This document shows, piece after piece, positions 1 through 64,000 of a stretch of DNA of 64,000 nucleotides (within the stretch, counting starts at the first letter, position 1; the number at the start of each line of letters is the position of its first letter). This DNA comes from a virus. Lineage: Duplodnaviria > Heunggongvirae > Uroviricota > Caudoviricetes. Below the pieces are notes generated by a model. The model searched no databases, was not told the origin of the DNA, and worked only from the letters and a program-made list of their open reading frames with translations. The position numbers and the translations under genes were made by a program. The stretch lies in IMG/VR virus record IMGVR_UViG_3300025944_000008. One strand, written 5' to 3'.

Positions 1-1160
1 GAATCCAGCGACCGCCGATTGGATGAGGTTTGTGAGGTCCGCCGAACTCGCTGTCTGCTCGTTGAAGATGTCCGAGACGATGGGCTGCGTATTGGCACCC
101 CACGCAGGCAGACGGGCGATGTACTCGTCGAGATTCTTCTGGATGGGGCCGTAGACTGCCGCTGCGAATCGATCATTGCCAGGGGGCAGTGTTACCACTC
201 GCCCATTGATCGGAGAGACGATGCCGACTGATCCGAAGGCGAGCTCTGGGGTGTCGGACGGATCTGGTGCGAGACCTGCGGGAACGAGGACCTGCCGGCC
301 CGAGAAGAGGGAGAGAGTGTCCTGCGCCACCCCACTCAAGAAGCCACTCGCGTCGGTGATGAGGCTCTTCACCGTGTCCAGCAGTGAGTTCGAACCGAAG
401 ACGGCCGCGTTCACAAGGCGTTCTTGGGCCAGGTCGCGGGAGACGCCGAAGCCGGTTCCGAACCCAGAAGTGTCGAAGCTGGTCGCATCGAGCTGGAACT
501 CGGCCGGGCGTGGGAAATCCGAAAGGCCAATTGGCGAGACATCCGCGTAGTTGGTGAGGAACATGGTGAACGAGAAACTCAACCAGTGGCGCTCCGCGGA
601 GACTTCCTGTGTCGAGCACTCGAGGATGTAGCCCTCGGTCACGATCGTGTCCCACGACAGATAGACTCTCGTCTTGTTCTGCACGCAGGCCGTGCCGCGG
701 AGGTAGAGGTTGTAATTCTCCATGAACTCAGAGCGCCAGTTGAAGTCCTCGGTATTGAGGAGGACGCCCGAGACTTGAAGCATGACTGGGTGCTGTCCAT
801 AGAAGAAGATGTAGGGCTCGCCGAACGTCTCGACGATCTGCTTCTTCTCGACCCACTGCACCTGCAGATTCTGGATTAGGAAGTTGGAGTAGATCTGGGT
901 TGTGCTGAACCCGTCGTCTCCAGTTCTATTGCCGCCGGCATCGATGAGAGGCTGGCTACGCCCGTCGGCGGTCCTCACCTGGATGGTGGCGTAGGTGTCT
1001 TCCTTGATCTGGATGCCTCGAACAGGGCGACGAACGTTGGCGAAGCGGGCATCGGGCTCGTGGGTCACATCCGCCGTCGCTGCACTCGTCTTCGCATCCT
1101 TCTTGAGGCCCTGGAAGCCAGAGTTGAAGGCATCGGGTGTCATCTGATAGAAGGTCGCCA
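1..1160 (-). CDS. virion/tail structural protein, 5'-partial (runs off window start)
   Basis: Open frame on minus strand from ATG at 1160 (MATFYQMTPDAF...) with protein-like composition to position 1; not in ORF track because open-ended; lies downstream of tape measure in tail block. Confidence 0.45.
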
Positions 1161-1164
1161 TCCG

Positions 1165-1503
1165 TTACTCCGTCACGAAGCCGAGTCGGATCAAGTAGTC
1201 CTTGATGTCCCGGCCGGTAGTTGGGAAGACGTCCTTGCCCGTCATGACCCTGTAGCCTTCAGCCTTCGCTCCTTGGATGAGGACGTCATCCACGAGAAGC
1301 CCGTCGAGGATTCTGAGCTCGAGCGCTGTACCGTCGCTGGTGATGATCCGCGTCCTGACGTCCTTGCGGGGAACGCCAGGAGGTGGAGCTGGCACGACCG
1401 GCAGCGGTGGCGGCTGCGGCCCGATCGGGGCTGGGATCGGAGTTGGCGGAGTCGGCGACGGCGGCGCCGGCTCGATTATTGGCCACTGGTTCCAGGTACT
1501 CAT
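1165..1503 (-). CDS. hypothetical protein, Pro-rich N-terminus (tail-associated)
   Basis: 112-aa ORF; ATG overlaps stop of upstream gene (ATGA at 1500-1503). Confidence 0.5.
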   Translation of the reverse strand: MSTWNQWPIIEPAPPSPTPPTPIPAPIGPQPPPLPVVPAPPPGVPRKDVRTRIITSDGTALELRILDGLLVDDVLIQGAKAEGYRVMTGKDVFPTTGRDIKDYLIRLGFVTE

Positions 1504-3113
1504 GGATTTTCACCGCCGCCTTCGTCGATAGCATACACCTTGATGCTCAACGCTCCAAACCAGCCGCCGTCGCGCAAAAGGGTGAATCGGAAGCCATTGG
1601 TGATCGTTGTCTTGGTGTTCGAAACACCTGCGTAGTGGGCAGGATTGAAGCCATCCGCATCGTAGACGAGCTCTCTCTGAGTTCCGCCATCGAACGACGC
1701 CACGATGAAGACTTCTCTGAAGGGTGAGGTCGTATCGATCACGTCGAACTGAACCACCTGCTGCGGGCTGAGAGGGGTTCCCGGCGCTGGCGTAAAGTTC
1801 GTGGTCGGAATACCTGCGCCGCCCGTCGGGACACTGAAGACAAGATGGACACCCTCACCAGCATCACCCCCAATGTACGGCGGGTTGGTGGCTTGCCCGT
1901 CCCCTTCCACAATGTCGACATCGACTGTAAGAGCTGAGCCATTGATGACGGGAACACTGAGCGTTCCACCCGGCATGAACGGTGTTCTGGTGGCTCCTCC
2001 ATCGGTCGAGTAGAAGCAGTGCGCCTTTCTCAGGTCATACGTGCTGCCGCGGTCATCTGCGAGATTCCCTGGAACAACGATTCTGGTGATCGTCGCAGTC
2101 TGCCCGGTCGCATTGTTCCAGATCCAACGAGCTCTCTGCGTCCCAAAAAGGTTTTTGAATAGGACGCTGATATGAGTGTAATCCGAAGCGTCGTTATTCC
2201 ATGGAACAGCAAACGCTGCGTACTTACCGTTTGCTAGGTAGTGGATGGGAGGTGAAACAATATTGTTATCGCCAGGATAAAAGAATGACCCGCTGCCGCC
2301 GAGTTGTGGCTGTGAATACACCAGCCGCTTATCGACCGGTGCCGGAGTGCCACCAACAGAAGCGAAGCGATCGATATTGCCGTGCAAGCCTTCATACAAC
2401 ACTGGCTTGTTATTGCTGTCGATGAAGAACCAATTGACGTACTGAGCAAGCCCACTGTCACCAGGGCGTGAAGAAGAATTCTGCCTCACCGCCCACGTAT
2501 CTTGGAGCGTGAGCGTCGGCTCGTCATACTTATAGATGTTGACCATATCCGACAGGTAAATGAAACCTGTGGTGGCCCAAATCCCAAAGAAAACTCCGGC
2601 AATCGTGCGAGCTGTCGGAGCTCCTCCTATTGCTACTTCTGTGGCTGCACCACCGGGATATGGAATACCCCAGACCTTACCAGTCGTGCCAGGAACTCGC
2701 GCCACGACAGAGACCTGCGAGAATGACGTAGAGCTGACGAGCGTGCCGTCCCACTGTAACTCTTGTATGAGGTTGTCTGTGTAGTCCGCTGCGTAGAAGA
2801 GACTGTTGTCAAACGGGAAGAGACCCATCGTTGGGTACGCCAACGACGTTCCCGGTGTTCCACTTGCGAGAGCGTATTGAGTAATCGTTCCCGCGCCACT
2901 GCCCCAATTGGAGATCCAAGCGAATGTCTCCGTCGGATCGATAATAACTCCGCCGTAGTTTGTCGTCATGACGTTGTCGATCAGAACGTCTGCTTGGGTA
3001 GTGATTCTATTCGGCAGTCCACCACCAGCCGACAGGAAGCGAGCTCCGCCGCTAAGAGTTGGCCCTCCAGCGCCCGACAGGGGAAGCTCGACATCGAACA
3101 GTTGTGACATCAA
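1500..3113 (-). CDS. tail fiber/baseplate-like structural protein
   Basis: 537-aa ORF, Gly/Thr/Ser-rich beta-type composition, downstream of tape measure. Confidence 0.55.
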   Translation of the reverse strand: MMSQLFDVELPLSGAGGPTLSGGARFLSAGGGLPNRITTQADVLIDNVMTTNYGGVIIDPTETFAWISNWGSGAGTITQYALASGTPGTSLAYPTMGLFPFDNSLFYAADYTDNLIQELQWDGTLVSSTSFSQVSVVARVPGTTGKVWGIPYPGGAATEVAIGGAPTARTIAGVFFGIWATTGFIYLSDMVNIYKYDEPTLTLQDTWAVRQNSSSRPGDSGLAQYVNWFFIDSNNKPVLYEGLHGNIDRFASVGGTPAPVDKRLVYSQPQLGGSGSFFYPGDNNIVSPPIHYLANGKYAAFAVPWNNDASDYTHISVLFKNLFGTQRARWIWNNATGQTATITRIVVPGNLADDRGSTYDLRKAHCFYSTDGGATRTPFMPGGTLSVPVINGSALTVDVDIVEGDGQATNPPYIGGDAGEGVHLVFSVPTGGAGIPTTNFTPAPGTPLSPQQVVQFDVIDTTSPFREVFIVASFDGGTQRELVYDADGFNPAHYAGVSNTKTTITNGFRFTLLRDGGWFGALSIKVYAIDEGGGENP

Positions 3114-3331
3114 CCAACTCCGAGCACAGAATCCAGAATCGCAGAGAGCGAGTTTTGGTCAGCGGTGGGGTTCGGCGTACTTGAAGAAATGAGAATCCCA
3201 TACTGCCCTGGACCCGCATGAAAGATGAGAAGGCGGTACTTGTTTGCGTTGAGATCCGTGAGTAGCTGTTGCAGCTTCGCCGTAACCTGACCTCGATTGT
3301 TCTTCTTGAGATTCGGCCTTATCTTTGCCAT
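3110..3331 (-). CDS. hypothetical protein
   Basis: 73-aa ORF, ATG at 3331, stop overlaps next start. Confidence 0.4.
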   Translation of the reverse strand: MAKIRPNLKKNNRGQVTAKLQQLLTDLNANKYRLLIFHAGPGQYGILISSSTPNPTADQNSLSAILDSVLGVG

Positions 3332-3332
3332 A

Positions 3333-3533
3333 TCACTTACCCTCCGGCTTCACCCAGCGATACCCGTCCCAAACGAAGCCGTTCTTCTGCATCTCGGAGA
3401 CATCCGCCGTATAGTCCGGCTGGACGCCAACATTCATCAAGGCCTGGTTGATCGCTTTACCTTGAGAATTGAGCTTGTCGAGCTGGTCAGGATTCGACTG
3501 ACGAAGAAGAGTTGTGAGCTCGTCGTCCATCAC
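3333..3533 (-). CDS. hypothetical protein (tail assembly-associated?)
   Basis: 66-aa ORF immediately after tape-measure stop. Confidence 0.4.
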   Translation of the reverse strand: MMDDELTTLLRQSNPDQLDKLNSQGKAINQALMNVGVQPDYTADVSEMQKNGFVWDGYRWVKPEGK

Positions 3534-6500
3534 TTACCTCCCTGCCCTTGCTTGAGCAGGTTCTGAAGAATCTGCGCCGTGGCGTCGAAGTTCTTGTTCA
3601 CTGTCTCGAGGGCCTTGGCAAGGTTGTTCGCCGCGTTCACGGTGTTCTGCTCGCCGCCCTTCGCCGCAGCCAGGCTTCTCGTCGCCGTCTCGCCGAGATA
3701 CCGCTCGATTGTCTTCTCTTCCGAAGAGCTAACAACCTTGTCCGAGCCCGCCATCTTCCTGACTTCGCCGGCGATGTCGCCAGTGAGACCAAGGCGCTCG
3801 ATGATGTCGTCGACGGATTTGCCCTTCGAGTGTCGGTACGCGTTCCTCGTGTCGGTGATGAACTGTGCGCCCGCCTGGAGTTCACCACCAGCGAGGCCCA
3901 TGACCTTCGTTCGGTCCTTGCCCTTGTAGTCGGCGAGGCCGGAGATGATGTCACCGATGTTGTCCCCGAAGCCCTCGCCGCGGCTGAGGCGACCAGCAAG
4001 CCCGCCGATCTGATTGACGAGCCCGCGCCCGCCGGCGGTGAGCCCACCGAGATTTGCCTGGTTGATGCGCTCAGTGAGGCCCTCACCCATCTCCTTCTCG
4101 CGCTTCTCGTTCCGAAGCACCGCCATAGAGAGCTGGCTGCCGAGCACCTTCTGGATGTCGGCGCCGGAGGCGTGACCTTCCAAGCCGGCGGCCATGAGCT
4201 CCCGGCCTTGTCCTCTTGCTGCGTCGAACTCCTTCTGAGTCATGCCCAATGCAGCGAGGACTTCCTTGCTGACGGCCGAACCCTCTCGCTCGCCCAGCGC
4301 CATCCTGACCTGATCGGCCATCTTGCCACCGCCGAAGGCCGCACTGAGGATCTTGGCGACGCCTCCACCTTCTGTGAGGACGCTCTTGGCGAGATCTTCC
4401 TTGCCTTTGAAGCCCTTGGACGCCGTACCGATCTCGTCCCGGATGCGACGAGAGAGCGCTGCCTCAGAACCAGCTCCGCGCAACCCACCAGCGAGACCGC
4501 GGCGGGAGAACATGCCAATCTGGTTCTCCATCCCGCCCGCCTTTGCCAGCGCGTCGAGGATATCGACTTCATTGTCCGTGCCGAGCTGCTTCTTCAGCTT
4601 TGGCAGTAACTGCTCAAACCCTGCTTCGCCAAAGCCCTTCTTGATGATCTCGAGCTTCTCTTGGTCGGTGAGCTCTTCGTTTTGCAGTTCCTTGTTACCG
4701 AGCAGTTGGCTCTTGAGCGTGAGGAGGGCAGCCTTACCGACACCCTTGGAGATGTCGATCTTGCCTGCAACCCGGTTCTCCCCAAGAAGAGCACGCTGCG
4801 CCTGGGCTCGGCCGCCGGCCGTCGCAACGGTGTACTCGCCGCCGCTGAAGACACCGCCAGAGCTCTGCAGGATGGAGCCTCCGGCCTTGAGGATACGGGC
4901 CGCGTCTGCGTCTGGGTTGCCAGTGCCCTGGATCGTGTCGTAGTACTGGCCGCCCATCGCCCGGAGAACGCTCGCTTGAACGTCGCCAGCCGTCTGCTGC
5001 CCACTGAGCGAATTGAGTAGACCGCCGATCGGGCTGTTGTTGCGAAGATCCGCTCCTAGCCGACGATTGGCGTTCACGTCTCCCATCGCCGCACCCACGA
5101 GACCACGAGCGGCCTTGTCGCCCATAGAGGCCTTGAGAGCAGTGCTGCCGGCGAGCTCCGTCACCTTCGTCTGGTAGCGACCAAAGATGTCGTCCACGAA
5201 GTTGTCGACTGCTTCCCCGACGCTATTCGAGATGCTGGCGCCAAGCCGCTTGAAGGGCTCGGTCATCACGTTCTCGAACTTCTTGCCGATCTTCCTTTTG
5301 ATGCCCTCGAATGAGGCGTTGTCCCTCATGAAGGCCTGCTCGGCGATACGACGTGTCTCCGTAGTGCCAGCCTCAGCCATGCCACGCTGAATGTTCGGCA
5401 TGTCCTTCATGAGCTGGATGACCTGGTTCGCCTCCCGCTCGCCGACGCCGTAGCGCTGCATGACGAGGTTGAGAGCGTCTGGATTGTCGAACCCGCGCTC
5501 GCCGAGGATGGTCTGCAGCTCCATCGCCACGCCCTGTGCGCCGGCGGAGTTGACCATCTCGGTGGTCAGGCGCTGACGGTGAGCCGCGAACGAGAGCTTG
5601 GCGTTGCGGCCTCGAGACTTCTCGTGGGCAAGGCGGAGCAGTTCGTCCTTGCCGATGTTGCCGGCTCGAACACGCTGCACCAGCTCCTCGTCCATGCGGC
5701 CGGTGTAGCGACCGCCCTGCACCTCTCCAAGTGCGAGGGTCATGGCCGTGCCAAGGCTCGAGCGACCCATTCGTTGGCCGACGTCGTTCAGAGTGCCGGC
5801 AAGCTGCTGAATGCCTCCCGCGCCCTCTTCGCCTGTGAGCTCCATGAGCCTGTCGTTCGACAGCAGGCCCATCTGGTTTGCCATTCCGAGCTCACCGGCG
5901 ATACGGGTGACTGACCGCGCCCCTCCGGCCCGAGAGCCACCCGCCGCGATACTGCCCTGTGCTCCGTACTGTTGGAGTGCGGCGACCTGCTGCTGGTTCA
6001 TTCCCGTCAGACCGCCAACGATCTGACGCTGCATGATGTTCTGCTTGATGGCGTCGGGGCTGTAGAACCCTGACTGCTTCGACTCCTGGAAGGCCTGCAT
6101 GGCCTCTTCCATCGTCGTGCCCATCATCTTGGAGACATCCTTTAGAACGTGGATCGTCTCCTTGAACCTCTTGGAGAACTCGCCGGCGTCGCGGACGCCC
6201 TGCATCATCCCCATCTGGCCCATGCGGTCCATGATGCGAGTGAGCTCGGACATCGAGGTCATCATCTCGGGGATGGCCTGGAGCTCACGTGCCATGGAGC
6301 CGATCGCCATCGCATCTTGACGAGTGAATCCTCGTCCCGACCGGCTCATCGAGTTGCCGAAGTTGAACTGCCCGAGGGTCTGGTTGATGCCAGCCTGCTC
6401 CTGGGCGCCACTCACCATTGAACCGAGGGCATGACCAGCGAAGGCCATGCCGCCGGCAACCGCTCCACCCGCCAAGAGGCCAGCTCCCCATCCCAGCCCG

Positions 6501-6904
6501 CCGCCCATACCGAGCGCTCGAGCGCCTCCGTAGGCCATCTGGCCGGCGCTGATCGGGTCGAAGAGCATGCCAGCCTTGCCCATGAGACCGAGACCGCCGG
6601 CAATGCCGAGTCCGCCAAGCGCGAACTGCCCCGCACCTCCCATCGCCGCCATCGACGCCGCGCCAATCTGATTGCCGAGTCCGTAACCAAACGCGTTCCC
6701 GCCCCCGTAGCTGAAACCGGGACGCTGCATTGGCGCGTACGGCACTTGGCCGAACTGTGGCGCGATGGGCTGCTGCATGCCGTAGGCGCCGATTCCATAC
6801 GCCTGCGGCATCTGGGCAGAGATCACCTGACTGTATTGCTGCATGCCCATGAAGGCTTGCTGCTGTTGCTGCATGAGAGCGGCGACTTGGGAAGAGCTGA
6901 GCAC
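3530..6904 (-). CDS. tail tape measure protein
   Basis: 1124 aa, GTG start, Gly/Ala/Met/Gln-rich with long helical stretches, typical size/composition and position before distal tail genes. Confidence 0.75.
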   Translation of the reverse strand: MLSSSQVAALMQQQQQAFMGMQQYSQVISAQMPQAYGIGAYGMQQPIAPQFGQVPYAPMQRPGFSYGGGNAFGYGLGNQIGAASMAAMGGAGQFALGGLGIAGGLGLMGKAGMLFDPISAGQMAYGGARALGMGGGLGWGAGLLAGGAVAGGMAFAGHALGSMVSGAQEQAGINQTLGQFNFGNSMSRSGRGFTRQDAMAIGSMARELQAIPEMMTSMSELTRIMDRMGQMGMMQGVRDAGEFSKRFKETIHVLKDVSKMMGTTMEEAMQAFQESKQSGFYSPDAIKQNIMQRQIVGGLTGMNQQQVAALQQYGAQGSIAAGGSRAGGARSVTRIAGELGMANQMGLLSNDRLMELTGEEGAGGIQQLAGTLNDVGQRMGRSSLGTAMTLALGEVQGGRYTGRMDEELVQRVRAGNIGKDELLRLAHEKSRGRNAKLSFAAHRQRLTTEMVNSAGAQGVAMELQTILGERGFDNPDALNLVMQRYGVGEREANQVIQLMKDMPNIQRGMAEAGTTETRRIAEQAFMRDNASFEGIKRKIGKKFENVMTEPFKRLGASISNSVGEAVDNFVDDIFGRYQTKVTELAGSTALKASMGDKAARGLVGAAMGDVNANRRLGADLRNNSPIGGLLNSLSGQQTAGDVQASVLRAMGGQYYDTIQGTGNPDADAARILKAGGSILQSSGGVFSGGEYTVATAGGRAQAQRALLGENRVAGKIDISKGVGKAALLTLKSQLLGNKELQNEELTDQEKLEIIKKGFGEAGFEQLLPKLKKQLGTDNEVDILDALAKAGGMENQIGMFSRRGLAGGLRGAGSEAALSRRIRDEIGTASKGFKGKEDLAKSVLTEGGGVAKILSAAFGGGKMADQVRMALGEREGSAVSKEVLAALGMTQKEFDAARGQGRELMAAGLEGHASGADIQKVLGSQLSMAVLRNEKREKEMGEGLTERINQANLGGLTAGGRGLVNQIGGLAGRLSRGEGFGDNIGDIISGLADYKGKDRTKVMGLAGGELQAGAQFITDTRNAYRHSKGKSVDDIIERLGLTGDIAGEVRKMAGSDKVVSSSEEKTIERYLGETATRSLAAAKGGEQNTVNAANNLAKALETVNKNFDATAQILQNLLKQGQGGK

Positions 6905-6997
6905 TGGATCCCTCGCGGCAGGCCTTCGCAGATTCTACGGGATGTGCAGGGAAAAGAGCAATGTCGTGGTGGGATAAGAATTTAGAGGAGGTACATC

Positions 6998-7462
6998 ATG
7001 TTTTTCGAGATCCTCTGCCTCAACGTCATGGGATACGGTGTCGTGATCGTATTCGGAGGACTCTTCTCTCCTCTCAATCCGAAGACCGTCTCCAAAGTAG
7101 TCAAGTACACCAACACCAAGTTCCGAGAGTTCAACGTCAAGGACCTGAAGCAGACGAGAGGTGAAGGGACCTTCTCCAGTCGAACTGTTCTGCACATTGC
7201 TACCCTGCACCCCTGCTTGGCCAGATGGAACGTCGAGGGCTGGGAGAAGGTGATCAATACGACCTACCACATCACGAAGAAGGAAGAAGAGGATCTCGAT
7301 CCGGTTCTTTCAGCCGCTGTCGCCTTCGAGCAAGGGATTGGCATCATGATGCCAAGCTCGATCGTACAGCCGCTGCAGGCGAAACTAGCGGCACCGATCA
7401 TGCGATTTCTCTCGAGCATTCCTACAATACGAAAGAAGGAAGACGAAGATGGCAGCGTGTGA
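6998..7462 (+). CDS. hypothetical protein
   Basis: 154-aa ORF, lower-GC island, RBS gaggagg 7 nt upstream of ATG. Confidence 0.5.
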   Translation: MFFEILCLNVMGYGVVIVFGGLFSPLNPKTVSKVVKYTNTKFREFNVKDLKQTRGEGTFSSRTVLHIATLHPCLARWNVEGWEKVINTTYHITKKEEEDLDPVLSAAVAFEQGIGIMMPSSIVQPLQAKLAAPIMRFLSSIPTIRKKEDEDGSV

Positions 7463-7691
7463 TGACGAGCGGTGGGAGGGACTGGAGCGGCTCGGCCGCA
7501 CTCTCGCAGCAGAGCAGTTCCACGGATCTTGGACATACGAAGCTACTGTCGAGGACAAGATCGCCAGCGCAAGAGCGCAGTGCAAGGCAGAGATTGGAGA
7601 GCTGATACTGCTGGCGCTCGGAATCTGCGAGCACTGCACACCACACAAGGAGCTGTCGCACGAGTCGTGGTGCCCGAAGAACGGTAGATAA
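7449..7691 (+). CDS. hypothetical protein
   Basis: 80-aa ORF with aggaag RBS, overlaps previous gene by 14 nt. Confidence 0.4.
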   Translation: MAACDDERWEGLERLGRTLAAEQFHGSWTYEATVEDKIASARAQCKAEIGELILLALGICEHCTPHKELSHESWCPKNGR

Positions 7692-7694
7692 AAA

Positions 7695-7735
7695 AGAGCC
7701 CTGCACGGATTCCAGGCCGTGCAGGGCTATCAGGC
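7695..7735 (-). terminator. rho-independent terminator (minus strand; possibly bidirectional)
   Basis: Perfect inverted repeat gccctgcacgg/ccgtgcagggc followed on minus strand by tcttttttatcta. Confidence 0.55.
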
Positions 7736-7757
7736 TGAGGTCGCGCTCAGCAGACTT

Positions 7758-8027
7758 CTAGCCGGTTTTCACGGCCATATCGAGAACGTCGATCGGCTTG
7801 GTGTCGAGGCTGTCGACCCGTCCGACGATCTTCTGGTACAGGTACGTCTTGACGATCGCACTCTCCATGCGGGTGAGACGACCGTTGAGCTGCTTCGCCA
7901 TCCAAGCGTCGAAGCGAGCAAGCTCGTCGTCGAGCAACCGGGCGAGCTGCGGCCCATTGGCGGGCCCGCCCTGCGTCAGGTGCTCGAGCTCCTCGTCGGC
8001 AACTCGTACTTCGATGAGCGGCTTCAT
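7758..8027 (-). CDS. hypothetical protein
   Basis: 89-aa ORF, ATG at 8027. Confidence 0.45.
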   Translation of the reverse strand: MKPLIEVRVADEELEHLTQGGPANGPQLARLLDDELARFDAWMAKQLNGRLTRMESAIVKTYLYQKIVGRVDSLDTKPIDVLDMAVKTG

Positions 8028-8029
8028 GA

Positions 8030-8353
8030 CTACTTCTTCTCCACGATCAGGGGTACTTCTTGGTGGTACCTAGAAGAGTATCTCTGCGCAATTACCTCGG
8101 GCGCAACACCGTTTAGCGTTTCCATCTCGATAATTTCGGCGCTGTCGCCTTCCAGTCGCAAGAGCACCAACATCCCGTTCTTGATGTTTAGTTGGTAACG
8201 CTCTGCGATGTGGTGAGCTTTTGCATACGCATGGACGGACTCCTCTACTACCTGCGACTTCGTCTTGTGGAGCAAGAAGGCCGCCTTCTCGACCAAGGCC
8301 ACGGCTCGATCTGAGACCTTGACGTTGAGCTGCTTCTTGCTCTCCAGCATCAT
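8030..8353 (-). CDS. ribbon-helix-helix-like DNA-binding protein
   Basis: 107 aa; N-terminus LNVKVSDRAVALVEKAAFLLHKTKSQVVEESVHAYAK resembles CopG/ParD RHH pattern. Confidence 0.4.
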   Translation of the reverse strand: MMLESKKQLNVKVSDRAVALVEKAAFLLHKTKSQVVEESVHAYAKAHHIAERYQLNIKNGMLVLLRLEGDSAEIIEMETLNGVAPEVIAQRYSSRYHQEVPLIVEKK

Positions 8354-8462
8354 GACAAGTACAGGATAGATACCAGCTAGACGAATAGCAAGTGGAAAGA
8401 TTGTTAGTCATGAGATAAGGTACTACCGGTCAGCTAATTTGTCTCTAACTGGGGAGAATGAA
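8354..8462. promoter_or_regulatory. AT-rich divergent intergenic region (probable promoters)
   Basis: ~110 bp AT-rich spacer between minus-strand gene start (8353) and plus-strand ligase start (8463). Confidence 0.35.
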
Positions 8463-9932
8463 ATGAATAACTCGAGTTGGGCATCTCTATCGTTCGACGA
8501 GCGGCAGCGCCAGTGGGACGGGCGTATCCGGCAATTCCGCCAGCACAACGGTCGAGGAGATCGCCCAAACGTCTGGGAGATTTGGGTCGAAGAAGATCGC
8601 GTCTACACGCGACACGGCCTGCTCGATGGGGCGATGCAAGAGACCAACTACCAGGGCAAGCTCAAGAACAAGGGCAAGAAGAACGAGATCTCGACCGTCC
8701 AGGATGCGATCGCAGAAGCTCGGCGAGACGTTCGCAAGAAGTGGGACTTCGAGGGCTATGACGAATACGATGCCGGTTACAACATCGATCGGCGGAATGA
8801 AGACAAGAGCGTCAACCACCTGCTAACCAACCTGCCGGGCTCCTTTTGCCTCTACAAGCCCGAGAATGAGCTTGAAGACCACAAGCGTCTACTCGAGCTC
8901 ACCAATGCAGGAAAAGCACTGCATACGCTCAAGCGCGACGGCGTCGCGATGTGGGTCATCAAGGACTTCTACGGCAACATTCGGTTCTACTCTCGTCGGT
9001 CTCGTCCGTGGAGTGACACCGAAGAGCCGCTGGAGTTGCCCGACGGCACTCTCGACTACTCGACGGCGAAGCCGTGGACCCTGCGGTTCCCCCATCTCTA
9101 TGCCGACGTCGAGAAGTTGCAGTTGCCGAACGGCACCATGATGGCAGTCGAGCTGGTCGCCGTGAACCCCGTCACAGGGAGAGACGACCTTCGCATCTCG
9201 TCGGGGTACACCAAAGGGCTGACCGAACGATCGCTACAAGACCAGATCTCGAACCCGCCTGTCTTCTACTGGTGGGACGTTCCGTTCTATGCCGGGCAAG
9301 ACTTGGTTCGCACCGTCCGCGTAGCCGATCGCTACAACATCATCCTCCAGCACTGCGCCTCATCGGTGCCCCAGTACATCCAGCAGATTCAGATCTGCAA
9401 CTTCCCCAATGCGGAGAAGGCCCTCGAGCACGCCAAGGAGCTGGGCATCGAGGGTTGGGTGGTCGTCGACCCTGACGCGATCTACGGCGACAAGGGATGG
9501 AGCCTGAAGGGCAAGCCCGACCGCCCCTCGAGCTGCGCCAAGTCCAAGCCGACGGCCGAGGACGACTTCATCGCGTACTGGGACCCGGACAAGAAGAACA
9601 TGGGTGAGTGGGGTACAGGCAAGCACGAGCGAGACAAGGAAGTGATGCTGCCGAGCGGTGCCGTGGTCGAGCACGGTGGCGTCGGCTCGGTGGCTCTGTA
9701 CCAGTACAACCCCAAGGGAGAGCTGGTCTATATCTCCAAGTGCTCGTCAGGCATGGCATACGAGTTCCAAGCACAGCTCAGGAAGGAGCACTTCCCCTTC
9801 GTCTGCAAATGCGAGTTCAAAGGCAGGACGTACATCTCCGACGGAGAGAAGACGAACGCTCTTCGGCATCCAGTGTTCGTGGAGGCGAGAGATGACAAGC
9901 GTGCTGATGAGTGTGTGAACGAGAAGCTGTAG
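8463..9932 (+). CDS. ATP-dependent polynucleotide ligase (nucleotidyltransferase superfamily)
   Basis: Motif I KRDG (TLKRDGVAM), motif IV-like IEGWVVVD, motif V-like LKGK; RBS ggggag before ATG 8463 (ORF track starts at upstream TTG 8439). Confidence 0.6.
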   Translation: MNNSSWASLSFDERQRQWDGRIRQFRQHNGRGDRPNVWEIWVEEDRVYTRHGLLDGAMQETNYQGKLKNKGKKNEISTVQDAIAEARRDVRKKWDFEGYDEYDAGYNIDRRNEDKSVNHLLTNLPGSFCLYKPENELEDHKRLLELTNAGKALHTLKRDGVAMWVIKDFYGNIRFYSRRSRPWSDTEEPLELPDGTLDYSTAKPWTLRFPHLYADVEKLQLPNGTMMAVELVAVNPVTGRDDLRISSGYTKGLTERSLQDQISNPPVFYWWDVPFYAGQDLVRTVRVADRYNIILQHCASSVPQYIQQIQICNFPNAEKALEHAKELGIEGWVVVDPDAIYGDKGWSLKGKPDRPSSCAKSKPTAEDDFIAYWDPDKKNMGEWGTGKHERDKEVMLPSGAVVEHGGVGSVALYQYNPKGELVYISKCSSGMAYEFQAQLRKEHFPFVCKCEFKGRTYISDGEKTNALRHPVFVEARDDKRADECVNEKL

Positions 9933-9940
9933 GGAGAGAG

Positions 9941-9970
9941 GGCCGACGCTGGCCCTCTTTTTTAGCTACT
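9941..9970 (+). terminator. rho-independent terminator with TTTTTTAGCTA motif
   Basis: Hairpin gggccgacgctggccc followed by tcttttttagcta; convergent gene ends on both sides. Confidence 0.55.
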
Positions 9971-10163
9971 ACATCGAGGTGAATTTGAACTCGCGCCGGC
10001 AATTCGGGCAGCGTAAGAGCTTCCCGCCCTTACCGTCCGGGGCTTCCATCGCCGTTCGGCCGCAGCCAGGGCAGCGCATCGATCGAGGCTGGCCCTTCGA
10101 CTTCGGATCTACCGCGGCGCCCGGCTGAAGGCCGAGCTGCCTTGTTCCTGTCTTCACGGACAT
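9969..10163 (-). CDS. zinc-ribbon protein
   Basis: CPGC...CPNC motifs; ATG at 10163 two nt after stop of upstream gene. Confidence 0.45.
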   Translation of the reverse strand: MSVKTGTRQLGLQPGAAVDPKSKGQPRSMRCPGCGRTAMEAPDGKGGKLLRCPNCRREFKFTSM

Positions 10164-10164
10164 G

Positions 10165-10803
10165 TCAGCCTCCAAAGACGGTGGCACCTTCGGGGATGTC
10201 GCACCCCGGGCCGCCGCTGTTGACTTCCTCGATCGTGACGGGCTGCTCGGCTGCCTTGAGAGCCGCTTCTGCCTTCTCCGCCTCGGTCTTGGCCTCGGCC
10301 TCTTCGCGGGCAGCCTTCTCTGCGGCTTCTTCCTTGGCGGCCCTCTCCTTCGCCAGGCGCTCTTGGACGACAGAGAAGGACCGCTTCATGAGATCCTTCC
10401 TGAGCTCCTCGGCCGCTGCTTCGATCTCCTCTTCCGTCATGCCTGCCTGCCCGGAAGTCTTCTGCAGCAGCTTGATGAGGATGTGCTTGTTCATCTCGGC
10501 GAGGGCGAGGATGTTCAAGTCCATGTGCTCGATGCTGTCCTGCATCGCCTGCTCGTTGCCCCAGATCTTACCGATCTCGAGCGTCGAGTTCTTGAAGAGC
10601 GCCTCGACGACGGCACCGAGCTTGTTGTGCTTCTCGGTCCACTCGCTGACGAGGGTGGCCAAGCTGTTGTGCTTGTCCATCCACTCCTTGCCGAACCTGG
10701 TGACCTTCTCGGCGATGTCCTTGACCGCCAGAAGCACCTTGCCGTCGTTCTTGGCCTGCCGATCGCTCTGCTTCGCCCTGTTCAGCCCGATATGCTTGCT
10801 CAT
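10165..10803 (-). CDS. coiled-coil protein
   Basis: 212 aa, Glu/Lys/Ala-rich heptad-like C-terminus (EEAAEKAAREEAEAKTEAEKAEAALK). Confidence 0.55.
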   Translation of the reverse strand: MSKHIGLNRAKQSDRQAKNDGKVLLAVKDIAEKVTRFGKEWMDKHNSLATLVSEWTEKHNKLGAVVEALFKNSTLEIGKIWGNEQAMQDSIEHMDLNILALAEMNKHILIKLLQKTSGQAGMTEEEIEAAAEELRKDLMKRSFSVVQERLAKERAAKEEAAEKAAREEAEAKTEAEKAEAALKAAEQPVTIEEVNSGGPGCDIPEGATVFGG

Positions 10804-11097
10804 GATGATGCCTTGGCCTCCCCGAGTACCACGACCTTCTGATTCTCGATCGAGGCAATCTCGTTGTTGAGTTGAGCGATCGGCCCTCCGCCGATGGCGC
10901 CCAGAATTTCTTCGATCACATCTTCAGGAACGATCTCCGGCATTGCCCCCGGAGACCGTAACGCCTTCACCTGACGCCCGTCCTTGCCGATGAAGTTCTT
11001 GTCGAGGTAATCGTGCAGCGCCTCCCAGACGGACAGCAAGTGCTTCCGTCGGTTGAGCGCTTCGTTTGCCTCCTTGAGCGTCTTCGCATCGTTCATG
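10800..11097 (-). CDS. hypothetical protein
   Basis: ATG at 11097 with gaggag RBS; stop overlaps next start (ATGA). Confidence 0.45.
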
Positions 11098-11254
11098 CAA
11101 AAAACTCCTCGTTGCCTGGATAAGGACTTGTGTGGAGATCCCAGGACTCCATCCAGCATCGTGGGGCGGTGTCACATTCACCAAAGGCGGTGTTGAGACC
11201 ACGCCGTGAGCATACCAGCGGAGGTCGGCCGGGCAGCGCAGCCCGGTCCTATGA

Positions 11255-11779
11255 TTAGGCTCCCCTCACTTTCTTATGCATCCGGTTCGTCTCTCGAGCG
11301 TGCCACGCCTGCTCATTCGCAGTCTCATTCCGCAGTACATGCATGCCGAGCCTGCCCGCCCCAAAGAGCTCTCGCAGAGCCACGCCGGCGGCCTTCACCA
11401 TGTCCGCCTGCGACTTCAGCTTCCTGATGTGCTTGCAGTCGCCACCATCGATGGAGTGCTTGATCGTCCAGTCGGGGCAGGAGCAGGTGAAGCGCTCGAT
11501 CTTCGGGTGGTACTTGACCACGTACCGCTTGCCCGAATCTCCAGTGACGGGGAATGAGGGACCCTTGCCGATCTTGTGGAGATGGACCATCTCGGAGTAC
11601 TTCTTCAGCTTCTCGTCGGCGCGTGGATCGTTCTTCACAGCCTCGGTGAAGGTCTTGCTGCGAAGGTTCTGCCGGAACGACGTCCACTTCTTCCCGTTGC
11701 CGGGCATGTCGAAGTGCTGATCCAACTTCTCTTCGAGAGAAGCGGCAACCTTCAAGAAGCTGAAGAGTCCTGGGTTCAT
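11255..11779 (-). CDS. SWIM zinc-finger protein
   Basis: CSCPDW...CKH (CxCx..CxH) SWIM signature; ATG 11779 overlaps upstream stop. Confidence 0.55.
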   Translation of the reverse strand: MNPGLFSFLKVAASLEEKLDQHFDMPGNGKKWTSFRQNLRSKTFTEAVKNDPRADEKLKKYSEMVHLHKIGKGPSFPVTGDSGKRYVVKYHPKIERFTCSCPDWTIKHSIDGGDCKHIRKLKSQADMVKAAGVALRELFGAGRLGMHVLRNETANEQAWHARETNRMHKKVRGA

Positions 11780-12444
11780 GCCGACAAGAATGCCTTGAAT
11801 CGAGAAGCAAGGGTAGCCCCGGCTGCCGTGTCTTTGATGATGTTCTTCAGCGGATAGATGAACAGCCCGCGCAACCATCGCGCCTTCTCGAAGCCCTTCT
11901 CCTTCAGCACCGCCTGATAGCGGATATCAGTCGGATGGTACTTGCAGTAGATGTCGGCGTTGTCCTTGAGGTCGTGGAAGAGGGCCTCGATCTTTGCAGC
12001 GAGGTTCTGCGTGCTGATCCGATGGAACTGCTGACTGGTCAGCTTGTCGGCCCGAATGGCCATTTGGCAGCTCGGGCAGATGGCCACGCCGGCGTGAATG
12101 GCGCCAGACGGGATCGGCTTGCCGCAGCCGAGATTCGAATTCTGCTCGACGTCGCGGCACCAGTACATCTGATCATCGCCGTCGCCGTCGAGACGCTTGC
12201 CCGACTCCCAAATCGAGATGGCGACCGTGTTGGGGCCGTGGATCGTCCGCGAGGGGCCGAAGGTGATCTCGATCTTGTAGCCCGCACGAATGCCGTTGTA
12301 GCCCATGAGTGCGGCCACTTCTTTGTCCGGCGAGAACTCCTTCTGCAGCGACCGCTGCGCCGCATCGTAAGTACGACGCTGAGCCGAGTCGAGCCGATCT
12401 GGGTCGAAGTTCGGTCCTGCTTCGCTGAAGGTCTTGTCGCTCAT
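11776..12444 (-). CDS. hypothetical protein
   Basis: 222-aa ORF, ATGA overlap with upstream gene. Confidence 0.5.
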   Translation of the reverse strand: MSDKTFSEAGPNFDPDRLDSAQRRTYDAAQRSLQKEFSPDKEVAALMGYNGIRAGYKIEITFGPSRTIHGPNTVAISIWESGKRLDGDGDDQMYWCRDVEQNSNLGCGKPIPSGAIHAGVAICPSCQMAIRADKLTSQQFHRISTQNLAAKIEALFHDLKDNADIYCKYHPTDIRYQAVLKEKGFEKARWLRGLFIYPLKNIIKDTAAGATLASRFKAFLSA

Positions 12445-12656
12445 CGCTTGATTGTCTTCACGAGAGGCTGGTGCCAGGTTTGCGGATCGGTATTCTTATC
12501 GAACTGTGCAAGGATCCCTCGAAGTCCCTCTGCTGTGACTTCGCAAATCCAAAAACGTGGCCCGGTATACCACGTAGGCTCCACGTCATAGAGGAGGAGC
12601 TTATGGCCAGCTTCCCCATCCTTGTACGTCCTCTTGCACGCTGGGCATTCTCTCAT
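12441..12656 (-). CDS. small Cys-containing hypothetical protein
   Basis: 71 aa, CPAC motif, translationally coupled. Confidence 0.45.
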   Translation of the reverse strand: MRECPACKRTYKDGEAGHKLLLYDVEPTWYTGPRFWICEVTAEGLRGILAQFDKNTDPQTWHQPLVKTIKR

Positions 12657-13135
12657 CGGTTCACCTTGAAGTCTTTCTTGCCGCCGACGGTCCAGGCGCC
12701 CCTGCCCTTCTCGTTCGGAGCGTTGAGCTCCTTGGCTCTCGTACCGAGCGGCATTTCAGTGACCTCTTTCTTCTGTTCCGGCTCATCCGGCAGAGCGCCG
12801 CGGATAGCCCTGACGACGACATCCAGCGACTCGCTCATGCTCGGAGACTGAATCGAGACGTACCATCCAAACACGAGCTTCTTGCTCCCGTCTGGCATGT
12901 CCTTGCGGAAGTAGTTCTTGCAGATGTGAGACTGATAGTTGTGGGCCTGACCGTCGAGATACTCCGACGCCGTCAAGATCCTGTCGATGACCTGGGTCCA
13001 CGTCCCTTCCGCACCTGCAGCGATGCGAAGGATGACTCGAACCTGCTCGTGGGTGAACGTCTCGTTTACTGCCTGGCAAATGCCTGTCGACTCCAAGGCC
13101 TTGGCGAGGCGGTCAGCGTGGGCTTTGGAGCTCAT
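12653..13135 (-). CDS. hypothetical protein
   Basis: 160-aa ORF, coupled start/stop. Confidence 0.5.
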   Translation of the reverse strand: MSSKAHADRLAKALESTGICQAVNETFTHEQVRVILRIAAGAEGTWTQVIDRILTASEYLDGQAHNYQSHICKNYFRKDMPDGSKKLVFGWYVSIQSPSMSESLDVVVRAIRGALPDEPEQKKEVTEMPLGTRAKELNAPNEKGRGAWTVGGKKDFKVNR

Positions 13136-13452
13136 GGCTTGTCGCTCTCCTTGACGATGCTGAGGGTGGGTCGATCCGTATTCGGGATCTCCCCGGCACG
13201 GACCTTCTGAACGAGGACATCATACTCGAGGATCGTCCTCTCGATTGCGTGAATCGCCATCTCCAAAGATCCGGCTACTGCCCTCGTTCCAGACCACGTA
13301 TGAAGCTCCGGCATGCGCGGGGGCTGTAGCTCGGTCGACTCAAGAACACGCTGACGCAAGATGTCGTAAGACTGCGAAAAGGCGACATAGTCCTTGCGGA
13401 GCTCGTCGAGCTCTTTCTCGAGAGACGAGAGGCTGTACCCCTGTTCGCTCAT
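13132..13452 (-). CDS. hypothetical protein
   Basis: Real start taken at internal ATG 13452 (MSEQGYSL...); upstream part of track ORF is Arg-rich antisense-like junk. Confidence 0.45.
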   Translation of the reverse strand: MSEQGYSLSSLEKELDELRKDYVAFSQSYDILRQRVLESTELQPPRMPELHTWSGTRAVAGSLEMAIHAIERTILEYDVLVQKVRAGEIPNTDRPTLSIVKESDKP

Positions 13453-13719
13453 CTGCCCAGGATCTTCCTGAACTCGTCGTTGCTGACGTTGATGGTGAGA
13501 CGGGTACCACCGTAGACCGCCTCCGCCTTCAGCCCTTGATCGGAGGTGTAGCTGACGCCGTACCAGATCTTGTCGAAGACCTCCATCTGCAGATCCGCGT
13601 CTTTCTTCACCTCTCCTTGCTCCTGGGCGCATGGGACGCAGAGGACACGCAGGTGCCTCTCATCGAACACGACGTCTTCCTTCTTGATGTTCTTTTTGTC
13701 GCAGTTCTCGCACAAGGCA
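13449..13719 (-). CDS. zinc-ribbon protein (possible -1 frameshift product with 13607..14176)
   Basis: Protein-like only from LCENCDKKN... onward; CxxC...CxxC; possible TTG start; frame A protein-likeness ends where frame B begins at an A5 run. Confidence 0.3.
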
Positions 13720-14176
13720 TAGCTACTCCCTTCTCGACCGTGATCATCTTGGCGACGATCTTGTCGTTCTCGTAGAGCTCTTCGATATCGACGATCGTGA
13801 ACGCTTGTTTCGGCGAACCCTCCTGCCAGATCAGGTCTCCGCGCACTACGGTAGCGTCCGCACTGGTCAGAAGACGGCCCATCTCGTCCTTCACGGCATA
13901 GAAGGCCTCTGTAAACGAGACCTCGTCGCCAGCGCACCACAGCCGTGGTGGCTCTTTGACGTGGACTGGGGCAACCAGCGTCTGGCGCATCGTCGGCTCT
14001 GCCTCGAGCAGCTCGGCGATGTCGTGGACCAGATCCTCGACGAGACCGCCTGCTGACTTCATGTTTGCGCCTTCGACACTGTTTGGGTCGATCAGCCTCC
14101 ACTTCTCGAACTCCGCGATGTGCTTGTCGATGATGCCGGCACGACGGAGAAGATCGGTCATCGGTTTCTCGCTCAC
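13607..14176 (-). CDS. hypothetical protein
   Basis: 189-aa ORF; protein-like to ~13722 then low-complexity tail overlapping next ORF. Confidence 0.45.
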   Translation of the reverse strand: MSEKPMTDLLRRAGIIDKHIAEFEKWRLIDPNSVEGANMKSAGGLVEDLVHDIAELLEAEPTMRQTLVAPVHVKEPPRLWCAGDEVSFTEAFYAVKDEMGRLLTSADATVVRGDLIWQEGSPKQAFTIVDIEELYENDKIVAKMITVEKGVAMPCARTATKRTSRRKTSCSMRGTCVSSASHAPRSKER

Positions 14177-14715
14177 CCCATCACCCCCTTCACGGTGAAT
14201 CGGATGTCTTCGACTTCAGCCTCCTTCCACTCCGCGCCGCACACGATGATCACATCATTCGGAGCACTGCGCAGTCTCTTCACCGGAACGCCAAAGAGCC
14301 TGGGGTCCTTCCGAGAGACTGAGATCCACGCATCCAGTGCCGAGATGTTGCCCACCAGGACGAGTACCACCTCGAACCCTTCGTCAGTGACCTGGCGGAA
14401 GAGCTGATGCACGTACTCGAAGCGGGAGCCGATCTTCTCCGGCACGAACTCCTTCATCGGCACGTTTCTGGTGACTTCGTCGTATCGAGTCTGCAGCTCC
14501 TCCTTCACCTCCTCGTTCGAGACGCCACGGACGTACTTCTCCAGGTGTACGTACGGCTTGGTGACGTCGAGGATGATACGCTGCGCGTCCTTCTCCATCT
14601 TCAGGATGGCGCTCACCTGCGCGATGAGTGCGTCGACGCCACCTCCGGTGTACGGGAGGCGCTCCGTCACACGAAGCATCGTTGCCGATCGCGTTACCTG
14701 GTCGAAGCTGGCCAT
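14173..14715 (-). CDS. hypothetical protein
   Basis: 180 aa, gaggag RBS before ATG 14715. Confidence 0.55.
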   Translation of the reverse strand: MASFDQVTRSATMLRVTERLPYTGGGVDALIAQVSAILKMEKDAQRIILDVTKPYVHLEKYVRGVSNEEVKEELQTRYDEVTRNVPMKEFVPEKIGSRFEYVHQLFRQVTDEGFEVVLVLVGNISALDAWISVSRKDPRLFGVPVKRLRSAPNDVIIVCGAEWKEAEVEDIRFTVKGVMG

Positions 14716-14722
14716 GGTCTCC

Positions 14723-14923
14723 TCAGATCTGCGGGACGTCGGTATCCCGCGCCCTCAGGTCTCGAAAGTGATCGACGATGATCTGGGTCAGCGTCGTGTG
14801 CTTGCGATATGCATACTCCCGCGCCCAGTCGAGGAGCTCTGACGGAATGCGGGCATTCAACCGCGGACCAGTCGTCTTCTTCTTGAGGTGCTTCGCCATC
14901 GTTTTATCGATGCGAGGCATCAT
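14723..14923 (-). CDS. ribbon-helix-helix family protein
   Basis: MMPRIDK...RLNARIPSELLDWAREYAYRKHTTLTQIIVDHFRDL Arc/CopG-like; start overlaps upstream stop. Confidence 0.45.
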   Translation of the reverse strand: MMPRIDKTMAKHLKKKTTGPRLNARIPSELLDWAREYAYRKHTTLTQIIVDHFRDLRARDTDVPQI

Positions 14924-15411
14924 TCGTACTCCTCGACATCCCTGGCCACCTTGCTCTCTCCGGCACCTGGCAAGAGGTTGGGCATGTTCCTCTGGGTATA
15001 GATCTGCTCGAGCTGCGGTCCGACCCACCCACCGACGGTGTTGCCGTCCGGCAGGACGATGTGCGCCAGGAACTCTTCCTCGAACGAGGTGATCCCAGAC
15101 TCCACCGCCTCGAGCTTGGCCTTGATGACTAAGAAAAGGGCCCGCCACTTGCTGCGGACTTCCTGCTCCCAGGCCGACAAGACCGTGCTCTGTGCCCGAG
15201 CGTAGCCACGACGGTCGTGCGTGAACCGCCGTTCCTTCTTGTCCGGCAGCGGCAAGAGGAACTTCACCTGGCGGTTGTGCATCGAGAAGCCGATGACCGC
15301 CTTGTCCCCATTCCAGCCGGAGACAAACTGAGAGGCCTCGTACTTCGAGACCAGCCTCTCGATCTCCATCTTCGACTTCTCGACGCTGACCGTCGTGTCC
15401 TTCGCGTACAT
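14920..15411 (-). CDS. hypothetical protein
   Basis: ATG 15411 with gaggagg RBS (track ORF starts at upstream GTG). Confidence 0.5.
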   Translation of the reverse strand: MYAKDTTVSVEKSKMEIERLVSKYEASQFVSGWNGDKAVIGFSMHNRQVKFLLPLPDKKERRFTHDRRGYARAQSTVLSAWEQEVRSKWRALFLVIKAKLEAVESGITSFEEEFLAHIVLPDGNTVGGWVGPQLEQIYTQRNMPNLLPGAGESKVARDVEEYE

Positions 15412-15443
15412 GTGGCCTCCTCGCACCAGCCCGTGCGGGGTTC

Positions 15444-15818
15444 CTATGCTGCCGATTCGCGCTCCTCGACGAACTCTCCGACCTGAACGGTCTCGTCGAT
15501 GATAGCGAGGATGTCGCTCGACTTGATCATGAAGACCCGGAGCCCATCGTCGTCCGCGAACTCGTGGAAGGCGTCCTTCAAGAAGCCACGGAAGGCGAAG
15601 CGCATCCCAGGCTCGAGAGGGAAGCCGACGACCTCACCGGCCCGCTTCCCGACCTTCAGAATGCGAGCCGCGACCGGCATGACGCGCTCAATGGAGACGA
15701 TCTGGTCCGGCAGATGAATGCCACCGGCTGTCTTCGTGACGCGCTTCTCCGTCCTGGCGATGATCCAATCACCGATCGGGTCGCACTGCTGCCAGGTCCT
15801 GTTCGTTGGCAGGTGCAT
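15444..15818 (-). CDS. GroES-like co-chaperonin
   Basis: TKTAGGIHLPD and C-terminal SDILAIID match GroES/gp31 mobile-loop and C-terminal signatures. Confidence 0.6.
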   Translation of the reverse strand: MHLPTNRTWQQCDPIGDWIIARTEKRVTKTAGGIHLPDQIVSIERVMPVAARILKVGKRAGEVVGFPLEPGMRFAFRGFLKDAFHEFADDDGLRVFMIKSSDILAIIDETVQVGEFVEERESAA

Positions 15819-16084
15819 CAGGTCTGCTCCACACCACCGTTGTTGCGCTTGGCCAGGCGATCGAAGAACACCTTCTTCAGCCACTCGGCCGGCTTACGCG
15901 ACTTGACCTCGATGATGCGGAGCTCGTTGCCGATCACCGCCATGAGGTAGTCCTCTTCGCCGGTGCTGGTCTCCACCTGCGCCAAGAACATCTTGACTTC
16001 AGCGAAGCCGACTTTTCGGTTTGATTCGGCTCCCGACGTCCCCGTCTGCAGCGGAATTTCCAGAACCTTCTCGTTCGTCGCCAT
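15818..16084 (-). CDS. hypothetical protein
   Basis: ATG 16084 with aggagg RBS. Confidence 0.45.
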   Translation of the reverse strand: MATNEKVLEIPLQTGTSGAESNRKVGFAEVKMFLAQVETSTGEEDYLMAVIGNELRIIEVKSRKPAEWLKKVFFDRLAKRNNGGVEQT

Positions 16085-16367
16085 GGTTCTTGCCTCCTGC
16101 CGCCAGCGGCGGCGCAAACTGGTCGAAATCGATGGGGGCATACTTGCCCGTCTTGCAATCGCACTGCGCGGTCACAGACTTGTCCACGAGGTCGACTACG
16201 TACTTCACGTCCTTCTTGCAGATGGGGCACCGATGCGAGTTGTCGCCCATCTTCGGAATGATCATACGGATGATGCCCATCCTGCCGATCATCTCCATCA
16301 GCAGATCGAGGGTGACATCCACCTTGTGCTCGATGCGAGCGAGAGCCTCGTCGTTCGACTTACTCAT
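15999..16367 (-). CDS. zinc-binding hypothetical protein
   Basis: CPICKK...CDCKTGKY; overlaps downstream gene by ~85 nt. Confidence 0.4.
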   Translation of the reverse strand: MSKSNDEALARIEHKVDVTLDLLMEMIGRMGIIRMIIPKMGDNSHRCPICKKDVKYVVDLVDKSVTAQCDCKTGKYAPIDFDQFAPPLAAGGKNHGDEREGSGNSAADGDVGSRIKPKSRLR

Positions 16368-16773
16368 GCGTCACCTTGTAGATCGTCACGCCCTTGGTAC
16401 TGGTCGTGAGATGGATGGTGTTTCCGTCCTCGAGAGTGATGCTCGAGATGAGGGACCTGCCCGCCGCCGGCGAAGGTTCGACCGCGATCGCCACCACCTT
16501 CTTTCCGAGCGCCAGCTTCCTGATGTCCGACGGGCTGCACTTCCTCTGCATCTCCGATCCAAGCGTGCTGGCCTGAAAGAGAGCCATCGCCGTGACGACC
16601 TGTCCTGGCTTGAGCTTGTCGTTGCGGACCATGTAGAAGCGGCAGCGCGTTGCCCAGCACCTGAAGCGATCGGGTAGTGCTCCTCTTCCGACGTCATTCG
16701 CTTCGACGGAGTACCTGACGCCGCACCGGCACGCCCAGGTCCTGAACTTCGCCACTGTCTTCTTCTGCGGCAT
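16360..16773 (-). CDS. hypothetical protein
   Basis: 137-aa ORF. Confidence 0.45.
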   Translation of the reverse strand: MPQKKTVAKFRTWACRCGVRYSVEANDVGRGALPDRFRCWATRCRFYMVRNDKLKPGQVVTAMALFQASTLGSEMQRKCSPSDIRKLALGKKVVAIAVEPSPAAGRSLISSITLEDGNTIHLTTSTKGVTIYKVTHE

Positions 16774-17048
16774 CAGACCTGCTCCACCCCGGTCTCTTCT
16801 TCATAGATGCCTGGCATGTCCGTCAGCACCGGCCCATCGTCGGAGCTGACATCGTCCGCCACGATCGGCGGCTTCTCGTAGTCGCTCGAGCTCCCGCTGT
16901 TCGCGTAGATCTCCTTCGTCAAGATCTCCGCCGCCTCTTTGGAAATCTCGATGCGAATGCTCTTGTTGAAGATAGCGGTGAAGACCGTCCTCTGCGTCTT
17001 CAGGTCCACCTCGTTGCCCAGCCCGGTCAAGACGAGATCTTTACTCAT
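16773..17048 (-). CDS. hypothetical protein
   Basis: Start at internal ATG 17048 (MSKDLVLTG...). Confidence 0.4.
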   Translation of the reverse strand: MSKDLVLTGLGNEVDLKTQRTVFTAIFNKSIRIEISKEAAEILTKEIYANSGSSSDYEKPPIVADDVSSDDGPVLTDMPGIYEEETGVEQV

Positions 17049-17193
17049 GGAGTCACCTTGGGAGCGGTCGTCGAGACAGGACGGCTGCCCGGAGTTCGGA
17101 CCAGAAGACGGTCGAAGAACGACACGATCTTGCAGGTGCTGTAGATCGACCGCTCGTACGCCACGCAATCATCACTGCACGCTCTCCCATGAT

Positions 17194-17622
17194 CTAGAAA
17201 GCACCTCGAGGTCTGCGAGGGCCTTTCATGGGAGTCACCTGACCGGTGGGCGTGCCCATCTGCTGCTGACGCCGGTGGAGGCGTTCCTGACCCCTCGCCA
17301 GGCGGTTGGCCACCTTCCTGTGGTCCGGGTCCACCTGCGGAATCACCGACAGAGCACCGCGTGCCACTTCCCGCAGCATGATCTGTCGAAGCTCCTTGAC
17401 CTCCTGCTTGCGGTGGTTCTTCTCGAACGGGAAGAAAGCATCCCTGAGGTCCTTGAATGCGTCCTCGATGTGCTTCGCTTCCGCGCCTTTCTGATTCAGA
17501 AGGGCTTGCAGGGTCGCCCTCGACGTCTGGAACTCGATGTCCTGCCGCATCTTCCAGATGAGCAGGAAGAGAATCTCCATTGGGTCGCCTGGAGGAGGGA
17601 CCCTGGATGCCTTGTCGAACAT
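17194..17622 (-). CDS. hypothetical protein
   Basis: Protein-like from MFDKASRVPPPGDPMEILFLLIWK. Confidence 0.45.
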   Translation of the reverse strand: MFDKASRVPPPGDPMEILFLLIWKMRQDIEFQTSRATLQALLNQKGAEAKHIEDAFKDLRDAFFPFEKNHRKQEVKELRQIMLREVARGALSVIPQVDPDHRKVANRLARGQERLHRRQQQMGTPTGQVTPMKGPRRPRGAF

Positions 17623-17654
17623 TATGTTCGCTCTGGCCCATCCCAATGGAGTCT

Positions 17655-18608
17655 CTAAAAATCCTTGATTGCATCGAAAGAAAGAAGCTTCTTGGTCCTC
17701 TGCTCGAACCAGTTGTAGTTGAGGGCCAGATCGGCGAGGACCGTGATCGGGTACTTGACCACGTTCTTGTACTTCGCCTCGAACGCTGTCTGGCTGAAGT
17801 TTCCGTCTGCATCCAGATGCGCCGCCAGCGGCTTGCCGTTGATAGCGAATAGGCCGCAGGTCAACTGCATCAGTGACAGCTTGGCCAGGAGGTAGTTGGC
17901 CGCAGTCGTCGTCTCCTTGGCCAGAATGCGCTTCACCTCGAGATCTTCTTCACCAGAGGGGAGGCGGTAGGTCGGGTAGTACTTGCCGGGGATGATCGGG
18001 ACGACCTGGCGGAGCTCTCGATCGACGATCAAGCTCGTGATGTCCATCGGCTCGCAGCGACCTTCGATGATCTCCCGACGCTCCTTGTTGGCCAGGAGGC
18101 TCTTGACCCTGTTGCCGAACTCGTCGTAGTCGAAGAAGTCTTCCTCGAGATCATCGAGGTCCTTCTTCATCTTGTCCTCGGCGCTCTCCTTCGCCTGCGG
18201 CGCGTTGGCCTGCGCGACAGCGGCGAGCTGTTCGGCCGTCTGCGCCGAGAGTCCAGCACCTTCGGGGCGAGGGGGGTTCTGGTAGCCGCCCGGCTGCTGC
18301 GGTTGCTGCATGACCTGCCGCGCCATCGGCTGGTTGGCCACATACGCCGAGCCGACACCAGGGAGGGCTGCGTTCTGCTGCTCGAGCTGAGCACGCTGCT
18401 CCGGTGTCAGCAGGGTGGCCATGCCCTGTGCCCGTGCTTGCTGCACTCCGGCAAATCGATCGCCCGAGCCCTGCATCTGAGCGAGGTTGGGGATCTTCGG
18501 CATCGGAGCGCCGCCAACAGGGTGCTGAACATTCCTCGCCGCTGCGATCTTGGCGGCGTACTCGGAGTTCTGTGGTGACAGGTCGACGATTTCCTTCTTC
18601 TTGTCCAT
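17655..18608 (-). CDS. hypothetical protein (Gln/Ala-rich N-terminal half)
   Basis: 317 aa, aggaga RBS before ATG 18608. Confidence 0.55.
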   Translation of the reverse strand: MDKKKEIVDLSPQNSEYAAKIAAARNVQHPVGGAPMPKIPNLAQMQGSGDRFAGVQQARAQGMATLLTPEQRAQLEQQNAALPGVGSAYVANQPMARQVMQQPQQPGGYQNPPRPEGAGLSAQTAEQLAAVAQANAPQAKESAEDKMKKDLDDLEEDFFDYDEFGNRVKSLLANKERREIIEGRCEPMDITSLIVDRELRQVVPIIPGKYYPTYRLPSGEEDLEVKRILAKETTTAANYLLAKLSLMQLTCGLFAINGKPLAAHLDADGNFSQTAFEAKYKNVVKYPITVLADLALNYNWFEQRTKKLLSFDAIKDF

Positions 18609-18616
18609 GCGGTCTC

Positions 18617-18952
18617 CTAGTCGTCTCCGAACCAGCGATCAGTCCCGCTCAGTCGGAAGTCGTCCGGGATGTCATCCTCGTCGACAGGAGCCGGCCGGCG
18701 GAGCTCTTCGCTGATTGGAATCATGTACGCCCCGCCGACGTTGCCACACGACCACTTGTTGCCGCAGGTCTTGCAGTTGCGCAGGATCTGGGTGGGCGTA
18801 TTTTGCGTCCCGATCTTGTCTGGGTCGCGCTCGCTGCAGACGGGGCACTTCACTACAGAGTCAGGACGATCGAACGGATCGGCTACGCCAACGTCTGCCG
18901 TGCTTGGGGCATCGGCTGAGGGACCGAACGGATTCCGGTCTTTCACTGGCAT
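18617..18952 (-). CDS. zinc-ribbon protein
   Basis: ATG 18952 with ggaggagg RBS; CPVC...CKTC. Confidence 0.5.
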   Translation of the reverse strand: MPVKDRNPFGPSADAPSTADVGVADPFDRPDSVVKCPVCSERDPDKIGTQNTPTQILRNCKTCGNKWSCGNVGGAYMIPISEELRRPAPVDEDDIPDDFRLSGTDRWFGDD

Positions 18953-19008
18953 GAGCCTCCTCCTTTCCGCCGCATGTACAGACACTGTACAGACAGCACT
19001 ACGGGTTG

Positions 19009-19290
19009 TCAATCCCGGATCCGACCCATCTTGGTGTCGATCCGAATCACGTGGCCTTCTCGAAGCTCTTCGTGCAGGGTTACCTCGACGAGAGTTGGGA
19101 TCATCCTGGGGTCTACGGTGCGGCTGCAGCCGATCCACACCCTGTAGATTGCGGACGTCGACGGGGTGGACGGCTCCACTGAGACTGAGACGAAGAGCAC
19201 TCCAGAGTCAACTGGAAGTCTGAGCAGCTTGGACTCCATCTTCTTTGCCAGACGCGCTTCTTCGTCCTTGACATAGTGAACGAGTTCCAT
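19009..19290 (-). CDS. hypothetical protein
   Basis: Start at ATG 19290 (MELVHYVKDEEARL...). Confidence 0.4.
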   Translation of the reverse strand: MELVHYVKDEEARLAKKMESKLLRLPVDSGVLFVSVSVEPSTPSTSAIYRVWIGCSRTVDPRMIPTLVEVTLHEELREGHVIRIDTKMGRIRD

Positions 19291-19364
19291 GGGTGGAGAT
19301 CCTAGCAGAAGCCGTGGGATAAGAATGAGTGAGAGGACATCTTTCGCTAAAAGGAGTATAGGGG
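19291..19364. promoter_or_regulatory. divergent intergenic region
   Basis: Spacer between minus-strand block and plus-strand genes starting at 19365. Confidence 0.3.
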
Positions 19365-19553
19365 ATGCGTGCAACCGCTGGTGTCGATTCGAGTCGCTAC
19401 GAGAAGATCGACGAGAACGTCTTTCGCATGAGACCCATCAGCGACCGTCCCAAGCGCCGCGTATTGACTCCGTTTGGTCGGGTTGTGATGTTTGCGCTGG
19501 GGGCGCTCATCACGTTCTTGATCTCGATCATGTATTACTTGCTGCATCGGTAG
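19365..19553 (+). CDS. small membrane protein
   Basis: aaaggag RBS; C-terminal hydrophobic helix VVMFALGALITFLISIMYYLL. Confidence 0.5.
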   Translation: MRATAGVDSSRYEKIDENVFRMRPISDRPKRRVLTPFGRVVMFALGALITFLISIMYYLLHR

Positions 19554-19639
19554 ATCGTCGGTATCTTTTCAACGAGGTAGGGCTGGGGCACGCCGGGATC
19601 CCCCCTCCGGCTGGTTCTGGTCCTACCTCACCTAGTTCT

Positions 19640-20001
<362 letters not shown>

Positions 20002-20046
20002 CCGCATCATCTCCGTAACCACAATCAGACCAGGGGAAAAACCATC

Positions 20047-20415
20047 ATGAGGATTCTGTTCATCGAGGATGACAGAGCGACGCAAGTCTCGGTGGGCGAG
20101 TGGTTCAGGCTGATCTTCAAGTTCGAGGTCGTATCAGCCTACAATGGACAAGAAGCACTCGACATTCTCCTCCGCGACACCCGCTTCGACATCATCATCC
20201 TCGATTGCCGCATGCCCATCATGGATGGGGAAGAGTTCTTGGAGCATTACCGCGGCACGATCCCGGTCATCTACTCCACCGCCTTCTCGTCACCTCCGCC
20301 GCGTCCTGTTGCGGCTGAAGTGCCGAAGCCGTACGATATCAAAGCTCTCGTGAGCACGATGCGGCAGATCTGCGGAGAAACCACCATCGAAGAGAAGAAA
20401 GGAGAAGAACCATGA
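20047..20415 (+). CDS. CheY-like response-regulator receiver domain protein (stand-alone)
   Basis: MRILFIEDD..., phospho-acceptor-like Asp in IIILDCRMP, conserved S/T and KP near C-terminus. Confidence 0.7.
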   Translation: MRILFIEDDRATQVSVGEWFRLIFKFEVVSAYNGQEALDILLRDTRFDIIILDCRMPIMDGEEFLEHYRGTIPVIYSTAFSSPPPRPVAAEVPKPYDIKALVSTMRQICGETTIEEKKGEEP

Positions 20416-20436
20416 AGCGAACATAAGGAGGTTCAC

Positions 20437-20919
20437 ATGGCTCGAAGGAGCATCGCCAAGACGGCCATCGAGGGAGGCCGTCGGAAGTCGTGCCGTATTA
20501 GAGAAGAGCAGGAGGATAGCAAAGAGCGCGCGGCCTACAAGATGTACTGCCGCAGCGCCACCTACGATGAAGAAGCCGTCGAGCCACGATCTATTGCGCT
20601 CGGTGGCCACTGGACGGGACGCAAGAATAGGGATTTCGCCGACAAGCTCGGTCCACTGCGTCGATGGCTGGAAGCTCGGGTTGGTAAGCCGTGGGATAAA
20701 ATCAAAAGCGAAGTCATCTCTCGCTTCGATTCGAACTCTCTGGCTGGCCGCCACGCTCTCGGGCATCTCGAAGGTTTCGTGACGCTGCCGAATGCGCCCT
20801 ATAGCTGGATGCGTCGCAAGAGTGCTCCCTACCCCGGAAGTCTGTTTGTCGACTCGAAGGGTATTCTCCGGCAGGCTCCCAAGACTGCTGAGCAGTACGA
20901 GAAGTGGAGGAAGTCGTAG
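20437..20919 (+). CDS. hypothetical protein
   Basis: aaggagg RBS before ATG. Confidence 0.55.
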   Translation: MARRSIAKTAIEGGRRKSCRIREEQEDSKERAAYKMYCRSATYDEEAVEPRSIALGGHWTGRKNRDFADKLGPLRRWLEARVGKPWDKIKSEVISRFDSNSLAGRHALGHLEGFVTLPNAPYSWMRRKSAPYPGSLFVDSKGILRQAPKTAEQYEKWRKS

Positions 20920-20920
20920 G

Positions 20921-20965
20921 TTGTAAGCGCCCGCTCCGTCATAGACGGGGTGGGCGTTTTTTTAG
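20921..20965 (+). terminator. terminator with TTTTTTTAGCT motif
   Basis: Imperfect GC hairpin then tttttttagct. Confidence 0.45.
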
Positions 20966-21002
20966 CTTTCCCATCCAGCCAAAGCGGGTCGACGCTGTCT
21001 TC

Positions 21003-21287
21003 ATGAAGGAAGACCCTCGCATCGAGCTTGCTCGGGTCAAAGAACAACTACGACGAATACGTCAAGTCGTTGACCTACATCGCAAGCTCGGCGAAGACAC
21101 TTCCTTTGAACTGCGAGAGCTGCGGCGCAAGATCGTACGCGTTAAGGCGAACCTGATTCAGTTCTCCCTCCACTATCGACGTCTGTCTGAGCTAGCGCTT
21201 GCGACGGGAAGCGAAGATGCGAAGCAGCTTGTCGAGGCGTGCAATGAGGTGATTGCGAAGCTGGGAAAGAGCGTCTCAGAGCTCTAG
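21003..21287 (+). CDS. coiled-coil hypothetical protein
   Basis: Protein-like from MKEDPRIELARVKEQL; weak RBS. Confidence 0.35.
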   Translation: MKEDPRIELARVKEQLRRIRQVVDLHRKLGEDTSFELRELRRKIVRVKANLIQFSLHYRRLSELALATGSEDAKQLVEACNEVIAKLGKSVSEL

Positions 21288-21806
21288 TTACATTCTTCCC
21301 GCGATGGCCTGCACGTCGATGTACCAGACGATGTTGTTCGAATCATGCCATGTGCATTGCCCAGGCTTGAAGAGCGACCACCCATTGATCGACCAGTAGA
21401 TGGTCGGAACAACCGTCGGGTCGCCGTCACAGCACACAGATTGGCAGTTCTCTGGGTTCGCCATGGACGCAGAATCGCAATGCCACAACTGGACAGTTGT
21501 GATCGGAATCTTCGGGCGCACGATCATCCCGTCGGGCTGCACACCAACATTGTTGGAGTTCCCGTAGAACTGATCCGCTCCCGTCGACACATTCCGCGCC
21601 CCGAAGTACGTCGACTCGACGTAGATGCCTGGCTTGGGCGTCAAGCACGACGGCAACGCCATGTCGATCGGCGCAGGAGTGGCCATGTCCTCGATCGGCT
21701 TTGCCAGATCGGGAACCTCTACCACCATCGCCATGTCCTGTGATGTTGGAGGGACGTTCACGCTGCACGCTCCCAGCATCACCGTCAGAATCAACCAGTA
21801 CTTCAT
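21288..21806 (-). CDS. lipoprotein
   Basis: MKYWLILTVMLGAC lipobox; ggagg RBS. Confidence 0.6.
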   Translation of the reverse strand: MKYWLILTVMLGACSVNVPPTSQDMAMVVEVPDLAKPIEDMATPAPIDMALPSCLTPKPGIYVESTYFGARNVSTGADQFYGNSNNVGVQPDGMIVRPKIPITTVQLWHCDSASMANPENCQSVCCDGDPTVVPTIYWSINGWSLFKPGQCTWHDSNNIVWYIDVQAIAGRM

Positions 21807-21949
21807 GGCCGGAGCCTCCTGCTTCTGGTCTAAACGTGAATTCCGTCGGTGAGAAGAGATGACAGTCAGGATCTAAATTTTTCGTTGGTAAGCCATCTCT
21901 TCTCTCCAGGATCATGGATCGAGTAGACTCCCGCATTAGGAGGATCCTG
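21807..21949. promoter_or_regulatory. divergent intergenic region
   Basis: Between minus lipoprotein gene and plus lysis-region genes. Confidence 0.3.
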
Positions 21950-22387
21950 ATGCGTCAAGCACTCGAACAAGCCGGAGCGTCCCTTATTCCACTGCTCGTT
22001 CCTATCGTCGGTGGTCTGCTGTCGGCGCTCATCGCCTACGCAATCACCTACATCAAGAACAAGACGAAGAACTCCACTGTGCTGTCGGCACTCGATCGAT
22101 TGGATCAGGTGGCCGAGGACGCGGTGAAGGACGCGCAACAGAGAATCGTCAGCTCGATCAAGCCGAACGACAATCTCGCAACCACCCTAGCCGAAGCAAA
22201 GACGTCCGCCGTCGACGCGGTCAAGTCGCACTACGGTGCGAAGGGGCTCGAGGAGCTCAAGAAGGTGCTCGGCTGGGACGACCTCGAGAAGAACCTGTCG
22301 ACCAAGATCGAGGCGAAGGTCCACGACCTCAAGATGGCCCGTGATACAGTCCAGGCGATGTCGCCGGAAACCAAGCCCGCGGCCTGA
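21950..22387 (+). CDS. N-terminal TM + coiled-coil protein (i-spanin/holin-like)
   Basis: aggagg RBS; one TM helix then hydrophilic coiled coil; upstream of lysis genes. Confidence 0.4.
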   Translation: MRQALEQAGASLIPLLVPIVGGLLSALIAYAITYIKNKTKNSTVLSALDRLDQVAEDAVKDAQQRIVSSIKPNDNLATTLAEAKTSAVDAVKSHYGAKGLEELKKVLGWDDLEKNLSTKIEAKVHDLKMARDTVQAMSPETKPAA

Positions 22388-22400
22388 TAGGAGACAGACA

Positions 22401-22847
22401 ATGAAGACCATGGCTCTACTGCTCGGAATCGCACTTGCCTCGATCAGCCTTCCCGGTTGCGCCTGCTGGACGGACCAAGCAAAGGCCAACGACCCAGGCT
22501 GCATCATCGCGCACGACATCGTCGATTGCACGACCAGCACCATCAAGGATGCGCTGCCCTTCTTCGCTCAGATCGTGCTGGGCCTGATCAGCGGTGGCAC
22601 CAACCCGAACAACATTCCCTGGGACAGCATCGAAGCCCAGGCGGAAGGCATGGGTATCAAGGACGGAGGCTGCTTCCTCGCAGAGCTGAAGAACCTGCTC
22701 TTCGGCAGTCCGACCGCAACTCCAGAGCTGATGGCCAGCCGCAAGGCGATGAACGACGTGCTCGACAGCTACAAGCAGAAGCACTTCGGCAGCCTGACGG
22801 TGAAGTTCAAGATCAAGACCAAGGACGGTAAGGAAGTGATGCTGTGA
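22401..22847 (+). CDS. lipoprotein (o-spanin-like?)
   Basis: MKTMALLLGIALASISLPGC lipobox. Confidence 0.5.
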   Translation: MKTMALLLGIALASISLPGCACWTDQAKANDPGCIIAHDIVDCTTSTIKDALPFFAQIVLGLISGGTNPNNIPWDSIEAQAEGMGIKDGGCFLAELKNLLFGSPTATPELMASRKAMNDVLDSYKQKHFGSLTVKFKIKTKDGKEVML

Positions 22848-23644
22848 GCCGTTTCGCTACCGTCGCCGGCGTCGTCCGGCACATGAAGGGATGGAAGCCC
22901 GACACTCCAGACCCGAGGGATCGCCGGCTGACGGTCAGCGAAGAGCTCGCTCTACCGGATACCGTCGACCTTAGTGATCGATGCCCTCCGGTGATGGACC
23001 AGGGCCAGATCGGCTCCTGCACAGCAAACTCGAGTTCATCCGCGCTCGCCTTCTTGGAACACAAGGGGCAGCAGGCGACGCTGTACTCTCGCCTGTTCAT
23101 CTACGCGATGACGCGGATGCTCGAGGGTACTCCGCTCTACGAAGACAGTGGAGCGCAAATCCGCGACGTCATGAAGGCGCTCTCCACCTATGGCGTGCCG
23201 CAGGAGCTCACGTGGCCCTACGACACGTCGAAGTTCTCGGTGATCCCACCACCGCAAGCGAAGGCGGAGGCGCTCAACCACAAGGCAATTCTCTACTTCC
23301 GCTGCCCGAACCTCTACACCCTGAAGGCCTCCCTCTTCCAGGGCTTCCCCGTCGTCATCGGCTTCTCGGTGCCGGACAACATGATGAGCGACGAGTGTGC
23401 CCGGACAGGCGTCGTCAAGCCGCCAGCGCCTGGAGAGGCGTTCGACGGCGGGCATGCCGTCCTGGCAGTCGGCTACAACGACAACATGGTCTGCGGGGCC
23501 GAGCGAGGCGCTGTGCTGTGCCAGAACTCGTGGGGAACCGGATGGGGTGAGGGAGGCTTCTTCTGGCTGCCCTATTCGTTCTGGATGGGCGGCGAGGGCG
23601 CGTTGGTGTCCGACTGCTGGACCATTCGCCGGGCGGAGGTCTGA
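22844..23644 (+). CDS. papain-like (C1 family) cysteine peptidase
   Basis: DQGQIGSCTANS (Gln-Cys), GGHAVLAVGY (His), NSWGTGWGEGGFFW (Asn) catalytic motifs; GTG start overlapping upstream stop. Confidence 0.7.
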   Translation: MSRFATVAGVVRHMKGWKPDTPDPRDRRLTVSEELALPDTVDLSDRCPPVMDQGQIGSCTANSSSSALAFLEHKGQQATLYSRLFIYAMTRMLEGTPLYEDSGAQIRDVMKALSTYGVPQELTWPYDTSKFSVIPPPQAKAEALNHKAILYFRCPNLYTLKASLFQGFPVVIGFSVPDNMMSDECARTGVVKPPAPGEAFDGGHAVLAVGYNDNMVCGAERGAVLCQNSWGTGWGEGGFFWLPYSFWMGGEGALVSDCWTIRRAEV

Positions 23645-23645
23645 G

Positions 23646-24038
23646 ATGCGCTTCTCCCTGATTCTTGTCTTGCTCGCCGGCTGCGGAGGCTGTCATCCAC
23701 TTCCTCCTCCGACACCGCCGCAGCCGGTGCAGCAGGACATGGCTCAATCGCCGGCAGACATGAAGCCGAACATCTACGGCTTGCCCAACTGCCCAGCAAA
23801 CCTCTCGGTGACCTACGCCGACGTCTGCGACGGCATGTTCACCAAGGTCGGGCTCTCCTGCGCAATCTGCCACGGAGGCGCTGCCTGCTATGACGAGTCG
23901 GACGGCATCTACTGCGCCAGCGGGAGCGCAGGGTGCTTGGACGACCACGCTTGCGTTCATGTGCAAGACGGCGAGGACGGCAGTCCTGGGGCGCAGGCTA
24001 AGAAGGCGAAGAGGCAAAAGAAGAGGGCATCACAATGA
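23646..24038 (+). CDS. Cys-rich lipoprotein
   Basis: MRFSLILVLLAGC lipobox. Confidence 0.5.
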   Translation: MRFSLILVLLAGCGGCHPLPPPTPPQPVQQDMAQSPADMKPNIYGLPNCPANLSVTYADVCDGMFTKVGLSCAICHGGAACYDESDGIYCASGSAGCLDDHACVHVQDGEDGSPGAQAKKAKRQKKRASQ

Positions 24039-24763
24039 TCCTCAAGCTCGTCGAGATGCCGTCCACGATCAAGGGGCCGAACGACGCCGACTACAAAGGC
24101 CAGGTTCCCCGTCGCATGCGCTTTCTGGCCCCTGACGTTGGACCAGCACTGCTGCGTCTCGACAAGGATACGGGCGGCTACATCTACACGGACGTGTGGC
24201 GGTCCGCCGACTCATCGCTTGCGGCCCGTCGCGTGAAGCGCGGAGTACAGCGTCCTGGCTACAGCCCGCACGGATACGGTCTCGCTGTTGATCTCGATCT
24301 CTATGCCATCATGAAGGCATTCAAGATCCACTATGGCGACATCGTCGAGGTGATGAAGGCCCACGGCTGGTACTGCCATCGTCGCGATGGATTGGGACCG
24401 GACGAGTCGGAGGCGTGGCACTTCAACTACCTTGGCGACGACGCAGAGAAGTATCTGTCGAAGGTCGACGTCAACAACCATGCGACGTGGTCCAACGCGG
24501 TCGAGATGCGTATCCTCGAGCGCTACGGCCAGGACTTCTCGATGTCGCCAGTCCAGATTCAAAGCTATCTGGCGCAGCTCAAGATGTACGGCGGGGAGAT
24601 CGACGGCAACGTCAGCACGCAGCTCTTCCGCGAAGCCGTCATGGTCTTCCAGCGCGCCTGGGATCTGGATGTCGACGGAGATGCCGGTATCATGACGCAG
24701 CGCACTCTCGCCTTCGTCACGGCTACGCAGCAAATCACTCCACTCGCTCCGCTCGTCGCGTAA
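24035..24763 (+). CDS. endolysin: M15 (VanY/L-Ala-D-Glu) peptidase + PG_binding_1 domain
   Basis: SPHGYGLAVDLD and EAWHFNY zinc-site motifs; C-terminal GEIDGNVSTQLFREAVMVFQRAWDLDVDGDAGIMTQRTL. Confidence 0.75.
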   Translation: MILKLVEMPSTIKGPNDADYKGQVPRRMRFLAPDVGPALLRLDKDTGGYIYTDVWRSADSSLAARRVKRGVQRPGYSPHGYGLAVDLDLYAIMKAFKIHYGDIVEVMKAHGWYCHRRDGLGPDESEAWHFNYLGDDAEKYLSKVDVNNHATWSNAVEMRILERYGQDFSMSPVQIQSYLAQLKMYGGEIDGNVSTQLFREAVMVFQRAWDLDVDGDAGIMTQRTLAFVTATQQITPLAPLVA

Positions 24764-24774
24764 AATCTTCAACA

Positions 24775-24830
24775 TCTGAGATAAGACAGTAGTCGCGGAT
24801 CACTTTTGTGATCCCTGTCTTATTTTGCTC
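24775..24830 (+). terminator. rho-independent terminator
   Basis: Long hairpin agataagacag...ctgtcttat followed by ttttgct. Confidence 0.5.
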
Positions 24831-24846
24831 AACAAGGAGCGTTCAG

Positions 24847-25239
24847 ATGTCGTCGAAGAAGAAAGTCAAAAAGACCAATCACGACGCTGTGAGTTCTCTC
24901 TTCACCGATCTTCTTCAGTTACTGGAGGTGGAGAATGACAAGAACAGCGATGTGATCGACAAGCTGAAAGAGGCCAAGAACGAATTCTTCGAGGAATCGA
25001 ACCGGGCGAAGCTTCGCGCGCTTCAAAAGCAGATCGCCGCGGCGCTGCGTGGCACGCCGAAAGATTCACGGCCCAACGATGAATCGAAGGTGGGCTTCTT
25101 CTTGTGGGTCCTCGAGACCATCCCCGATGCTGAAGAAGGCCTTCGCCTGATCGACGAGCTCGACTGGTGCCCGGACGCCTTCCGCAAAGAGATCTGGAAT
25201 AACTACACCGAGGTGCGGTTCAACTACAACACCCTCTAG
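24847..25239 (+). CDS. hypothetical protein
   Basis: aaggag RBS before ATG 24847. Confidence 0.5.
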   Translation: MSSKKKVKKTNHDAVSSLFTDLLQLLEVENDKNSDVIDKLKEAKNEFFEESNRAKLRALQKQIAAALRGTPKDSRPNDESKVGFFLWVLETIPDAEEGLRLIDELDWCPDAFRKEIWNNYTEVRFNYNTL

Positions 25240-25248
25240 GAGAGTCAG

Positions 25249-26322
25249 ATGGCGGTGAGCTTGTATGACGTTCTTGGCATGAAGAAGACGGCGACGGCTG
25301 AGCAAATCAAGAGCGCGTACCGGGCTCTCGCCAAGCGCTACCACCCGGACACCAACCCCGGGAACACCTTCGCCGAAGAGAAGTTCAAAGAGTTGGCCGC
25401 CGCCTACGCCGTCCTCGGTGATCCGCAAAAGAGAGCCAAGTACGACAGCGGCGCGGTTGGTGGTCCCATCACTCTCCAGACTCGCATGGGCCGCTTCGTC
25501 ATCAACGGCAACGCATTCACTGGAGAGGTGGCTGATATCTACGAGGCCATCAAGGAAGATACGGGAGAAGTCTTCGCTTTGAAGGTCGCGCGATCACCAC
25601 GAGACAATGACCTCCTCGAGAACGAGGCGAAAGTCCTGAAGGAGATCTATCCTTCAGACGTCTCAAGCCACAAGTACCATCTCTACCTGCCGAAGTTGAT
25701 CGGGAGCTTGAAGATCGACGACGGCTCTCGCCGACAGGCGAACCTCATGCAGTGGCTGAACGGCTACTACTCTCTCGAGAAGGTTCGCGCCGCTCATCCG
25801 AGGCTGCAGATGGAGCACGGGGTTTGGATGTTCAATCGCATGCTGGAGTTTCTCGGTTACCTGCACAACAAGCAGAATCGAGTGCATGGAGCGGTGATTC
25901 CTCCACATGCTCTCGTCTACGCGGGAACCCAAGAAAAAGACATCCTCAACCATGGCGCTCGGCTGGTGGGGTGGTCATATTCCGTGCAGGTGGGTGGAAC
26001 GATCAAAGCCATCAGCCCGGAGTATGAGGCGTTCTACCCGCCCGAAATCTTCGCCAAGCGCCCGGTCTCGCCCGCCACCGACATCTACATGGCTGCCAAG
26101 AGTATCATCCACGTACTCGGCGGCGATGTCCGTCCCGGGGCTGACGTCTACCCCGGCCATATCCCGAACTACTTTCTGAACTTCCTGAGAAGCTGCACCA
26201 TCAAGTCACCGGCATCTCGCCCGCAAGACGCCTGGGCTCTCCACCGAGAGCTCAAGGACCACATGCGGGTTCATTACGGTCCCAAGAAGTACGTCCCGTT
26301 TCACATGCCCTCACCGGCCTAA
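25249..26322 (+). CDS. J-domain (DnaJ) protein fused to protein-kinase-like domain
   Basis: [18 protein letters not shown] motif; downstream ALK / [10 protein letters not shown] / HGAVIPPH resemble kinase VAIK, aC-Glu and a degenerate catalytic loop. Confidence 0.6.
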
Positions 26323-26334
26323 AGGAGAACGCAA

Positions 26335-27357
26335 ATGGGTGGATCACGTTGGAGCGACGAGGACTACAATCTCAGCGTCGGCAGCAAGCTCGATTCGCAC
26401 GGCACCGCCTTCACCTACGACGCCGACGTCAAGGCTGCCAAGGTGGCCGCGGCGGTGGCGCCGAAGCTCGACCCCAAGAGCATGAAGTCCAATCCTCTGG
26501 ACCCGAGTGGCATCAAGGTGCGCGAGAGCCGCGACAGCGACGCGCATCCAAATTCGAAGGGCGTCATCGTCGGCTTGGACGTCACCGGCTCGATGGGCGA
26601 GCAGTCTCACATCGTCCACGGCCGCCTCTCGGCCCTGATGGGGCTCCTGACCCGTAAGGGCTACCTCGAGGACCCGCAGATCTTGTACGCCGCCGTCGGC
26701 GACGCCTTCTCGGATAGGGCCCCGCTTCAGCTCGGGCAGTTCGAGTCGGGCGTTGAGATGGAGGACGACCTCTCGAAGTTCTGGATCGAAGGTGGCGGCG
26801 GTGGCACGGCGCAGGAGAGCTATGATCTCCTGATGTACTTCGCCGCTCGCCACACCGCGATGGACTGCTTCGAGAAGCGCGGGCAGAAGGGCTACCTCTT
26901 CATCATCGGGGACGAGTCGCCGTATCCGTCGATCAAGAAGACCGTGGTCAAGCAGTTCCTCGACATCGACATCGAAGCCGACATCCCGACCGAGATCATC
27001 GCCGAGGAGCTGAAGCAGAAGTTCGAGTGCTTCTTCGTCCTGCCGACGCACGCCAGCAACGCCCGCGATCACCGCGTCGTCGAGAACTGGGGCCGCCTGT
27101 TCGGCAAGGAGCACATTCTCAAGATCGACGACTCGAGCGGCACACCCGAGCTGATCGCTACTCAGATCGGCCTCTGCGAAGGCACCACGGACGTCGACGC
27201 CGCTGTGACGGACATGAAGGACGTGGGCACCTCGGACTCGACGGCCATGGTCGTCGCCAACTCGGTCAGCAAGGCCTACGCCGGCGGCAAGATCGCGAAG
27301 GTCCCGGCCGGCACCCTCACCCCGAGCTCCGCCTCCAGCGGGGCCAAGCGTCTCTGA
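26335..27357 (+). CDS. von Willebrand factor A (vWA) domain protein
   Basis: MIDAS-like DVTGSM (DxSxS). Confidence 0.55.
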   Translation: MGGSRWSDEDYNLSVGSKLDSHGTAFTYDADVKAAKVAAAVAPKLDPKSMKSNPLDPSGIKVRESRDSDAHPNSKGVIVGLDVTGSMGEQSHIVHGRLSALMGLLTRKGYLEDPQILYAAVGDAFSDRAPLQLGQFESGVEMEDDLSKFWIEGGGGGTAQESYDLLMYFAARHTAMDCFEKRGQKGYLFIIGDESPYPSIKKTVVKQFLDIDIEADIPTEIIAEELKQKFECFFVLPTHASNARDHRVVENWGRLFGKEHILKIDDSSGTPELIATQIGLCEGTTDVDAAVTDMKDVGTSDSTAMVVANSVSKAYAGGKIAKVPAGTLTPSSASSGAKRL

Positions 27358-27392
27358 TGAACCTGCAAAGGAGAGGCTCGGGGCCCGGCGGT

Positions 27393-27503
27393 ATGCTGGA
27401 AAAGATGTTCTTCAGCGTCTGGGCTCTCGGGATGATCATCGGTATCGCAATCGGCGGCGGACTCGTCTGGGCCGCCATTCACTTCATCCGCAAGTTCTGG
27501 TAG
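27393..27503 (+). CDS. small membrane protein
   Basis: 36 aa single TM (FSVWALGMIIGIAIGGGLVWAAIHF). Confidence 0.3.
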   Translation: MLEKMFFSVWALGMIIGIAIGGGLVWAAIHFIRKFW

Positions 27504-27552
27504 TCCACATAGGCCCCGGGCTTCGGCCCGGGGTCTTCCATTCGAGGGGAAC

Positions 27553-28920
27553 ATGAGCAAAGCCATTCTGGTTGCCGGATTGGGGTTCGGCGACGAGGGT
27601 AAGGGAACCATCACGCAATACCTCGCCAGGGAGACCAAGGCCGACTGGGTCATTCGCTACAACGGGGGCGCTCAGGCGGCGCACAATGTCTATGCTCAGG
27701 ACGGCCGACATCACACGTTCTCGCAGTTTGGTAGTGCGACGTTCGAAGGAGTCCCCACCTTCATGTCTCGTCACACTATCATCGAGCCGTCTGCCTTCTT
27801 GAGCGAGTTCTTGCAACTCGAGCGGCTCGGCATCGAAAATGCGAATGTCCTCGTGGCATTCGATCGCAACGCTCTCGTCGTCACGCCTTTCCATAAAGCC
27901 GCGAACCAGCTTCGCGAGATTCTTCGTGGCGACTGGCGCCACGGGAGCTGTGGAATGGGGATCGGCGAGACCAAGCAGGACTCGCTCTCTTCACACAACG
28001 ATACGATCGCCGTCGGTGATCTTTCAGATAGAACAACGCTTCTCCGCAAATTCAAGTCCGTACAGGACAGGAAGTATGAAGAGTTCAAGACACAAGTCCT
28101 GGACGTGTCCCTTCCAGACATCGCCCATCGCGCTCTTCGCTGGTTCACCTTCCCAGCCGATCGGGTGGAGCACATGGTGGACCAGCTCCACGATCTTGCG
28201 GGCCTCTTCAGAACTGTCGATGCCGATAGCCTGCCGTGCATGTTCCGAGGAAAGAATCTAGTCTTCGAAGGCGCACAGGGAGCGCTACTCGACCAAGACT
28301 ACGGCTTCCAGCCCTACACTGCTTGGACGGATGCAACCTTCACTGGAGCTCGTCAGATACTCGACGCAGCCGGGTATGACGGCGACATCTGGAAGGTCGG
28401 AGTCATGCGTTCATACATGACGCGCCATGGAGCCGGCCCGCTACCGACGCAAGATGAGATCTTCGGCATCGAGGACGGCAAAATCAAGGAGCTCGTCTTC
28501 GACAAGCACAATGGGATGGGATTGTGGCAGCGAGAGTTCCGTATTGGAACGCCGGACGTCTTATTGACGCGCTACGCTCTCGAGGTCCTCGGCGGCGTCG
28601 ATGAGATCGCCATGACTCACATCGACCAACGCGATCATTTCATGTGGCTCTGCACTGGGTACTCTGTCTACGAAGAGGAAGACGAGGTCATGTTCCAATT
28701 CGGCAGCCCAGCTCATCGAGCGCTCGACATTCACGTCGAGAAGCATCCGACCTATGCCGGGCAGGAGTACCTAGCAAAGGCACTGTCCAGGGTCGTTCCG
28801 ATCTATGAGCGCGCCCCGAAAGACACCGACGCCTTCCTGCACATCATGAAGCAACACCTAAATACGCCGATCGGCATCATCTCGACAGGACCTGGGCCGG
28901 ACAAGAAGTTCAGAACCTAG
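27553..28920 (+). CDS. adenylosuccinate synthetase family (PurA/PurZ-like)
   Basis: GDEGKG P-loop, GGAQAAHN, FEGAQGALLD, ISTGPGPD motifs. Confidence 0.75.
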   Translation: MSKAILVAGLGFGDEGKGTITQYLARETKADWVIRYNGGAQAAHNVYAQDGRHHTFSQFGSATFEGVPTFMSRHTIIEPSAFLSEFLQLERLGIENANVLVAFDRNALVVTPFHKAANQLREILRGDWRHGSCGMGIGETKQDSLSSHNDTIAVGDLSDRTTLLRKFKSVQDRKYEEFKTQVLDVSLPDIAHRALRWFTFPADRVEHMVDQLHDLAGLFRTVDADSLPCMFRGKNLVFEGAQGALLDQDYGFQPYTAWTDATFTGARQILDAAGYDGDIWKVGVMRSYMTRHGAGPLPTQDEIFGIEDGKIKELVFDKHNGMGLWQREFRIGTPDVLLTRYALEVLGGVDEIAMTHIDQRDHFMWLCTGYSVYEEEDEVMFQFGSPAHRALDIHVEKHPTYAGQEYLAKALSRVVPIYERAPKDTDAFLHIMKQHLNTPIGIISTGPGPDKKFRT

Positions 28921-47709: not shown

Positions 47710-47783
47710 ACTCCCGATCGGATTCGAACCGATACTGCCCGCGTTTTGAATGCGGTGCCTCTACCAGTTGGGCTACGGGAGCA
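47710..47783 (-). tRNA. tRNA (type I; loop UUCAAAA, anticodon CAA?; A31-C39 mismatch)
   Basis: T-arm ATCGGTTCGAATCCGAT. Confidence 0.4.
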
Positions 47784-47788
47784 TGAGT

Positions 47789-47863
47789 GCCGACGAGGAG
47801 ATTCGAACTCCTACTGTTCCGCTTCTAAGGCGGACGTCTCTACCAGTTGGACTACGTCGGCAT
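47789..47863 (-). tRNA. tRNA (type I; anticodon TAG)
   Basis: AC stem TCCGC/GCGGA loop CTTAGAA. Confidence 0.45.
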
Positions 47864-47950
47864 GGTGCTCGGGATGAGACTCGAACTCACACGGACTTTC
47901 GCCCACCGGCTTCTGAGACCGGCGCGTTTACCAGTTACGCCACCCGAGCA
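47864..47950 (-). tRNA. tRNA-Leu(CAG), CCA encoded
   Basis: Type II; stem CCGGT/GCCGG (G-U) loop CTCAGAA. Confidence 0.6.
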
Positions 47951-47957
47951 GATTTGT

Positions 47958-48041
47958 GCGAACGGGGAGACTCGAACTCCCACGGCCTTTCGGCCACCAG
48001 CACCTCAAGCTGGCGCGTCTACCAGTTCCGCCACGCTCGCA
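47958..48041 (-). tRNA. tRNA-Leu(GAG)
   Basis: Type II; stem CCAGC/GCTGG loop TTGAGGT. Confidence 0.6.
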
Positions 48042-48043
48042 TT

Positions 48044-48119
48044 GGTACAGCGCCAGGGACTCGAACCCTGCTCATCCTCCGTGTGAGAGAGGCATCACCA
48101 CCTGGTGAACTGCGCTGCG
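48044..48119 (-). tRNA. tRNA-Val(CAC), CCA encoded
   Basis: loop CTCACAC. Confidence 0.55.
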
Positions 48120-48123
48120 CAGT

Positions 48124-48190
48124 CGCTCGCATCGGAATCGAACCGATCTCCAAGGCGTATGAAGCCTCGTTCCTCCCAGAGGTCGAGCGG
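48124..48190 (-). tRNA. tRNA-Met/Ile2(CAT), compact (reduced D-arm)
   Basis: loop TTCATAC; 67 nt. Confidence 0.45.
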
Positions 48191-48191
48191 T

Positions 48192-48263
48192 AGCGGGCCC
48201 ACGAGTTGAACGTGGAATCTCTAGGTTATGAGCCTAGTGAGTTGCCCTTTCTCCAGCCCGCAG
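48192..48263 (-). tRNA. tRNA-Met(CAT)
   Basis: AC stem CTAGG/CCTAG loop CTCATAA. Confidence 0.55.
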
Positions 48264-48264
48264 T

Positions 48265-48338
48265 GTCCCTGGCCGGATTCGAACCGGCACTCTTCCGCTT
48301 AGGAGGCGGCTGCATGATCCAATCATGCTGCAGGGACG
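48265..48338 (-). tRNA. tRNA-Arg(CCT)
   Basis: loop CTCCTAA. Confidence 0.55.
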
Positions 48339-48344
48339 TGTTGT

Positions 48345-48416
48345 GCTCTCGGCAGGAATCGAACCTGCAACTCAGCCTTCGGAGGGCTGCATGATGTCCG
48401 TTTCACCACGAGAGCA
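48345..48416 (-). tRNA. tRNA-Arg(CCG)
   Basis: stem CAGCC/GGCTG loop CTCCGAA. Confidence 0.6.
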
Positions 48417-48542
48417 GAACTCGAGAAACACGTCATAGTAGAAGTGCCGTCTTGCGTAGATCACCAGGCGGTACATCCCTCTTTTGACGTACCTGACGTC
48501 TTGCCTGTGAATCCATGGAATCTTGAAAGGCTCTTCCATCAG

Positions 48543-48614
48543 CGTCCTCGCCAGGATTCGAACCTGGAATACAACGTTCGTAGCGTCGCGTGATATCCGT
48601 TTCACTACGAGGAC
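48543..48614 (-). tRNA. tRNA-Arg(ACG)
   Basis: loop CTACGAA. Confidence 0.6.
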
Positions 48615-48849
48615 AAGACATCTTGAGATCCGTAGCCGCGGTTTTGTTCTATGCCATCATTCGTCTAAGCAGCAACCCGGAGACTCGCCGGACAGGGTCA
48701 ACATCTCCTGTTTGCCTTAGTGCAGGCCGAGTTGTGGTTCAGCGGATTTCTCCTCCCACAGAGCTCGGACACTCGTCCTGAGCACCCGCGAACTTCCTCA
48801 GCGAGACGATTCCTTCCGCTCGCCGCGATGGCTCGAAATCAAGATGCGG

Positions 48850-48920
48850 AGCCCCGGGAGGGAATCGAACCCTCTTTTCATCCTTACCAAGGATGCGTCC
48901 TGCCATTGAACGACAGGGGC
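48850..48920 (-). tRNA. tRNA-Thr(GGT)
   Basis: stem CATCC/GGATG loop TTGGTAA. Confidence 0.6.
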
Positions 48921-49046
48921 CTATCAGTGTGCGCAGGCGGGCTATACTCCCGCGTCTCCGGCGTGGTGCAATCGACTTTCGTCTCCCACTCCCAGGTGCT
49001 TTCGCCCTCACTGGCTGGTGTCGTGGTTCAGACTTCTGCGCGTCGA

Positions 49047-49121
49047 TGGTGGAGCCGATGGGAATCGAACCCACCGCGGTCTGCTTGCAAAACAGTCCTG
49101 GTCACCAGACTTCTCGACCCC
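49047..49121 (-). tRNA. tRNA-Ala(TGC), CCA encoded
   Basis: G3-U70 in acceptor GGGGTCG/CGGCTCC; loop TTTGCAA. Confidence 0.5.
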
Positions 49122-49122
49122 A

Positions 49123-49395
49123 TTATGCTGCTTCACTCTCTGGCAAGATCGGATCACAGCCCCGTCGCCGGTTGCAGCCCTGATGGGCCAGGCGGAGGTT
49201 GTCGATGTGGTCCGTGCCTCCCCCCGACCTCGGGATGATGTGGTCGAAGGTGATGTACATCTCGCTGAAGACGTCCTTGATGCGGCGATCGAGGGCCTCC
49301 TTGCAGATCATGCAGGTCATCCCGTCCCGCGCCATCAGCTTTGTCACTCGCTGCCAGCGCCACTTGTGATGAAAGAGCCGCCGCGCTTTCGCCAT
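49123..49395 (-). CDS. HNH endonuclease (short)
   Basis: FDHIIPRSGGGTDHIDNLRLAHQGCNRRRG. Confidence 0.6.
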   Translation of the reverse strand: MAKARRLFHHKWRWQRVTKLMARDGMTCMICKEALDRRIKDVFSEMYITFDHIIPRSGGGTDHIDNLRLAHQGCNRRRGCDPILPESEAA

Positions 49396-49414
49396 GAGTG
49401 GATCCTACCATGAG

Positions 49415-49487
49415 TGGAGACGAAGGGGATCGAACCCTCGACCTCATCGTTGCGAACGATGCGCTCTCCCAACTGAGCTACGTCCCC
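49415..49487 (-). tRNA. tRNA-Ala(CGC)
   Basis: G3-U70; D-arm TAGCTCAGTTGGGAGAGCG; loop TTCGCAA. Confidence 0.65.
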
Positions 49488-49488
49488 A

Positions 49489-49563
49489 TGGTGCGGAAGG
49501 AGGGTATCGATCCCTCTACCTCTGGCGTGTCGAGCCAGCGCTCTACCAGTGAGCTACTCCCGC
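49489..49563 (-). tRNA. tRNA-Val(GAC), CCA encoded
   Basis: stem CTGGC/GCCAG loop TCGACAC. Confidence 0.65.
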
Positions 49564-49575
49564 GTGCTTCTTCAG

Positions 49576-49648
<73 letters not shown>

Positions 49649-49651
49649 GTA

Positions 49652-49690
49652 CTAGCTAAAGAAACGGGGCGAACCCCGTTTCGTGCTACC
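49652..49690 (-). terminator. terminator (minus strand) with TCTTTAGCTA motif
   Basis: On minus strand aacggggttcgccccgtt hairpin + tctttagctagtac. Confidence 0.55.
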
Positions 49691-49695
49691 CCTGC

Positions 49696-50664
49696 TTACG
49701 ACTTCCGAATGCTGCCGTTGACGCCCGCGTCCTTGAGCGTCGTCTGCAGCGTGGTGAGCGCCTCGCGGCTCGAGGTCGACTCGAGGGCCTTCGTGGCGAT
49801 CTCCGCGTTCTTCTGGTTGGCTTCCTTCAGCGCGATCTGCAGCTCTTCGTTCAGCTTCGTCAGCCGAGCGTTCTGCTCCGTAAGAGCCTTCTTGTCCGCC
49901 TCGTAGAGCGCCTTCTCGCTCGCCCGATCCTTCTCGAGGAGCTCCTTGGCGTGGTTGTGATCCCGAGTCAGGCGGTTGCTCTCGATTGCCACTGCCTGCT
50001 TGACCGCCTTCTCGATCTCGCCCAGGTGACCGGCGACCGCGGCCCGAAGATCGATCAGCTCCTTCTCACGGAGCTTCAGCTCGTCTTCCCGCTGCGCCCA
50101 GATCTTCTGGAGCTGGTCCTGGCGAGCGAGCTCTTGGATGTTGCGCACCCGGACCTGCTCGTTCCACGCATCCAGATCCGCCTTGCGGGTCTGCTTGGTC
50201 GTGTACTCGTAATCGGCCTGTTCGCGCTCGCGCTCCTTCTTCGTCGCGTTCCAGTCCTCGGCGTTCTTCGTGCGGGCTTCGAGGATCTCCTTCTCGAGCG
50301 CCGCCTTCTGCTCGTCGTGCTCGGCCTTCAGCACATCGAGGTGCTCGAGGATGACTCGGGCGCCGTAGAGCTTGGTGAGTTCCTTGGCCTCGAGGTCGAT
50401 GTTCGTCTTGACGTCCTGGAGGAGCGAGAGCTTGTTGGCCAGCTCCTCGTTGATCGTCGAAAGGGACTTCTGGGTTGCCAGGCTCGCCGCGGTGACGGCC
50501 TGCGCCGCCTTGCTCACTTCCAGCTCGGCGATCGAAGAGCGGGTCGCCTCGGCCGCCCGCGCCTGCAGCTCGATCTCCTTCTCCGACATCCCCGGCGGAA
50601 CGTTGAGGTTGGAGAAGGCGATCTTGGTCTCGATACGATTGCGCGAACGCTTCTTGTCGCTCAT
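49696..50664 (-). CDS. long coiled-coil protein
   Basis: 322 aa from ATG 50664 (aaggagag RBS); continuous heptad-like E/K/A/L composition. Confidence 0.55.
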   Translation of the reverse strand: MSDKKRSRNRIETKIAFSNLNVPPGMSEKEIELQARAAEATRSSIAELEVSKAAQAVTAASLATQKSLSTINEELANKLSLLQDVKTNIDLEAKELTKLYGARVILEHLDVLKAEHDEQKAALEKEILEARTKNAEDWNATKKEREREQADYEYTTKQTRKADLDAWNEQVRVRNIQELARQDQLQKIWAQREDELKLREKELIDLRAAVAGHLGEIEKAVKQAVAIESNRLTRDHNHAKELLEKDRASEKALYEADKKALTEQNARLTKLNEELQIALKEANQKNAEIATKALESTSSREALTTLQTTLKDAGVNGSIRKS

Positions 50665-50739
50665 GGTCTCTCTCCTTGGAAACGCTAAAGGGCAAAATTG
50701 CCCGCGCTTCCTTATCTCTGCGAGAGAGAACTTTTGCGA

Positions 50740-50815
50740 TGGTGCTCCAGGTCGGGATCGAACCGACGCCTCCGCTTTTTCAGAGCGGCGCACAGACCCT
50801 CTATGCTACCGGAGC
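50740..50815 (-). tRNA. tRNA-Phe(GAA), CCA encoded
   Basis: stem CCGCT/AGCGG loop CTGAAAA. Confidence 0.65.
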
Positions 50816-50891
50816 GTTGGCACCTCTGCCGGGTCGCTAGGCCGGATCGCCTCGGTAACGGCCGAGGAGCTCTGCATTTGAGCTACGGAGA

Positions 50892-50967
50892 TGGCGCCTG
50901 CGACGAGGATCGAACTCGCCGAATCTCCCGTGACAGGGGAGCGTCCACACCAGTGGACCTCGCAGGC
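50892..50967 (-). tRNA. tRNA-Asp(GTC), CCA encoded
   Basis: stem CTCCC/GGGAG loop CTGTCAC. Confidence 0.65.
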
Positions 50968-51034
50968 ATCGGACGATGAGGTGAGCGCTCACCTCTCTCT
51001 GCGCGGAGCGACAGATAGCCTTCGTCCTTGCTAT

Positions 51035-51111
51035 TGGGGTGAACGACGGGAGTCGAACCCGCTAGCACCTGATCCACAATCAGGCGGCTCCTCCATTTTG
51101 CCTTCGTCCAC
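51035..51111 (-). tRNA. tRNA-His(GTG), CCA encoded
   Basis: loop TTGTGGA; discriminator C73. Confidence 0.65.
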
Positions 51112-51116
51112 CATAC

Positions 51117-51193
51117 TGGTCCGTTGGGACGGGATTCGAACCCGCACCTTCTGATCCACACTCAGACGTGCTGCCATTGAACACTACCCACGG
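51117..51193 (-). tRNA. tRNA-His(GTG)-like second copy, CCA encoded
   Basis: stem TCTGA/TCAGA loop GTGTGGA; acceptor one mismatch. Confidence 0.4.
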
Positions 51194-51195
51194 GG

Positions 51196-51267
51196 TGCGC
51201 CCTGAAGGATTCGAACCCTCATATCTCGCTAATCAGGCGAGTGTCCTAACCGTTGGACGAAAGGCGC
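51196..51267 (-). tRNA. tRNA-Ile(GAT)
   Basis: stem CTCGC/GCGAG loop CTGATTA. Confidence 0.65.
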
Positions 51268-51280
51268 ATGGCAAATCTAG

Positions 51281-51352
51281 TCGGAGTGGGGAGGATCGAA
51301 CTCCCGATCTCTCGGTCCCGAACCGAGCGCGATACCGCTTCGCTACACTCCG
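51281..51352 (-). tRNA. tRNA-Pro(CGG)
   Basis: stem CTCGG/CCGAG loop TTCGGGA. Confidence 0.65.
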
Positions 51353-51484
51353 ATTGTGGCAACCGTCTTCAGGTAGCGAACCTGAAGAGTTCTTCCCCGC
51401 CCCGGCTGTCGCAGGTCGGCATGTAAGGCTGTGCCCTCTTCGTCCGGTCACACTGCACCGGCACTGCGTCGAGGCTACGTAGAG

Positions 51485-51556
51485 TCGGGATGGCCAGGAT
51501 CGAACTGGCGACCTCTCGCACCCCAAGCGAGCGCGCTACCGCTGCGCTACATCCCG
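51485..51556 (-). tRNA. tRNA-Pro(GGG)
   Basis: loop TTGGGGT. Confidence 0.65.
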
Positions 51557-51565
51557 TGATTCTAC

Positions 51566-51640
51566 TGGTCAAGGTGAGAGGACTCGAACCTCCAGCCACT
51601 CGGTCCCAAACCGAGAGCTCTACCATTGAGCTACACCTTG
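51566..51640 (-). tRNA. tRNA-Pro(TGG), CCA encoded
   Basis: loop TTTGGGA. Confidence 0.65.
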
Positions 51641-51709
51641 ATACTCGCACCGGATCAAAACCGTTCCTCTCGACACCAGGCCGAGCGTGCATCACACACT
51701 GCTATTGAG

Positions 51710-51785
51710 TGGTCTCCCGCACGGGAGTTGAACCCGTATTGTCCGCGTGAAAGGCGGTTCTCCTTGCCAGTTAGAGGAGCGGGAG
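51710..51785 (-). tRNA. tRNA-Glu(TTC), CCA encoded
   Basis: loop CTTTCAC. Confidence 0.6.
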
Positions 51786-51860
51786 ATTGTCACGCTTCAA
51801 TGGGGCTTCAACCCATTCCTCGGGCTTTGGAGGCCCGTATGCGCCAACACCGTATTTGCG
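51786..51860 (-). tRNA. tRNA-Trp(CCA)-like (acceptor stem unclear)
   Basis: AC stem CGGGC/GCCCG loop CTCCAAA; T-arm ATGGGTTGAAGCCCCAT; 5'/3' ends do not pair cleanly. Confidence 0.35.
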
Positions 51861-51936
51861 TGGTGACCCCACCGGGATTCGAACCCGGACACCTGCCTTG
51901 AGAGGGCAGTCACCTAACCGTTAGTGGATGGGGCCG
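51861..51936 (-). tRNA. tRNA-Glu(CTC), CCA encoded
   Basis: stem CTGCC/GGCAG loop CTCTCAA. Confidence 0.65.
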
Positions 51937-51939
51937 TAA

Positions 51940-52010
51940 TGGAGGTCCGCTGCGGAGTCGAACCGCACTCACGAGGTTTGCAATCTCGTTCGCTCCCAGA
52001 ACTGCGGACC
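51940..52010 (-). tRNA. tRNA-Cys(GCA), CCA encoded
   Basis: loop TTGCAAA with A31-C39 mismatch. Confidence 0.55.
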
Positions 52011-52015
52011 ACTTG

Positions 52016-52087
52016 CTCCAGAGACAGGATTCGAACCTGTGACCTTCCGGTTAACAGCCGGCTGCTCTTCCGCTGAGCTACACTGGA
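52016..52087 (-). tRNA. tRNA-Asn(GTT)
   Basis: loop CTGTTAA; D-arm TAGCTCAGCGGAAGAGC. Confidence 0.55.
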
Positions 52088-52303
52088 ATGATCATGACGA
52101 AGACCAAAGCCGAAACTTCTCTGCCTCTCGACTACGAGGTCACCTCCGCTCGTCCTACGTGGGTAACCATCACTCTTCCAGACGGTAGTCAGTACCAAGC
52201 AAGCATTGTCACATCTGTGGTGGGCGTGAAGACCAAGCCCGGATCTGGTGACGTTTCCTTCGATTTCGAAATCAACTGGCAAGCACGCTGGGAGAAAGTC
52301 TAG
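52088..52303 (+). CDS. small hypothetical protein inside tRNA array
   Basis: 71-aa protein-like ORF; weak RBS. Confidence 0.35.
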   Translation: MIMTKTKAETSLPLDYEVTSARPTWVTITLPDGSQYQASIVTSVVGVKTKPGSGDVSFDFEINWQARWEKV

Positions 52304-52375
52304 AGCCGACGGTCGGAATCGAACCGACAACCTTCGCTTTACAAGGGCGCTGCACTTCCGTTGTGCTACGTCGGC
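52304..52375 (-). tRNA. tRNA-Thr(TGT)? (weak anticodon stem)
   Basis: loop CTTGTAA; good acceptor/T-arm. Confidence 0.45.
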
Positions 52376-52462
52376 AGAGTCACCCTAGTCCTCTCCGCAC
52401 CCGGAGTCCTTTGCCTCGTCAGGCGGTGCTCCATGGAGACCAGAGGAGACGACATCGGGCGG

Positions 52463-52532
52463 TTCCGGGTGAGGGACTCGAACCCCCACATACGGTGTCA
52501 GAGACCGCTGTCCTACCATTAGACGAACCCGG
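52463..52532 (-). tRNA. tRNA-Gln(CTG)
   Basis: stem GCGGT/ACCGT loop CTCTGAC. Confidence 0.6.
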
Positions 52533-52542
52533 AGTAGAAACG

Positions 52543-52615
52543 TTGGATCGGGCTCTGGGTGTCGATCCCAGCAAGCAGGATTTCAAAGACCCCGCCCCTC
52601 GCCGGAGGCGCCCGA
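52543..52615 (-). tRNA. tRNA-Gln(TTG), CCA encoded
   Basis: loop CTTTGAA; T-arm CTGGGATCGACACCCAG. Confidence 0.5.
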
Positions 52616-52773
52616 ACAAAAGACCGAGTGCTCTACCAATTGAGCTAGTGGGTTGAGAGAGCTCGCGAGACTTCTCAAGGAGACCAGAGGCCCGCACCGT
52701 CGACGGCCATCGACGGAGACCAAGGGGCCGCACCTTCCCACCCAGGACTCGAACCTGGATCACCCGGTTTTAG

Positions 52774-52844
52774 AGCGCGTGGCGGGGATTGAACCCGCGC
52801 AGCCAGTTTGGAAGACTGGAATGCTACCGCTACATCACACGCGC
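52774..52844 (-). tRNA. tRNA-Gly(TCC)
   Basis: stem CCAGT/ACTGG loop CTTCCAA. Confidence 0.65.
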
Positions 52845-52848
52845 ATTG

Positions 52849-52920
52849 TGCTCCCGTAGGGTGTCGAACCCTCGCCAACGGATTAAAAGTCCGCTGCTCT
52901 ACCGCCCGAGCTCCGGGAGC
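52849..52920 (-). tRNA. tRNA-Lys(TTT)
   Basis: loop CTTTTAA. Confidence 0.6.
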
Positions 52921-52973
52921 TGACTATGCTGCTGTCGGCTCGGGCTTGATTTTCGTTCCATGCTTCACCTCAG

Positions 52974-53045
52974 TGGGTGCCGTGGGAGTCGAACCCACAA
53001 CCAACGGATTAAGAGTCCGCTGCACTTCCATTGTGCTAGGCACCC
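52974..53045 (-). tRNA. tRNA-Lys(CTT)
   Basis: loop CTCTTAA. Confidence 0.65.
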
Positions 53046-53142
53046 AAAGCCCCGACTGTGTCGCGACGGCACATGCCGGAGCCAGTTTCTTCGCTGTCGA
53101 CTATTCGGTTTTCAAAGTCGCGGCGAGAGCTACTCGCCTCGG

Positions 53143-53226
53143 TGCCGGAGCCCGGACTCGAACCGGGTTGTTCCTGGGGACGACTGTTTTACAGACAGCC
53201 TCGGTGACCTTACCGTCAACCCCGGC
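53143..53226 (-). tRNA. tRNA-Tyr(GTA)
   Basis: Type II; stem GCTGT/ACAGT loop CTGTAAA. Confidence 0.6.
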
Positions 53227-53307
53227 AAACGTGCCGGCTCACTCGCCGGCAGCACTTCTTACTACGCTACTGCATCACCTTCATCGGAGCACTCTCCTGA
53301 ATTCCCC

Positions 53308-53383
53308 TGGTGCGGATGACCGGATTCGAACCGGCTACCTCATGCTTGGCAAGCACGCGTGCAACCAAGTACACCTCATCCGC
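53308..53383 (-). tRNA. tRNA-Gly(GCC), CCA encoded
   Basis: loop TTGCCAA. Confidence 0.6.
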
Positions 53384-53389
53384 GTTCAG

Positions 53390-53460
53390 AGCCCCCGGCG
53401 AGAATCGAACTCGCATTCCTGGTTTACGAAACCAGTGTCCTGCCGTTGAACGACAGGGGC
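53390..53460 (-). tRNA. tRNA-Thr(CGT)
   Basis: stem CTGGT/ACCAG loop TTCGTAA. Confidence 0.6.
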
Positions 53461-53465
53461 ATTTG

Positions 53466-53533
53466 CGGGCCGCCAAGGAATCGAACCCTGCACGCCGAGA
53501 TTTGGAGTCTCCGCTGAGCCCAGCTCGCTGCCC
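53466..53533 (-). tRNA. tRNA-Trp(CCA)-like (68 nt)
   Basis: loop CTCCAAA; acceptor one mismatch. Confidence 0.45.
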
Positions 53534-54574
53534 ATCACTGCTGCCGATCCGCACCTCCAAAAACGAAGAGGGCCGGGAGACTCTCGTCTGCCGACCCTCT
53601 AGCAAGTTCCCTTATCGGGAGTCCTTCTAGGGGCCGGCACCTTCCCAATTGGCCAGATGACCGGCGAAGAGGCGGATGCTCGGCTGCTCCTGGCGATCGC
53701 ACGAATAGCCAATGAGCGAGGCGCCCGAGCGCTTCGTCCCTTTGGTCGTCATATGCGAGGTCCTGGTCAGCACTGTCTTGATCCTGTTTATAGGTCTACG
53801 CAGGCGCGGAAATAACGTCAACTACTTTTTTCGAGTATCTCGGATCTCGCGAGAATCAGAAAGACAAAAGGCCCTCGGTGTCAACCGAGAGCCTTCTGCC
53901 TGCCCACCGCCGAGTGGCACCACCACGAAGTGTCTTTTCGTCAGTCGTGGTCTGACAGCCAGGTACGAACGCGCAGGACGCGTCGCAACATCAGACTGCC
54001 AGACAAGCAGGCGGTCGTCAACTTGACTCTCCTACTGTATGGGGCAAGATCGGCATCGGTCGTGCGGACTTTGTTTTAGTAGTCGCCAGCGAGCCGGTGA
54101 ACGTACCGGGGAGAGTTCGGTCGGACGTGCAGACGTAGCACGGAGCTCCCAGGCGGGTCTCATTCCCAGAGGGGCGGCGCAGCGATGAACCCTGACGATG
54201 CACGATTTGACGACCGTGACTGCCAGTAGATCTCGCTGGGGAACACCGCCCATCCGCGTCCTGATTCGAAAAATCCTCCCCCGAGCGGGAGGGGCAAGCG
54301 GCCCTGTCGAGACCGAACACCAGAACGGAAATAGGCTTCACTGACCTGTTCCTGCGTTCGGTACGGAAGCGTTCTTCAGAAGCACGACGGCGACATGCCT
54401 CGAAAGGGGTGTCCGGTGCGGAGAACGACGAGGGCCGATCAGCTCTACTTCTCCCTCGCCGGGTAGAAACTTGGCGAGCGGTTGAAATAGTAGAGGGGAA
54501 GAGGCGGTAGAGGTCTATCTAGCGTCAGTGAAGAAGAAGGACTACTTCCTGAAGCATTTCCGCGCCTTACAAGA

Positions 54575-54632
54575 AATCCCTCGCTCCCTCTTCAGGTACT
54601 TCCAGGAAAAAGAAATCCGCTCGCTCGAAGGA
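54575..54632. repeat. direct repeat AAGAAATCC(C/G)CTCGCTC x2
   Basis: Two near-identical 17-nt units ~33 nt apart. Confidence 0.45.
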
Positions 54633-54705
54633 GTATTTTTCGAACGGATCTTCGTATGTCGCTTTTCGGTCTTTTCTTGTCTTGAGCCCTTGACTACATC
54701 TGTCT

Positions 54706-54760
54706 TCGTGTCTTAACTACAAGACGTAAAGAATGTCTTGGGCTGAAGACAAGACAAAAT
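54706..54760. promoter_or_regulatory. operator-like inverted repeats GTCTT-N6-AAGAC (x2) plus extra GTCTT/AAGAC half-sites
   Basis: gtcttaactacaagac and gtcttgggctgaagac immediately upstream of 54778 gene. Confidence 0.5.
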
Positions 54761-54777
54761 CCGAAAGAGAGGCCTCA

Positions 54778-54897
54778 ATGCCGCGTGGTGTGTACGATCG
54801 TAGCAAGACGAAGTCGAAGGCGAAGAAGACCGCTGCCCCGAAGGTGGCCAAGAAGACGACCAAGAAGAAGGTCGCCGCCAAGAAGGAGAGCAAGTAA
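54778..54897 (+). CDS. Lys/Ala-rich histone-like small protein
   Basis: 39 aa MPRGVYDRSKTKSKAKKTAAPKVAKKTTKKKVAAKKESK; gagagg RBS. Confidence 0.4.
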   Translation: MPRGVYDRSKTKSKAKKTAAPKVAKKTTKKKVAAKKESK

Positions 54898-55401
54898 ATG
54901 CCTCGTGGCGTCTACGAGCGCAAGCCGAAGGGCGAGAAGGCGGCCGCTCCCGCCAAGAAGGCACCCGTGGCGAAGGCCGCGGTGAAGGCCAAGCCGAAGG
55001 CGGTGAAGGTCGCCAGCACGCCGGTCGCCGAGTCTGCCCTCCTCAAGACCGTCGGCCCGGAGGCCGAGTCGTTCTCGTCCGGCCTGTACGTCCTCGGCCA
55101 GGGAATCGCCACCCTCGGCGACGCCTACGAGAAGGTGAAGTCCAGCAGCACTCTCGAGCCGATCGTCGCCGCCGAGCTGCGTGAGCTGGTCTCCGCCTTC
55201 TCGACCCTTCGCCAGCGCGCCTTCGCCGGCGTGACGGAAGAGCCGAAGTCGACGGTGGCCGAAGTGGTCGAGGAGCCGGCTGTCGAAGAGGCTCCTGCCC
55301 CGGTTGCGGCCGCTCCCGCGGTCGTTGCTCCGGTGATGCCGACGATGCCGACCGGTAACTCGAGCTTCACGCCTCCCGCTCCGCCCGTCCCGCACCACTA
55401 G
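54898..55401 (+). CDS. Lys/Ala/Pro-rich histone H1-like protein (paralogous N-terminus MPRGVYER)
   Basis: 167 aa; AKKAPVAKAAVKAKPKAVK repeats. Confidence 0.5.
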   Translation: MPRGVYERKPKGEKAAAPAKKAPVAKAAVKAKPKAVKVASTPVAESALLKTVGPEAESFSSGLYVLGQGIATLGDAYEKVKSSSTLEPIVAAELRELVSAFSTLRQRAFAGVTEEPKSTVAEVVEEPAVEEAPAPVAAAPAVVAPVMPTMPTGNSSFTPPAPPVPHH

Positions 55402-55536
55402 ATCCCGCCCCGCAATCTCTCCCGACTTCCTGTTATAAGTCTAGTAGATGGAGACGCGCATTTCGGTGCGAGTCTCATCGGTAGGACCCAATGGGTTCTC
55501 GCGGGGAAACCCGCGCAGTTTTAGCCGGGAGACATC

Positions 55537-56310
55537 ATGGACAATCTCGTCCACATCGCTCTGTGGCGATACAGGAACGGCCACATTGGCGTCGCAGTAG
55601 TCCCACCCGCCGATCAGTTCAACGCATTTCTGAATTCGGTCGTAGGAGTGGCTAGACTCGTCGGGCAGGTCTACCCGGAAGACAACATCTTCTTTTTCCC
55701 TTCCGAGTTGATCTCGGAGACGGCGGCCCTGGTAAGTTCCGTCTTTGGCTCTACCTGCTGCTCTACGTGCATCCAAATGAAGGCGCCGTGCGGACGCTGG
55801 GTTCAGAAGATGACGGAGGAGTTCAGGCAGAAGTACGGCGAGACTACGCTGATCCCACTGGGCTACAACGAACCGCGATCGGAAACACTGACTCAGCTCT
55901 CTCGCTACTCGGTCGCTGTTCGTGACACGCTTGATTCCCGAACGGACCTCACGCCAACTCCTGTGGAGCCCAGACGCCGCAGACTCCCAGACTTAGAAGC
56001 AATCGGTAGACTCAGACTCACCGAACGGCAAGCCAGAGAGGCCGAGACCCTTCCTGTTCGCCCGACTCCCCGAAACCTTCCTCCTGAAACCATCCAGCAA
56101 GCTCCCACGCCAGCAGGCACAATCCGCTGCACCCACTGCGGCCAGGTGATCCCTCCTGGCTTCGACAAGACCAAGGATACGAAGAAGACGGCGGACGAGA
56201 TCTACGCTGAGTGCAAGCACGAGTTCAACCCGACGACGAAGATCTGCTCAAAGTGCAGGATGGAAGAGAGAACTGAAGGCAGCCGTTTCTCTTTCTTGGA
56301 GGTGGACTGA
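55537..56310 (+). CDS. hypothetical protein with C-terminal zinc ribbon
   Basis: ggagaca RBS; CTHCGQ...CSKC. Confidence 0.5.
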   Translation: MDNLVHIALWRYRNGHIGVAVVPPADQFNAFLNSVVGVARLVGQVYPEDNIFFFPSELISETAALVSSVFGSTCCSTCIQMKAPCGRWVQKMTEEFRQKYGETTLIPLGYNEPRSETLTQLSRYSVAVRDTLDSRTDLTPTPVEPRRRRLPDLEAIGRLRLTERQAREAETLPVRPTPRNLPPETIQQAPTPAGTIRCTHCGQVIPPGFDKTKDTKKTADEIYAECKHEFNPTTKICSKCRMEERTEGSRFSFLEVD

Positions 56311-56729
56311 TGATCGTCAAGGGGATCAAGTGCCCGAGCTGCGACGACGTGGTTTGGTCGCGCGGTCAATACGATTTCCGCTACTGCTCTTGCAGAAGGT
56401 CATGGGTCGACGGTGGGCGTGAATACCTCCGCATCGGCGGCATCGCCGCAAAGGAGCCGCAGAAGCACATCATCGACATCAGCCTCGACGACCGTGACGC
56501 TCGCGTCTGGAGAAGTGGCGGCAGATACCTCACGCACCGAGAGATGAGCGATGACCATCTCAAGAACTGCATCGTCCACCTGCACAACAGGATCGAGGAG
56601 TCGGAAAACGAGGAGGAGATGGGATTGAAGCTGGTCGAGGATCGCGCCGAGCTTCGCCGTATCATCGAGGAGATGAAAGAAGAGCTCGCCCATCGCGGCG
56701 TCTTCAACATCGTCGGGGAGGTTCATTGA
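56310..56729 (+). CDS. zinc-finger protein
   Basis: CPSCDD...YCSCRRS; ATG overlaps upstream stop. Confidence 0.5.
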   Translation: MIVKGIKCPSCDDVVWSRGQYDFRYCSCRRSWVDGGREYLRIGGIAAKEPQKHIIDISLDDRDARVWRSGGRYLTHREMSDDHLKNCIVHLHNRIEESENEEEMGLKLVEDRAELRRIIEEMKEELAHRGVFNIVGEVH

Positions 56730-56938
56730 TGAAGCTACTGGCCGCAAAAAAGACGACGGCAGAACTGACTCTCGACGAGCTTCGGCGCGAGCGTCAGTTC
56801 TTGAAAGAATGGACGTTCATCCTGCGCTATGGCTCGATACGTAACCTCACCGAGCACGAGCAGCAATTGCTGGACCGGTTCAAAGAGCTCACTGAGGAGC
56901 TGATAAAGCGGAGGGACAATGGCGCGCAAGTGGGGTGA
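56726..56938 (+). CDS. hypothetical protein
   Basis: 70 aa, ATGA overlap. Confidence 0.4.
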   Translation: MMKLLAAKKTTAELTLDELRRERQFLKEWTFILRYGSIRNLTEHEQQLLDRFKELTEELIKRRDNGAQVG

Positions 56939-57551
56939 CCTGTCGGACGAGGAGCAGAAAGACGCTGTTTCCACTCTTCACGCCGCCCGCAGAGACTGGA
57001 AAGCGATGTACCCGACGCACCTCCAGCTCGAGCTCTTGGAGGTCGCAATCAACCACCTCGACGCCTCTCGTCGTCGCTACAACGGAGGTATGACGGGCTA
57101 CGGTGTCGGCATCGTCGTCGTGCTGTTCAACAAGGCCGGCGAAATTCTCGTCGGAAAGCGTAAGGGCTCGCAGGGCGCCGGCACGTGGGGCCTGCCTGGC
57201 GGCAAGCTCGAGTCGAAGAAGTCAGCTCTCGCCCAAGTCAGGACGGAACTACTCGAAGAGACTGGCATCGACATGCCTGTCGCTCGCTTCCATACCCTCG
57301 AGTGGGTAGACAACATCTGGGACGACAAGGATCGAGGCTTGCAACACTGGGTTACGCTCTTCACTCAGGCGGCTCATGAGGACGCGTTCGGTATACCCAA
57401 GGTCATGGAGCCTGGTAAGTGTGAGGAGTGGCTCTGGGTCAAGGGACAAGACCTCGTCGACCACAAGATTCACCTGTTCCCTCCTCTCGCGCGCTTCGTC
57501 GAGCTCTACCCGCACATCGTCCTCAAACCATACGTCCTCCAGGAGAAGTAA
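56919..57551 (+). CDS. NUDIX hydrolase
   Basis: Nudix box GGKLESKKSALAQVRTELLEETGI (Gx5Ex7REUxEExGU). Confidence 0.65.
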   Translation: MARKWGDLSDEEQKDAVSTLHAARRDWKAMYPTHLQLELLEVAINHLDASRRRYNGGMTGYGVGIVVVLFNKAGEILVGKRKGSQGAGTWGLPGGKLESKKSALAQVRTELLEETGIDMPVARFHTLEWVDNIWDDKDRGLQHWVTLFTQAAHEDAFGIPKVMEPGKCEEWLWVKGQDLVDHKIHLFPPLARFVELYPHIVLKPYVLQEK

Positions 57552-57704
57552 ATGCCCGACGAGCTCAAGCCAATCATCAAGAAGTTCCTTCACTACTCCT
57601 TCAACGACATCGACTACAACTACGACTCACTCACGGAGCATGAGCAGTCGATCGCAACGAAAGAGGAGTTCGAGAAACTCGTCGCATGGGTCAAGGAGGG
57701 GTGA
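57552..57704 (+). CDS. small hypothetical protein
   Basis: 50 aa. Confidence 0.3.
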   Translation: MPDELKPIIKKFLHYSFNDIDYNYDSLTEHEQSIATKEEFEKLVAWVKEG

Positions 57705-57706
57705 TC

Positions 57707-57859
57707 ATGGCCAAGGAGATCGAAGTCGAGTGCAAGAAGTGCAAGGGCGAGGGCTACCTCGGCAAGGGGAAGAAGCAGCCCTGCAACAAGTGCGTCGATC
57801 CGCAAACCAAGAAGCCGACTGGGAAGTTCCGCCAGCAGGTTGCGGACAATCGGCCGTGA
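57707..57859 (+). CDS. small zinc-ribbon protein
   Basis: aaggagggg RBS; CKKCKG...CNKC. Confidence 0.4.
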   Translation: MAKEIEVECKKCKGEGYLGKGKKQPCNKCVDPQTKKPTGKFRQQVADNRP

Positions 57860-58128
57860 TCTCCAACTGGGCTACGCAGGCTGAAGCGGCGAAGGAAATC
57901 TTCCGAAAGACGGAAGCGGAGATCGAGCTCTTCATCAAGAAGCTCAGGTTCGCCGGCATCGAAGTCCACAGATTACAAGACGAAGTCATCATCGATCTTC
58001 GCGAAAACCAGTTGGACCTGTATGCTGCGATCGTCAGCGACAGCGTGGGGAGTGCATCATGCGAACCTGGTTGCGACGAGTCTGGTGCAAGTTCTGGCAC
58101 CACGGACTCTGGAAGACCGAAGAGGTAG
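57856..58128 (+). CDS. hypothetical protein
   Basis: GTG overlapping upstream stop. Confidence 0.3.
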   Translation: MISNWATQAEAAKEIFRKTEAEIELFIKKLRFAGIEVHRLQDEVIIDLRENQLDLYAAIVSDSVGSASCEPGCDESGASSGTTDSGRPKR

Positions 58129-58214
58129 CTGGCCGCATCTGCAAGCGGCGCTGCCTGGAATGTGAAGAGATCTACTTCGTGACGTTGCCACCAATTCCCG
58201 ACTTTCTGAGGTAA
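58059..58214 (+). CDS. small Cys-rich protein (alternative frame)
   Basis: 51 aa MRTWLRRVWCKFWHH...CKRRCLECEE. Confidence 0.25.
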   Translation: MRTWLRRVWCKFWHHGLWKTEEVAGRICKRRCLECEEIYFVTLPPIPDFLR

Positions 58215-58342
58215 GATCAGTCGGAGAGCACTTCGGTCCTCGGTTCTGCTCGGAGCGTTGTCATTGGAAAGATGCGAACCCCCCCTGCGCATCTCCCCGA
58301 CCAGTGATAGCGCTCCGAGTAGAGCTGGGGACCGCTTCTTAG

Positions 58343-58693
58343 CTACTTGGCTCCGTACCACGTGTGATCGAAGAACTCCAAGTCAGACGTCGCCAGGTGC
58401 CCGTGGACGAGCTTCGGGTTGAGCCCGAGCTTCTGGGCCCACTCCTGAGCGATCTCCTTGAGAGAGGTCTCGAGCGGCTGCGGCTTGGCGTATATCGACG
58501 CCGTGCGCCCGGTTGAGATGGCGGCGAGAAGAGAGCAGATCATCCTCGTCGATCGCCCTGTCTGACGATCTCCCCAGTTGAGGCTGATGCCTTCTGCTGC
58601 GGCGAGCTGCTCGCGCTCATTCACACGCTTTCTGGCGAACCCCTCGAACGGTGTGAGGCTGAGGGCTTTGCGGACGTCTTCGGCCGAGAGCAT
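58343..58693 (-). CDS. hypothetical protein
   Basis: Protein-like from MLSAEDVRKALSL... Confidence 0.3.
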   Translation of the reverse strand: MLSAEDVRKALSLTPFEGFARKRVNEREQLAAAEGISLNWGDRQTGRSTRMICSLLAAISTGRTASIYAKPQPLETSLKEIAQEWAQKLGLNPKLVHGHLATSDLEFFDHTWYGAK

Positions 58694-58770
58694 GAGTTCC
58701 TCCGACACGAAAGTACCACCCTGCTCGCGATATAAGAACTCACGAGCAACCTCTTTTTTCAGGAGAGCGC

Positions 58771-59106
58771 ATGGATGCCGAGAAGGTTCTAGGTGTGCTG
58801 GACGTCTACGACAAGAAGCTCGAGCAATACAGTAGAAATTGTTCGGCAATCAAGCCGGAACGAGCCGACCCGACGAAGAAGTACTTCACCAGCTCGGAGG
58901 AGGGCTGGGCGAAGATGAGTCACGTCTGGTGGGCCATCGGCCAGTGTCGCATCTTCGTGGCCGCAGGCCGCATGGAGAAAGCCTTTCGCTGGCTTGGCTT
59001 CATCCAGGGCGCCTTCTGGTTCAATGGCACATACAGCGTCGAGGAGCTCGCCAACCACAACAAGCCTGCTGGCGAGGAGACGAACCTCGACCCGAGTCGT
59101 CGATGA
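58771..59106 (+). CDS. hypothetical protein
   Basis: aggagag RBS. Confidence 0.5.
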   Translation: MDAEKVLGVLDVYDKKLEQYSRNCSAIKPERADPTKKYFTSSEEGWAKMSHVWWAIGQCRIFVAAGRMEKAFRWLGFIQGAFWFNGTYSVEELANHNKPAGEETNLDPSRR

Positions 59107-59285
59107 CCTGCCGCATCTGCAATCGTGGACCCCAGGAGTGCAAGGGCTACCTGAAGCGGGTCAACGAGAAGGGGCAGGACGGCATCTGGGAGTGCCGTCC
59201 CTCCTGCTCCACAGAGCTCCCAGCCAACGAACGCGTCCTCGCTGCCCTGGAGGATGTGATGGGGACTGACCTCAGGAAGAACTGA
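59103..59285 (+). CDS. small zinc-ribbon protein
   Basis: CRICNRG...CRPSC; ATGA overlap. Confidence 0.4.
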   Translation: MTCRICNRGPQECKGYLKRVNEKGQDGIWECRPSCSTELPANERVLAALEDVMGTDLRKN

Positions 59286-59512
59286 TGTACAAGCCGAGAC
59301 CGGCCGAGCTCGTCCTGGCTTTGGAACTCGGCCTCAAGCACTCACCGTCGTGCCGTCAGTACAACGAAGACTTCAACCTGAACCAAGTAAATGCCTGGTT
59401 CCAACGGAGCTTCTGCTACTGTGACTTCTTTGAGAAACTAGACCGCGCCATTCGCGAGCTGATCAGGGAGGACATGGCAAATGGGGTCACGAGAAACCTC
59501 GAAGAGGAGTAG
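59285..59512 (+). CDS. hypothetical protein
   Basis: 75 aa, TGATG overlap. Confidence 0.4.
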   Translation: MYKPRPAELVLALELGLKHSPSCRQYNEDFNLNQVNAWFQRSFCYCDFFEKLDRAIRELIREDMANGVTRNLEEE

Positions 59513-59750
59513 GCCTAGGATCGAGCCTGAGATTCAGGCGACCGTCACCTGGCAGATACAAAAGACGATCGAGGCTGAGTCGGTCGCAGACTTGCAACAG
59601 AAGACAGACGCGGTCACCCGCAAGTTAGAGCTGGAATTCGAAAGCGTAGATCTCCAAGATGAGGAGGACCTACGCGACGACGATGATGAGGATGACGACG
59701 AGGATGAAGACGACACGCCCGACGGAGAGCTTGACTTCGACGACGATTGA
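59481..59750 (+). CDS. hypothetical protein with poly-acidic tail
   Basis: DEEDLRDDDDEDDDEDEDD. Confidence 0.35.
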   Translation: MGSRETSKRSRPRIEPEIQATVTWQIQKTIEAESVADLQQKTDAVTRKLELEFESVDLQDEEDLRDDDDEDDDEDEDDTPDGELDFDDD

Positions 59751-60009
59751 CCCCCTTCACATCATCGAAGCTGCCTGCGGGCATCAGACGAAAGTCCTTC
59801 GCTTCTTCCACCCATTCTCAAATCTCGACGTTCCTTGCCATAGCTGCTGGCAGACCTCCAGAGAGCTCAAAGAGGCCGCGGAGCAAGAACGCATCAGACT
59901 CCGGGATAAGGAAAACGAACTGAGACGATCCAAAGATTCCACCGAGTCAAGCAAGTACCCGACGGCCGCGGGGAGAGACCAGGTGGAGGAGGACGCCAGT
60001 TCATTCTGA
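59705..60009 (+). CDS. hypothetical protein
   Basis: Protein-like from TIDPLHIIEAACGHQTKV; start uncertain. Confidence 0.3.
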
Positions 60010-60029
60010 TAGGTAAAAAGAAAACGGCC

Positions 60030-60062
60030 CCGATGTGCTGGGGCCTTTTTCTTAGCTACCAT
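60030..60062 (+). terminator. terminator with TTTTTCTTAGCTA motif
   Basis: ggccccgatgtgctggggcc hairpin + tttttcttagctacc. Confidence 0.55.
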
Positions 60063-60068
60063 GTGACT

Positions 60069-60266
60069 ATGCCGCGGATCCGCACCCCTTCAGATCAAAC
60101 GCGCTGCACCGCGATGTGTGCGAACACTGGCTCTCGCTGCCTACGTCCAAGAGCATCCTACGCTGATGACCAGTTGTGTGGCCTTCACTGGCACCACAAG
60201 AGGCGGAAGGAGCAGGGGATACCGCATCCAGGGCGGGCGGCTAGGAAGCCCGAGCAATCCTCCTGA
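60069..60266 (+). CDS. small Cys/His-containing protein
   Basis: MPRIRTP... CTAMC...CGLHWHH. Confidence 0.3.
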   Translation: MPRIRTPSDQTRCTAMCANTGSRCLRPRASYADDQLCGLHWHHKRRKEQGIPHPGRAARKPEQSS

Positions 60267-60858
60267 CCTGGAGATCGAGCCTGGCGGCCCGCACGGCGCT
60301 CTTCGAGACAGACCGGATGATGAGGGCCGCCGTGATGATGCCGCCGGCGATCGCCAGGCAGACTAGCAGGATCGCTAGACGCGCTGCGGCACTGTCGTCC
60401 TCGTCTTTGTCGTCCTTCGAGAACAGCACATCCGCGACATCTTCGAACGCCCCAGGAACGTGCTCGACTGCCTGGCTGATGTTGTAGACGTCGGCGAAGG
60501 TGTTCCACGCCGCGATGCCTCCGCTTGCCAGAGACCGCTCCTTCCACGCCCGCACGAGCGATTGGATGGTGATCGCGGTCCCAGACCCGATCACTGGAAT
60601 GATGAGCGCCAGGTAGCCTAGGTTGCACATCGCCTGCACGTACTTCGGCGGTAGCTTATTCAAGCCATCCGGCCCGGCGATGAAGGCGAGGACGATGAGG
60701 TAGCACCACGAGAACCCCGCACTCGCCATGATGGCTCCCATCCACGTCATGAAGCGCGGGAGTCCTCCGATGTGCTTCGTCTCCGCCCAGGATTTCCCTA
60801 CCGACCACGAGTTGAACCAAGAAATCGCGAAGTTCAGAAACAGCAGAAGGATGATCAT
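60241..60858 (-). CDS. multi-pass membrane protein
   Basis: gagagg RBS; four or more hydrophobic helices. Confidence 0.55.
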   Translation of the reverse strand: MIILLLFLNFAISWFNSWSVGKSWAETKHIGGLPRFMTWMGAIMASAGFSWCYLIVLAFIAGPDGLNKLPPKYVQAMCNLGYLALIIPVIGSGTAITIQSLVRAWKERSLASGGIAAWNTFADVYNISQAVEHVPGAFEDVADVLFSKDDKDEDDSAAARLAILLVCLAIAGGIITAALIIRSVSKSAVRAARLDLQVRRIARAS

Positions 60859-60982
60859 GGTTGGCCTCTCGAACTGAACAGGGGTTGAAAGTAACTTCTT
60901 CCAGCTCTTATCCCTGCCTGGAGAATTTCTTCCGCAGAAGAGATAAGAATCTGTGGGGAAACTACTTTCTTTGACAGGGGGA

Positions 60983-61303
60983 ATGATGCCAGCAAAGAGA
61001 GACGACGGATCGGTCTGCTTGAACTGCACCGGGCACTGGAACGTGGAGCTCCGCGGGGACAAATACCTGTGTGAAATCTGCTTCGAGTCCATGCCCGGTA
61101 CGTACGTAATCGGTGGCTCTCAGGCGCACTCATCAGAAGCACTCGTGATGCGCCAGCAAGCATACTGCACCAATCGGCTGATGATGGAGCTACAGAATGT
61201 CGGTCTCAACTCGCTGTTGAGGAGGGTTCTCGGAGATGGCAAACGAAGACGAGAAGGGGAGAGGAAAGTTGTCGCTGACCGACGACGTCGGCGCGACCAG
61301 TGA
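60983..61303 (+). CDS. zinc-ribbon protein
   Basis: agggggaATGATG; CLNC...CEIC. Confidence 0.4.
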   Translation: MMPAKRDDGSVCLNCTGHWNVELRGDKYLCEICFESMPGTYVIGGSQAHSSEALVMRQQAYCTNRLMMELQNVGLNSLLRRVLGDGKRRREGERKVVADRRRRRDQ

Positions 61304-61541
61304 GATCGAAAGCCTCAAGCAGCAACTGGCTACGGCCACGAACGGGCTGGCAGTATCCCGCAGTCAGTTGGACGATCTCCGCATGGAGAACAAGAAGCTT
61401 CTCGACCGCACACTACAGCTAGAGCTTGGCCTACGAACCTTCGCTGCCGAGTCCAACTGGGCTCGCAGCGGCATCGCGTACACCTGGGTCGCTCCCTCGA
61501 ACCCGATGGAATTCGCCACAGGAGCGCTCAAGGTGCAGTAG
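61236..61541 (+). CDS. coiled-coil hypothetical protein
   Basis: 101 aa. Confidence 0.4.
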   Translation: MANEDEKGRGKLSLTDDVGATSEIESLKQQLATATNGLAVSRSQLDDLRMENKKLLDRTLQLELGLRTFAAESNWARSGIAYTWVAPSNPMEFATGALKVQ

Positions 61542-61575
61542 AGAATCGGGGCAGAGAGCTGCCCCTTTTCTTAGC
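61541..61575 (+). terminator. terminator with TTTTCTTAGCTTA motif
   Basis: ggggcagagagctgcccc hairpin + ttttcttagctta. Confidence 0.55.
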
Positions 61576-61722
61576 TTACTGCTGGGGCTTGATGGCGTAC
61601 TCGAGGAAGGCCATCGCTTCAGGCTTCTTCGCTTCCTCACGCGGCGTCGGGTCCAGTTTCTTCGCCATTGCTTCCTGACGCTTTGCCTCTTCGTAGAGCT
61701 TGTCTTCGGACTGCTTCGGCAT
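61576..61722 (-). CDS. small hypothetical protein
   Basis: 48 aa. Confidence 0.3.
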   Translation of the reverse strand: MPKQSEDKLYEEAKRQEAMAKKLDPTPREEAKKPEAMAFLEYAIKPQQ

Positions 61723-62305
61723 GTCGCACCTCTGCCTCTTGGAGGTGCATCTTCCTTGCCGAGAGACGAGCGATACCGAGATGGCGCAGCGCCTTGTCGA
61801 TGTCCCTGAGCGAGAGCCCGATTCGTGCGCTGGTCCGCACCAGCTTGTGGCGCAGCGAGGCCATATCAGCCGTGTCGTCGAGGATGACGAAGGCCTCGAC
61901 GCCCGGATTCTCATCGAGCCAGCGCTTGATCTCCTTTCCTCGGGGCACCGACTCCGACATCCTCCTCGGCAGGTTGGTTGGTGTCTTGCCGATGACCTCC
62001 CCTATCATGCCGACACGCTTCAGTAGCTCGACCAGGTCGCCGAACTTTGGCCTGCCCTTGGCGTCGTCGTAGAAGTGCCTCCACGACGAGCTGATGACGA
62101 TCTTCGCTCCCGTCGAGCGGATGATGGAGTTCAGGTTGGTGATGCAGATCTCGTCGAAGAGCAGGTGGACGTGGCGGTGGATGATGTCAATCCGTCCCTG
62201 CACCTCCGGGTTCTGCTCCGGGTCCTCGCGCTGCGCCCTGGCGTACTCTTCGTAGTTCTTGTTCGTGTTGAGAACGCCGTCGATGTCCAGAAAGATGACC
62301 TTCAC
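61637..62305 (-). CDS. HAD-superfamily phosphatase-like protein
   Basis: MKVIFLDIDGVLNT (DxDGV motif I); GTG start with gaggtgag RBS. Confidence 0.55.
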   Translation of the reverse strand: MKVIFLDIDGVLNTNKNYEEYARAQREDPEQNPEVQGRIDIIHRHVHLLFDEICITNLNSIIRSTGAKIVISSSWRHFYDDAKGRPKFGDLVELLKRVGMIGEVIGKTPTNLPRRMSESVPRGKEIKRWLDENPGVEAFVILDDTADMASLRHKLVRTSARIGLSLRDIDKALRHLGIARLSARKMHLQEAEVRHAEAVRRQALRRGKASGSNGEETGPDAA

Positions 62306-62424
62306 GACTCACCTCGGCCGAAACAGCCTCGCTAGTCCTGCGATAGGAACGACGACGATGAACTTGATGAAGTCGGATACCCGACCAGAGAACGGGATCC
62401 CTGATTGTAACCACTTTGGTAGCA

Positions 62425-62670
62425 TCAGCGCGCCCCTCTCTTCCCCCTTTTGAAGTTGTGGAACTCGAATTTGTCCCGAACTGGAAGGTCGACCTCGACA
62501 GGGAGAAATGAGAAGCCGGCCTTGGCGTGGTGATACATGCTATCGATCTTCGCCTGTGCCTCTTTCTTAGTTGCGTACACGAAGGCAGGATGTCGGTCGC
62601 CGATTCTTGTCCTCGATGTCCAGGCCTTCAGGAACTCGTTGGTCCCCTCGTAGCGTATTGCCCAGCTCAC
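62425..62670 (-). CDS. hypothetical protein
   Basis: 81 aa, GTG start. Confidence 0.45.
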   Translation of the reverse strand: MSWAIRYEGTNEFLKAWTSRTRIGDRHPAFVYATKKEAQAKIDSMYHHAKAGFSFLPVEVDLPVRDKFEFHNFKRGKRGAR

Positions 62671-63317
62671 TTTGGGTTGCCACTAGATCGGTACGGCCCC
62701 TCGTCTGCGCTCACCTGCTTGGCGAGCCATCGCCCGTAGAGCTGGTTCTTCCACAACCACAAGATGCATCCACCAACAATGATGCCATTGAGGCCGGAGA
62801 AGAAGATGAGCCACAATGCTCGACGGAAGCGGACATCGATGTTCTCGATCGTCGCCACTTCCGAACCATTGTAGTGAAGCACTCCATCCGAATCGAGCCA
62901 CACGCGATCAATGTGGTCTGTCTTGAGATGTATACCCCCAGGAGGGTTACCAGCACCGCCTCCAATAGTGACATCACCTCCACGGGCACTGCCGAAAGTG
63001 ACTTGACCAATCCTTTTGTCGCCGTCGGCTGCGTACGTCCACGAACCGCCTGCTGAGCCTCCCTGCAGAGTGAGAGCTCCTCCGCTACCGGGTGAGCCCC
63101 AGTTGCTGATGCCCCCACTCGAGACCCAGTTATTGCTGTAGAGCAGACTGTCCGCTGACGTAGCCGCAGTAGTCAGCGTGAGGCTCCTACTCGTGATGCT
63201 CTTTCCTGGCTTTCCCGGCTTACCGTCGGGCGCAATGATGGAGTGTCGCACTGTCCCAGTGACGGTGATCGTGTTTGCCGGAGCTAAGAAGAGCGCGGCT
63301 GCGAGGATTGCGAACAT
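62667..63317 (-). CDS. secreted Gly-rich beta protein with C-terminal TM anchor
   Basis: Signal MFAILAAALFLAPA; GGxGG repeats; C-term LWLIFFSGLNGIIVGGCILWLW. Confidence 0.5.
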   Translation of the reverse strand: MFAILAAALFLAPANTITVTGTVRHSIIAPDGKPGKPGKSITSRSLTLTTAATSADSLLYSNNWVSSGGISNWGSPGSGGALTLQGGSAGGSWTYAADGDKRIGQVTFGSARGGDVTIGGGAGNPPGGIHLKTDHIDRVWLDSDGVLHYNGSEVATIENIDVRFRRALWLIFFSGLNGIIVGGCILWLWKNQLYGRWLAKQVSADEGPYRSSGNPK

Positions 63318-63325
63318 GGTCCCTC

Positions 63326-63664
63326 CTACTTGTCTCGAATCGAGATTTTCATCCCGAACAGTCTCGCCAACGATCGTAGCACTTCTTTTCTTCCTTCGGG
63401 CGTCCCAGGATCGAGTTGCCACGATCCGATGTATCCCAAATCTTCTCCGCAGTTTCCGCCAACGAGAACAGCCTCGAGACTATCGGCATGGTGCGTCTCG
63501 ATCACCCTCGCCGCGTTCATGTGACTGCCGGCTGAGACGTCCACGCCGTCTTTCGTCACCGAACGGTGGCTGATCGCATCCGCCAACTTCTTGCCGAACT
63601 CCTTGTCTTCCTTGATGTCGTGGAGCGCGTCGTTCAGAACCACTACCGTCGTATTGAACCCCAT
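63326..63664 (-). CDS. hypothetical protein
   Basis: aggagga RBS. Confidence 0.5.
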   Translation of the reverse strand: MGFNTTVVVLNDALHDIKEDKEFGKKLADAISHRSVTKDGVDVSAGSHMNAARVIETHHADSLEAVLVGGNCGEDLGYIGSWQLDPGTPEGRKEVLRSLARLFGMKISIRDK

Positions 63665-63665
63665 C

Positions 63666-63968
63666 TCATCCTCCTGTTGCTGCCATGAGTCGGTGGAGCA
63701 TCTCTCTTGCCTTCTCGATCGACCCCGGCTCGTTCCAGATCCTATTTCTACCGCTCGGGTGCGGCAATATCGTCAACAAGACTTCTCTTGCTGGGCCAGT
63801 CGGGAAGATCACCGACTCGAACGGCTTGAACTCCTGATTGAAGGCTTTGCAGACCTTTGACCCGAAGAGCACGAAGTGGTCGTGCTGTCCGATTCCTCTG
63901 GTGACGAGCAGATCGAAGGCCTTGCCCCTCGCCTCCTTCAAAGACCACTTCTCCGAGCAAAGGTTCAC
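63666..63968 (-). CDS. hypothetical protein (start may lie beyond window)
   Basis: 100-aa ORF at window edge. Confidence 0.35.
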   Translation of the reverse strand: MNLCSEKWSLKEARGKAFDLLVTRGIGQHDHFVLFGSKVCKAFNQEFKPFESVIFPTGPAREVLLTILPHPSGRNRIWNEPGSIEKAREMLHRLMAATGG

Positions 63969-64000
63969 CCTGTCGAACGTTTTGATGTACTCCTTCGTCG

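Follow-up and report, generated by a model that had tools for sequence, protein, structure and literature searches.

The TTAGCYA box and its occurrence

Why should almost every terminator hairpin at the gene ends of a huge, uncultivated soil phage be followed by one and the same short sequence, when to our knowledge canonical intrinsic termination requires no downstream consensus? In the 64,000-nt stretch of DNA analysed here (the window), exact TTAGCTA was found 7 times against 0.95 expected, a count matched in none of 100 shuffles, and the degenerate form TYTTAGCYW 9 times against 1.18, again without an equal among 100 shuffles. TAGCTA is also the top over-represented hexamer of the window. 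The original prediction of a motif more frequent than chance is thus borne out. All the sites that it had listed are present where it placed them, although those at 20921-20965 and 61541-61575 read TTAGCTT and not TTAGCTA. The site called weak, at 58300-58342, does contain a box (58339-58345) but its hairpin is unconvincing (fold z = 0.18), the related sequence seen at 7695-7735 proved to be a minus-strand terminator with TTATCTA, and 60030-60062, taken for one site, is indeed a terminator but a bidirectional one, with TTACCTA in its second arm. The sites are collected in Table 1.

Table 1. Hairpin-linked boxes of the window and one site of a flank; positions on the minus strand are written in descending order.
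Site	Position	Strand	Hairpin and box	Fold	Upstream	Downstream
S1	9934..9968	+	extended hairpin 9934-9961, box TTAGCTA 9962-9968	dG -24.5, z -4.0	DNA ligase gene 8463-9932, TAG stop 9930-9932 2 nt before	convergent gene end 10165
S2	20925..20968	+	hairpin 20925-20959, TT, box TTAGCTT 20962-20968		gene 20437-20919	same-strand conserved unannotated small ORF 21005-21287, without (G/T)ATAAG motif
S3	33627..33667	+	hairpin 33627-33660, box TTAGCTA 33661-33667		major-vault-protein homologue 30828-33623	A-run, GGTATAAG (33684-33691), then SpoU methylase gene at 33724
S4	43844..43877	+	hairpin 43844-43868, TC, box TTAGCTA 43871-43877	z -4.1	gene 43616-43840 (stop TAG)	small membrane-protein gene 43923-44117
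S5	49653..49682	-	hairpin 49682..49661, T, box TTAGCTA 49659..49653		gene 49696-50793 (-)	tRNA-Ala 49648..49575, 4 nt past box end, first of 24 further tRNA genes
S6/S6'	60010..60058	both	bidirectional terminator, core hairpin 60026-60045; S6 plus arm TTTTTCTTAGCTA, box 60052-60058; S6' minus arm GTTTTCTTTTTACCTA, box variant TTACCTA 60016..60010	z -4.4		convergent gene end 60241
S7	61541..61577	+	hairpin 61541-61572 overlapping box TTAGCTT 61571-61577	z -4.2	begins at TAG stop of gene 61236-61541	convergent HAD-family gene end 61637
S8	58334..58345	+	GCTTCTTAGCTA, hairpin unconvincing	z 0.18		final CTA is TAG stop of convergent gene 58343-58693 (-)
7696 variant	7685..7728	-	hairpin 7728..7697, CTTTT, TTATCTA 7691..7685		gene 7758-8027 (-)	final CTA is TAG stop of convergent gene 7449-7691 (+)
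S9	L009:3696-3730 (flank)	both	bidirectional, TGGCTAAAAAG-hairpin-CTCTTAGCTA			convergent genes 35 nt apart

Joining the window to two flanks of the same genome, which hold one further TTAGCTC and one further TTAGCTT site, gave an 82-kb composite. In this composite, each of the 11 sites of the form TTAGC[T/C][A/T] comes straight after a hairpin with a T/C tract, on its 3' side, and only the hairpin of S8 is weak. The 12 best matches of a weight-matrix scan (scores 15.7-21.1) were likewise all hairpin-linked, with the caveat, for two matches, that one is the reverse read of the palindromic S3 and the other, at 15137, lies within a gene. No box was found in the other non-coding DNA of the 82 kb, that is, in promoter regions and gene-free stretches. 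The set does not include a TAGCTA at 13720, which lacks the preceding TT and belongs to an ordinary junction between the stop of one gene and the start of the next. By hand count, conservation across the box declines away from the T-tract, TTA being invariant, G kept at about 80%, C at about 75% and the final Y and W at less. The left half of the palindrome is better preserved than the right, a pattern that suits directional reading rather than a symmetric dimer. An Rfam scan of the window at the gathering threshold returned tRNAs and tmRNA only, with no match at the box sites, and a literature search for the motif yielded nothing relevant.

Terminator geometry and gene context

The hairpins have predicted energies of -11 to -28 kcal/mol in 13 of 14 arms, and folds at the seven arms subjected to a shuffle test gave z values of -2.7 to -5.4, S8 failing. 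Their GC-rich stems begin 0-11 nt after the stop codon. At S1-S7 and the 7696 variant, 4-8 T residues with C interruptions lie immediately 3' of the stem; at S9F, S10 and S11 the pyrimidines are within the stem, and T-rich sequence resumes past the AGC. The base of the stem is often lengthened by pairing of a purine tract with the T/C tract, an extension that is better than random flanks would give at S1, S6 and S7 only; by the same comparison, pairing of the box with the stop-codon region as a longer stem was rejected. The invariant A of the box is found about 6-10 nt beyond the GC-rich core stem; measured from the final predicted pair of the extended stem, the AGC starts 1-5 nt on, or 8 nt on in the 7696 variant. 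Both arms of the two bidirectional terminators carry the box, and at S9 the 35 nt between the two stop codons consist of nothing but box, hairpin and box.

By the gene calls of three independent assemblies, the sites are on the transcribed strand, either at gene ends or in the gaps that separate convergent genes, and at every site the strand of the box is that of the upstream gene. Eight of about 16 arms (S1, S6, S6', S7, S8, both arms of S9, and 7696) face a convergent gene 3' end or leave no room for a promoter, and none of the seven divergent intergenic gaps, where promoters are expected, has a box. Hairpins with T-runs that directly follow a (G/T)ATAAG motif (leaders at 24780-24846 and 53616..53567) also have none. 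Behind S2, S4, S5 and S11, a gene or tRNA array follows on the same strand without any other recognisable promoter. Such terminators have to leak, be subject to antitermination or precede a restart, which suits a regulatory or processing role no less than plain strengthening of termination. TAG accounts for 33% of stops overall; a preference for it in the genes upstream of boxes (4-5 of 7) was not significant against this figure, and an in-frame back-up stop was discarded since the TAG of the box is in frame with the upstream gene at S1 only.

Conservation in related phages

At three orthologous gene ends, relatives whose marker protein is 41-70% identical in amino acids to that of this phage keep the T-run and TTAGCYA, while the hairpin sequence has been replaced. 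The S2 orthologous ends are conserved in five lineages and those of S3 in seven, with hairpins of -21 to -29 kcal/mol in every case, and the S10 orthologous end in the relative L047 reads TTATCCA. Since the box has been kept despite turnover of the hairpin, it is under selection, and the earlier claim of a conserved element beyond the U-tract holds across these 5-7 related lineages. L047 has at least six genes in common with this phage (38-50% amino acid identity) and carries the box at a GC content of 50%, against 59% here. The genomes with a box are those of this phage, L013, L018, L059-L061 and L047, while L016, L062 and L063 are relatives without it. No box follows the terminators of L015, L016, L021, L033, L001, L062, L063 and LR756500/1, the last being distant, AT-rich giant phages, nor is it seen in the unrelated phages and bacteria of the same data set. 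The persistence of a clade-specific box from 59% to 50% GC makes a phage-encoded reader more likely than a property of the host. The phage GenBank set contains no close relatives and IMG/VR almost none, and strain variants contributed a single, uninformative SNP located in a loop.

A putative terminator-distal box

Our preferred reading, to which we give a probability of roughly 0.4, is that these are Rho-independent-type terminators at huge-phage gene ends, and that TTAGCYA is a clade-specific, terminator-distal box that forms part of the terminator module and would strengthen or control termination. Bacterial RNA polymerase normally releases its transcript 7-9 nt past the stem and, judging by stem distance, the A of the box would fall at this point; during termination the box would thus lie in the active site and immediately in front of it. 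It would most likely be read by a phage-encoded roadblock protein, or as a sequence-specific pause by a phage-modified polymerase, and such reading could allow short, C-interrupted U-tracts to terminate efficiently or controllably. The outcome would be insulation of transcription units in both gene arrangements. As counterpoints, a protein site of 7 nt would be short, no candidate reader protein was identified, and S8 has the box with no good hairpin. Going further, a lineage of uncultivated soil giant phages could possess a sequence-specific stop system of its own, in which a phage factor, be it a roadblock bound to DNA or an accessory protein of the polymerase, reads TTAGCYA exactly at the release point of every gene-end terminator; we think this rather unlikely. 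Such a factor-dependent stop would be switchable, for example tight early and later permitting read-through into the genes and tRNA array behind S2, S4, S5 and S11. The large proteins encoded in the 82 kb (of a genome of 0.2-1 Mb) showed neither a DFDGD-type motif nor a Pfam match to a phage RNA polymerase. A 2-aminoadenine (Z) genome, which would weaken the U-tracts, found no support, the adenylosuccinate-synthetase-like gene matching cellular PurA structures only.

The main rival is an RNA-processing or fail-safe site, at which a host or phage endoribonuclease would cut read-through RNA at single-stranded UUAGCUA. The upstream mRNA would then keep a 3' hairpin as protection, and the cut would either release the downstream RNA (tRNAs or the next gene) or destroy antisense read-through where genes converge. 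It would cover both gene arrangements, including the promoter-less downstream genes at S2, S4, S5 and S11, and it agrees with a box that begins at the base of the extended stem, is mostly unpaired in predicted folds, stands 4 nt before a tRNA at S5 and is missing from leader hairpins, which are not to be cut. A single-strand-specific nuclease could also tolerate the variable distance of 0-7 nt to the core hairpin. RNase E prefers RN|WUU, which the TTAGCTT sites (S2, S7 and S11) match but which the commonest form, AGCUA, breaks with its A at +2. Furthermore, no nuclease gene was identified, and efficient termination would leave the box rarely in RNA, yet it is the best-conserved part; on balance we hold this reading to be improbable. 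A promoter, which the original prediction had also entertained, would let the end of one unit and the restart of the next coincide, TAGCTA being a minimal -10-like element for a phage-specific holoenzyme, comparable to TATAAATA in T4 late genes. A sigma-70 family protein is in fact encoded just left of the window, the genes and tRNAs after S2, S4, S5 and S11 are on the same strand and have no (G/T)ATAAG motif, a start 6-8 nt past TAGCTA at S5 would coincide with the tRNA 5' end, and T4-type PeSL cassettes do combine a stem-loop with a promoter (PMC2839356). Against this, eight arms run into the end of a convergent gene or leave no space, all seven divergent regions are without the box, a hairpin or T-tract always precedes it, and it ends in A, whereas sigma-70 -10 elements require T. 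The promoter position upstream of genes is occupied by a distinct enriched motif, (G/T)ATAAG, which is missing downstream of most boxes and otherwise stands at inconstant distances from them, namely 18-20 nt in the S3 orthologues and 0-26 nt elsewhere (26 nt at S10, 0-11 nt in L047); this variable spacing also led us to reject the box as a -35 element of (G/T)ATAAG promoters. We consider a promoter decidedly unlikely. On the opposite strand, where TAGCTAAGAAAA resembles GATAAGAA, a promoter was rejected as well: a C replaces the key A, the RNA from S9 and S6 would be about 25 nt long and end in its own terminator, and a matching upstream element exists at S1 only. An antitermination element of the nut or boxA kind, likewise proposed at the outset, is unlikely because the boxes sit at gene 3' ends and not at operon starts, and the leader hairpins that follow promoters are without it. 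The original prediction is thus supported in part: the idea of a separate conserved element with an added function survives, its promoter and antitermination versions are disfavoured, and an RNase site or a factor-binding site may yet account for it.

Two further explanations dispense with a role in transcription. The box could be a DNA-level site tolerated beside terminators, such as a linker for recombining gene cassettes, a place where DNA is methylated or nicked, or a start site for primase; this would accord with the palindromic core TAGCTA, with the 12-mer TTTTCTTAGCTA shared by S3 and S6 between unrelated hairpins, with the 13-nt identity TTAGCCATCAGAC between non-orthologous sites of two phages, and with PeSL-type recombination as a precedent (PMC2839356). 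But orientation tracks whichever strand is transcribed and not a fixed DNA strand, the palindrome is disrupted asymmetrically in the variants, homologous recombination needs more than 7-12 nt, and other non-coding DNA has no box, all of which makes this very unlikely. An integron attC-like core was also discarded, TTAGCTA violating GTTRRRY and no integrase having been found. Finally, the box might have no dedicated function and be a by-product of AT-rich tails together with stop codons that close frames (TAG forward; TAG and TAA in reverse). The final CTA is a real convergent stop at S8 and 7696, a TAA abuts the box at S9, and TAG is a frequent stop in this genome; nevertheless, the box is equally conserved without a convergent gene (S2-S5, S10 and S11), its central G and C are conserved though no stop codon needs them, and its forward TAG is in the frame of the upstream gene at a single site. 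It also persists at orthologous ends while the remaining spacer diverges, and unrelated phages of similar GC have terminators without it. Such an origin is, in our judgement, highly improbable.

Implications and comparison with known systems

A downstream sequence more conserved than the hairpin, down to 41% protein identity and over 9 GC points, would imply an extra specific component of termination. This component might be a coupled RNA-processing signal, or else a terminator that is switchable or assisted by a factor. Transcription in huge phages has hardly been studied, and the finding would help to explain how these phages keep their many small units apart; the box could also be used as a compact insulator and as a landmark for gene-end annotation in this clade. 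Were the box dispensable, all that would be left is a sequence habit, peculiar to this clade, of otherwise ordinary terminators.

The sites share with intrinsic terminators a GC-rich stem-loop and T-rich tract after stops or between convergent genes, an upstream purine tract that can pair with the T-tract, and two-sided action at S6 and S9. They differ in that the known model has no consensus past the U-tract, whereas here conservation is highest in the 5-7 nt that follow the tract, and in that the T-tracts of this phage are short and C-interrupted. The class II signal of T7 RNA polymerase is ATCTGTT, and RNA polymerase I uses a T-rich element with a downstream Reb1 or TTF-I site. In both, as may be the case here, the stop depends on a short specific sequence or a protein just downstream of a T-rich release element; the polymerases and sequences are nonetheless different, TTATCTA only loosely recalls ATCTGTT, and a single-subunit polymerase of the T7 type was not found in the 82 kb of this 0.2-1 Mb genome.

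The PeSLs of T4-type phages are elements of about 100 bp that join a sigma-70 early promoter to a stem-loop and always stand before a gene (PMC2839356). Like them, the present sites are repeated intergenic combinations of a terminator stem-loop and a regulatory sequence, and those at S3, S10 and in L047 comprise terminator, box and promoter-like motif. Unlike them, sites here share 7-12 nt only, have a promoter-like motif just at S3 and S10, and include boxes without a following gene. In phiKZ and 201phi2-1, motif searches around mapped 3' ends have revealed terminator-associated sequence motifs (PMC11512511), and these giant phages provide a precedent for sequence motifs at terminators. There the conserved sequence is the hairpin itself, while here the hairpins vary and the conserved part comes after; those phages moreover carry their own RNA polymerases, and no polymerase gene was seen in our 82 kb.

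For a possible mode of action of the box, the closest model is offered by the stoperators of mycobacteriophage L5, reportedly 13-bp sites of a temperate repressor system at which a bound phage protein stops elongation. Both are short asymmetric motifs that recur in the narrow gaps between genes, close to gene ends, and point in the direction of transcription. The stoperators are longer and not coupled to hairpins, and their repressor has no identified counterpart here, whereas the box has a core of 5-7 nt and stands directly behind a terminator.

Predicted phage terminators followed by a conserved TTAGCTA box

The analysis confirmed and extended the original observation: in one huge-phage lineage, predicted intrinsic terminators carry a conserved box directly 3' of the hairpin and T-run. 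TTAGCTA itself occurs 7 times in the window against 0.95 expected, which none of 100 shuffles matched, and TYTTAGCYW 9 times against 1.18; TAGCTA is the most over-represented hexamer. In an 82-kb composite of the window and two joined flanks, for which three assemblies of the one genome (L002, L005 and L009) supplied the gene calls, all 11 TTAGC[TC][AT] sites were placed after a hairpin. The best 12 matches to a weight matrix were likewise all hairpin-linked, with a caveat for two: the reverse read of the palindromic site S3, and a match at 15137, which lies inside a gene and was set aside. At least eight hairpin-T-TTAGCTA sites had been claimed; all those listed exist, but two carry TTAGCTT (20962 in S2 and 61571 in S7) and the one at 58339 (S8) has no convincing hairpin (fold z 0.18). 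At 7.7 kb a minus-strand terminator ends TTATCTA, and the one at 60 kb (S6/S6') is two-sided, its other arm ending TTACCTA. The flanks contribute a bidirectional unit of 35 nt separating convergent genes, TGGCTAAAAAG-hairpin-CTCTTAGCTA (S9), as well as one TTAGCTC and one TTAGCTT site.

The hairpins, which start 0-11 nt past the stop codon, differ wholly in sequence and size, with stems of 7-17 pairs and dG of -11 to -28 kcal/mol. The minimum-energy folds pair a purine tract lying 5' of the GC core with the T/C tract on its 3' side, and the Cs that interrupt the T-run lie opposite Gs; this extension of the stem base is better in energy than random flanks at S1, S6 and S7 only. In 13 of 14 arms the AGC begins 1-5 nt beyond the last predicted pair, and the invariant A of the box lies about 6-10 nt downstream of the GC core. 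It is at about this distance that bacterial polymerase normally releases RNA. By our count over all instances TTA is invariant, and conservation falls through G (~80%) and C (~75%) to the final T/C and A/T; the left half of the box palindrome is better conserved than the right.

Features of the window and its left flank
Feature	Position	Strand	Remarks
Box sites S1, S2, S3, S4, S8, S7	9934-9968; 20925-20968; 33627-33667; 43844-43877; 58334-58345; 61541-61577	+	
Box site S5; variant site 7696	49682..49653; 7728..7685	-	
Box site S6/S6'	60010-60058		two-sided
MVP homologue	30828-33623	+	same block as WGR-PARP protein
WGR-PARP protein	40464-41888	+	same block as MVP homologue
Adenylosuccinate-synthetase-like gene	27553-28920	+	PHROGs label PurZ-type; sequence matches only cellular PurA structures
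Sigma-70 family protein, 272 aa	L005:17884-18702, ~4.8-5.6 kb left of window position 1		regions 2, 3 and HTH
Conserved small ORF, ~94 aa, coiled-coil-like	21005-21287	+	codon-wise alignment with L013/L014; present in L018, L060
tRNA genes	44117-53460	-	
tmRNA	19640-20000	+	
(G/T)ATAAG motif	6973, 8414, 24780, 30376, 33686, 55434, 58731, 60942	+	often AGATAAGR
(G/T)ATAAG motif	50716, 53616, 60912	-	often AGATAAGR
Hairpin and T-run leader elements after promoter-like motifs	24780-24846; 53616..53567 (-); 55434-55536		5' leaders
Gene-free stretches, 0.2-1 kb	53774-54777; 59751-60240; 9969-10164; 58129-58342		

Gene context of the box

The box always shares the strand of the gene ending at its hairpin. 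Roughly half the arms point at a convergent gene end or have no room (S1, both of S6, S7, S8, both of S9, and 7696), and at S8 and 7696 the final CTA of the box is the stop codon of the convergent gene. In the remaining arms a same-strand gene comes next; a separate promoter-like motif stands behind S3 and the flank site S10, and none behind S2, S4, S5 and the flank site S11, though a same-strand gene or tRNA follows (the tRNA 4 nt from S5). The box is absent from all divergent gaps. The hairpins and T-runs directly behind (G/T)ATAAG at 24780 and 53616 also lack it, and therefore the box is a mark of gene-end, not leader, hairpins. The conserved small ORF, uncalled in the assembly of this genome, starts ~36 nt past the S2 box, with neither promoter nor Shine-Dalgarno sequence visible.

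The (G/T)ATAAG motif, distinct from the box, precedes genes in both divergent and co-directional gaps and is probably the main promoter of the phage. The longer version AGATAAGR has 6 copies in the window where 1.7 would be expected; 9-14 nt ahead of the motif lies an A-rich GAAA(T)TTC-like element, and relatives have the form GGTATAAG or TGGTATAAGAT. The 5-nt gap between the copy at 30376 and an ATG suggests a leaderless mRNA. The leader elements, one of which precedes the entire tRNA array, may be attenuators; the structured leader of gene 55537 spans ~90 nt and ends hairpin-TTTTAGCC-SD. The gene-free stretch before S8 has a promoter-like GAGGTAAGATC at ~58210, then ~120 nt up to the box, and may encode a small RNA; Rfam gave no match in it.

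Conservation among relatives

At the equivalent of S3, the end of the major-vault-protein (MVP) gene, a strong hairpin of differing sequence is present in seven of seven lineages (MVP identity 41-70%), with the tails TTTTCTTAGCTAAAAAA, TTTTTCTTAGCTAAAAAA, TTTTTTAGCTAAAAA, TTTTTTAGCCAAAAAA, TTTTTAGGTGG, TTTTCTTTATCCAAAAG and TTTTTTAGCTAAGG. At S2 the T-run and TTAGC(T/C/A)(A/T) are kept in five lineages, the hairpin and remaining spacer being unalignable. The related contig L047 (50% GC) has at least 6 genes in common with this phage at 38-50% amino acid identity, and its terminators end TTTTTTAG(T/C/G)(C/T)A, with TGGTATAAGAT frequently coming next. No box-type tail was found in the terminators of L016 (54% MVP identity), L021, L033, L001 and L015, nor in those of LR756500/1 or two IMG/VR phages that share the ligase (52%). 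Given its retention in relatives and its absence from these other terminators, the box is under selection and clade-specific, and is not a general property of the polymerase or of GC-rich DNA.

A 13-nt identity, TTAGCCATCAGAC, lies behind unrelated hairpins at non-orthologous sites (L018:4296-4320 in a relative, and L009:3696-3715, window-equivalent ~69964); terminator tails may have been exchanged between phages. In a further relative a ~400-nt insert follows the MVP gene, ahead of the next one (L060:12869-13349); with a box-bearing terminator on either side, it resembles a cassette acquired between terminators.

Genome and gene content

The window belongs to the very large genome (GC 59%) of an uncultivated phage and encodes rIIA/rIIB, ThyX, two ATP-dependent ligase-like proteins, a WGR-PARP protein and a 931-aa MVP homologue; soil and rhizosphere contigs of 0.2-1 Mb bear the same proteins. 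No close relative was found among GenBank phages, the nearest being 'uncultured phage' records of 462-735 kb at 35% amino acid identity. Small ORFs are interspersed among the 43 tRNA genes (44.1-53.5 kb), for several of which the predicted anticodon is unusual (Tyr-ATA, Leu-AAG twice, Ile-TAT), and the tmRNA has the tag ANDNVRVQSNLSAPLQAAA. The MVP homologue and WGR-PARP protein, two vault-particle components in one phage, are conserved jointly in relatives; viral MVPs had been described before, in a 2023 preprint. Among cellular MVPs the closest come from Myxococcota MAGs, which hints that the host may belong to this group. The adenylosuccinate-synthetase-like gene adjoins a ligase-like gene in all relatives, and a 2-aminoadenine genome is unsupported because the gene matches only cellular PurA structures. 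The sigma-70 family gene is in an operon with large proteins of unknown function (1106, 1124 and 2218 aa); no phage RNA polymerase was seen in the 82 kb.

Possible functions of the box

The general idea of an added function for the box is supported. As a promoter it fails on orientation, absence from promoter regions and spacing, an opposite-strand reading failing at the key -10 position and at S9, and its position at gene ends is unsuitable for antitermination. Roles as a backup stop codon and in closing a longer stem each failed their test. A box that is part of the stop module, at the predicted release point, would fit all contexts. We assign a probability of roughly 0.4 to a phage-encoded roadblock, or a phage-modified polymerase, recognising it on DNA; such reading would lead to termination at short, interrupted U-tracts, and this termination could possibly be switchable. 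The main rival, which we hold to be unlikely, makes the box a cleavage site in read-through RNA, and would explain just as well the tRNA junction and the downstream genes that lack a promoter.

Sequence motifs have been recorded before in terminators of giant phages (PMC11512511), and in the literature we found no description of a conserved box behind freely varying hairpins. In the favoured reading the box would be functionally closest to the L5 stoperators and to the polymerase I T-rich element with its bound factor, but it is a member of neither.

Follow-up and report, generated by a model that had tools for sequence, protein, structure and literature searches.

A phage PurA-superfamily protein of a third branch of the family, linked to genes for a vWA-fold protein and a predicted pseudokinase

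RESULTS

Genes at the locus

The window, by which we mean the whole 64-kb stretch of viral DNA analyzed here, contains on its plus strand an open reading frame (ORF) at positions 27553–28920 that begins with ATG and encodes 455 amino acids. The initial annotation had placed the gene at exactly these coordinates, and its product (hereafter P) is indeed a full-length protein of the PurA superfamily. Two genes, K (25249–26322) and V (26335–27357), stand directly upstream of P on the same strand. The region was assigned to a phage because it encodes rIIA and rIIB homologs and 43 tRNAs plus a tmRNA, and because it is syntenic with another large viral-type contig; a megablast search of deposited phages with a 20-kb part of the window gave no match. 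Two further genes mentioned in the initial annotation were recovered, the 'MPP at 34256' as a phrog_547 phosphoesterase and the 'NUDIX at 56919' as a NUDIX-box ORF at 56907–57548.

In K, a J-domain that contains the HPD motif is joined to a domain of the protein-kinase fold. It matched DnaJ (E = 2e-25) and, weakly, Pkinase in Pfam, and was assigned to phrog_3043 ('kinase'); a profile built from 14 K homologs matched PAK and CK2 kinases (~1e-14). Because its catalytic motifs are degenerate (HRD to H-G-A, KPxN to P-P-H and DFG to G-W-S), leaving a kinase fold that lacks the HRD and DFG aspartates, K is predicted to be a pseudokinase.

V is a vWA-fold protein (phrog_2971) with a MIDAS-like D82-x-T84-x-S86 motif, and its N-terminus reads MGGSRWSDEDY. 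The pattern M-G-(G/S)-(G/S)-x-W-S at this end is kept in ~90% of 158 distinct V sequences across phyla, whereas the sequence upstream is not conserved, and the N-terminus was modelled as a free coil. A search of NCBIfam with V gave no match. PADLOC matched none of V, P, an MVP-like protein and PARP, and K drew weak matches to generic kinases and nothing else.

Between V and P lies an ORF of 48 amino acids (27357–27503, plus strand) with a hydrophobic, membrane-helix-like segment, the start of which overlaps the V stop codon by 1 nt. It was called independently on two metagenome contigs (L258 and L259), and a homolog with 48% identity over 33 amino acids occupies the same position in a further locus (L006). 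We rejected this ORF as a general fourth component, given that the median gap between V and P is 23 bp.

Comparison of P with PurA and PurZ

P matched the Pfam family Adenylsucc_synt (PF00709) almost from end to end (residues 7–450, E = 1.6e-60, 205 bits against a cutoff of 27 bits) and PHROG 1211 (E = 2e-66), which bears out the initial description of a PurA-family enzyme in a phage. The PurA motifs that it had called clear were all found: the GDEGKG P-loop, FEGAQG, TRHG, T-H-I-D and STGP. An AF2 model of P (pLDDT 89) resembled solved adenylosuccinate synthetases (AdSS) of the long-form fold (1CG1, 4M9D and 1IWE; TM 0.77–0.82) more closely than PurZ/PurZ0 structures (7ODX, 6FKO and 7VF6; TM 0.53–0.57). 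However, P scored far below the cutoffs of both PurA equivalog models of NCBIfam (166.5 bits against 402 for NF002223, and 140.6 bits against 395.6 for TIGR00184), as well as that of the PurZ model NF038379 (amino_Aden_PurZ; 45.8 bits against 300). Its identity was 26–28% to canonical PurA and ~20% to PurZ/PurZ0, and in a simple neighbor-joining tree of 28 sequences, a split with 100% bootstrap support put P and PurZ/PurZ0 on opposite sides.

The initial annotation had posed the question as a choice between PurA and PurZ, for which it proposed phylogeny and inspection of residues. Neither name fits: by HMM cutoffs and residues of the active site (see below), P falls outside both groups, and the tree split separates it from PurZ. 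Firm clustering with cellular PurA, which that annotation had contemplated, was not seen, as the cellular proteins that group with P make up an accessory clade of their own, whose genes are accompanied by those of two partners. As judged from its sequence, P is a member of a third, uncharacterized branch of the PurA family, neither an ordinary adenylosuccinate synthetase nor a PurZ. We refer to this branch provisionally as the Bxz1 gp250-type PurA-like clade, a class defined in this analysis. Its members share ~40% overall identity and a signature, complete in P, that consists of Q38, C129, W240, H273, N296, W301, Q302 and F305 together with intact D13, H41, Q224 and D333 (E. coli numbering). 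Homologs of P are labelled adenylosuccinate synthetase in RefSeq; the PHROG label of the family is '2-aminooxy adenylosuccinate synthetase', a name that Bxz1-type genes have inherited in the RefSeq records of phages.

This label, and the fact that a phage encodes the PurA homolog, would be expected if P were a PurZ or PurZ0 that converts dGMP and aspartate to dSMP, and hence a marker of a 2-aminoadenine (Z) genome. PurZ and PurZ0 (6FM1, 7ODX and 7VF6) are likewise phage-borne PurA paralogs with changed substrate specificity, a property that is predicted for P. However, they are of the short archaeal-type form with a changed NTP base pocket, and they retain N38, T129, R143, T301 and R305, including the aspartate ligands that are gone from P; P is the opposite in these respects. 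Asp13 was found to be replaced by Ser in 147/147 phage PurZ proteins (PMC12884076), whereas P keeps it as Asp14 within GDEGKG. PurZ genes are also linked to DatZ (an HD-type dATPase), MazZ, DpoZ or DutZ/DmtZ, and no such links of P were found in the window: a tblastn search with DatZ of a phiVC8-like phage yielded noise only (best E = 0.7), a Pfam scan of ~40 ORFs in the 64-kb window found no HD or MazG domain, and Z-cluster partners of the DatZ, MazG or DpoZ type were not found there, in agreement with the initial remark that neither DatZ nor MazZ was visible. Finally, the clade of P is common in cellular genomes. At the sequence level P is not a PurZ; together with the low model score, the low identity and structural similarity and the tree split, these observations have already refuted that reading, to which we give practically no chance.

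Active-site residues of P

For most positions we follow the ligand roles that the E. coli residues have in AdSS structures. Substrates were read from alignment to these residues, with the role of R303 taken from the S-2L PurZ paper. P keeps D14, K17, H44, Q242, D358 and S444, which correspond to D13, K16, H41, Q224, D333 and S414 of E. coli and were invariant in two clade alignments; H41, K16 and Q224 were kept in 18/18 clade members, and D333 and S414 were also kept in the clade members aligned. P thus has in common with canonical PurA (EC 6.3.4.4, long bacterial/eukaryotic form, E. coli 1CG0/1CG1) not only the Pfam family and the fold (TM ~0.8) but also the P-loop GDxGKG, Asp13, His41, Gln224, the guanine-specificity residue Asp333 and S-x-G-P, and probably GTP-driven carbonyl activation.

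In contrast, residues of the substrate pockets are replaced. Among 34 positions that were invariant in a reference set of four PurA and four PurZ/PurZ0 proteins, the clade keeps 16 (the P-loop, H41, Q224, R272 and glycines) and has switched 13. Six of the switched positions are fixed in 18/18 clade members (Q38, C129, W240, H273, N296 and W301), and F305 is present in 16/18. The corresponding changes in P are Q41, C133, W258, H292, N320, W325 and F329 in place of E. coli N38, T129, S240, V273, E296, T301 and R305. In particular, the ligands of the IMP 5΄-phosphate N38, T129 and T239 are Q41, C133 and A257 in P, and the position of R143, which also belongs to this site, lacks a conserved Arg, being Ser or Ala in P depending on gap placement. 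The aspartate loop T300-T301-G-R303-x-R305 reads L-W-Q-R-E-F in P and x-W-Q-(G/R/Q)-x-F in the clade consensus; an Arg at position 303 is retained by P and only a few other clade members. R143 may be kept in Bxz1, so that with Arg303 in P some canonical binding could survive. Because the clade does not vary at the replaced pocket positions either, the alignments indicate selection for a specific ligand pocket rather than decay.

We also considered whether P has ceased to be a ligase and now serves a signalling complex of the vWA protein and the pseudokinase as a GTP-binding switch or scaffold. K, its partner, is itself a degenerate enzyme, and pairs of vWA and kinase proteins are regulatory in other prokaryotes, such as ArnAB, which was among our matches. 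However, at ~40% overall identity the clade still shows no variation in the catalytic Asp, His, Gln and Lys or in the Mg/GTP elements, and the invariance of the replaced residues points to a ligand pocket under selection. We therefore regard a role without catalysis as very improbable.

Linkage and distribution of K, V and P

We surveyed 160 loci, 80 from genomes and 80 from viruses, for same-strand neighbors of P within 6 kb. V was present in 154/160 loci (76/80 genome and 78/80 viral) and K in 131/160 (68/80 and 63/80, respectively), and the order K, V, P was found in 111/160. A reverse test of the linkage gave 77/80; V and P are mutually near-obligate. In jumbo phages and many bacteria alike, the P gene of this clade nearly always shares an operon with V and K. 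Neither a purB-like lyase nor a PP2C phosphatase or FHA partner recurred in the 160 neighborhoods.

The clade of P was represented on at least 571 stretches of species-representative bacterial genomes, from Actinomycetota, Chloroflexota, Patescibacteria, Myxococcota, Planctomycetota and Acidobacteriota, and on 160 IMG/VR stretches. Its distribution is patchy. Plasmids of Rhodococcus and Tsukamurella carry the three genes together as well, with K and V annotated as 'hypothetical' in RefSeq. The genera concerned generally possess a housekeeping purA. In addition, P matches ~200 records of Mycobacterium phages in the collection, most closely those of cluster C phages like Bxz1, in which the same triad is encoded as gp247, gp248 and gp250. 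The product of gp250, annotated as 'PurA-like adenylosuccinate synthetase' in these myophages, belongs to the same clade (34–39% identity) with the same signature residues, and the gene order (kinase-like, vWA, small ORF and PurA-like) is that of the window. Bxz1 also resembles this phage in its large tRNA set and tmRNA; however, the two phages are distant, with no DNA-level similarity, and the J-domain is only weakly detectable in Bxz1. In the literature searched, we found no published function for Bxz1 gp250 or P; nor did we find a functional study that treats PurA-like genes together with mycobacteriophages, NrtR, vWA proteins or pseudokinases.

These data bear on the possibility that P is a divergent but functionally ordinary AdSS (IMP + L-Asp + GTP to adenylosuccinate). 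Its gene would then serve as an auxiliary metabolic gene that raises AMP supply during infection, and K and V would be regulators only. The full-length PF00709 match, the long-form fold, the retained D13, H41, K16, Q224 and GTP motifs, the Arg at position 303 of P and the RefSeq annotation of its homologs all agree with such a function, and AMP, a building block of NAD, would fit the NamPT and NrtR genes described below. However, P scores far under both PurA equivalog cutoffs. Throughout the clade, T301, R305, N38, T129 and S240, which are invariant in PurA and PurZ, have given way to W, F, Q, C and W, and there is no conservation at R303 or R143. An ordinary AdSS would hardly be expected to need a near-obligate vWA partner, no purB-like lyase recurs in the neighborhoods, and the clade is patchy and, in Rhodococcus, plasmid-borne, in genera that generally have a purA of their own. 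We consider this reading unlikely.

The combination of vWA and kinase-fold proteins recalls other systems. The TerY-P triad consists of a vWA protein, a PP2C phosphatase and an active Ser/Thr kinase. Identity with TerY-P was rejected, as no PP2C gene recurred among the 160 loci and the kinase fold of K lacks both catalytic aspartates; moreover, K carries a J-domain, and the third member is a PurA-like ligase, which distinguishes the module from both TerY-P and archaeal ArnA/ArnB.

Association with NAD-related genes

A profile search detected an NrtR-like gene in 38/80 genome loci (in 32 of these it adjoins the module and points the same way) and in 11/80 viral loci. The NUDIX boxes of these genes are degenerate, so that a strict NUDIX-box pattern undercounts them. 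NamPT was found in nine viral loci, in one of which (L103) it lies between V and P, and NadA adjoins the module in a Patescibacteria MAG. On some jumbo-phage contigs, the triad shares one same-strand block with NamPT, a NUDIX-fusion protein and NrtR, which are genes of the NARP2 type. However, none of K, V and P is a component of the described NARP1, NARP2 or NARP3. NARP3 was rejected as a match since it consists of PnuC and an NadR-like enzyme, and NARP2 (NamPT + NMNAT/NUDIX) was rejected for the window, in which neither a NamPT-profile match nor a full NrtR was found.

We infer the NAD link of the module from this genomic association; pathways other than those of NAD are likewise under the control of NrtR-family regulators (PMC2330246). 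The 2008 NrtR paper described NrtR-regulated genes of unassigned role, 'nrtX-nrtY', in Streptomyces, Frankia and Kineococcus, and the K-V-P module might coincide in part with these; a text search of the literature for 'nrtX' returned only unrelated papers.

DISCUSSION

We propose, with a probability of roughly 60%, that P is the enzymatic subunit of an undescribed K-V-P module and acts as a GTP-dependent ligase with altered substrates, linked to NAD or ADP-ribose and not to the making of Z-DNA. The chemistry is most likely retained, because P keeps the AdSS kit: the GTP P-loop and the Asp for guanine specificity, the Asp and His of catalysis, and the Gln that reads the 6-oxo purine. In such a reaction, a lactam or 6-oxopurine-type carbonyl would be phosphorylated at the expense of GTP, after which an amine would displace the phosphate. 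The pockets for the IMP 5΄-phosphate and L-aspartate, which are common to PurA and PurZ, have been rebuilt, which makes it probable that the acceptor is something other than plain IMP, that the amine is something other than aspartate, or that both have changed. Because an NrtR-like regulator, of a type that senses ADP-ribose, is frequent beside the module, and because in some jumbo phages the module adjoins or is flanked by NamPT and NUDIX genes of NAD salvage, the module may act in the response of the cell to disturbance of the NAD or adenylate pool. A phage might use it to keep nucleotide and NAD metabolism running during infection.

A rival to this reading has a protein as a substrate. P might couple an activated purine to the N-terminal glycine of V, or to another peptide amine, giving a protein-nucleotide conjugate, with K as a recruiter of DnaK or a scaffold. 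The conserved, apparently free N-terminus of V and the near-obligate pairing of V with P are consistent with this idea, and the replacement of the carboxylate-binding Arg and Thr of the aspartate site by Trp, Gln and Phe would be expected of a nucleophile without free carboxylates. Hadacidin, a glycine-derived inhibitor, occupies the aspartate site of AdSS. However, the proposal is purely inferential, the N-terminus of V could just as well be conserved as a docking peptide or as an element of folding, and we know of no precedent for a protein-directed PurA-like ligase; we therefore view it as quite improbable. A fuller version, in which K-V-P is a new nucleotide-conjugation system that answers NAD/ADP-ribose stress, joins a GTP-activated 6-oxopurine nucleotide to the invariant N-terminal Gly of V instead of to aspartate, recruits DnaK through K and is deployed by bacteria and jumbo phages in conflict over NAD and nucleotide pools, is offered as speculation at similarly long odds.

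Hundreds of phage and bacterial genes that are labelled adenylosuccinate synthetase or PurZ-type appear to be mislabelled, among them the gene in the ~200 matching Mycobacterium phage records, and carriage of a P-type gene should not count as evidence for a Z-genome candidate. K-V-P is a widespread and conserved module for which we found no published function. Its predicted retained chemistry would narrow the search for the substrates of P, and Bxz1-type phages, Rhodococcus and Streptomyces, which are genetically tractable, offer an experimental entry to it. Should its link to NrtR and NamPT prove real, the module would be a new player in the struggle of phages and bacteria for NAD and nucleotide pools.

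Identification of P as a PurA-superfamily protein outside PurA and PurZ

The PurA-superfamily protein studied here (P; 455 aa) is encoded at 27553–28920 (+) with an ATG start, exactly where the initial annotation had placed it. The Pfam profile PF00709 (adenylosuccinate synthetase, AdSS) covers P end to end (E = 1.6e-60), and P also matched PHROG 1211. That this is a PurA-family protein in phage DNA was likewise borne out, because the window also contains rIIA and rIIB homologs and 43 tRNA genes with a tmRNA, and because the 119-kb contig L006 is syntenic with it, gene for gene. An identical P sequence was found on 13 metagenome contigs, some of 0.2–1 Mb, and a megablast search with 20 kb of the window found no DNA-similar deposited phage. 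The AlphaFold2 model of P (37 homologs; pLDDT 89, pTM 0.90) gave TM values of 0.77–0.82 against long-form bacterial and eukaryotic AdSS structures, compared with 0.57 against the short archaeal form and PurZ and 0.53 against PurZ0. Its sole low-confidence part, residues ~301–325, is the counterpart of the aspartate loop.

The initial annotation had offered a choice between PurA and PurZ, the 2-aminoadenine (Z-genome) paralog, and had proposed phylogeny as a check; P proved to be neither. Asp13 (E. coli numbering) is found in 99% of PurA and is replaced by Ser in 147/147 phage PurZ/PurZ0 (PMC12884076), and a Ser14-to-Asp mutant of PurZ loses its selectivity for substrate (bioRxiv 10.1101/2025.10.22.683976). 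Asp13 is kept in the GDEGKG motif of P, which counts against PurZ. PurZ was further rejected because P scores 45.8 bits against a cutoff of 300 with the NCBIfam PurZ model, and its sequence match to solved PurZ structures is barely detectable. Canonical PurA was rejected because P reached 166.5 and 140.6 bits with the two main NCBIfam PurA equivalog models, well short of their respective cutoffs of 402 and 396. In a bootstrapped neighbor-joining tree of 28 sequences with a small reference set, a 100% split separated four canonical PurA and four PurZ/PurZ0 from P, gp250 of mycobacteriophage Bxz1, Rhizobium phage TM40, Vibrio phage KT1024 and 16 metagenomic or cellular homologs. The identity of P was 26–28% to canonical PurA, ~20% to PurZ/PurZ0 and 40–50% inside its own clade. 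Within the 64-kb window, which is part of the phage genome, a tblastn search for the Z-cluster gene DatZ gave noise only, and no HD or MazG domain turned up in the ~40 ORFs scanned. Thus, canonical AdSS shares its fold and core chemistry with P, and PurZ/PurZ0, too, are phage paralogs whose specificity has changed, but P lacks defining features of both. P very probably belongs to a third clade, distinct from PurZ, and is a member of the gene module described below.

The nearest named relative of P is the uncharacterized 'PurA-like' gp250 of Bxz1-type mycobacteriophages, after which we provisionally name the clade. In RefSeq genomes of cluster C mycobacteriophages (e.g. NC_054718.1 and NC_008207.1), the gp250-type gene carries the PHROG label for PurZ, '2-aminooxy adenylosuccinate synthetase'; judging from Asp13 and the tree, this label appears misleading for the clade.

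Signature residues of the clade

We aligned P, its clade and the references using MAFFT L-INS-i with E. coli structural numbering. Residues G12, D13, K16 and G17 (the P-loop, with the catalytic base and Mg ligand), H41 (the catalytic acid), E221, Q224, R272, G274, D333 (guanine specificity; T-H-I-D) and S414-x-G-P are kept in P and the whole clade, and the P-loop, H41, Q224 and R272 positions in 18/18 members. Other positions carry clade-specific residues, namely Gln for N38 (GGxQAAHN), Ala for G40, Asn for T42, Cys for T129 (HGSCG), Trp for S240, His for V273 (TRHG), Asn for E296, Trp for T301, Gln for G302, Phe for R305 and His or Asn for K331. We take N38, T129, T239 and R143 to be the IMP 5'-phosphate ligands, and T300, T301 and R305 the aspartate ligands, in E. 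coli AdSS complexes; these roles are transferred by alignment at 26–28% identity (canonical PurA) or ~20% (PurZ), and the R143 column shifts with gap placement. R143 and R303 are variable in the clade, and P itself has Arg at 303, which in AdSS binds aspartate and the IMP 2'-OH (PMC8342488). PurZ/PurZ0, whose substrates likewise include aspartate and a nucleoside 5'-monophosphate, retain N38, T129, R143, T301 and R305, unlike the clade.

Of 34 positions invariant in the four PurA and four PurZ/PurZ0 sequences, the clade retains 16, and 13 are truly changed; six of these 13 are fixed at the new residue in 18/18 members, and F305 is present in 16/18. Since the GTP-binding and catalytic residues are kept and the substrate ligands are swapped and fixed, the alignment indicates an intact core in which both substrate pockets have been rebuilt and then held by selection.

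Conserved linkage of P to a vWA protein and a predicted pseudokinase

Directly upstream of P lies V (26335–27357, +), a MIDAS-type vWA protein of 340 aa without a Pfam match, which shows 38% identity to Bxz1 gp248 (E = 3e-68), and upstream of V lies K (25249–26322, +), a DnaJ–kinase fusion related to Bxz1 gp247. The same triad is present in the Bxz1-type phages.

We ran profile searches on 160 loci that encode a member of the PurA-like clade, the best 80 from genomes and the best 80 from viruses. V occurred within 6 kb of P in 76/80 genome and 78/80 viral loci, and K in 68/80 and 63/80, respectively; in this sample the three genes always lay on one strand, 111 of the 160 loci had the order K>V>P, and the median V-to-P distance was 23 bp. 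In the reverse test from the vWA gene, a PurA-like gene was found in 77/80 viral loci, with one of the three exceptions cut by the contig end. At the gene level, P is therefore firmly tied to a vWA protein of the MIDAS type and a pseudokinase with a J-domain. The PurA-like clade was present in at least 571 confirmed genome stretches. Among the 80 genome loci, 31 belonged to Actinomycetota, 23 to Chloroflexota, 8 to Patescibacteria and 8 to Myxococcota, and the module also occurred in Planctomycetota, Acidobacteriota and one gammaproteobacterium; its viral carriers are large phage contigs (100–500 kb). K-V-P is thus an operon conserved across several bacterial phyla and large phage contigs. In the RefSeq records of Rhodococcus and Tsukamurella plasmids that carry all three genes, K and V bear the label 'hypothetical protein', and P is called 'adenylosuccinate synthetase' and has a GO term for purine biosynthesis that comes from electronic inference alone.

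A profile of K matches PAK and CK2 kinases at ~1e-14, indicating a eukaryotic-type protein-kinase fold. The catalytic motifs are degenerate in all 14 aligned members: the HRD motif reads H-G-(A/S/Q), the Asn position of KPxN is H, N, Y or R, and the Asp of DFG is Gly in the window and variable elsewhere. K is therefore predicted to be a pseudokinase; the VAIK Lys is retained in 12/14 members and the αC Glu is invariant, so that K may still bind nucleotide. The N-terminus of K is a J-domain with an HPD motif; the DnaJ match was strong in K of the window and a viral-contig homolog (E ~2e-25), the L006 homolog carries a Pfam DnaJ annotation, and six of eight other members scanned had a sub-threshold match at the same position.

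The pairing of V and K recalls the vWA and kinase pairs of the TerY-P and Arn modules, but K-V-P lacks a phosphatase, its kinase is a pseudokinase and its third member is new. PADLOC models of known defense systems did not match K, V or P beyond weak generic kinase matches for K, and literature searches found no published function for the clade or the triad. We accordingly regard P as an enzyme of the PurA superfamily that belongs to a module not described before.

NAD-related neighbors of the module

When all other ORFs in the 160 neighborhoods were clustered, one strong recurrent neighbor emerged, a protein with a NUDIX domain and an NrtR winged-helix domain (Pfam-confirmed in three examples). 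It occurred in 38/80 genome loci, adjacent and co-directional in 32 of the 38, and in 11/80 viral loci. On the Rhodococcus and Tsukamurella plasmids it directly follows P, and its NUDIX box is degenerate in the one protein inspected, that of Rhodococcus. NrtR regulators are ADP-ribose-responsive and mostly, although not exclusively, control NAD synthesis and salvage (PMC2330246). The same paper names unexplained genes under NrtR control, 'nrtX-nrtY', in Streptomyces, Frankia and Kineococcus, which might correspond to K and V. Nicotinamide phosphoribosyltransferase (NamPT; PF04095 and PF18127) adjoins the module in nine viral loci, and a Patescibacteria MAG has the order NrtR-NadA-K-V-P. The module is thus frequently accompanied by an NrtR-like gene and, in some loci, by genes of NAD salvage. 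The window contains no NamPT and no full NrtR, so that its phage is linked to NAD through module homology only.

On the jumbo-phage contigs L099–L109 (IMG/VR, 128–512 kb), NrtR, NamPT and a NUDIX-fusion protein form one block with V, P and K; in L103 (1880–8260) the order is NrtR, V, NUDIX-fusion protein, NamPT, P and K. The NUDIX-fusion protein has 327 aa, with ~190 of these in its N-terminal part.

Other genes in the window

A ligase-type gene (28917–30350, –; 477 aa; LigD 3'-phosphoesterase and ligase OB domains) is convergent with P and overlaps its end by 4 nt, and an ATP-dependent DNA ligase is encoded at 8439–9932 (+). A HAD-domain gene of the 'Swiss army knife' RNA-repair type (61637–62305, –; PF18143, E = 1.6e-31) and a small conserved ORF between the ligase-type and major vault protein (MVP) genes (30387–30824, +; phrog_36523) hint at an RNA-repair gene set.

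The MVP homolog (30828–33623, +; 931 aa) matched the MVP shoulder domain (PF11978, E = 1.4e-23) and, weakly, the vault repeat; it is missing from the otherwise syntenic L006 and present on the other metagenome contigs with the P locus. A eukaryote-like PARP with WGR, regulatory and catalytic domains (40464–41888, +) also occurs in L006. Together with the vWA protein, these genes are reminiscent of vault-particle components.

L006 has the same order for the rIIA/rIIB homologs (36931–40164, +), the SpoU methyltransferase, phrog_547 phosphoesterase and ThyX genes (33724–35816, +) and the papain-like C1 peptidase and peptidoglycan-binding protein genes (22844–24763, +). The translation toolkit is unusually complete, as in cluster C mycobacteriophages: the arrays at 44117–53460 (–) and 19640–20000 (+) comprise the 43 tRNA genes, for nearly all amino acids, and the tmRNA (tag ANDNVRVQSNLSAPLQAAA). 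A weak Cpn10 (GroES-like) co-chaperonin match (15444–15884, –; E = 1.1e-4, which barely passes the Pfam cutoff), taken with the J-domain of K, suggests interference of the phage with host chaperones.

Proposed function of the module

We estimate a probability of roughly 0.6 for the overall explanation that K-V-P is a module in which P acts as an altered-substrate ligase; the specific steps are tentative and lean toward doubtful. P would still use GTP to O-phosphorylate a lactam or 6-oxopurine carbonyl, and an amine, probably one other than aspartate, would then attack the activated group. The loss of 5'-phosphate ligands suggests that the acceptor carries something other than a simple monophosphate at its 5' end. 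V and K might regulate P, scaffold it or present its substrate, and the J-domain of K implies that it could recruit DnaK.

One candidate for the amine is V itself. About 90% of 158 distinct V sequences share the N-terminus M-G-(G/S)-(G/S)-x-W-S-(D/T)-D-x-Y, which is modeled as coil, with no conservation upstream of the Met. Met is usually removed before Gly, so that mature V would start with an invariant glycine bearing a free α-amine. The natural nucleophile of PurA is the aspartate α-amine; an N-terminal glycine would resemble aspartate minus both carboxylates, and the residues replaced in P by Trp, Gln and Phe would be exactly the carboxylate-binding ones. P might for these reasons couple an activated purine to the N-terminal glycine of V, although we consider this unlikely. 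Under the broader explanation of P as an altered-substrate ligase, the module may, in phage, help to keep nucleotide and NAD pools stable while infection proceeds, or counter their depletion.

Follow-up and report, generated by a model that had tools for sequence, protein, structure and literature searches.

A conserved putative promoter and GGGCTG-containing leader upstream of a predicted translationally coupled pair of lysine-rich genes in a huge-phage-like genome

Two inverted repeats lie upstream of two adjacent, lysine-rich genes in the phage DNA analyzed here, and the locus raises the question of what these repeats control, and whether they act as duplex DNA or as RNA. The window, which is the whole 64,000 nt stretch under analysis, is part of a huge-phage-like genome from a soil phage group (~59% GC). 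Its 43 tRNA genes form a single - strand array (44117-53460), a tmRNA gene lies at 19640-20000, and the encoded proteins include an RIIA homologue, a PARP-like protein, an adenylosuccinate synthetase, ligases, a DnaJ-kinase fusion and a protein bearing the shoulder domain of the major vault protein. At the locus, the tRNA array, which runs leftward, diverges from a gene cluster that runs rightward. A blastn search of GenBank phages with positions 53500-58500 returned no nucleotide relatives. A sequence-only reading of the region had set its beginning at 54575, about 100 nt 5′ of the first relevant element, and had described operator-like palindromes and direct repeats in front of paralogous histone-like genes. 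Comparison across related lineages shows that positions 54690-55401 form what is predicted to be a single expression unit, in which promoter and leader precede a bicistronic operon with translational coupling.

The comparison set comprised the window and 11 other lineages (L001, L002, L004/L136, L105, L135, L137, L138, L181, L182 and L183), where L135 is a 94%-identical relative of the window. Across the 12 lineages, the proteins are ~35-50% identical and synonymous sites are saturated. Synteny was judged wherever the recovered flanking DNA sufficed; the tRNA array has the same gene order (L001, L002, L004 and L138) and is followed by a spacer of ~1.3 kb and then by the lysine-rich operon, after which come a gene of ~250 aa and DUF7695 and/or NUDIX.

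The first element of the unit is a -35-like box, TTGACT (54690-54695, + strand), which matches TTGACA at five of six positions and is invariant in all 12 lineages. A -10-like box follows on the same strand (54713-54720), read either as TTAACT after a 17-nt spacer or as AACTAC after 19 nt, and overlaps the left arm of the first palindrome; in relatives, its counterpart is TTTACT or TACTAC. Compared to TATAAT, the candidates TTAACT and TTTACT match at 3-4 of 6 positions with 17-nt spacing, and TACTAC is available at 19 nt. A simple consensus sigma-70 scan reported no sites at this promoter-like region, because an A is absent from position 2 of the -10-like hexamer. The upstream alignment further shows that TCGTGnCT..ACT is kept in all lineages within a pyrimidine-rich spacer, and that CAAGAC, at the probable start region, is kept in all 12. 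At the equivalent place, distant family members have TTGAC(C/G/T), followed 16-17 nt on by TACTCA, TACTCT or TACACC. The comparison shows a putative sigma-70-like promoter with TTGACT, a spacer of 17-19 nt and a TACT-type -10 box. Transcription probably starts at CAAGAC, which would give a leader of ~55-75 nt.

Both 16-bp palindromes named in the sequence-only reading are exact, and they are the sole copies of GTCTT-N6-AAGAC in the 64 kb. Palindrome 1, GTCTTAACTACAAGAC (54710-54725, + strand), lies over the -10-like box and CAAGAC. Palindrome 2, GTCTTGGGCTGAAGAC (54735-54750, + strand), lies 25 bp away in the inferred 5′ leader and reads GTCTT-GGGCTG-AAGAC, which could fold into a 5-bp stem whose 6-nt loop is the GGGCTG core (54740-54745); directly after it comes an extra AAGAC repeat (54751-54755, + strand), with which GUCUU(G) could pair instead. 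Dinucleotide shuffles of the window contained a mean of 0.12 exact sites, and two exact sites occurred in 0 of 100 shuffles. A search for additional sites found none beyond these two in the window, and allowing one mismatch added a single site of this type in 64 kb, an unrelated one at 19419. The density of GTCTT/AAGAC half-sites reaches its window maximum at 54652-54751, with 8 per 100 nt vs. a mean of 0.28, inside intergenic DNA that is pyrimidine-rich upstream and purine-rich downstream. A tandem 17-nt direct repeat had also been described. TRF, at a minimum score of 30, detected no tandem repeats upstream of the two genes; what comes closest is an imperfect repeat of 21 nt with a period of 23 (54678-54698 and 54701-54721; 15 of 21 positions identical), whose two copies are GTCTT..CTTGACT, containing the -35 box, and GTCTT..CTTAACT, containing the -10-like box.

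Conservation in related genomes holds for palindrome 2, but not for palindrome 1. In particular, palindrome 2 is invariant at 16 of 16 positions, loop included, in all 10 lineages that have the short first gene of the operon, and (A/G)AGAC is kept on its 3′ side in every one of the lineages that have it. Palindrome 1 has its N6 spacing only in the window and L135; the spacing is N7 or N8 in L002, L138 and L181, and the palindrome is absent from L001, L004/L136, L105, L137, L182 and L183. As judged from the alignment, palindrome 1 is a by-product of the GTCTT of the -10 region and the AAGAC at the start site. The arms of palindrome 2 are found in 10/10 lineages having the short gene and in 0/2 of the close lineages lacking it (L182 and L183), and in these two lineages the GGGCTG is retained while the arms are gone. 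Further, four of eight distant relatives (L101, L102, L113 and L120) carry GGGCTG in their leaders, with no arms. As a control, GGGCTG was present at 8 of 125 unrelated genes whose products start with MPRGVY, in unrelated contexts. The hexamer is located 14-29 nt 3′ of the -10-like box and 12-51 nt 5′ of the ATG; these variable distances tie it to neither the -10 box nor the ATG, which fits an element of the transcribed leader. Palindrome 2 occurs as one leader copy per related locus, with no second copy in 75 kb. A search of IMG/VR for GTCTTGGGCTGAAGAC returned eight matches, all in unrelated coding contexts, and a contig scan for GGGCTG-N10-40-MPRGVY gave chance-level matches only. From these comparisons, the selected core of palindrome 2 looks to be GGGCTG, a sequence specific to the protein family. 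Overall, the alignments support a real and selected cis-regulatory region upstream of the two genes, conserved in 12 lineages; the proposal of a regulated site is supported to that extent; a conserved palindrome 1 and a selected symmetry in palindrome 2 are not.

The two genes are adjacent and paralogous, as had been proposed. A Shine-Dalgarno-like AGAGAGG (54766-54772, + strand) lies 5 nt 5′ of the ATG of the short gene, and all relatives have GAGAGG or GGAGG at the same position. The short ORF (54778-54897, + strand) encodes a 39 aa product, MPRGVYDRSKTKSKAKKTAAPKVAKKTTKKKVAAKKESK, with a pI of 10.8, a net charge of +14 and 36% Lys; the long ORF (54898-55401, + strand) encodes 167 aa. Their products start with MPRGVYDR and MPRGVYER, respectively, and the first 24 nt of the two genes are 83% identical. 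An alternative ATG at 54733 (MSWAED...) was rejected as the true start, as relatives lack that ATG and have a broken frame. Across ten lineages, the short ORF encodes 31-51 aa with 30-42% Lys and, at any length, a net charge of +13 to +15, and differences between lineages within its first eight codons are mostly synonymous; the long protein has 160-200 aa across the operon lineages. In the window, the stop codon of the short ORF abuts the start codon of the long ORF (TAA-ATG), and elsewhere the junction is TAATG, TAGATG, TAGCCATG or TAGAGATG, in a frame that differs between lineages. A stop codon that touches or overlaps the ATG in different frames speaks for coupling by termination and reinitiation rather than for read-through, and the lineage-variable junction frame rules out read-through or frameshifting from the short into the long ORF. 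The Shine-Dalgarno sequence of the long gene is located inside the last codons of the short ORF (AAG GAG AGC AAG, encoding KESK).

The long protein consists of a disordered K/A/P-rich region (residues 1-54), a helical hairpin (56-109) and an acidic, Pro-rich tail, as delineated by alignment and by AlphaFold2. The AlphaFold2 model has helices at 56-80 and 86-109 with a pLDDT of ~90; residues 11-54 score below 50, and the rest is low. The first 40 residues contain 25% K, 28% A and 12% P with a net charge of +10, and the basic region has 2 Arg vs. 10-14 Lys. The C-terminal motif is SFTPPAPPVPHH, with FTPPAPPxPHH as its family form. A collection of 5.8 billion proteins contained nine homologues of the long protein (P0001-P0009), and the family comprises ~92 clusters at 50% identity, all of 130-210 aa and none annotated. 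Its alignment has two conserved termini, MPRGVY(D/E)RKPK at the N-terminal end and (L)PQGNxxFTPPAPPxLP(H/Q)H at the C-terminal end. MPRGVY(D/E)R by itself was rejected as a family marker; the same N-terminus occurs on AAA ATPases, NUMOD3-like proteins and a bacterial family of ~364 aa, and its presence on many unrelated proteins means that it is not diagnostic of the family. A literature search found the string 'MPRGVY' in no paper.

The resemblance to H1, Hc1 and AlgP that had been pointed out is borne out in composition and predicted disorder, and finds no counterpart in profile matches to Hc1 or H1. Searches of Pfam, NCBIfam and PHROG yielded no matches for either protein (E up to 1 or 0.01), a profile search of the PDB gave a single chance match (E = 0.044), and a fold search of BFVD gave none at E ≤ 0.001. 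No profile-level membership in Hc1/Hc2, histone H1/H5, HU/IHF, H-NS, Lsr2 or further annotated nucleoid proteins was found for either protein. The likeness is one of composition, shared with Hc1/Hc2 of Chlamydia, AlgP of Pseudomonas, the C-terminal tails of actinobacterial HupB/HupS, HBHA and the C-terminal domains of eukaryotic H1: PAKKA-like K/A/P repeats, a net charge of +10 to +15 over 30-50 residues and predicted disorder. Mycobacterial HBHA has been reported as a nucleoid-associated protein (PMC10665949). HBHA and HupB also combine a coiled or helical oligomerization element with a Lys-rich tail, as the long protein does. Unlike in Hc1, AlgP, HupB, HBHA and H1, the polycation of the phage proteins is N-terminal, following the MPRGVY(D/E)R peptide, the long phage protein has in addition an acidic tail and the FTPPAPPxPHH motif, and the two are arranged as a coupled short/long pair; they have no detectable sequence or profile relationship to these proteins, and their DNA binding is putative. 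The term 'histone-like' is an analogy here, with no family membership behind it, and the suggested role in DNA packaging or nucleoid remodelling is conjectural. Judging by composition, the proteins are most likely non-specific polycationic nucleic-acid binders.

Whether palindrome 2 acts as an RNA hairpin is difficult to read from its sequence, because its arms are invariant and there is no covariation to prove the stem. In a thermodynamic fold (single-sequence MFE), the 5-bp hairpin has a probability of at most 0.03; the MFE prefers GUCUUG/CAAGAC or extended variants, with pairing to the downstream AAGAC repeat. The 3′ part of the leader is purine-rich and unstructured, and contains a strong Shine-Dalgarno sequence. 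Five distant members of the family (L167, with CGTCT..AGACG, L021, L076, L106 and L168) have small, unrelated hairpins in the corresponding place of their leaders, which mildly favours a role at the RNA level. Rfam 15 covariance models produced only weak, chance-level matches across 54575-55401 and 53535-55700. The idea that the leader pairs with the conserved RNAs flanking it was rejected, as RNAduplex calculations were no better than those for shuffled leaders and had no consistent site.

The explanation tentatively preferred here, at not quite an even chance, is that the promoter, leader and coupled operon form a unit in which the GGGCUG leader motif sets the level of expression, most simply by autogenous feedback. 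GGGCUG would be recognized in the leader of the mRNA or, with lower probability, as DNA shortly past the transcription start, and the operon's own products would feed back through it on their own expression. In the short-ORF clade, the GUCUU/AAGAC arms and the extra AAGAC repeats may present GGGCUG in a hairpin loop. The operon would be expressed early from a host-type promoter, with abundant products, and the helical hairpin of the long protein would be of a dimerization type. Autogenous translational operators are established in phage T4, where gp32 acts on its own leader and gp43 on a hairpin operator. The present locus resembles both in having a unique, gene-specific 5′ leader element with a potential small 5-bp-stem hairpin 5′ of the Shine-Dalgarno sequence, and the long protein resembles gp32 in its basic N-terminus and acidic C-terminus; it differs in that it has no OB fold and is no polymerase, its 6-nt core occurs also without a stem, and its binding is putative. 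Six nucleotides make a short core for specific recognition of any kind, and self-recognition of GGGCUG is a conjecture because Lys-rich disordered tails usually bind non-specifically.

The main competitor is the operator of the sequence-only reading, by which a dimeric repressor, of the phage or of the host, recognizes GTCTT-N6-AAGAC in double-stranded DNA, about +10 to +30 as well as over the -10 box, and blocks RNA polymerase, which would keep the operon under tight on/off control. The geometry is that of Xre/Cro/RHH-type repressor operators, with two exact inverted repeats that have perfect 5-bp arms and a 6-bp spacer, one over the -10 box and start and the other just beyond; the arms are invariant in ten lineages, extra half-sites are found on both sides at the density of 8 per 100 nt given above, and L182 carries AAGACGTCTT directly 5′ of its -35 box. 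In most relatives there is also a gene for an HTH_3 protein (~320 aa), 3-4 kb downstream. This gene was not detected in the window, though palindrome 2 is intact there, which argues weakly against the HTH_3 protein as the binder; no repressor-type genes were found downstream in the window. Moreover, palindrome 1 varies in both spacing and presence, neither the window nor 75 kb of the relatives contains a second site, near regulator genes or elsewhere, so that the element is single-copy per genome segment, unlike such operators, with no cognate regulator in the window. The asymmetric spacer also speaks against an operator: GGGCTG varies no more than the arms do and outlasts them in L182, L183 and the distant relatives, where the arms are dispensable, whereas a symmetric dimer operator would lead one to expect the reverse. 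A duplex-DNA operator is doubtful, and chance has almost no probability. Pyrimidine-rich and then purine-rich DNA does raise the local odds of GTCTT and AAGAC, and palindrome 1 is lineage-specific, in line with functionless palindromes of CT-rich/GA-rich, low-complexity intergenic DNA; but the absence of two exact sites from all 100 shuffles speaks against it, and the invariance of palindrome 2 in the face of saturated synonymous sites effectively refutes it for that palindrome.

Two further readings place the function in the RNA. A passive leader, in which the GUCUU/AAGAC stem-loop stabilizes an abundant mRNA or tunes ribosome loading with no trans-acting factor, is quite unlikely, and it is just as unlikely that GGGCUG is kept for structural or translational reasons. 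The position of the element between the probable start and the Shine-Dalgarno sequence, the unrelated hairpins at the same place in distant members and the purine-rich, unstructured leader with its strong Shine-Dalgarno sequence are all compatible with a passive role. The ompA-type 5′ hairpin is an example of a 5′-proximal stem-loop that stabilizes its mRNA. Stabilizer hairpins tolerate change, however, so that 16 invariant nucleotides at ~35-50% protein identity would be unexpected; GGGCTG is kept where no surrounding hairpin can form, and the hairpin would lie ~6-17 nt from the 5′ end inferred from the -10 position, rather than at the end. Antitermination as in lambda N/nut is highly unlikely, both in its first part, a boxB-like leader hairpin to which the first product or products bind with their basic N-terminus, and, to the same degree, in its second, a C-terminal proline motif that contacts RNA polymerase or Nus factors and permits read-through of the post-operon hairpin and U-tract. 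The order of parts is that of pL-nutL(boxB)-N, with a promoter, a potential 5-bp-stem hairpin, a small, basic, disordered first product and a terminator-like hairpin downstream; the long protein combines an N-terminal basic peptide with a separate conserved C-terminal motif, and CGCGGGGAAACCCGCG and CAGUUUUAG are conserved between the operon and the next genes. Unlike lambda, the loop is the hexamer GGGCUG rather than a GNRA-like pentaloop, and the basic region is Lys/Ala/Pro-rich with no arginine-rich motif. No boxA was identified in the leader, where a UCUUUAC-like stretch is probably untranscribed because it is the putative -10 box; in profile searches, neither N, Q nor any other antiterminator emerged as a homologue, and family members lacking the short ORF also lack the hairpin.

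The DNA on both sides of the unit is itself conserved, with 70-83% identity across lineages in flanking regions that appear intergenic. Block B (54044-54340, possibly extending to ~54570, + strand) has 68 pairs with 96.8% of cells paired; double changes occur at 20 pairs, and ~45 cells are G·U, which would become mismatches if the opposite strand were folded. A - strand ORF at 54018-54341 was compared with a gene of 106-109 aa in L002 and L004 and is not its homologue. Block A (53535-53835, - strand) consists of an A-tract, TTGACG-N17-TAGACC, a structure of ~230 nt, a strong hairpin and TTTTT. The post-operon intergenic region (55425-55536, + strand) folds into three hairpins in each of eight lineages; it contains CTTCCTGTTATAAG, two sequence-variable hairpins and then the Shine-Dalgarno sequence of a 257-aa gene, with an invariant CGCGGGGAAACCCGCG at 55500-55515 followed by CAGTTTTAGCC, and a predicted 5′ CUUCCUG:CAGGAG pairing would occlude the Shine-Dalgarno sequence of that next gene. 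RNAalifold performed poorly on the MAFFT alignment of this region because hairpins 1 and 2 are not sequence-alignable. Block A, Block B and the post-operon element had no Rfam match. The analysis shows that the ~1.3-kb 'spacer' beside the tRNA array encodes what are, by their predicted folds, conserved structured RNAs with no Rfam match, and these may be the more novel objects of the region.

Huge phages have many unannotated early genes, and this locus offers a compact and experimentally tractable promoter and leader that stay unchanged between very diverged genomes, in which a 6-nt GGGCTG core is linked to a single protein family of ~92 clusters. The coupled short and long polycations have conserved terminal peptides that are open to synthesis and direct testing. 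A broader proposal, which must be considered improbable, is that the MPRGVY(D/E)R-polycation proteins and GGGCUG are an undescribed phage RNA-protein regulatory pair, autogenous or N-like, that acts together with the flanking RNAs beside the 43-tRNA array, where the short peptide would compete or partner with a dimeric long protein; the proteins would then serve an RNA-centred takeover rather than act as a DNA 'histone'. Should the proteins turn out to cover DNA or RNA during the early phase of infection, they would count as phage counterparts of linker-histone or HBHA-type proteins; should they turn out to recognize the leader, the result would be a new autoregulatory or antitermination pair.

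A candidate large structured non-coding RNA is predicted on the + strand at 54044-54340 (Block B), beside the operon of the two lysine-rich ORFs, and the conservation of this block runs on to ~54570. In particular, Block B DNA is 76-78% identical to that of five lineages carrying the short ORF (L001, L002, L004, L137 and L138), versus ~40% identity for their proteins. The consensus fold has 68 pairs, is 96.8% paired and shows compensatory changes in 20 of its pairs; its ~45 G·U cells point to the + strand as the one on which the RNA would be made. A TTGAC box lies directly upstream, at ~54022, and an Rfam search with Block B returned no match. On the - strand, there are two terminator-like hairpins, at 53862-53901 and 54275-54292. 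The latter, CCTCCCGCTCGGGGGAGG followed by ATTTTTCG, is kept across lineages, where its sequence shows compensatory changes while the A5 run never varies, and it falls within the + strand structure of Block B; it may be a bidirectional terminator, or just one part of the + strand RNA.

Further, a second non-coding block is kept on the - strand at 53535-53835 (Block A), with an identity of 72-83% in all lineages, including L181 and the two close lineages that lack the short ORF (L182 and L183). It combines an A-tract and a promoter-like element (TTGACG-N17-TAGACC) with a predicted structure of ~230 nt; then, immediately ahead of the tRNA array, comes a strong GC hairpin with TTTTT directly after it. 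Block A is described as a candidate sRNA or tRNA-operon leader; it had no match in Rfam. Next to it, the - strand segment at 53466-53534 is probably an extra tRNA overlooked by ARAGORN: its only Rfam match is of the tRNA-Sec type and weak (22.6 bits), and the equivalent position in L001 and L138 holds a tRNA-Trp(cca). The neighbourhood of the tRNA and tmRNA region also includes a gene (61637-62305, - strand) with a HAD_SAK_2 domain ('Swiss Army Knife' RNA-repair protein; 1.5e-31), and L182 likewise carries one there. L182 and L183 share a different long hairpin, GGATCTTCGGCG...GGGAAAGCGACCCGTCACGAAGATCC (approximately 5770-5905 and 1295-1430, respectively), which is preceded by a T-run and lies directly upstream of their -35-like TTGACT box.

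The N-terminus MPRGVY(D/E)R, with which both ORFs of the operon begin, recurs on many unrelated, mostly phage, proteins (loci L016-L180, from metagenomes and IMG/VR), including AAA ATPases of ~280 aa, NUMOD3-like and HNH-like proteins and small K-rich proteins, as well as on a bacterial family of ~364 aa. It is far commoner than chance, occurring at 42 IMG/VR loci versus an estimated few by chance, and the string MPRGVY was not found in the literature. Elsewhere, three + strand genes are unusual cargo for a phage: the product of 30828-33623 has 931 aa and includes a major-vault-protein shoulder domain (1.4e-23), that of 40464-41888 has PARP catalytic, WGR and regulatory domains, and that of 25249-26322 is a fusion of DnaJ and protein kinase.

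On the 3′ side of the operon, a structured + strand intergenic region (55425-55536) is kept across lineages. It contains CTTCCTGTNATAAG, two hairpins whose sequence varies from lineage to lineage, an invariant CGCGGGGAAACCCGCG followed by CAGTTTTAGCC, and finally the Shine-Dalgarno sequence of the 257-aa gene (CAGGAG or CGGGAG). As this Shine-Dalgarno sequence is complementary to the CUUCCUG of the same region, the arrangement suggests, from base complementarity, that the 257-aa gene may be controlled by attenuation or by Shine-Dalgarno occlusion.
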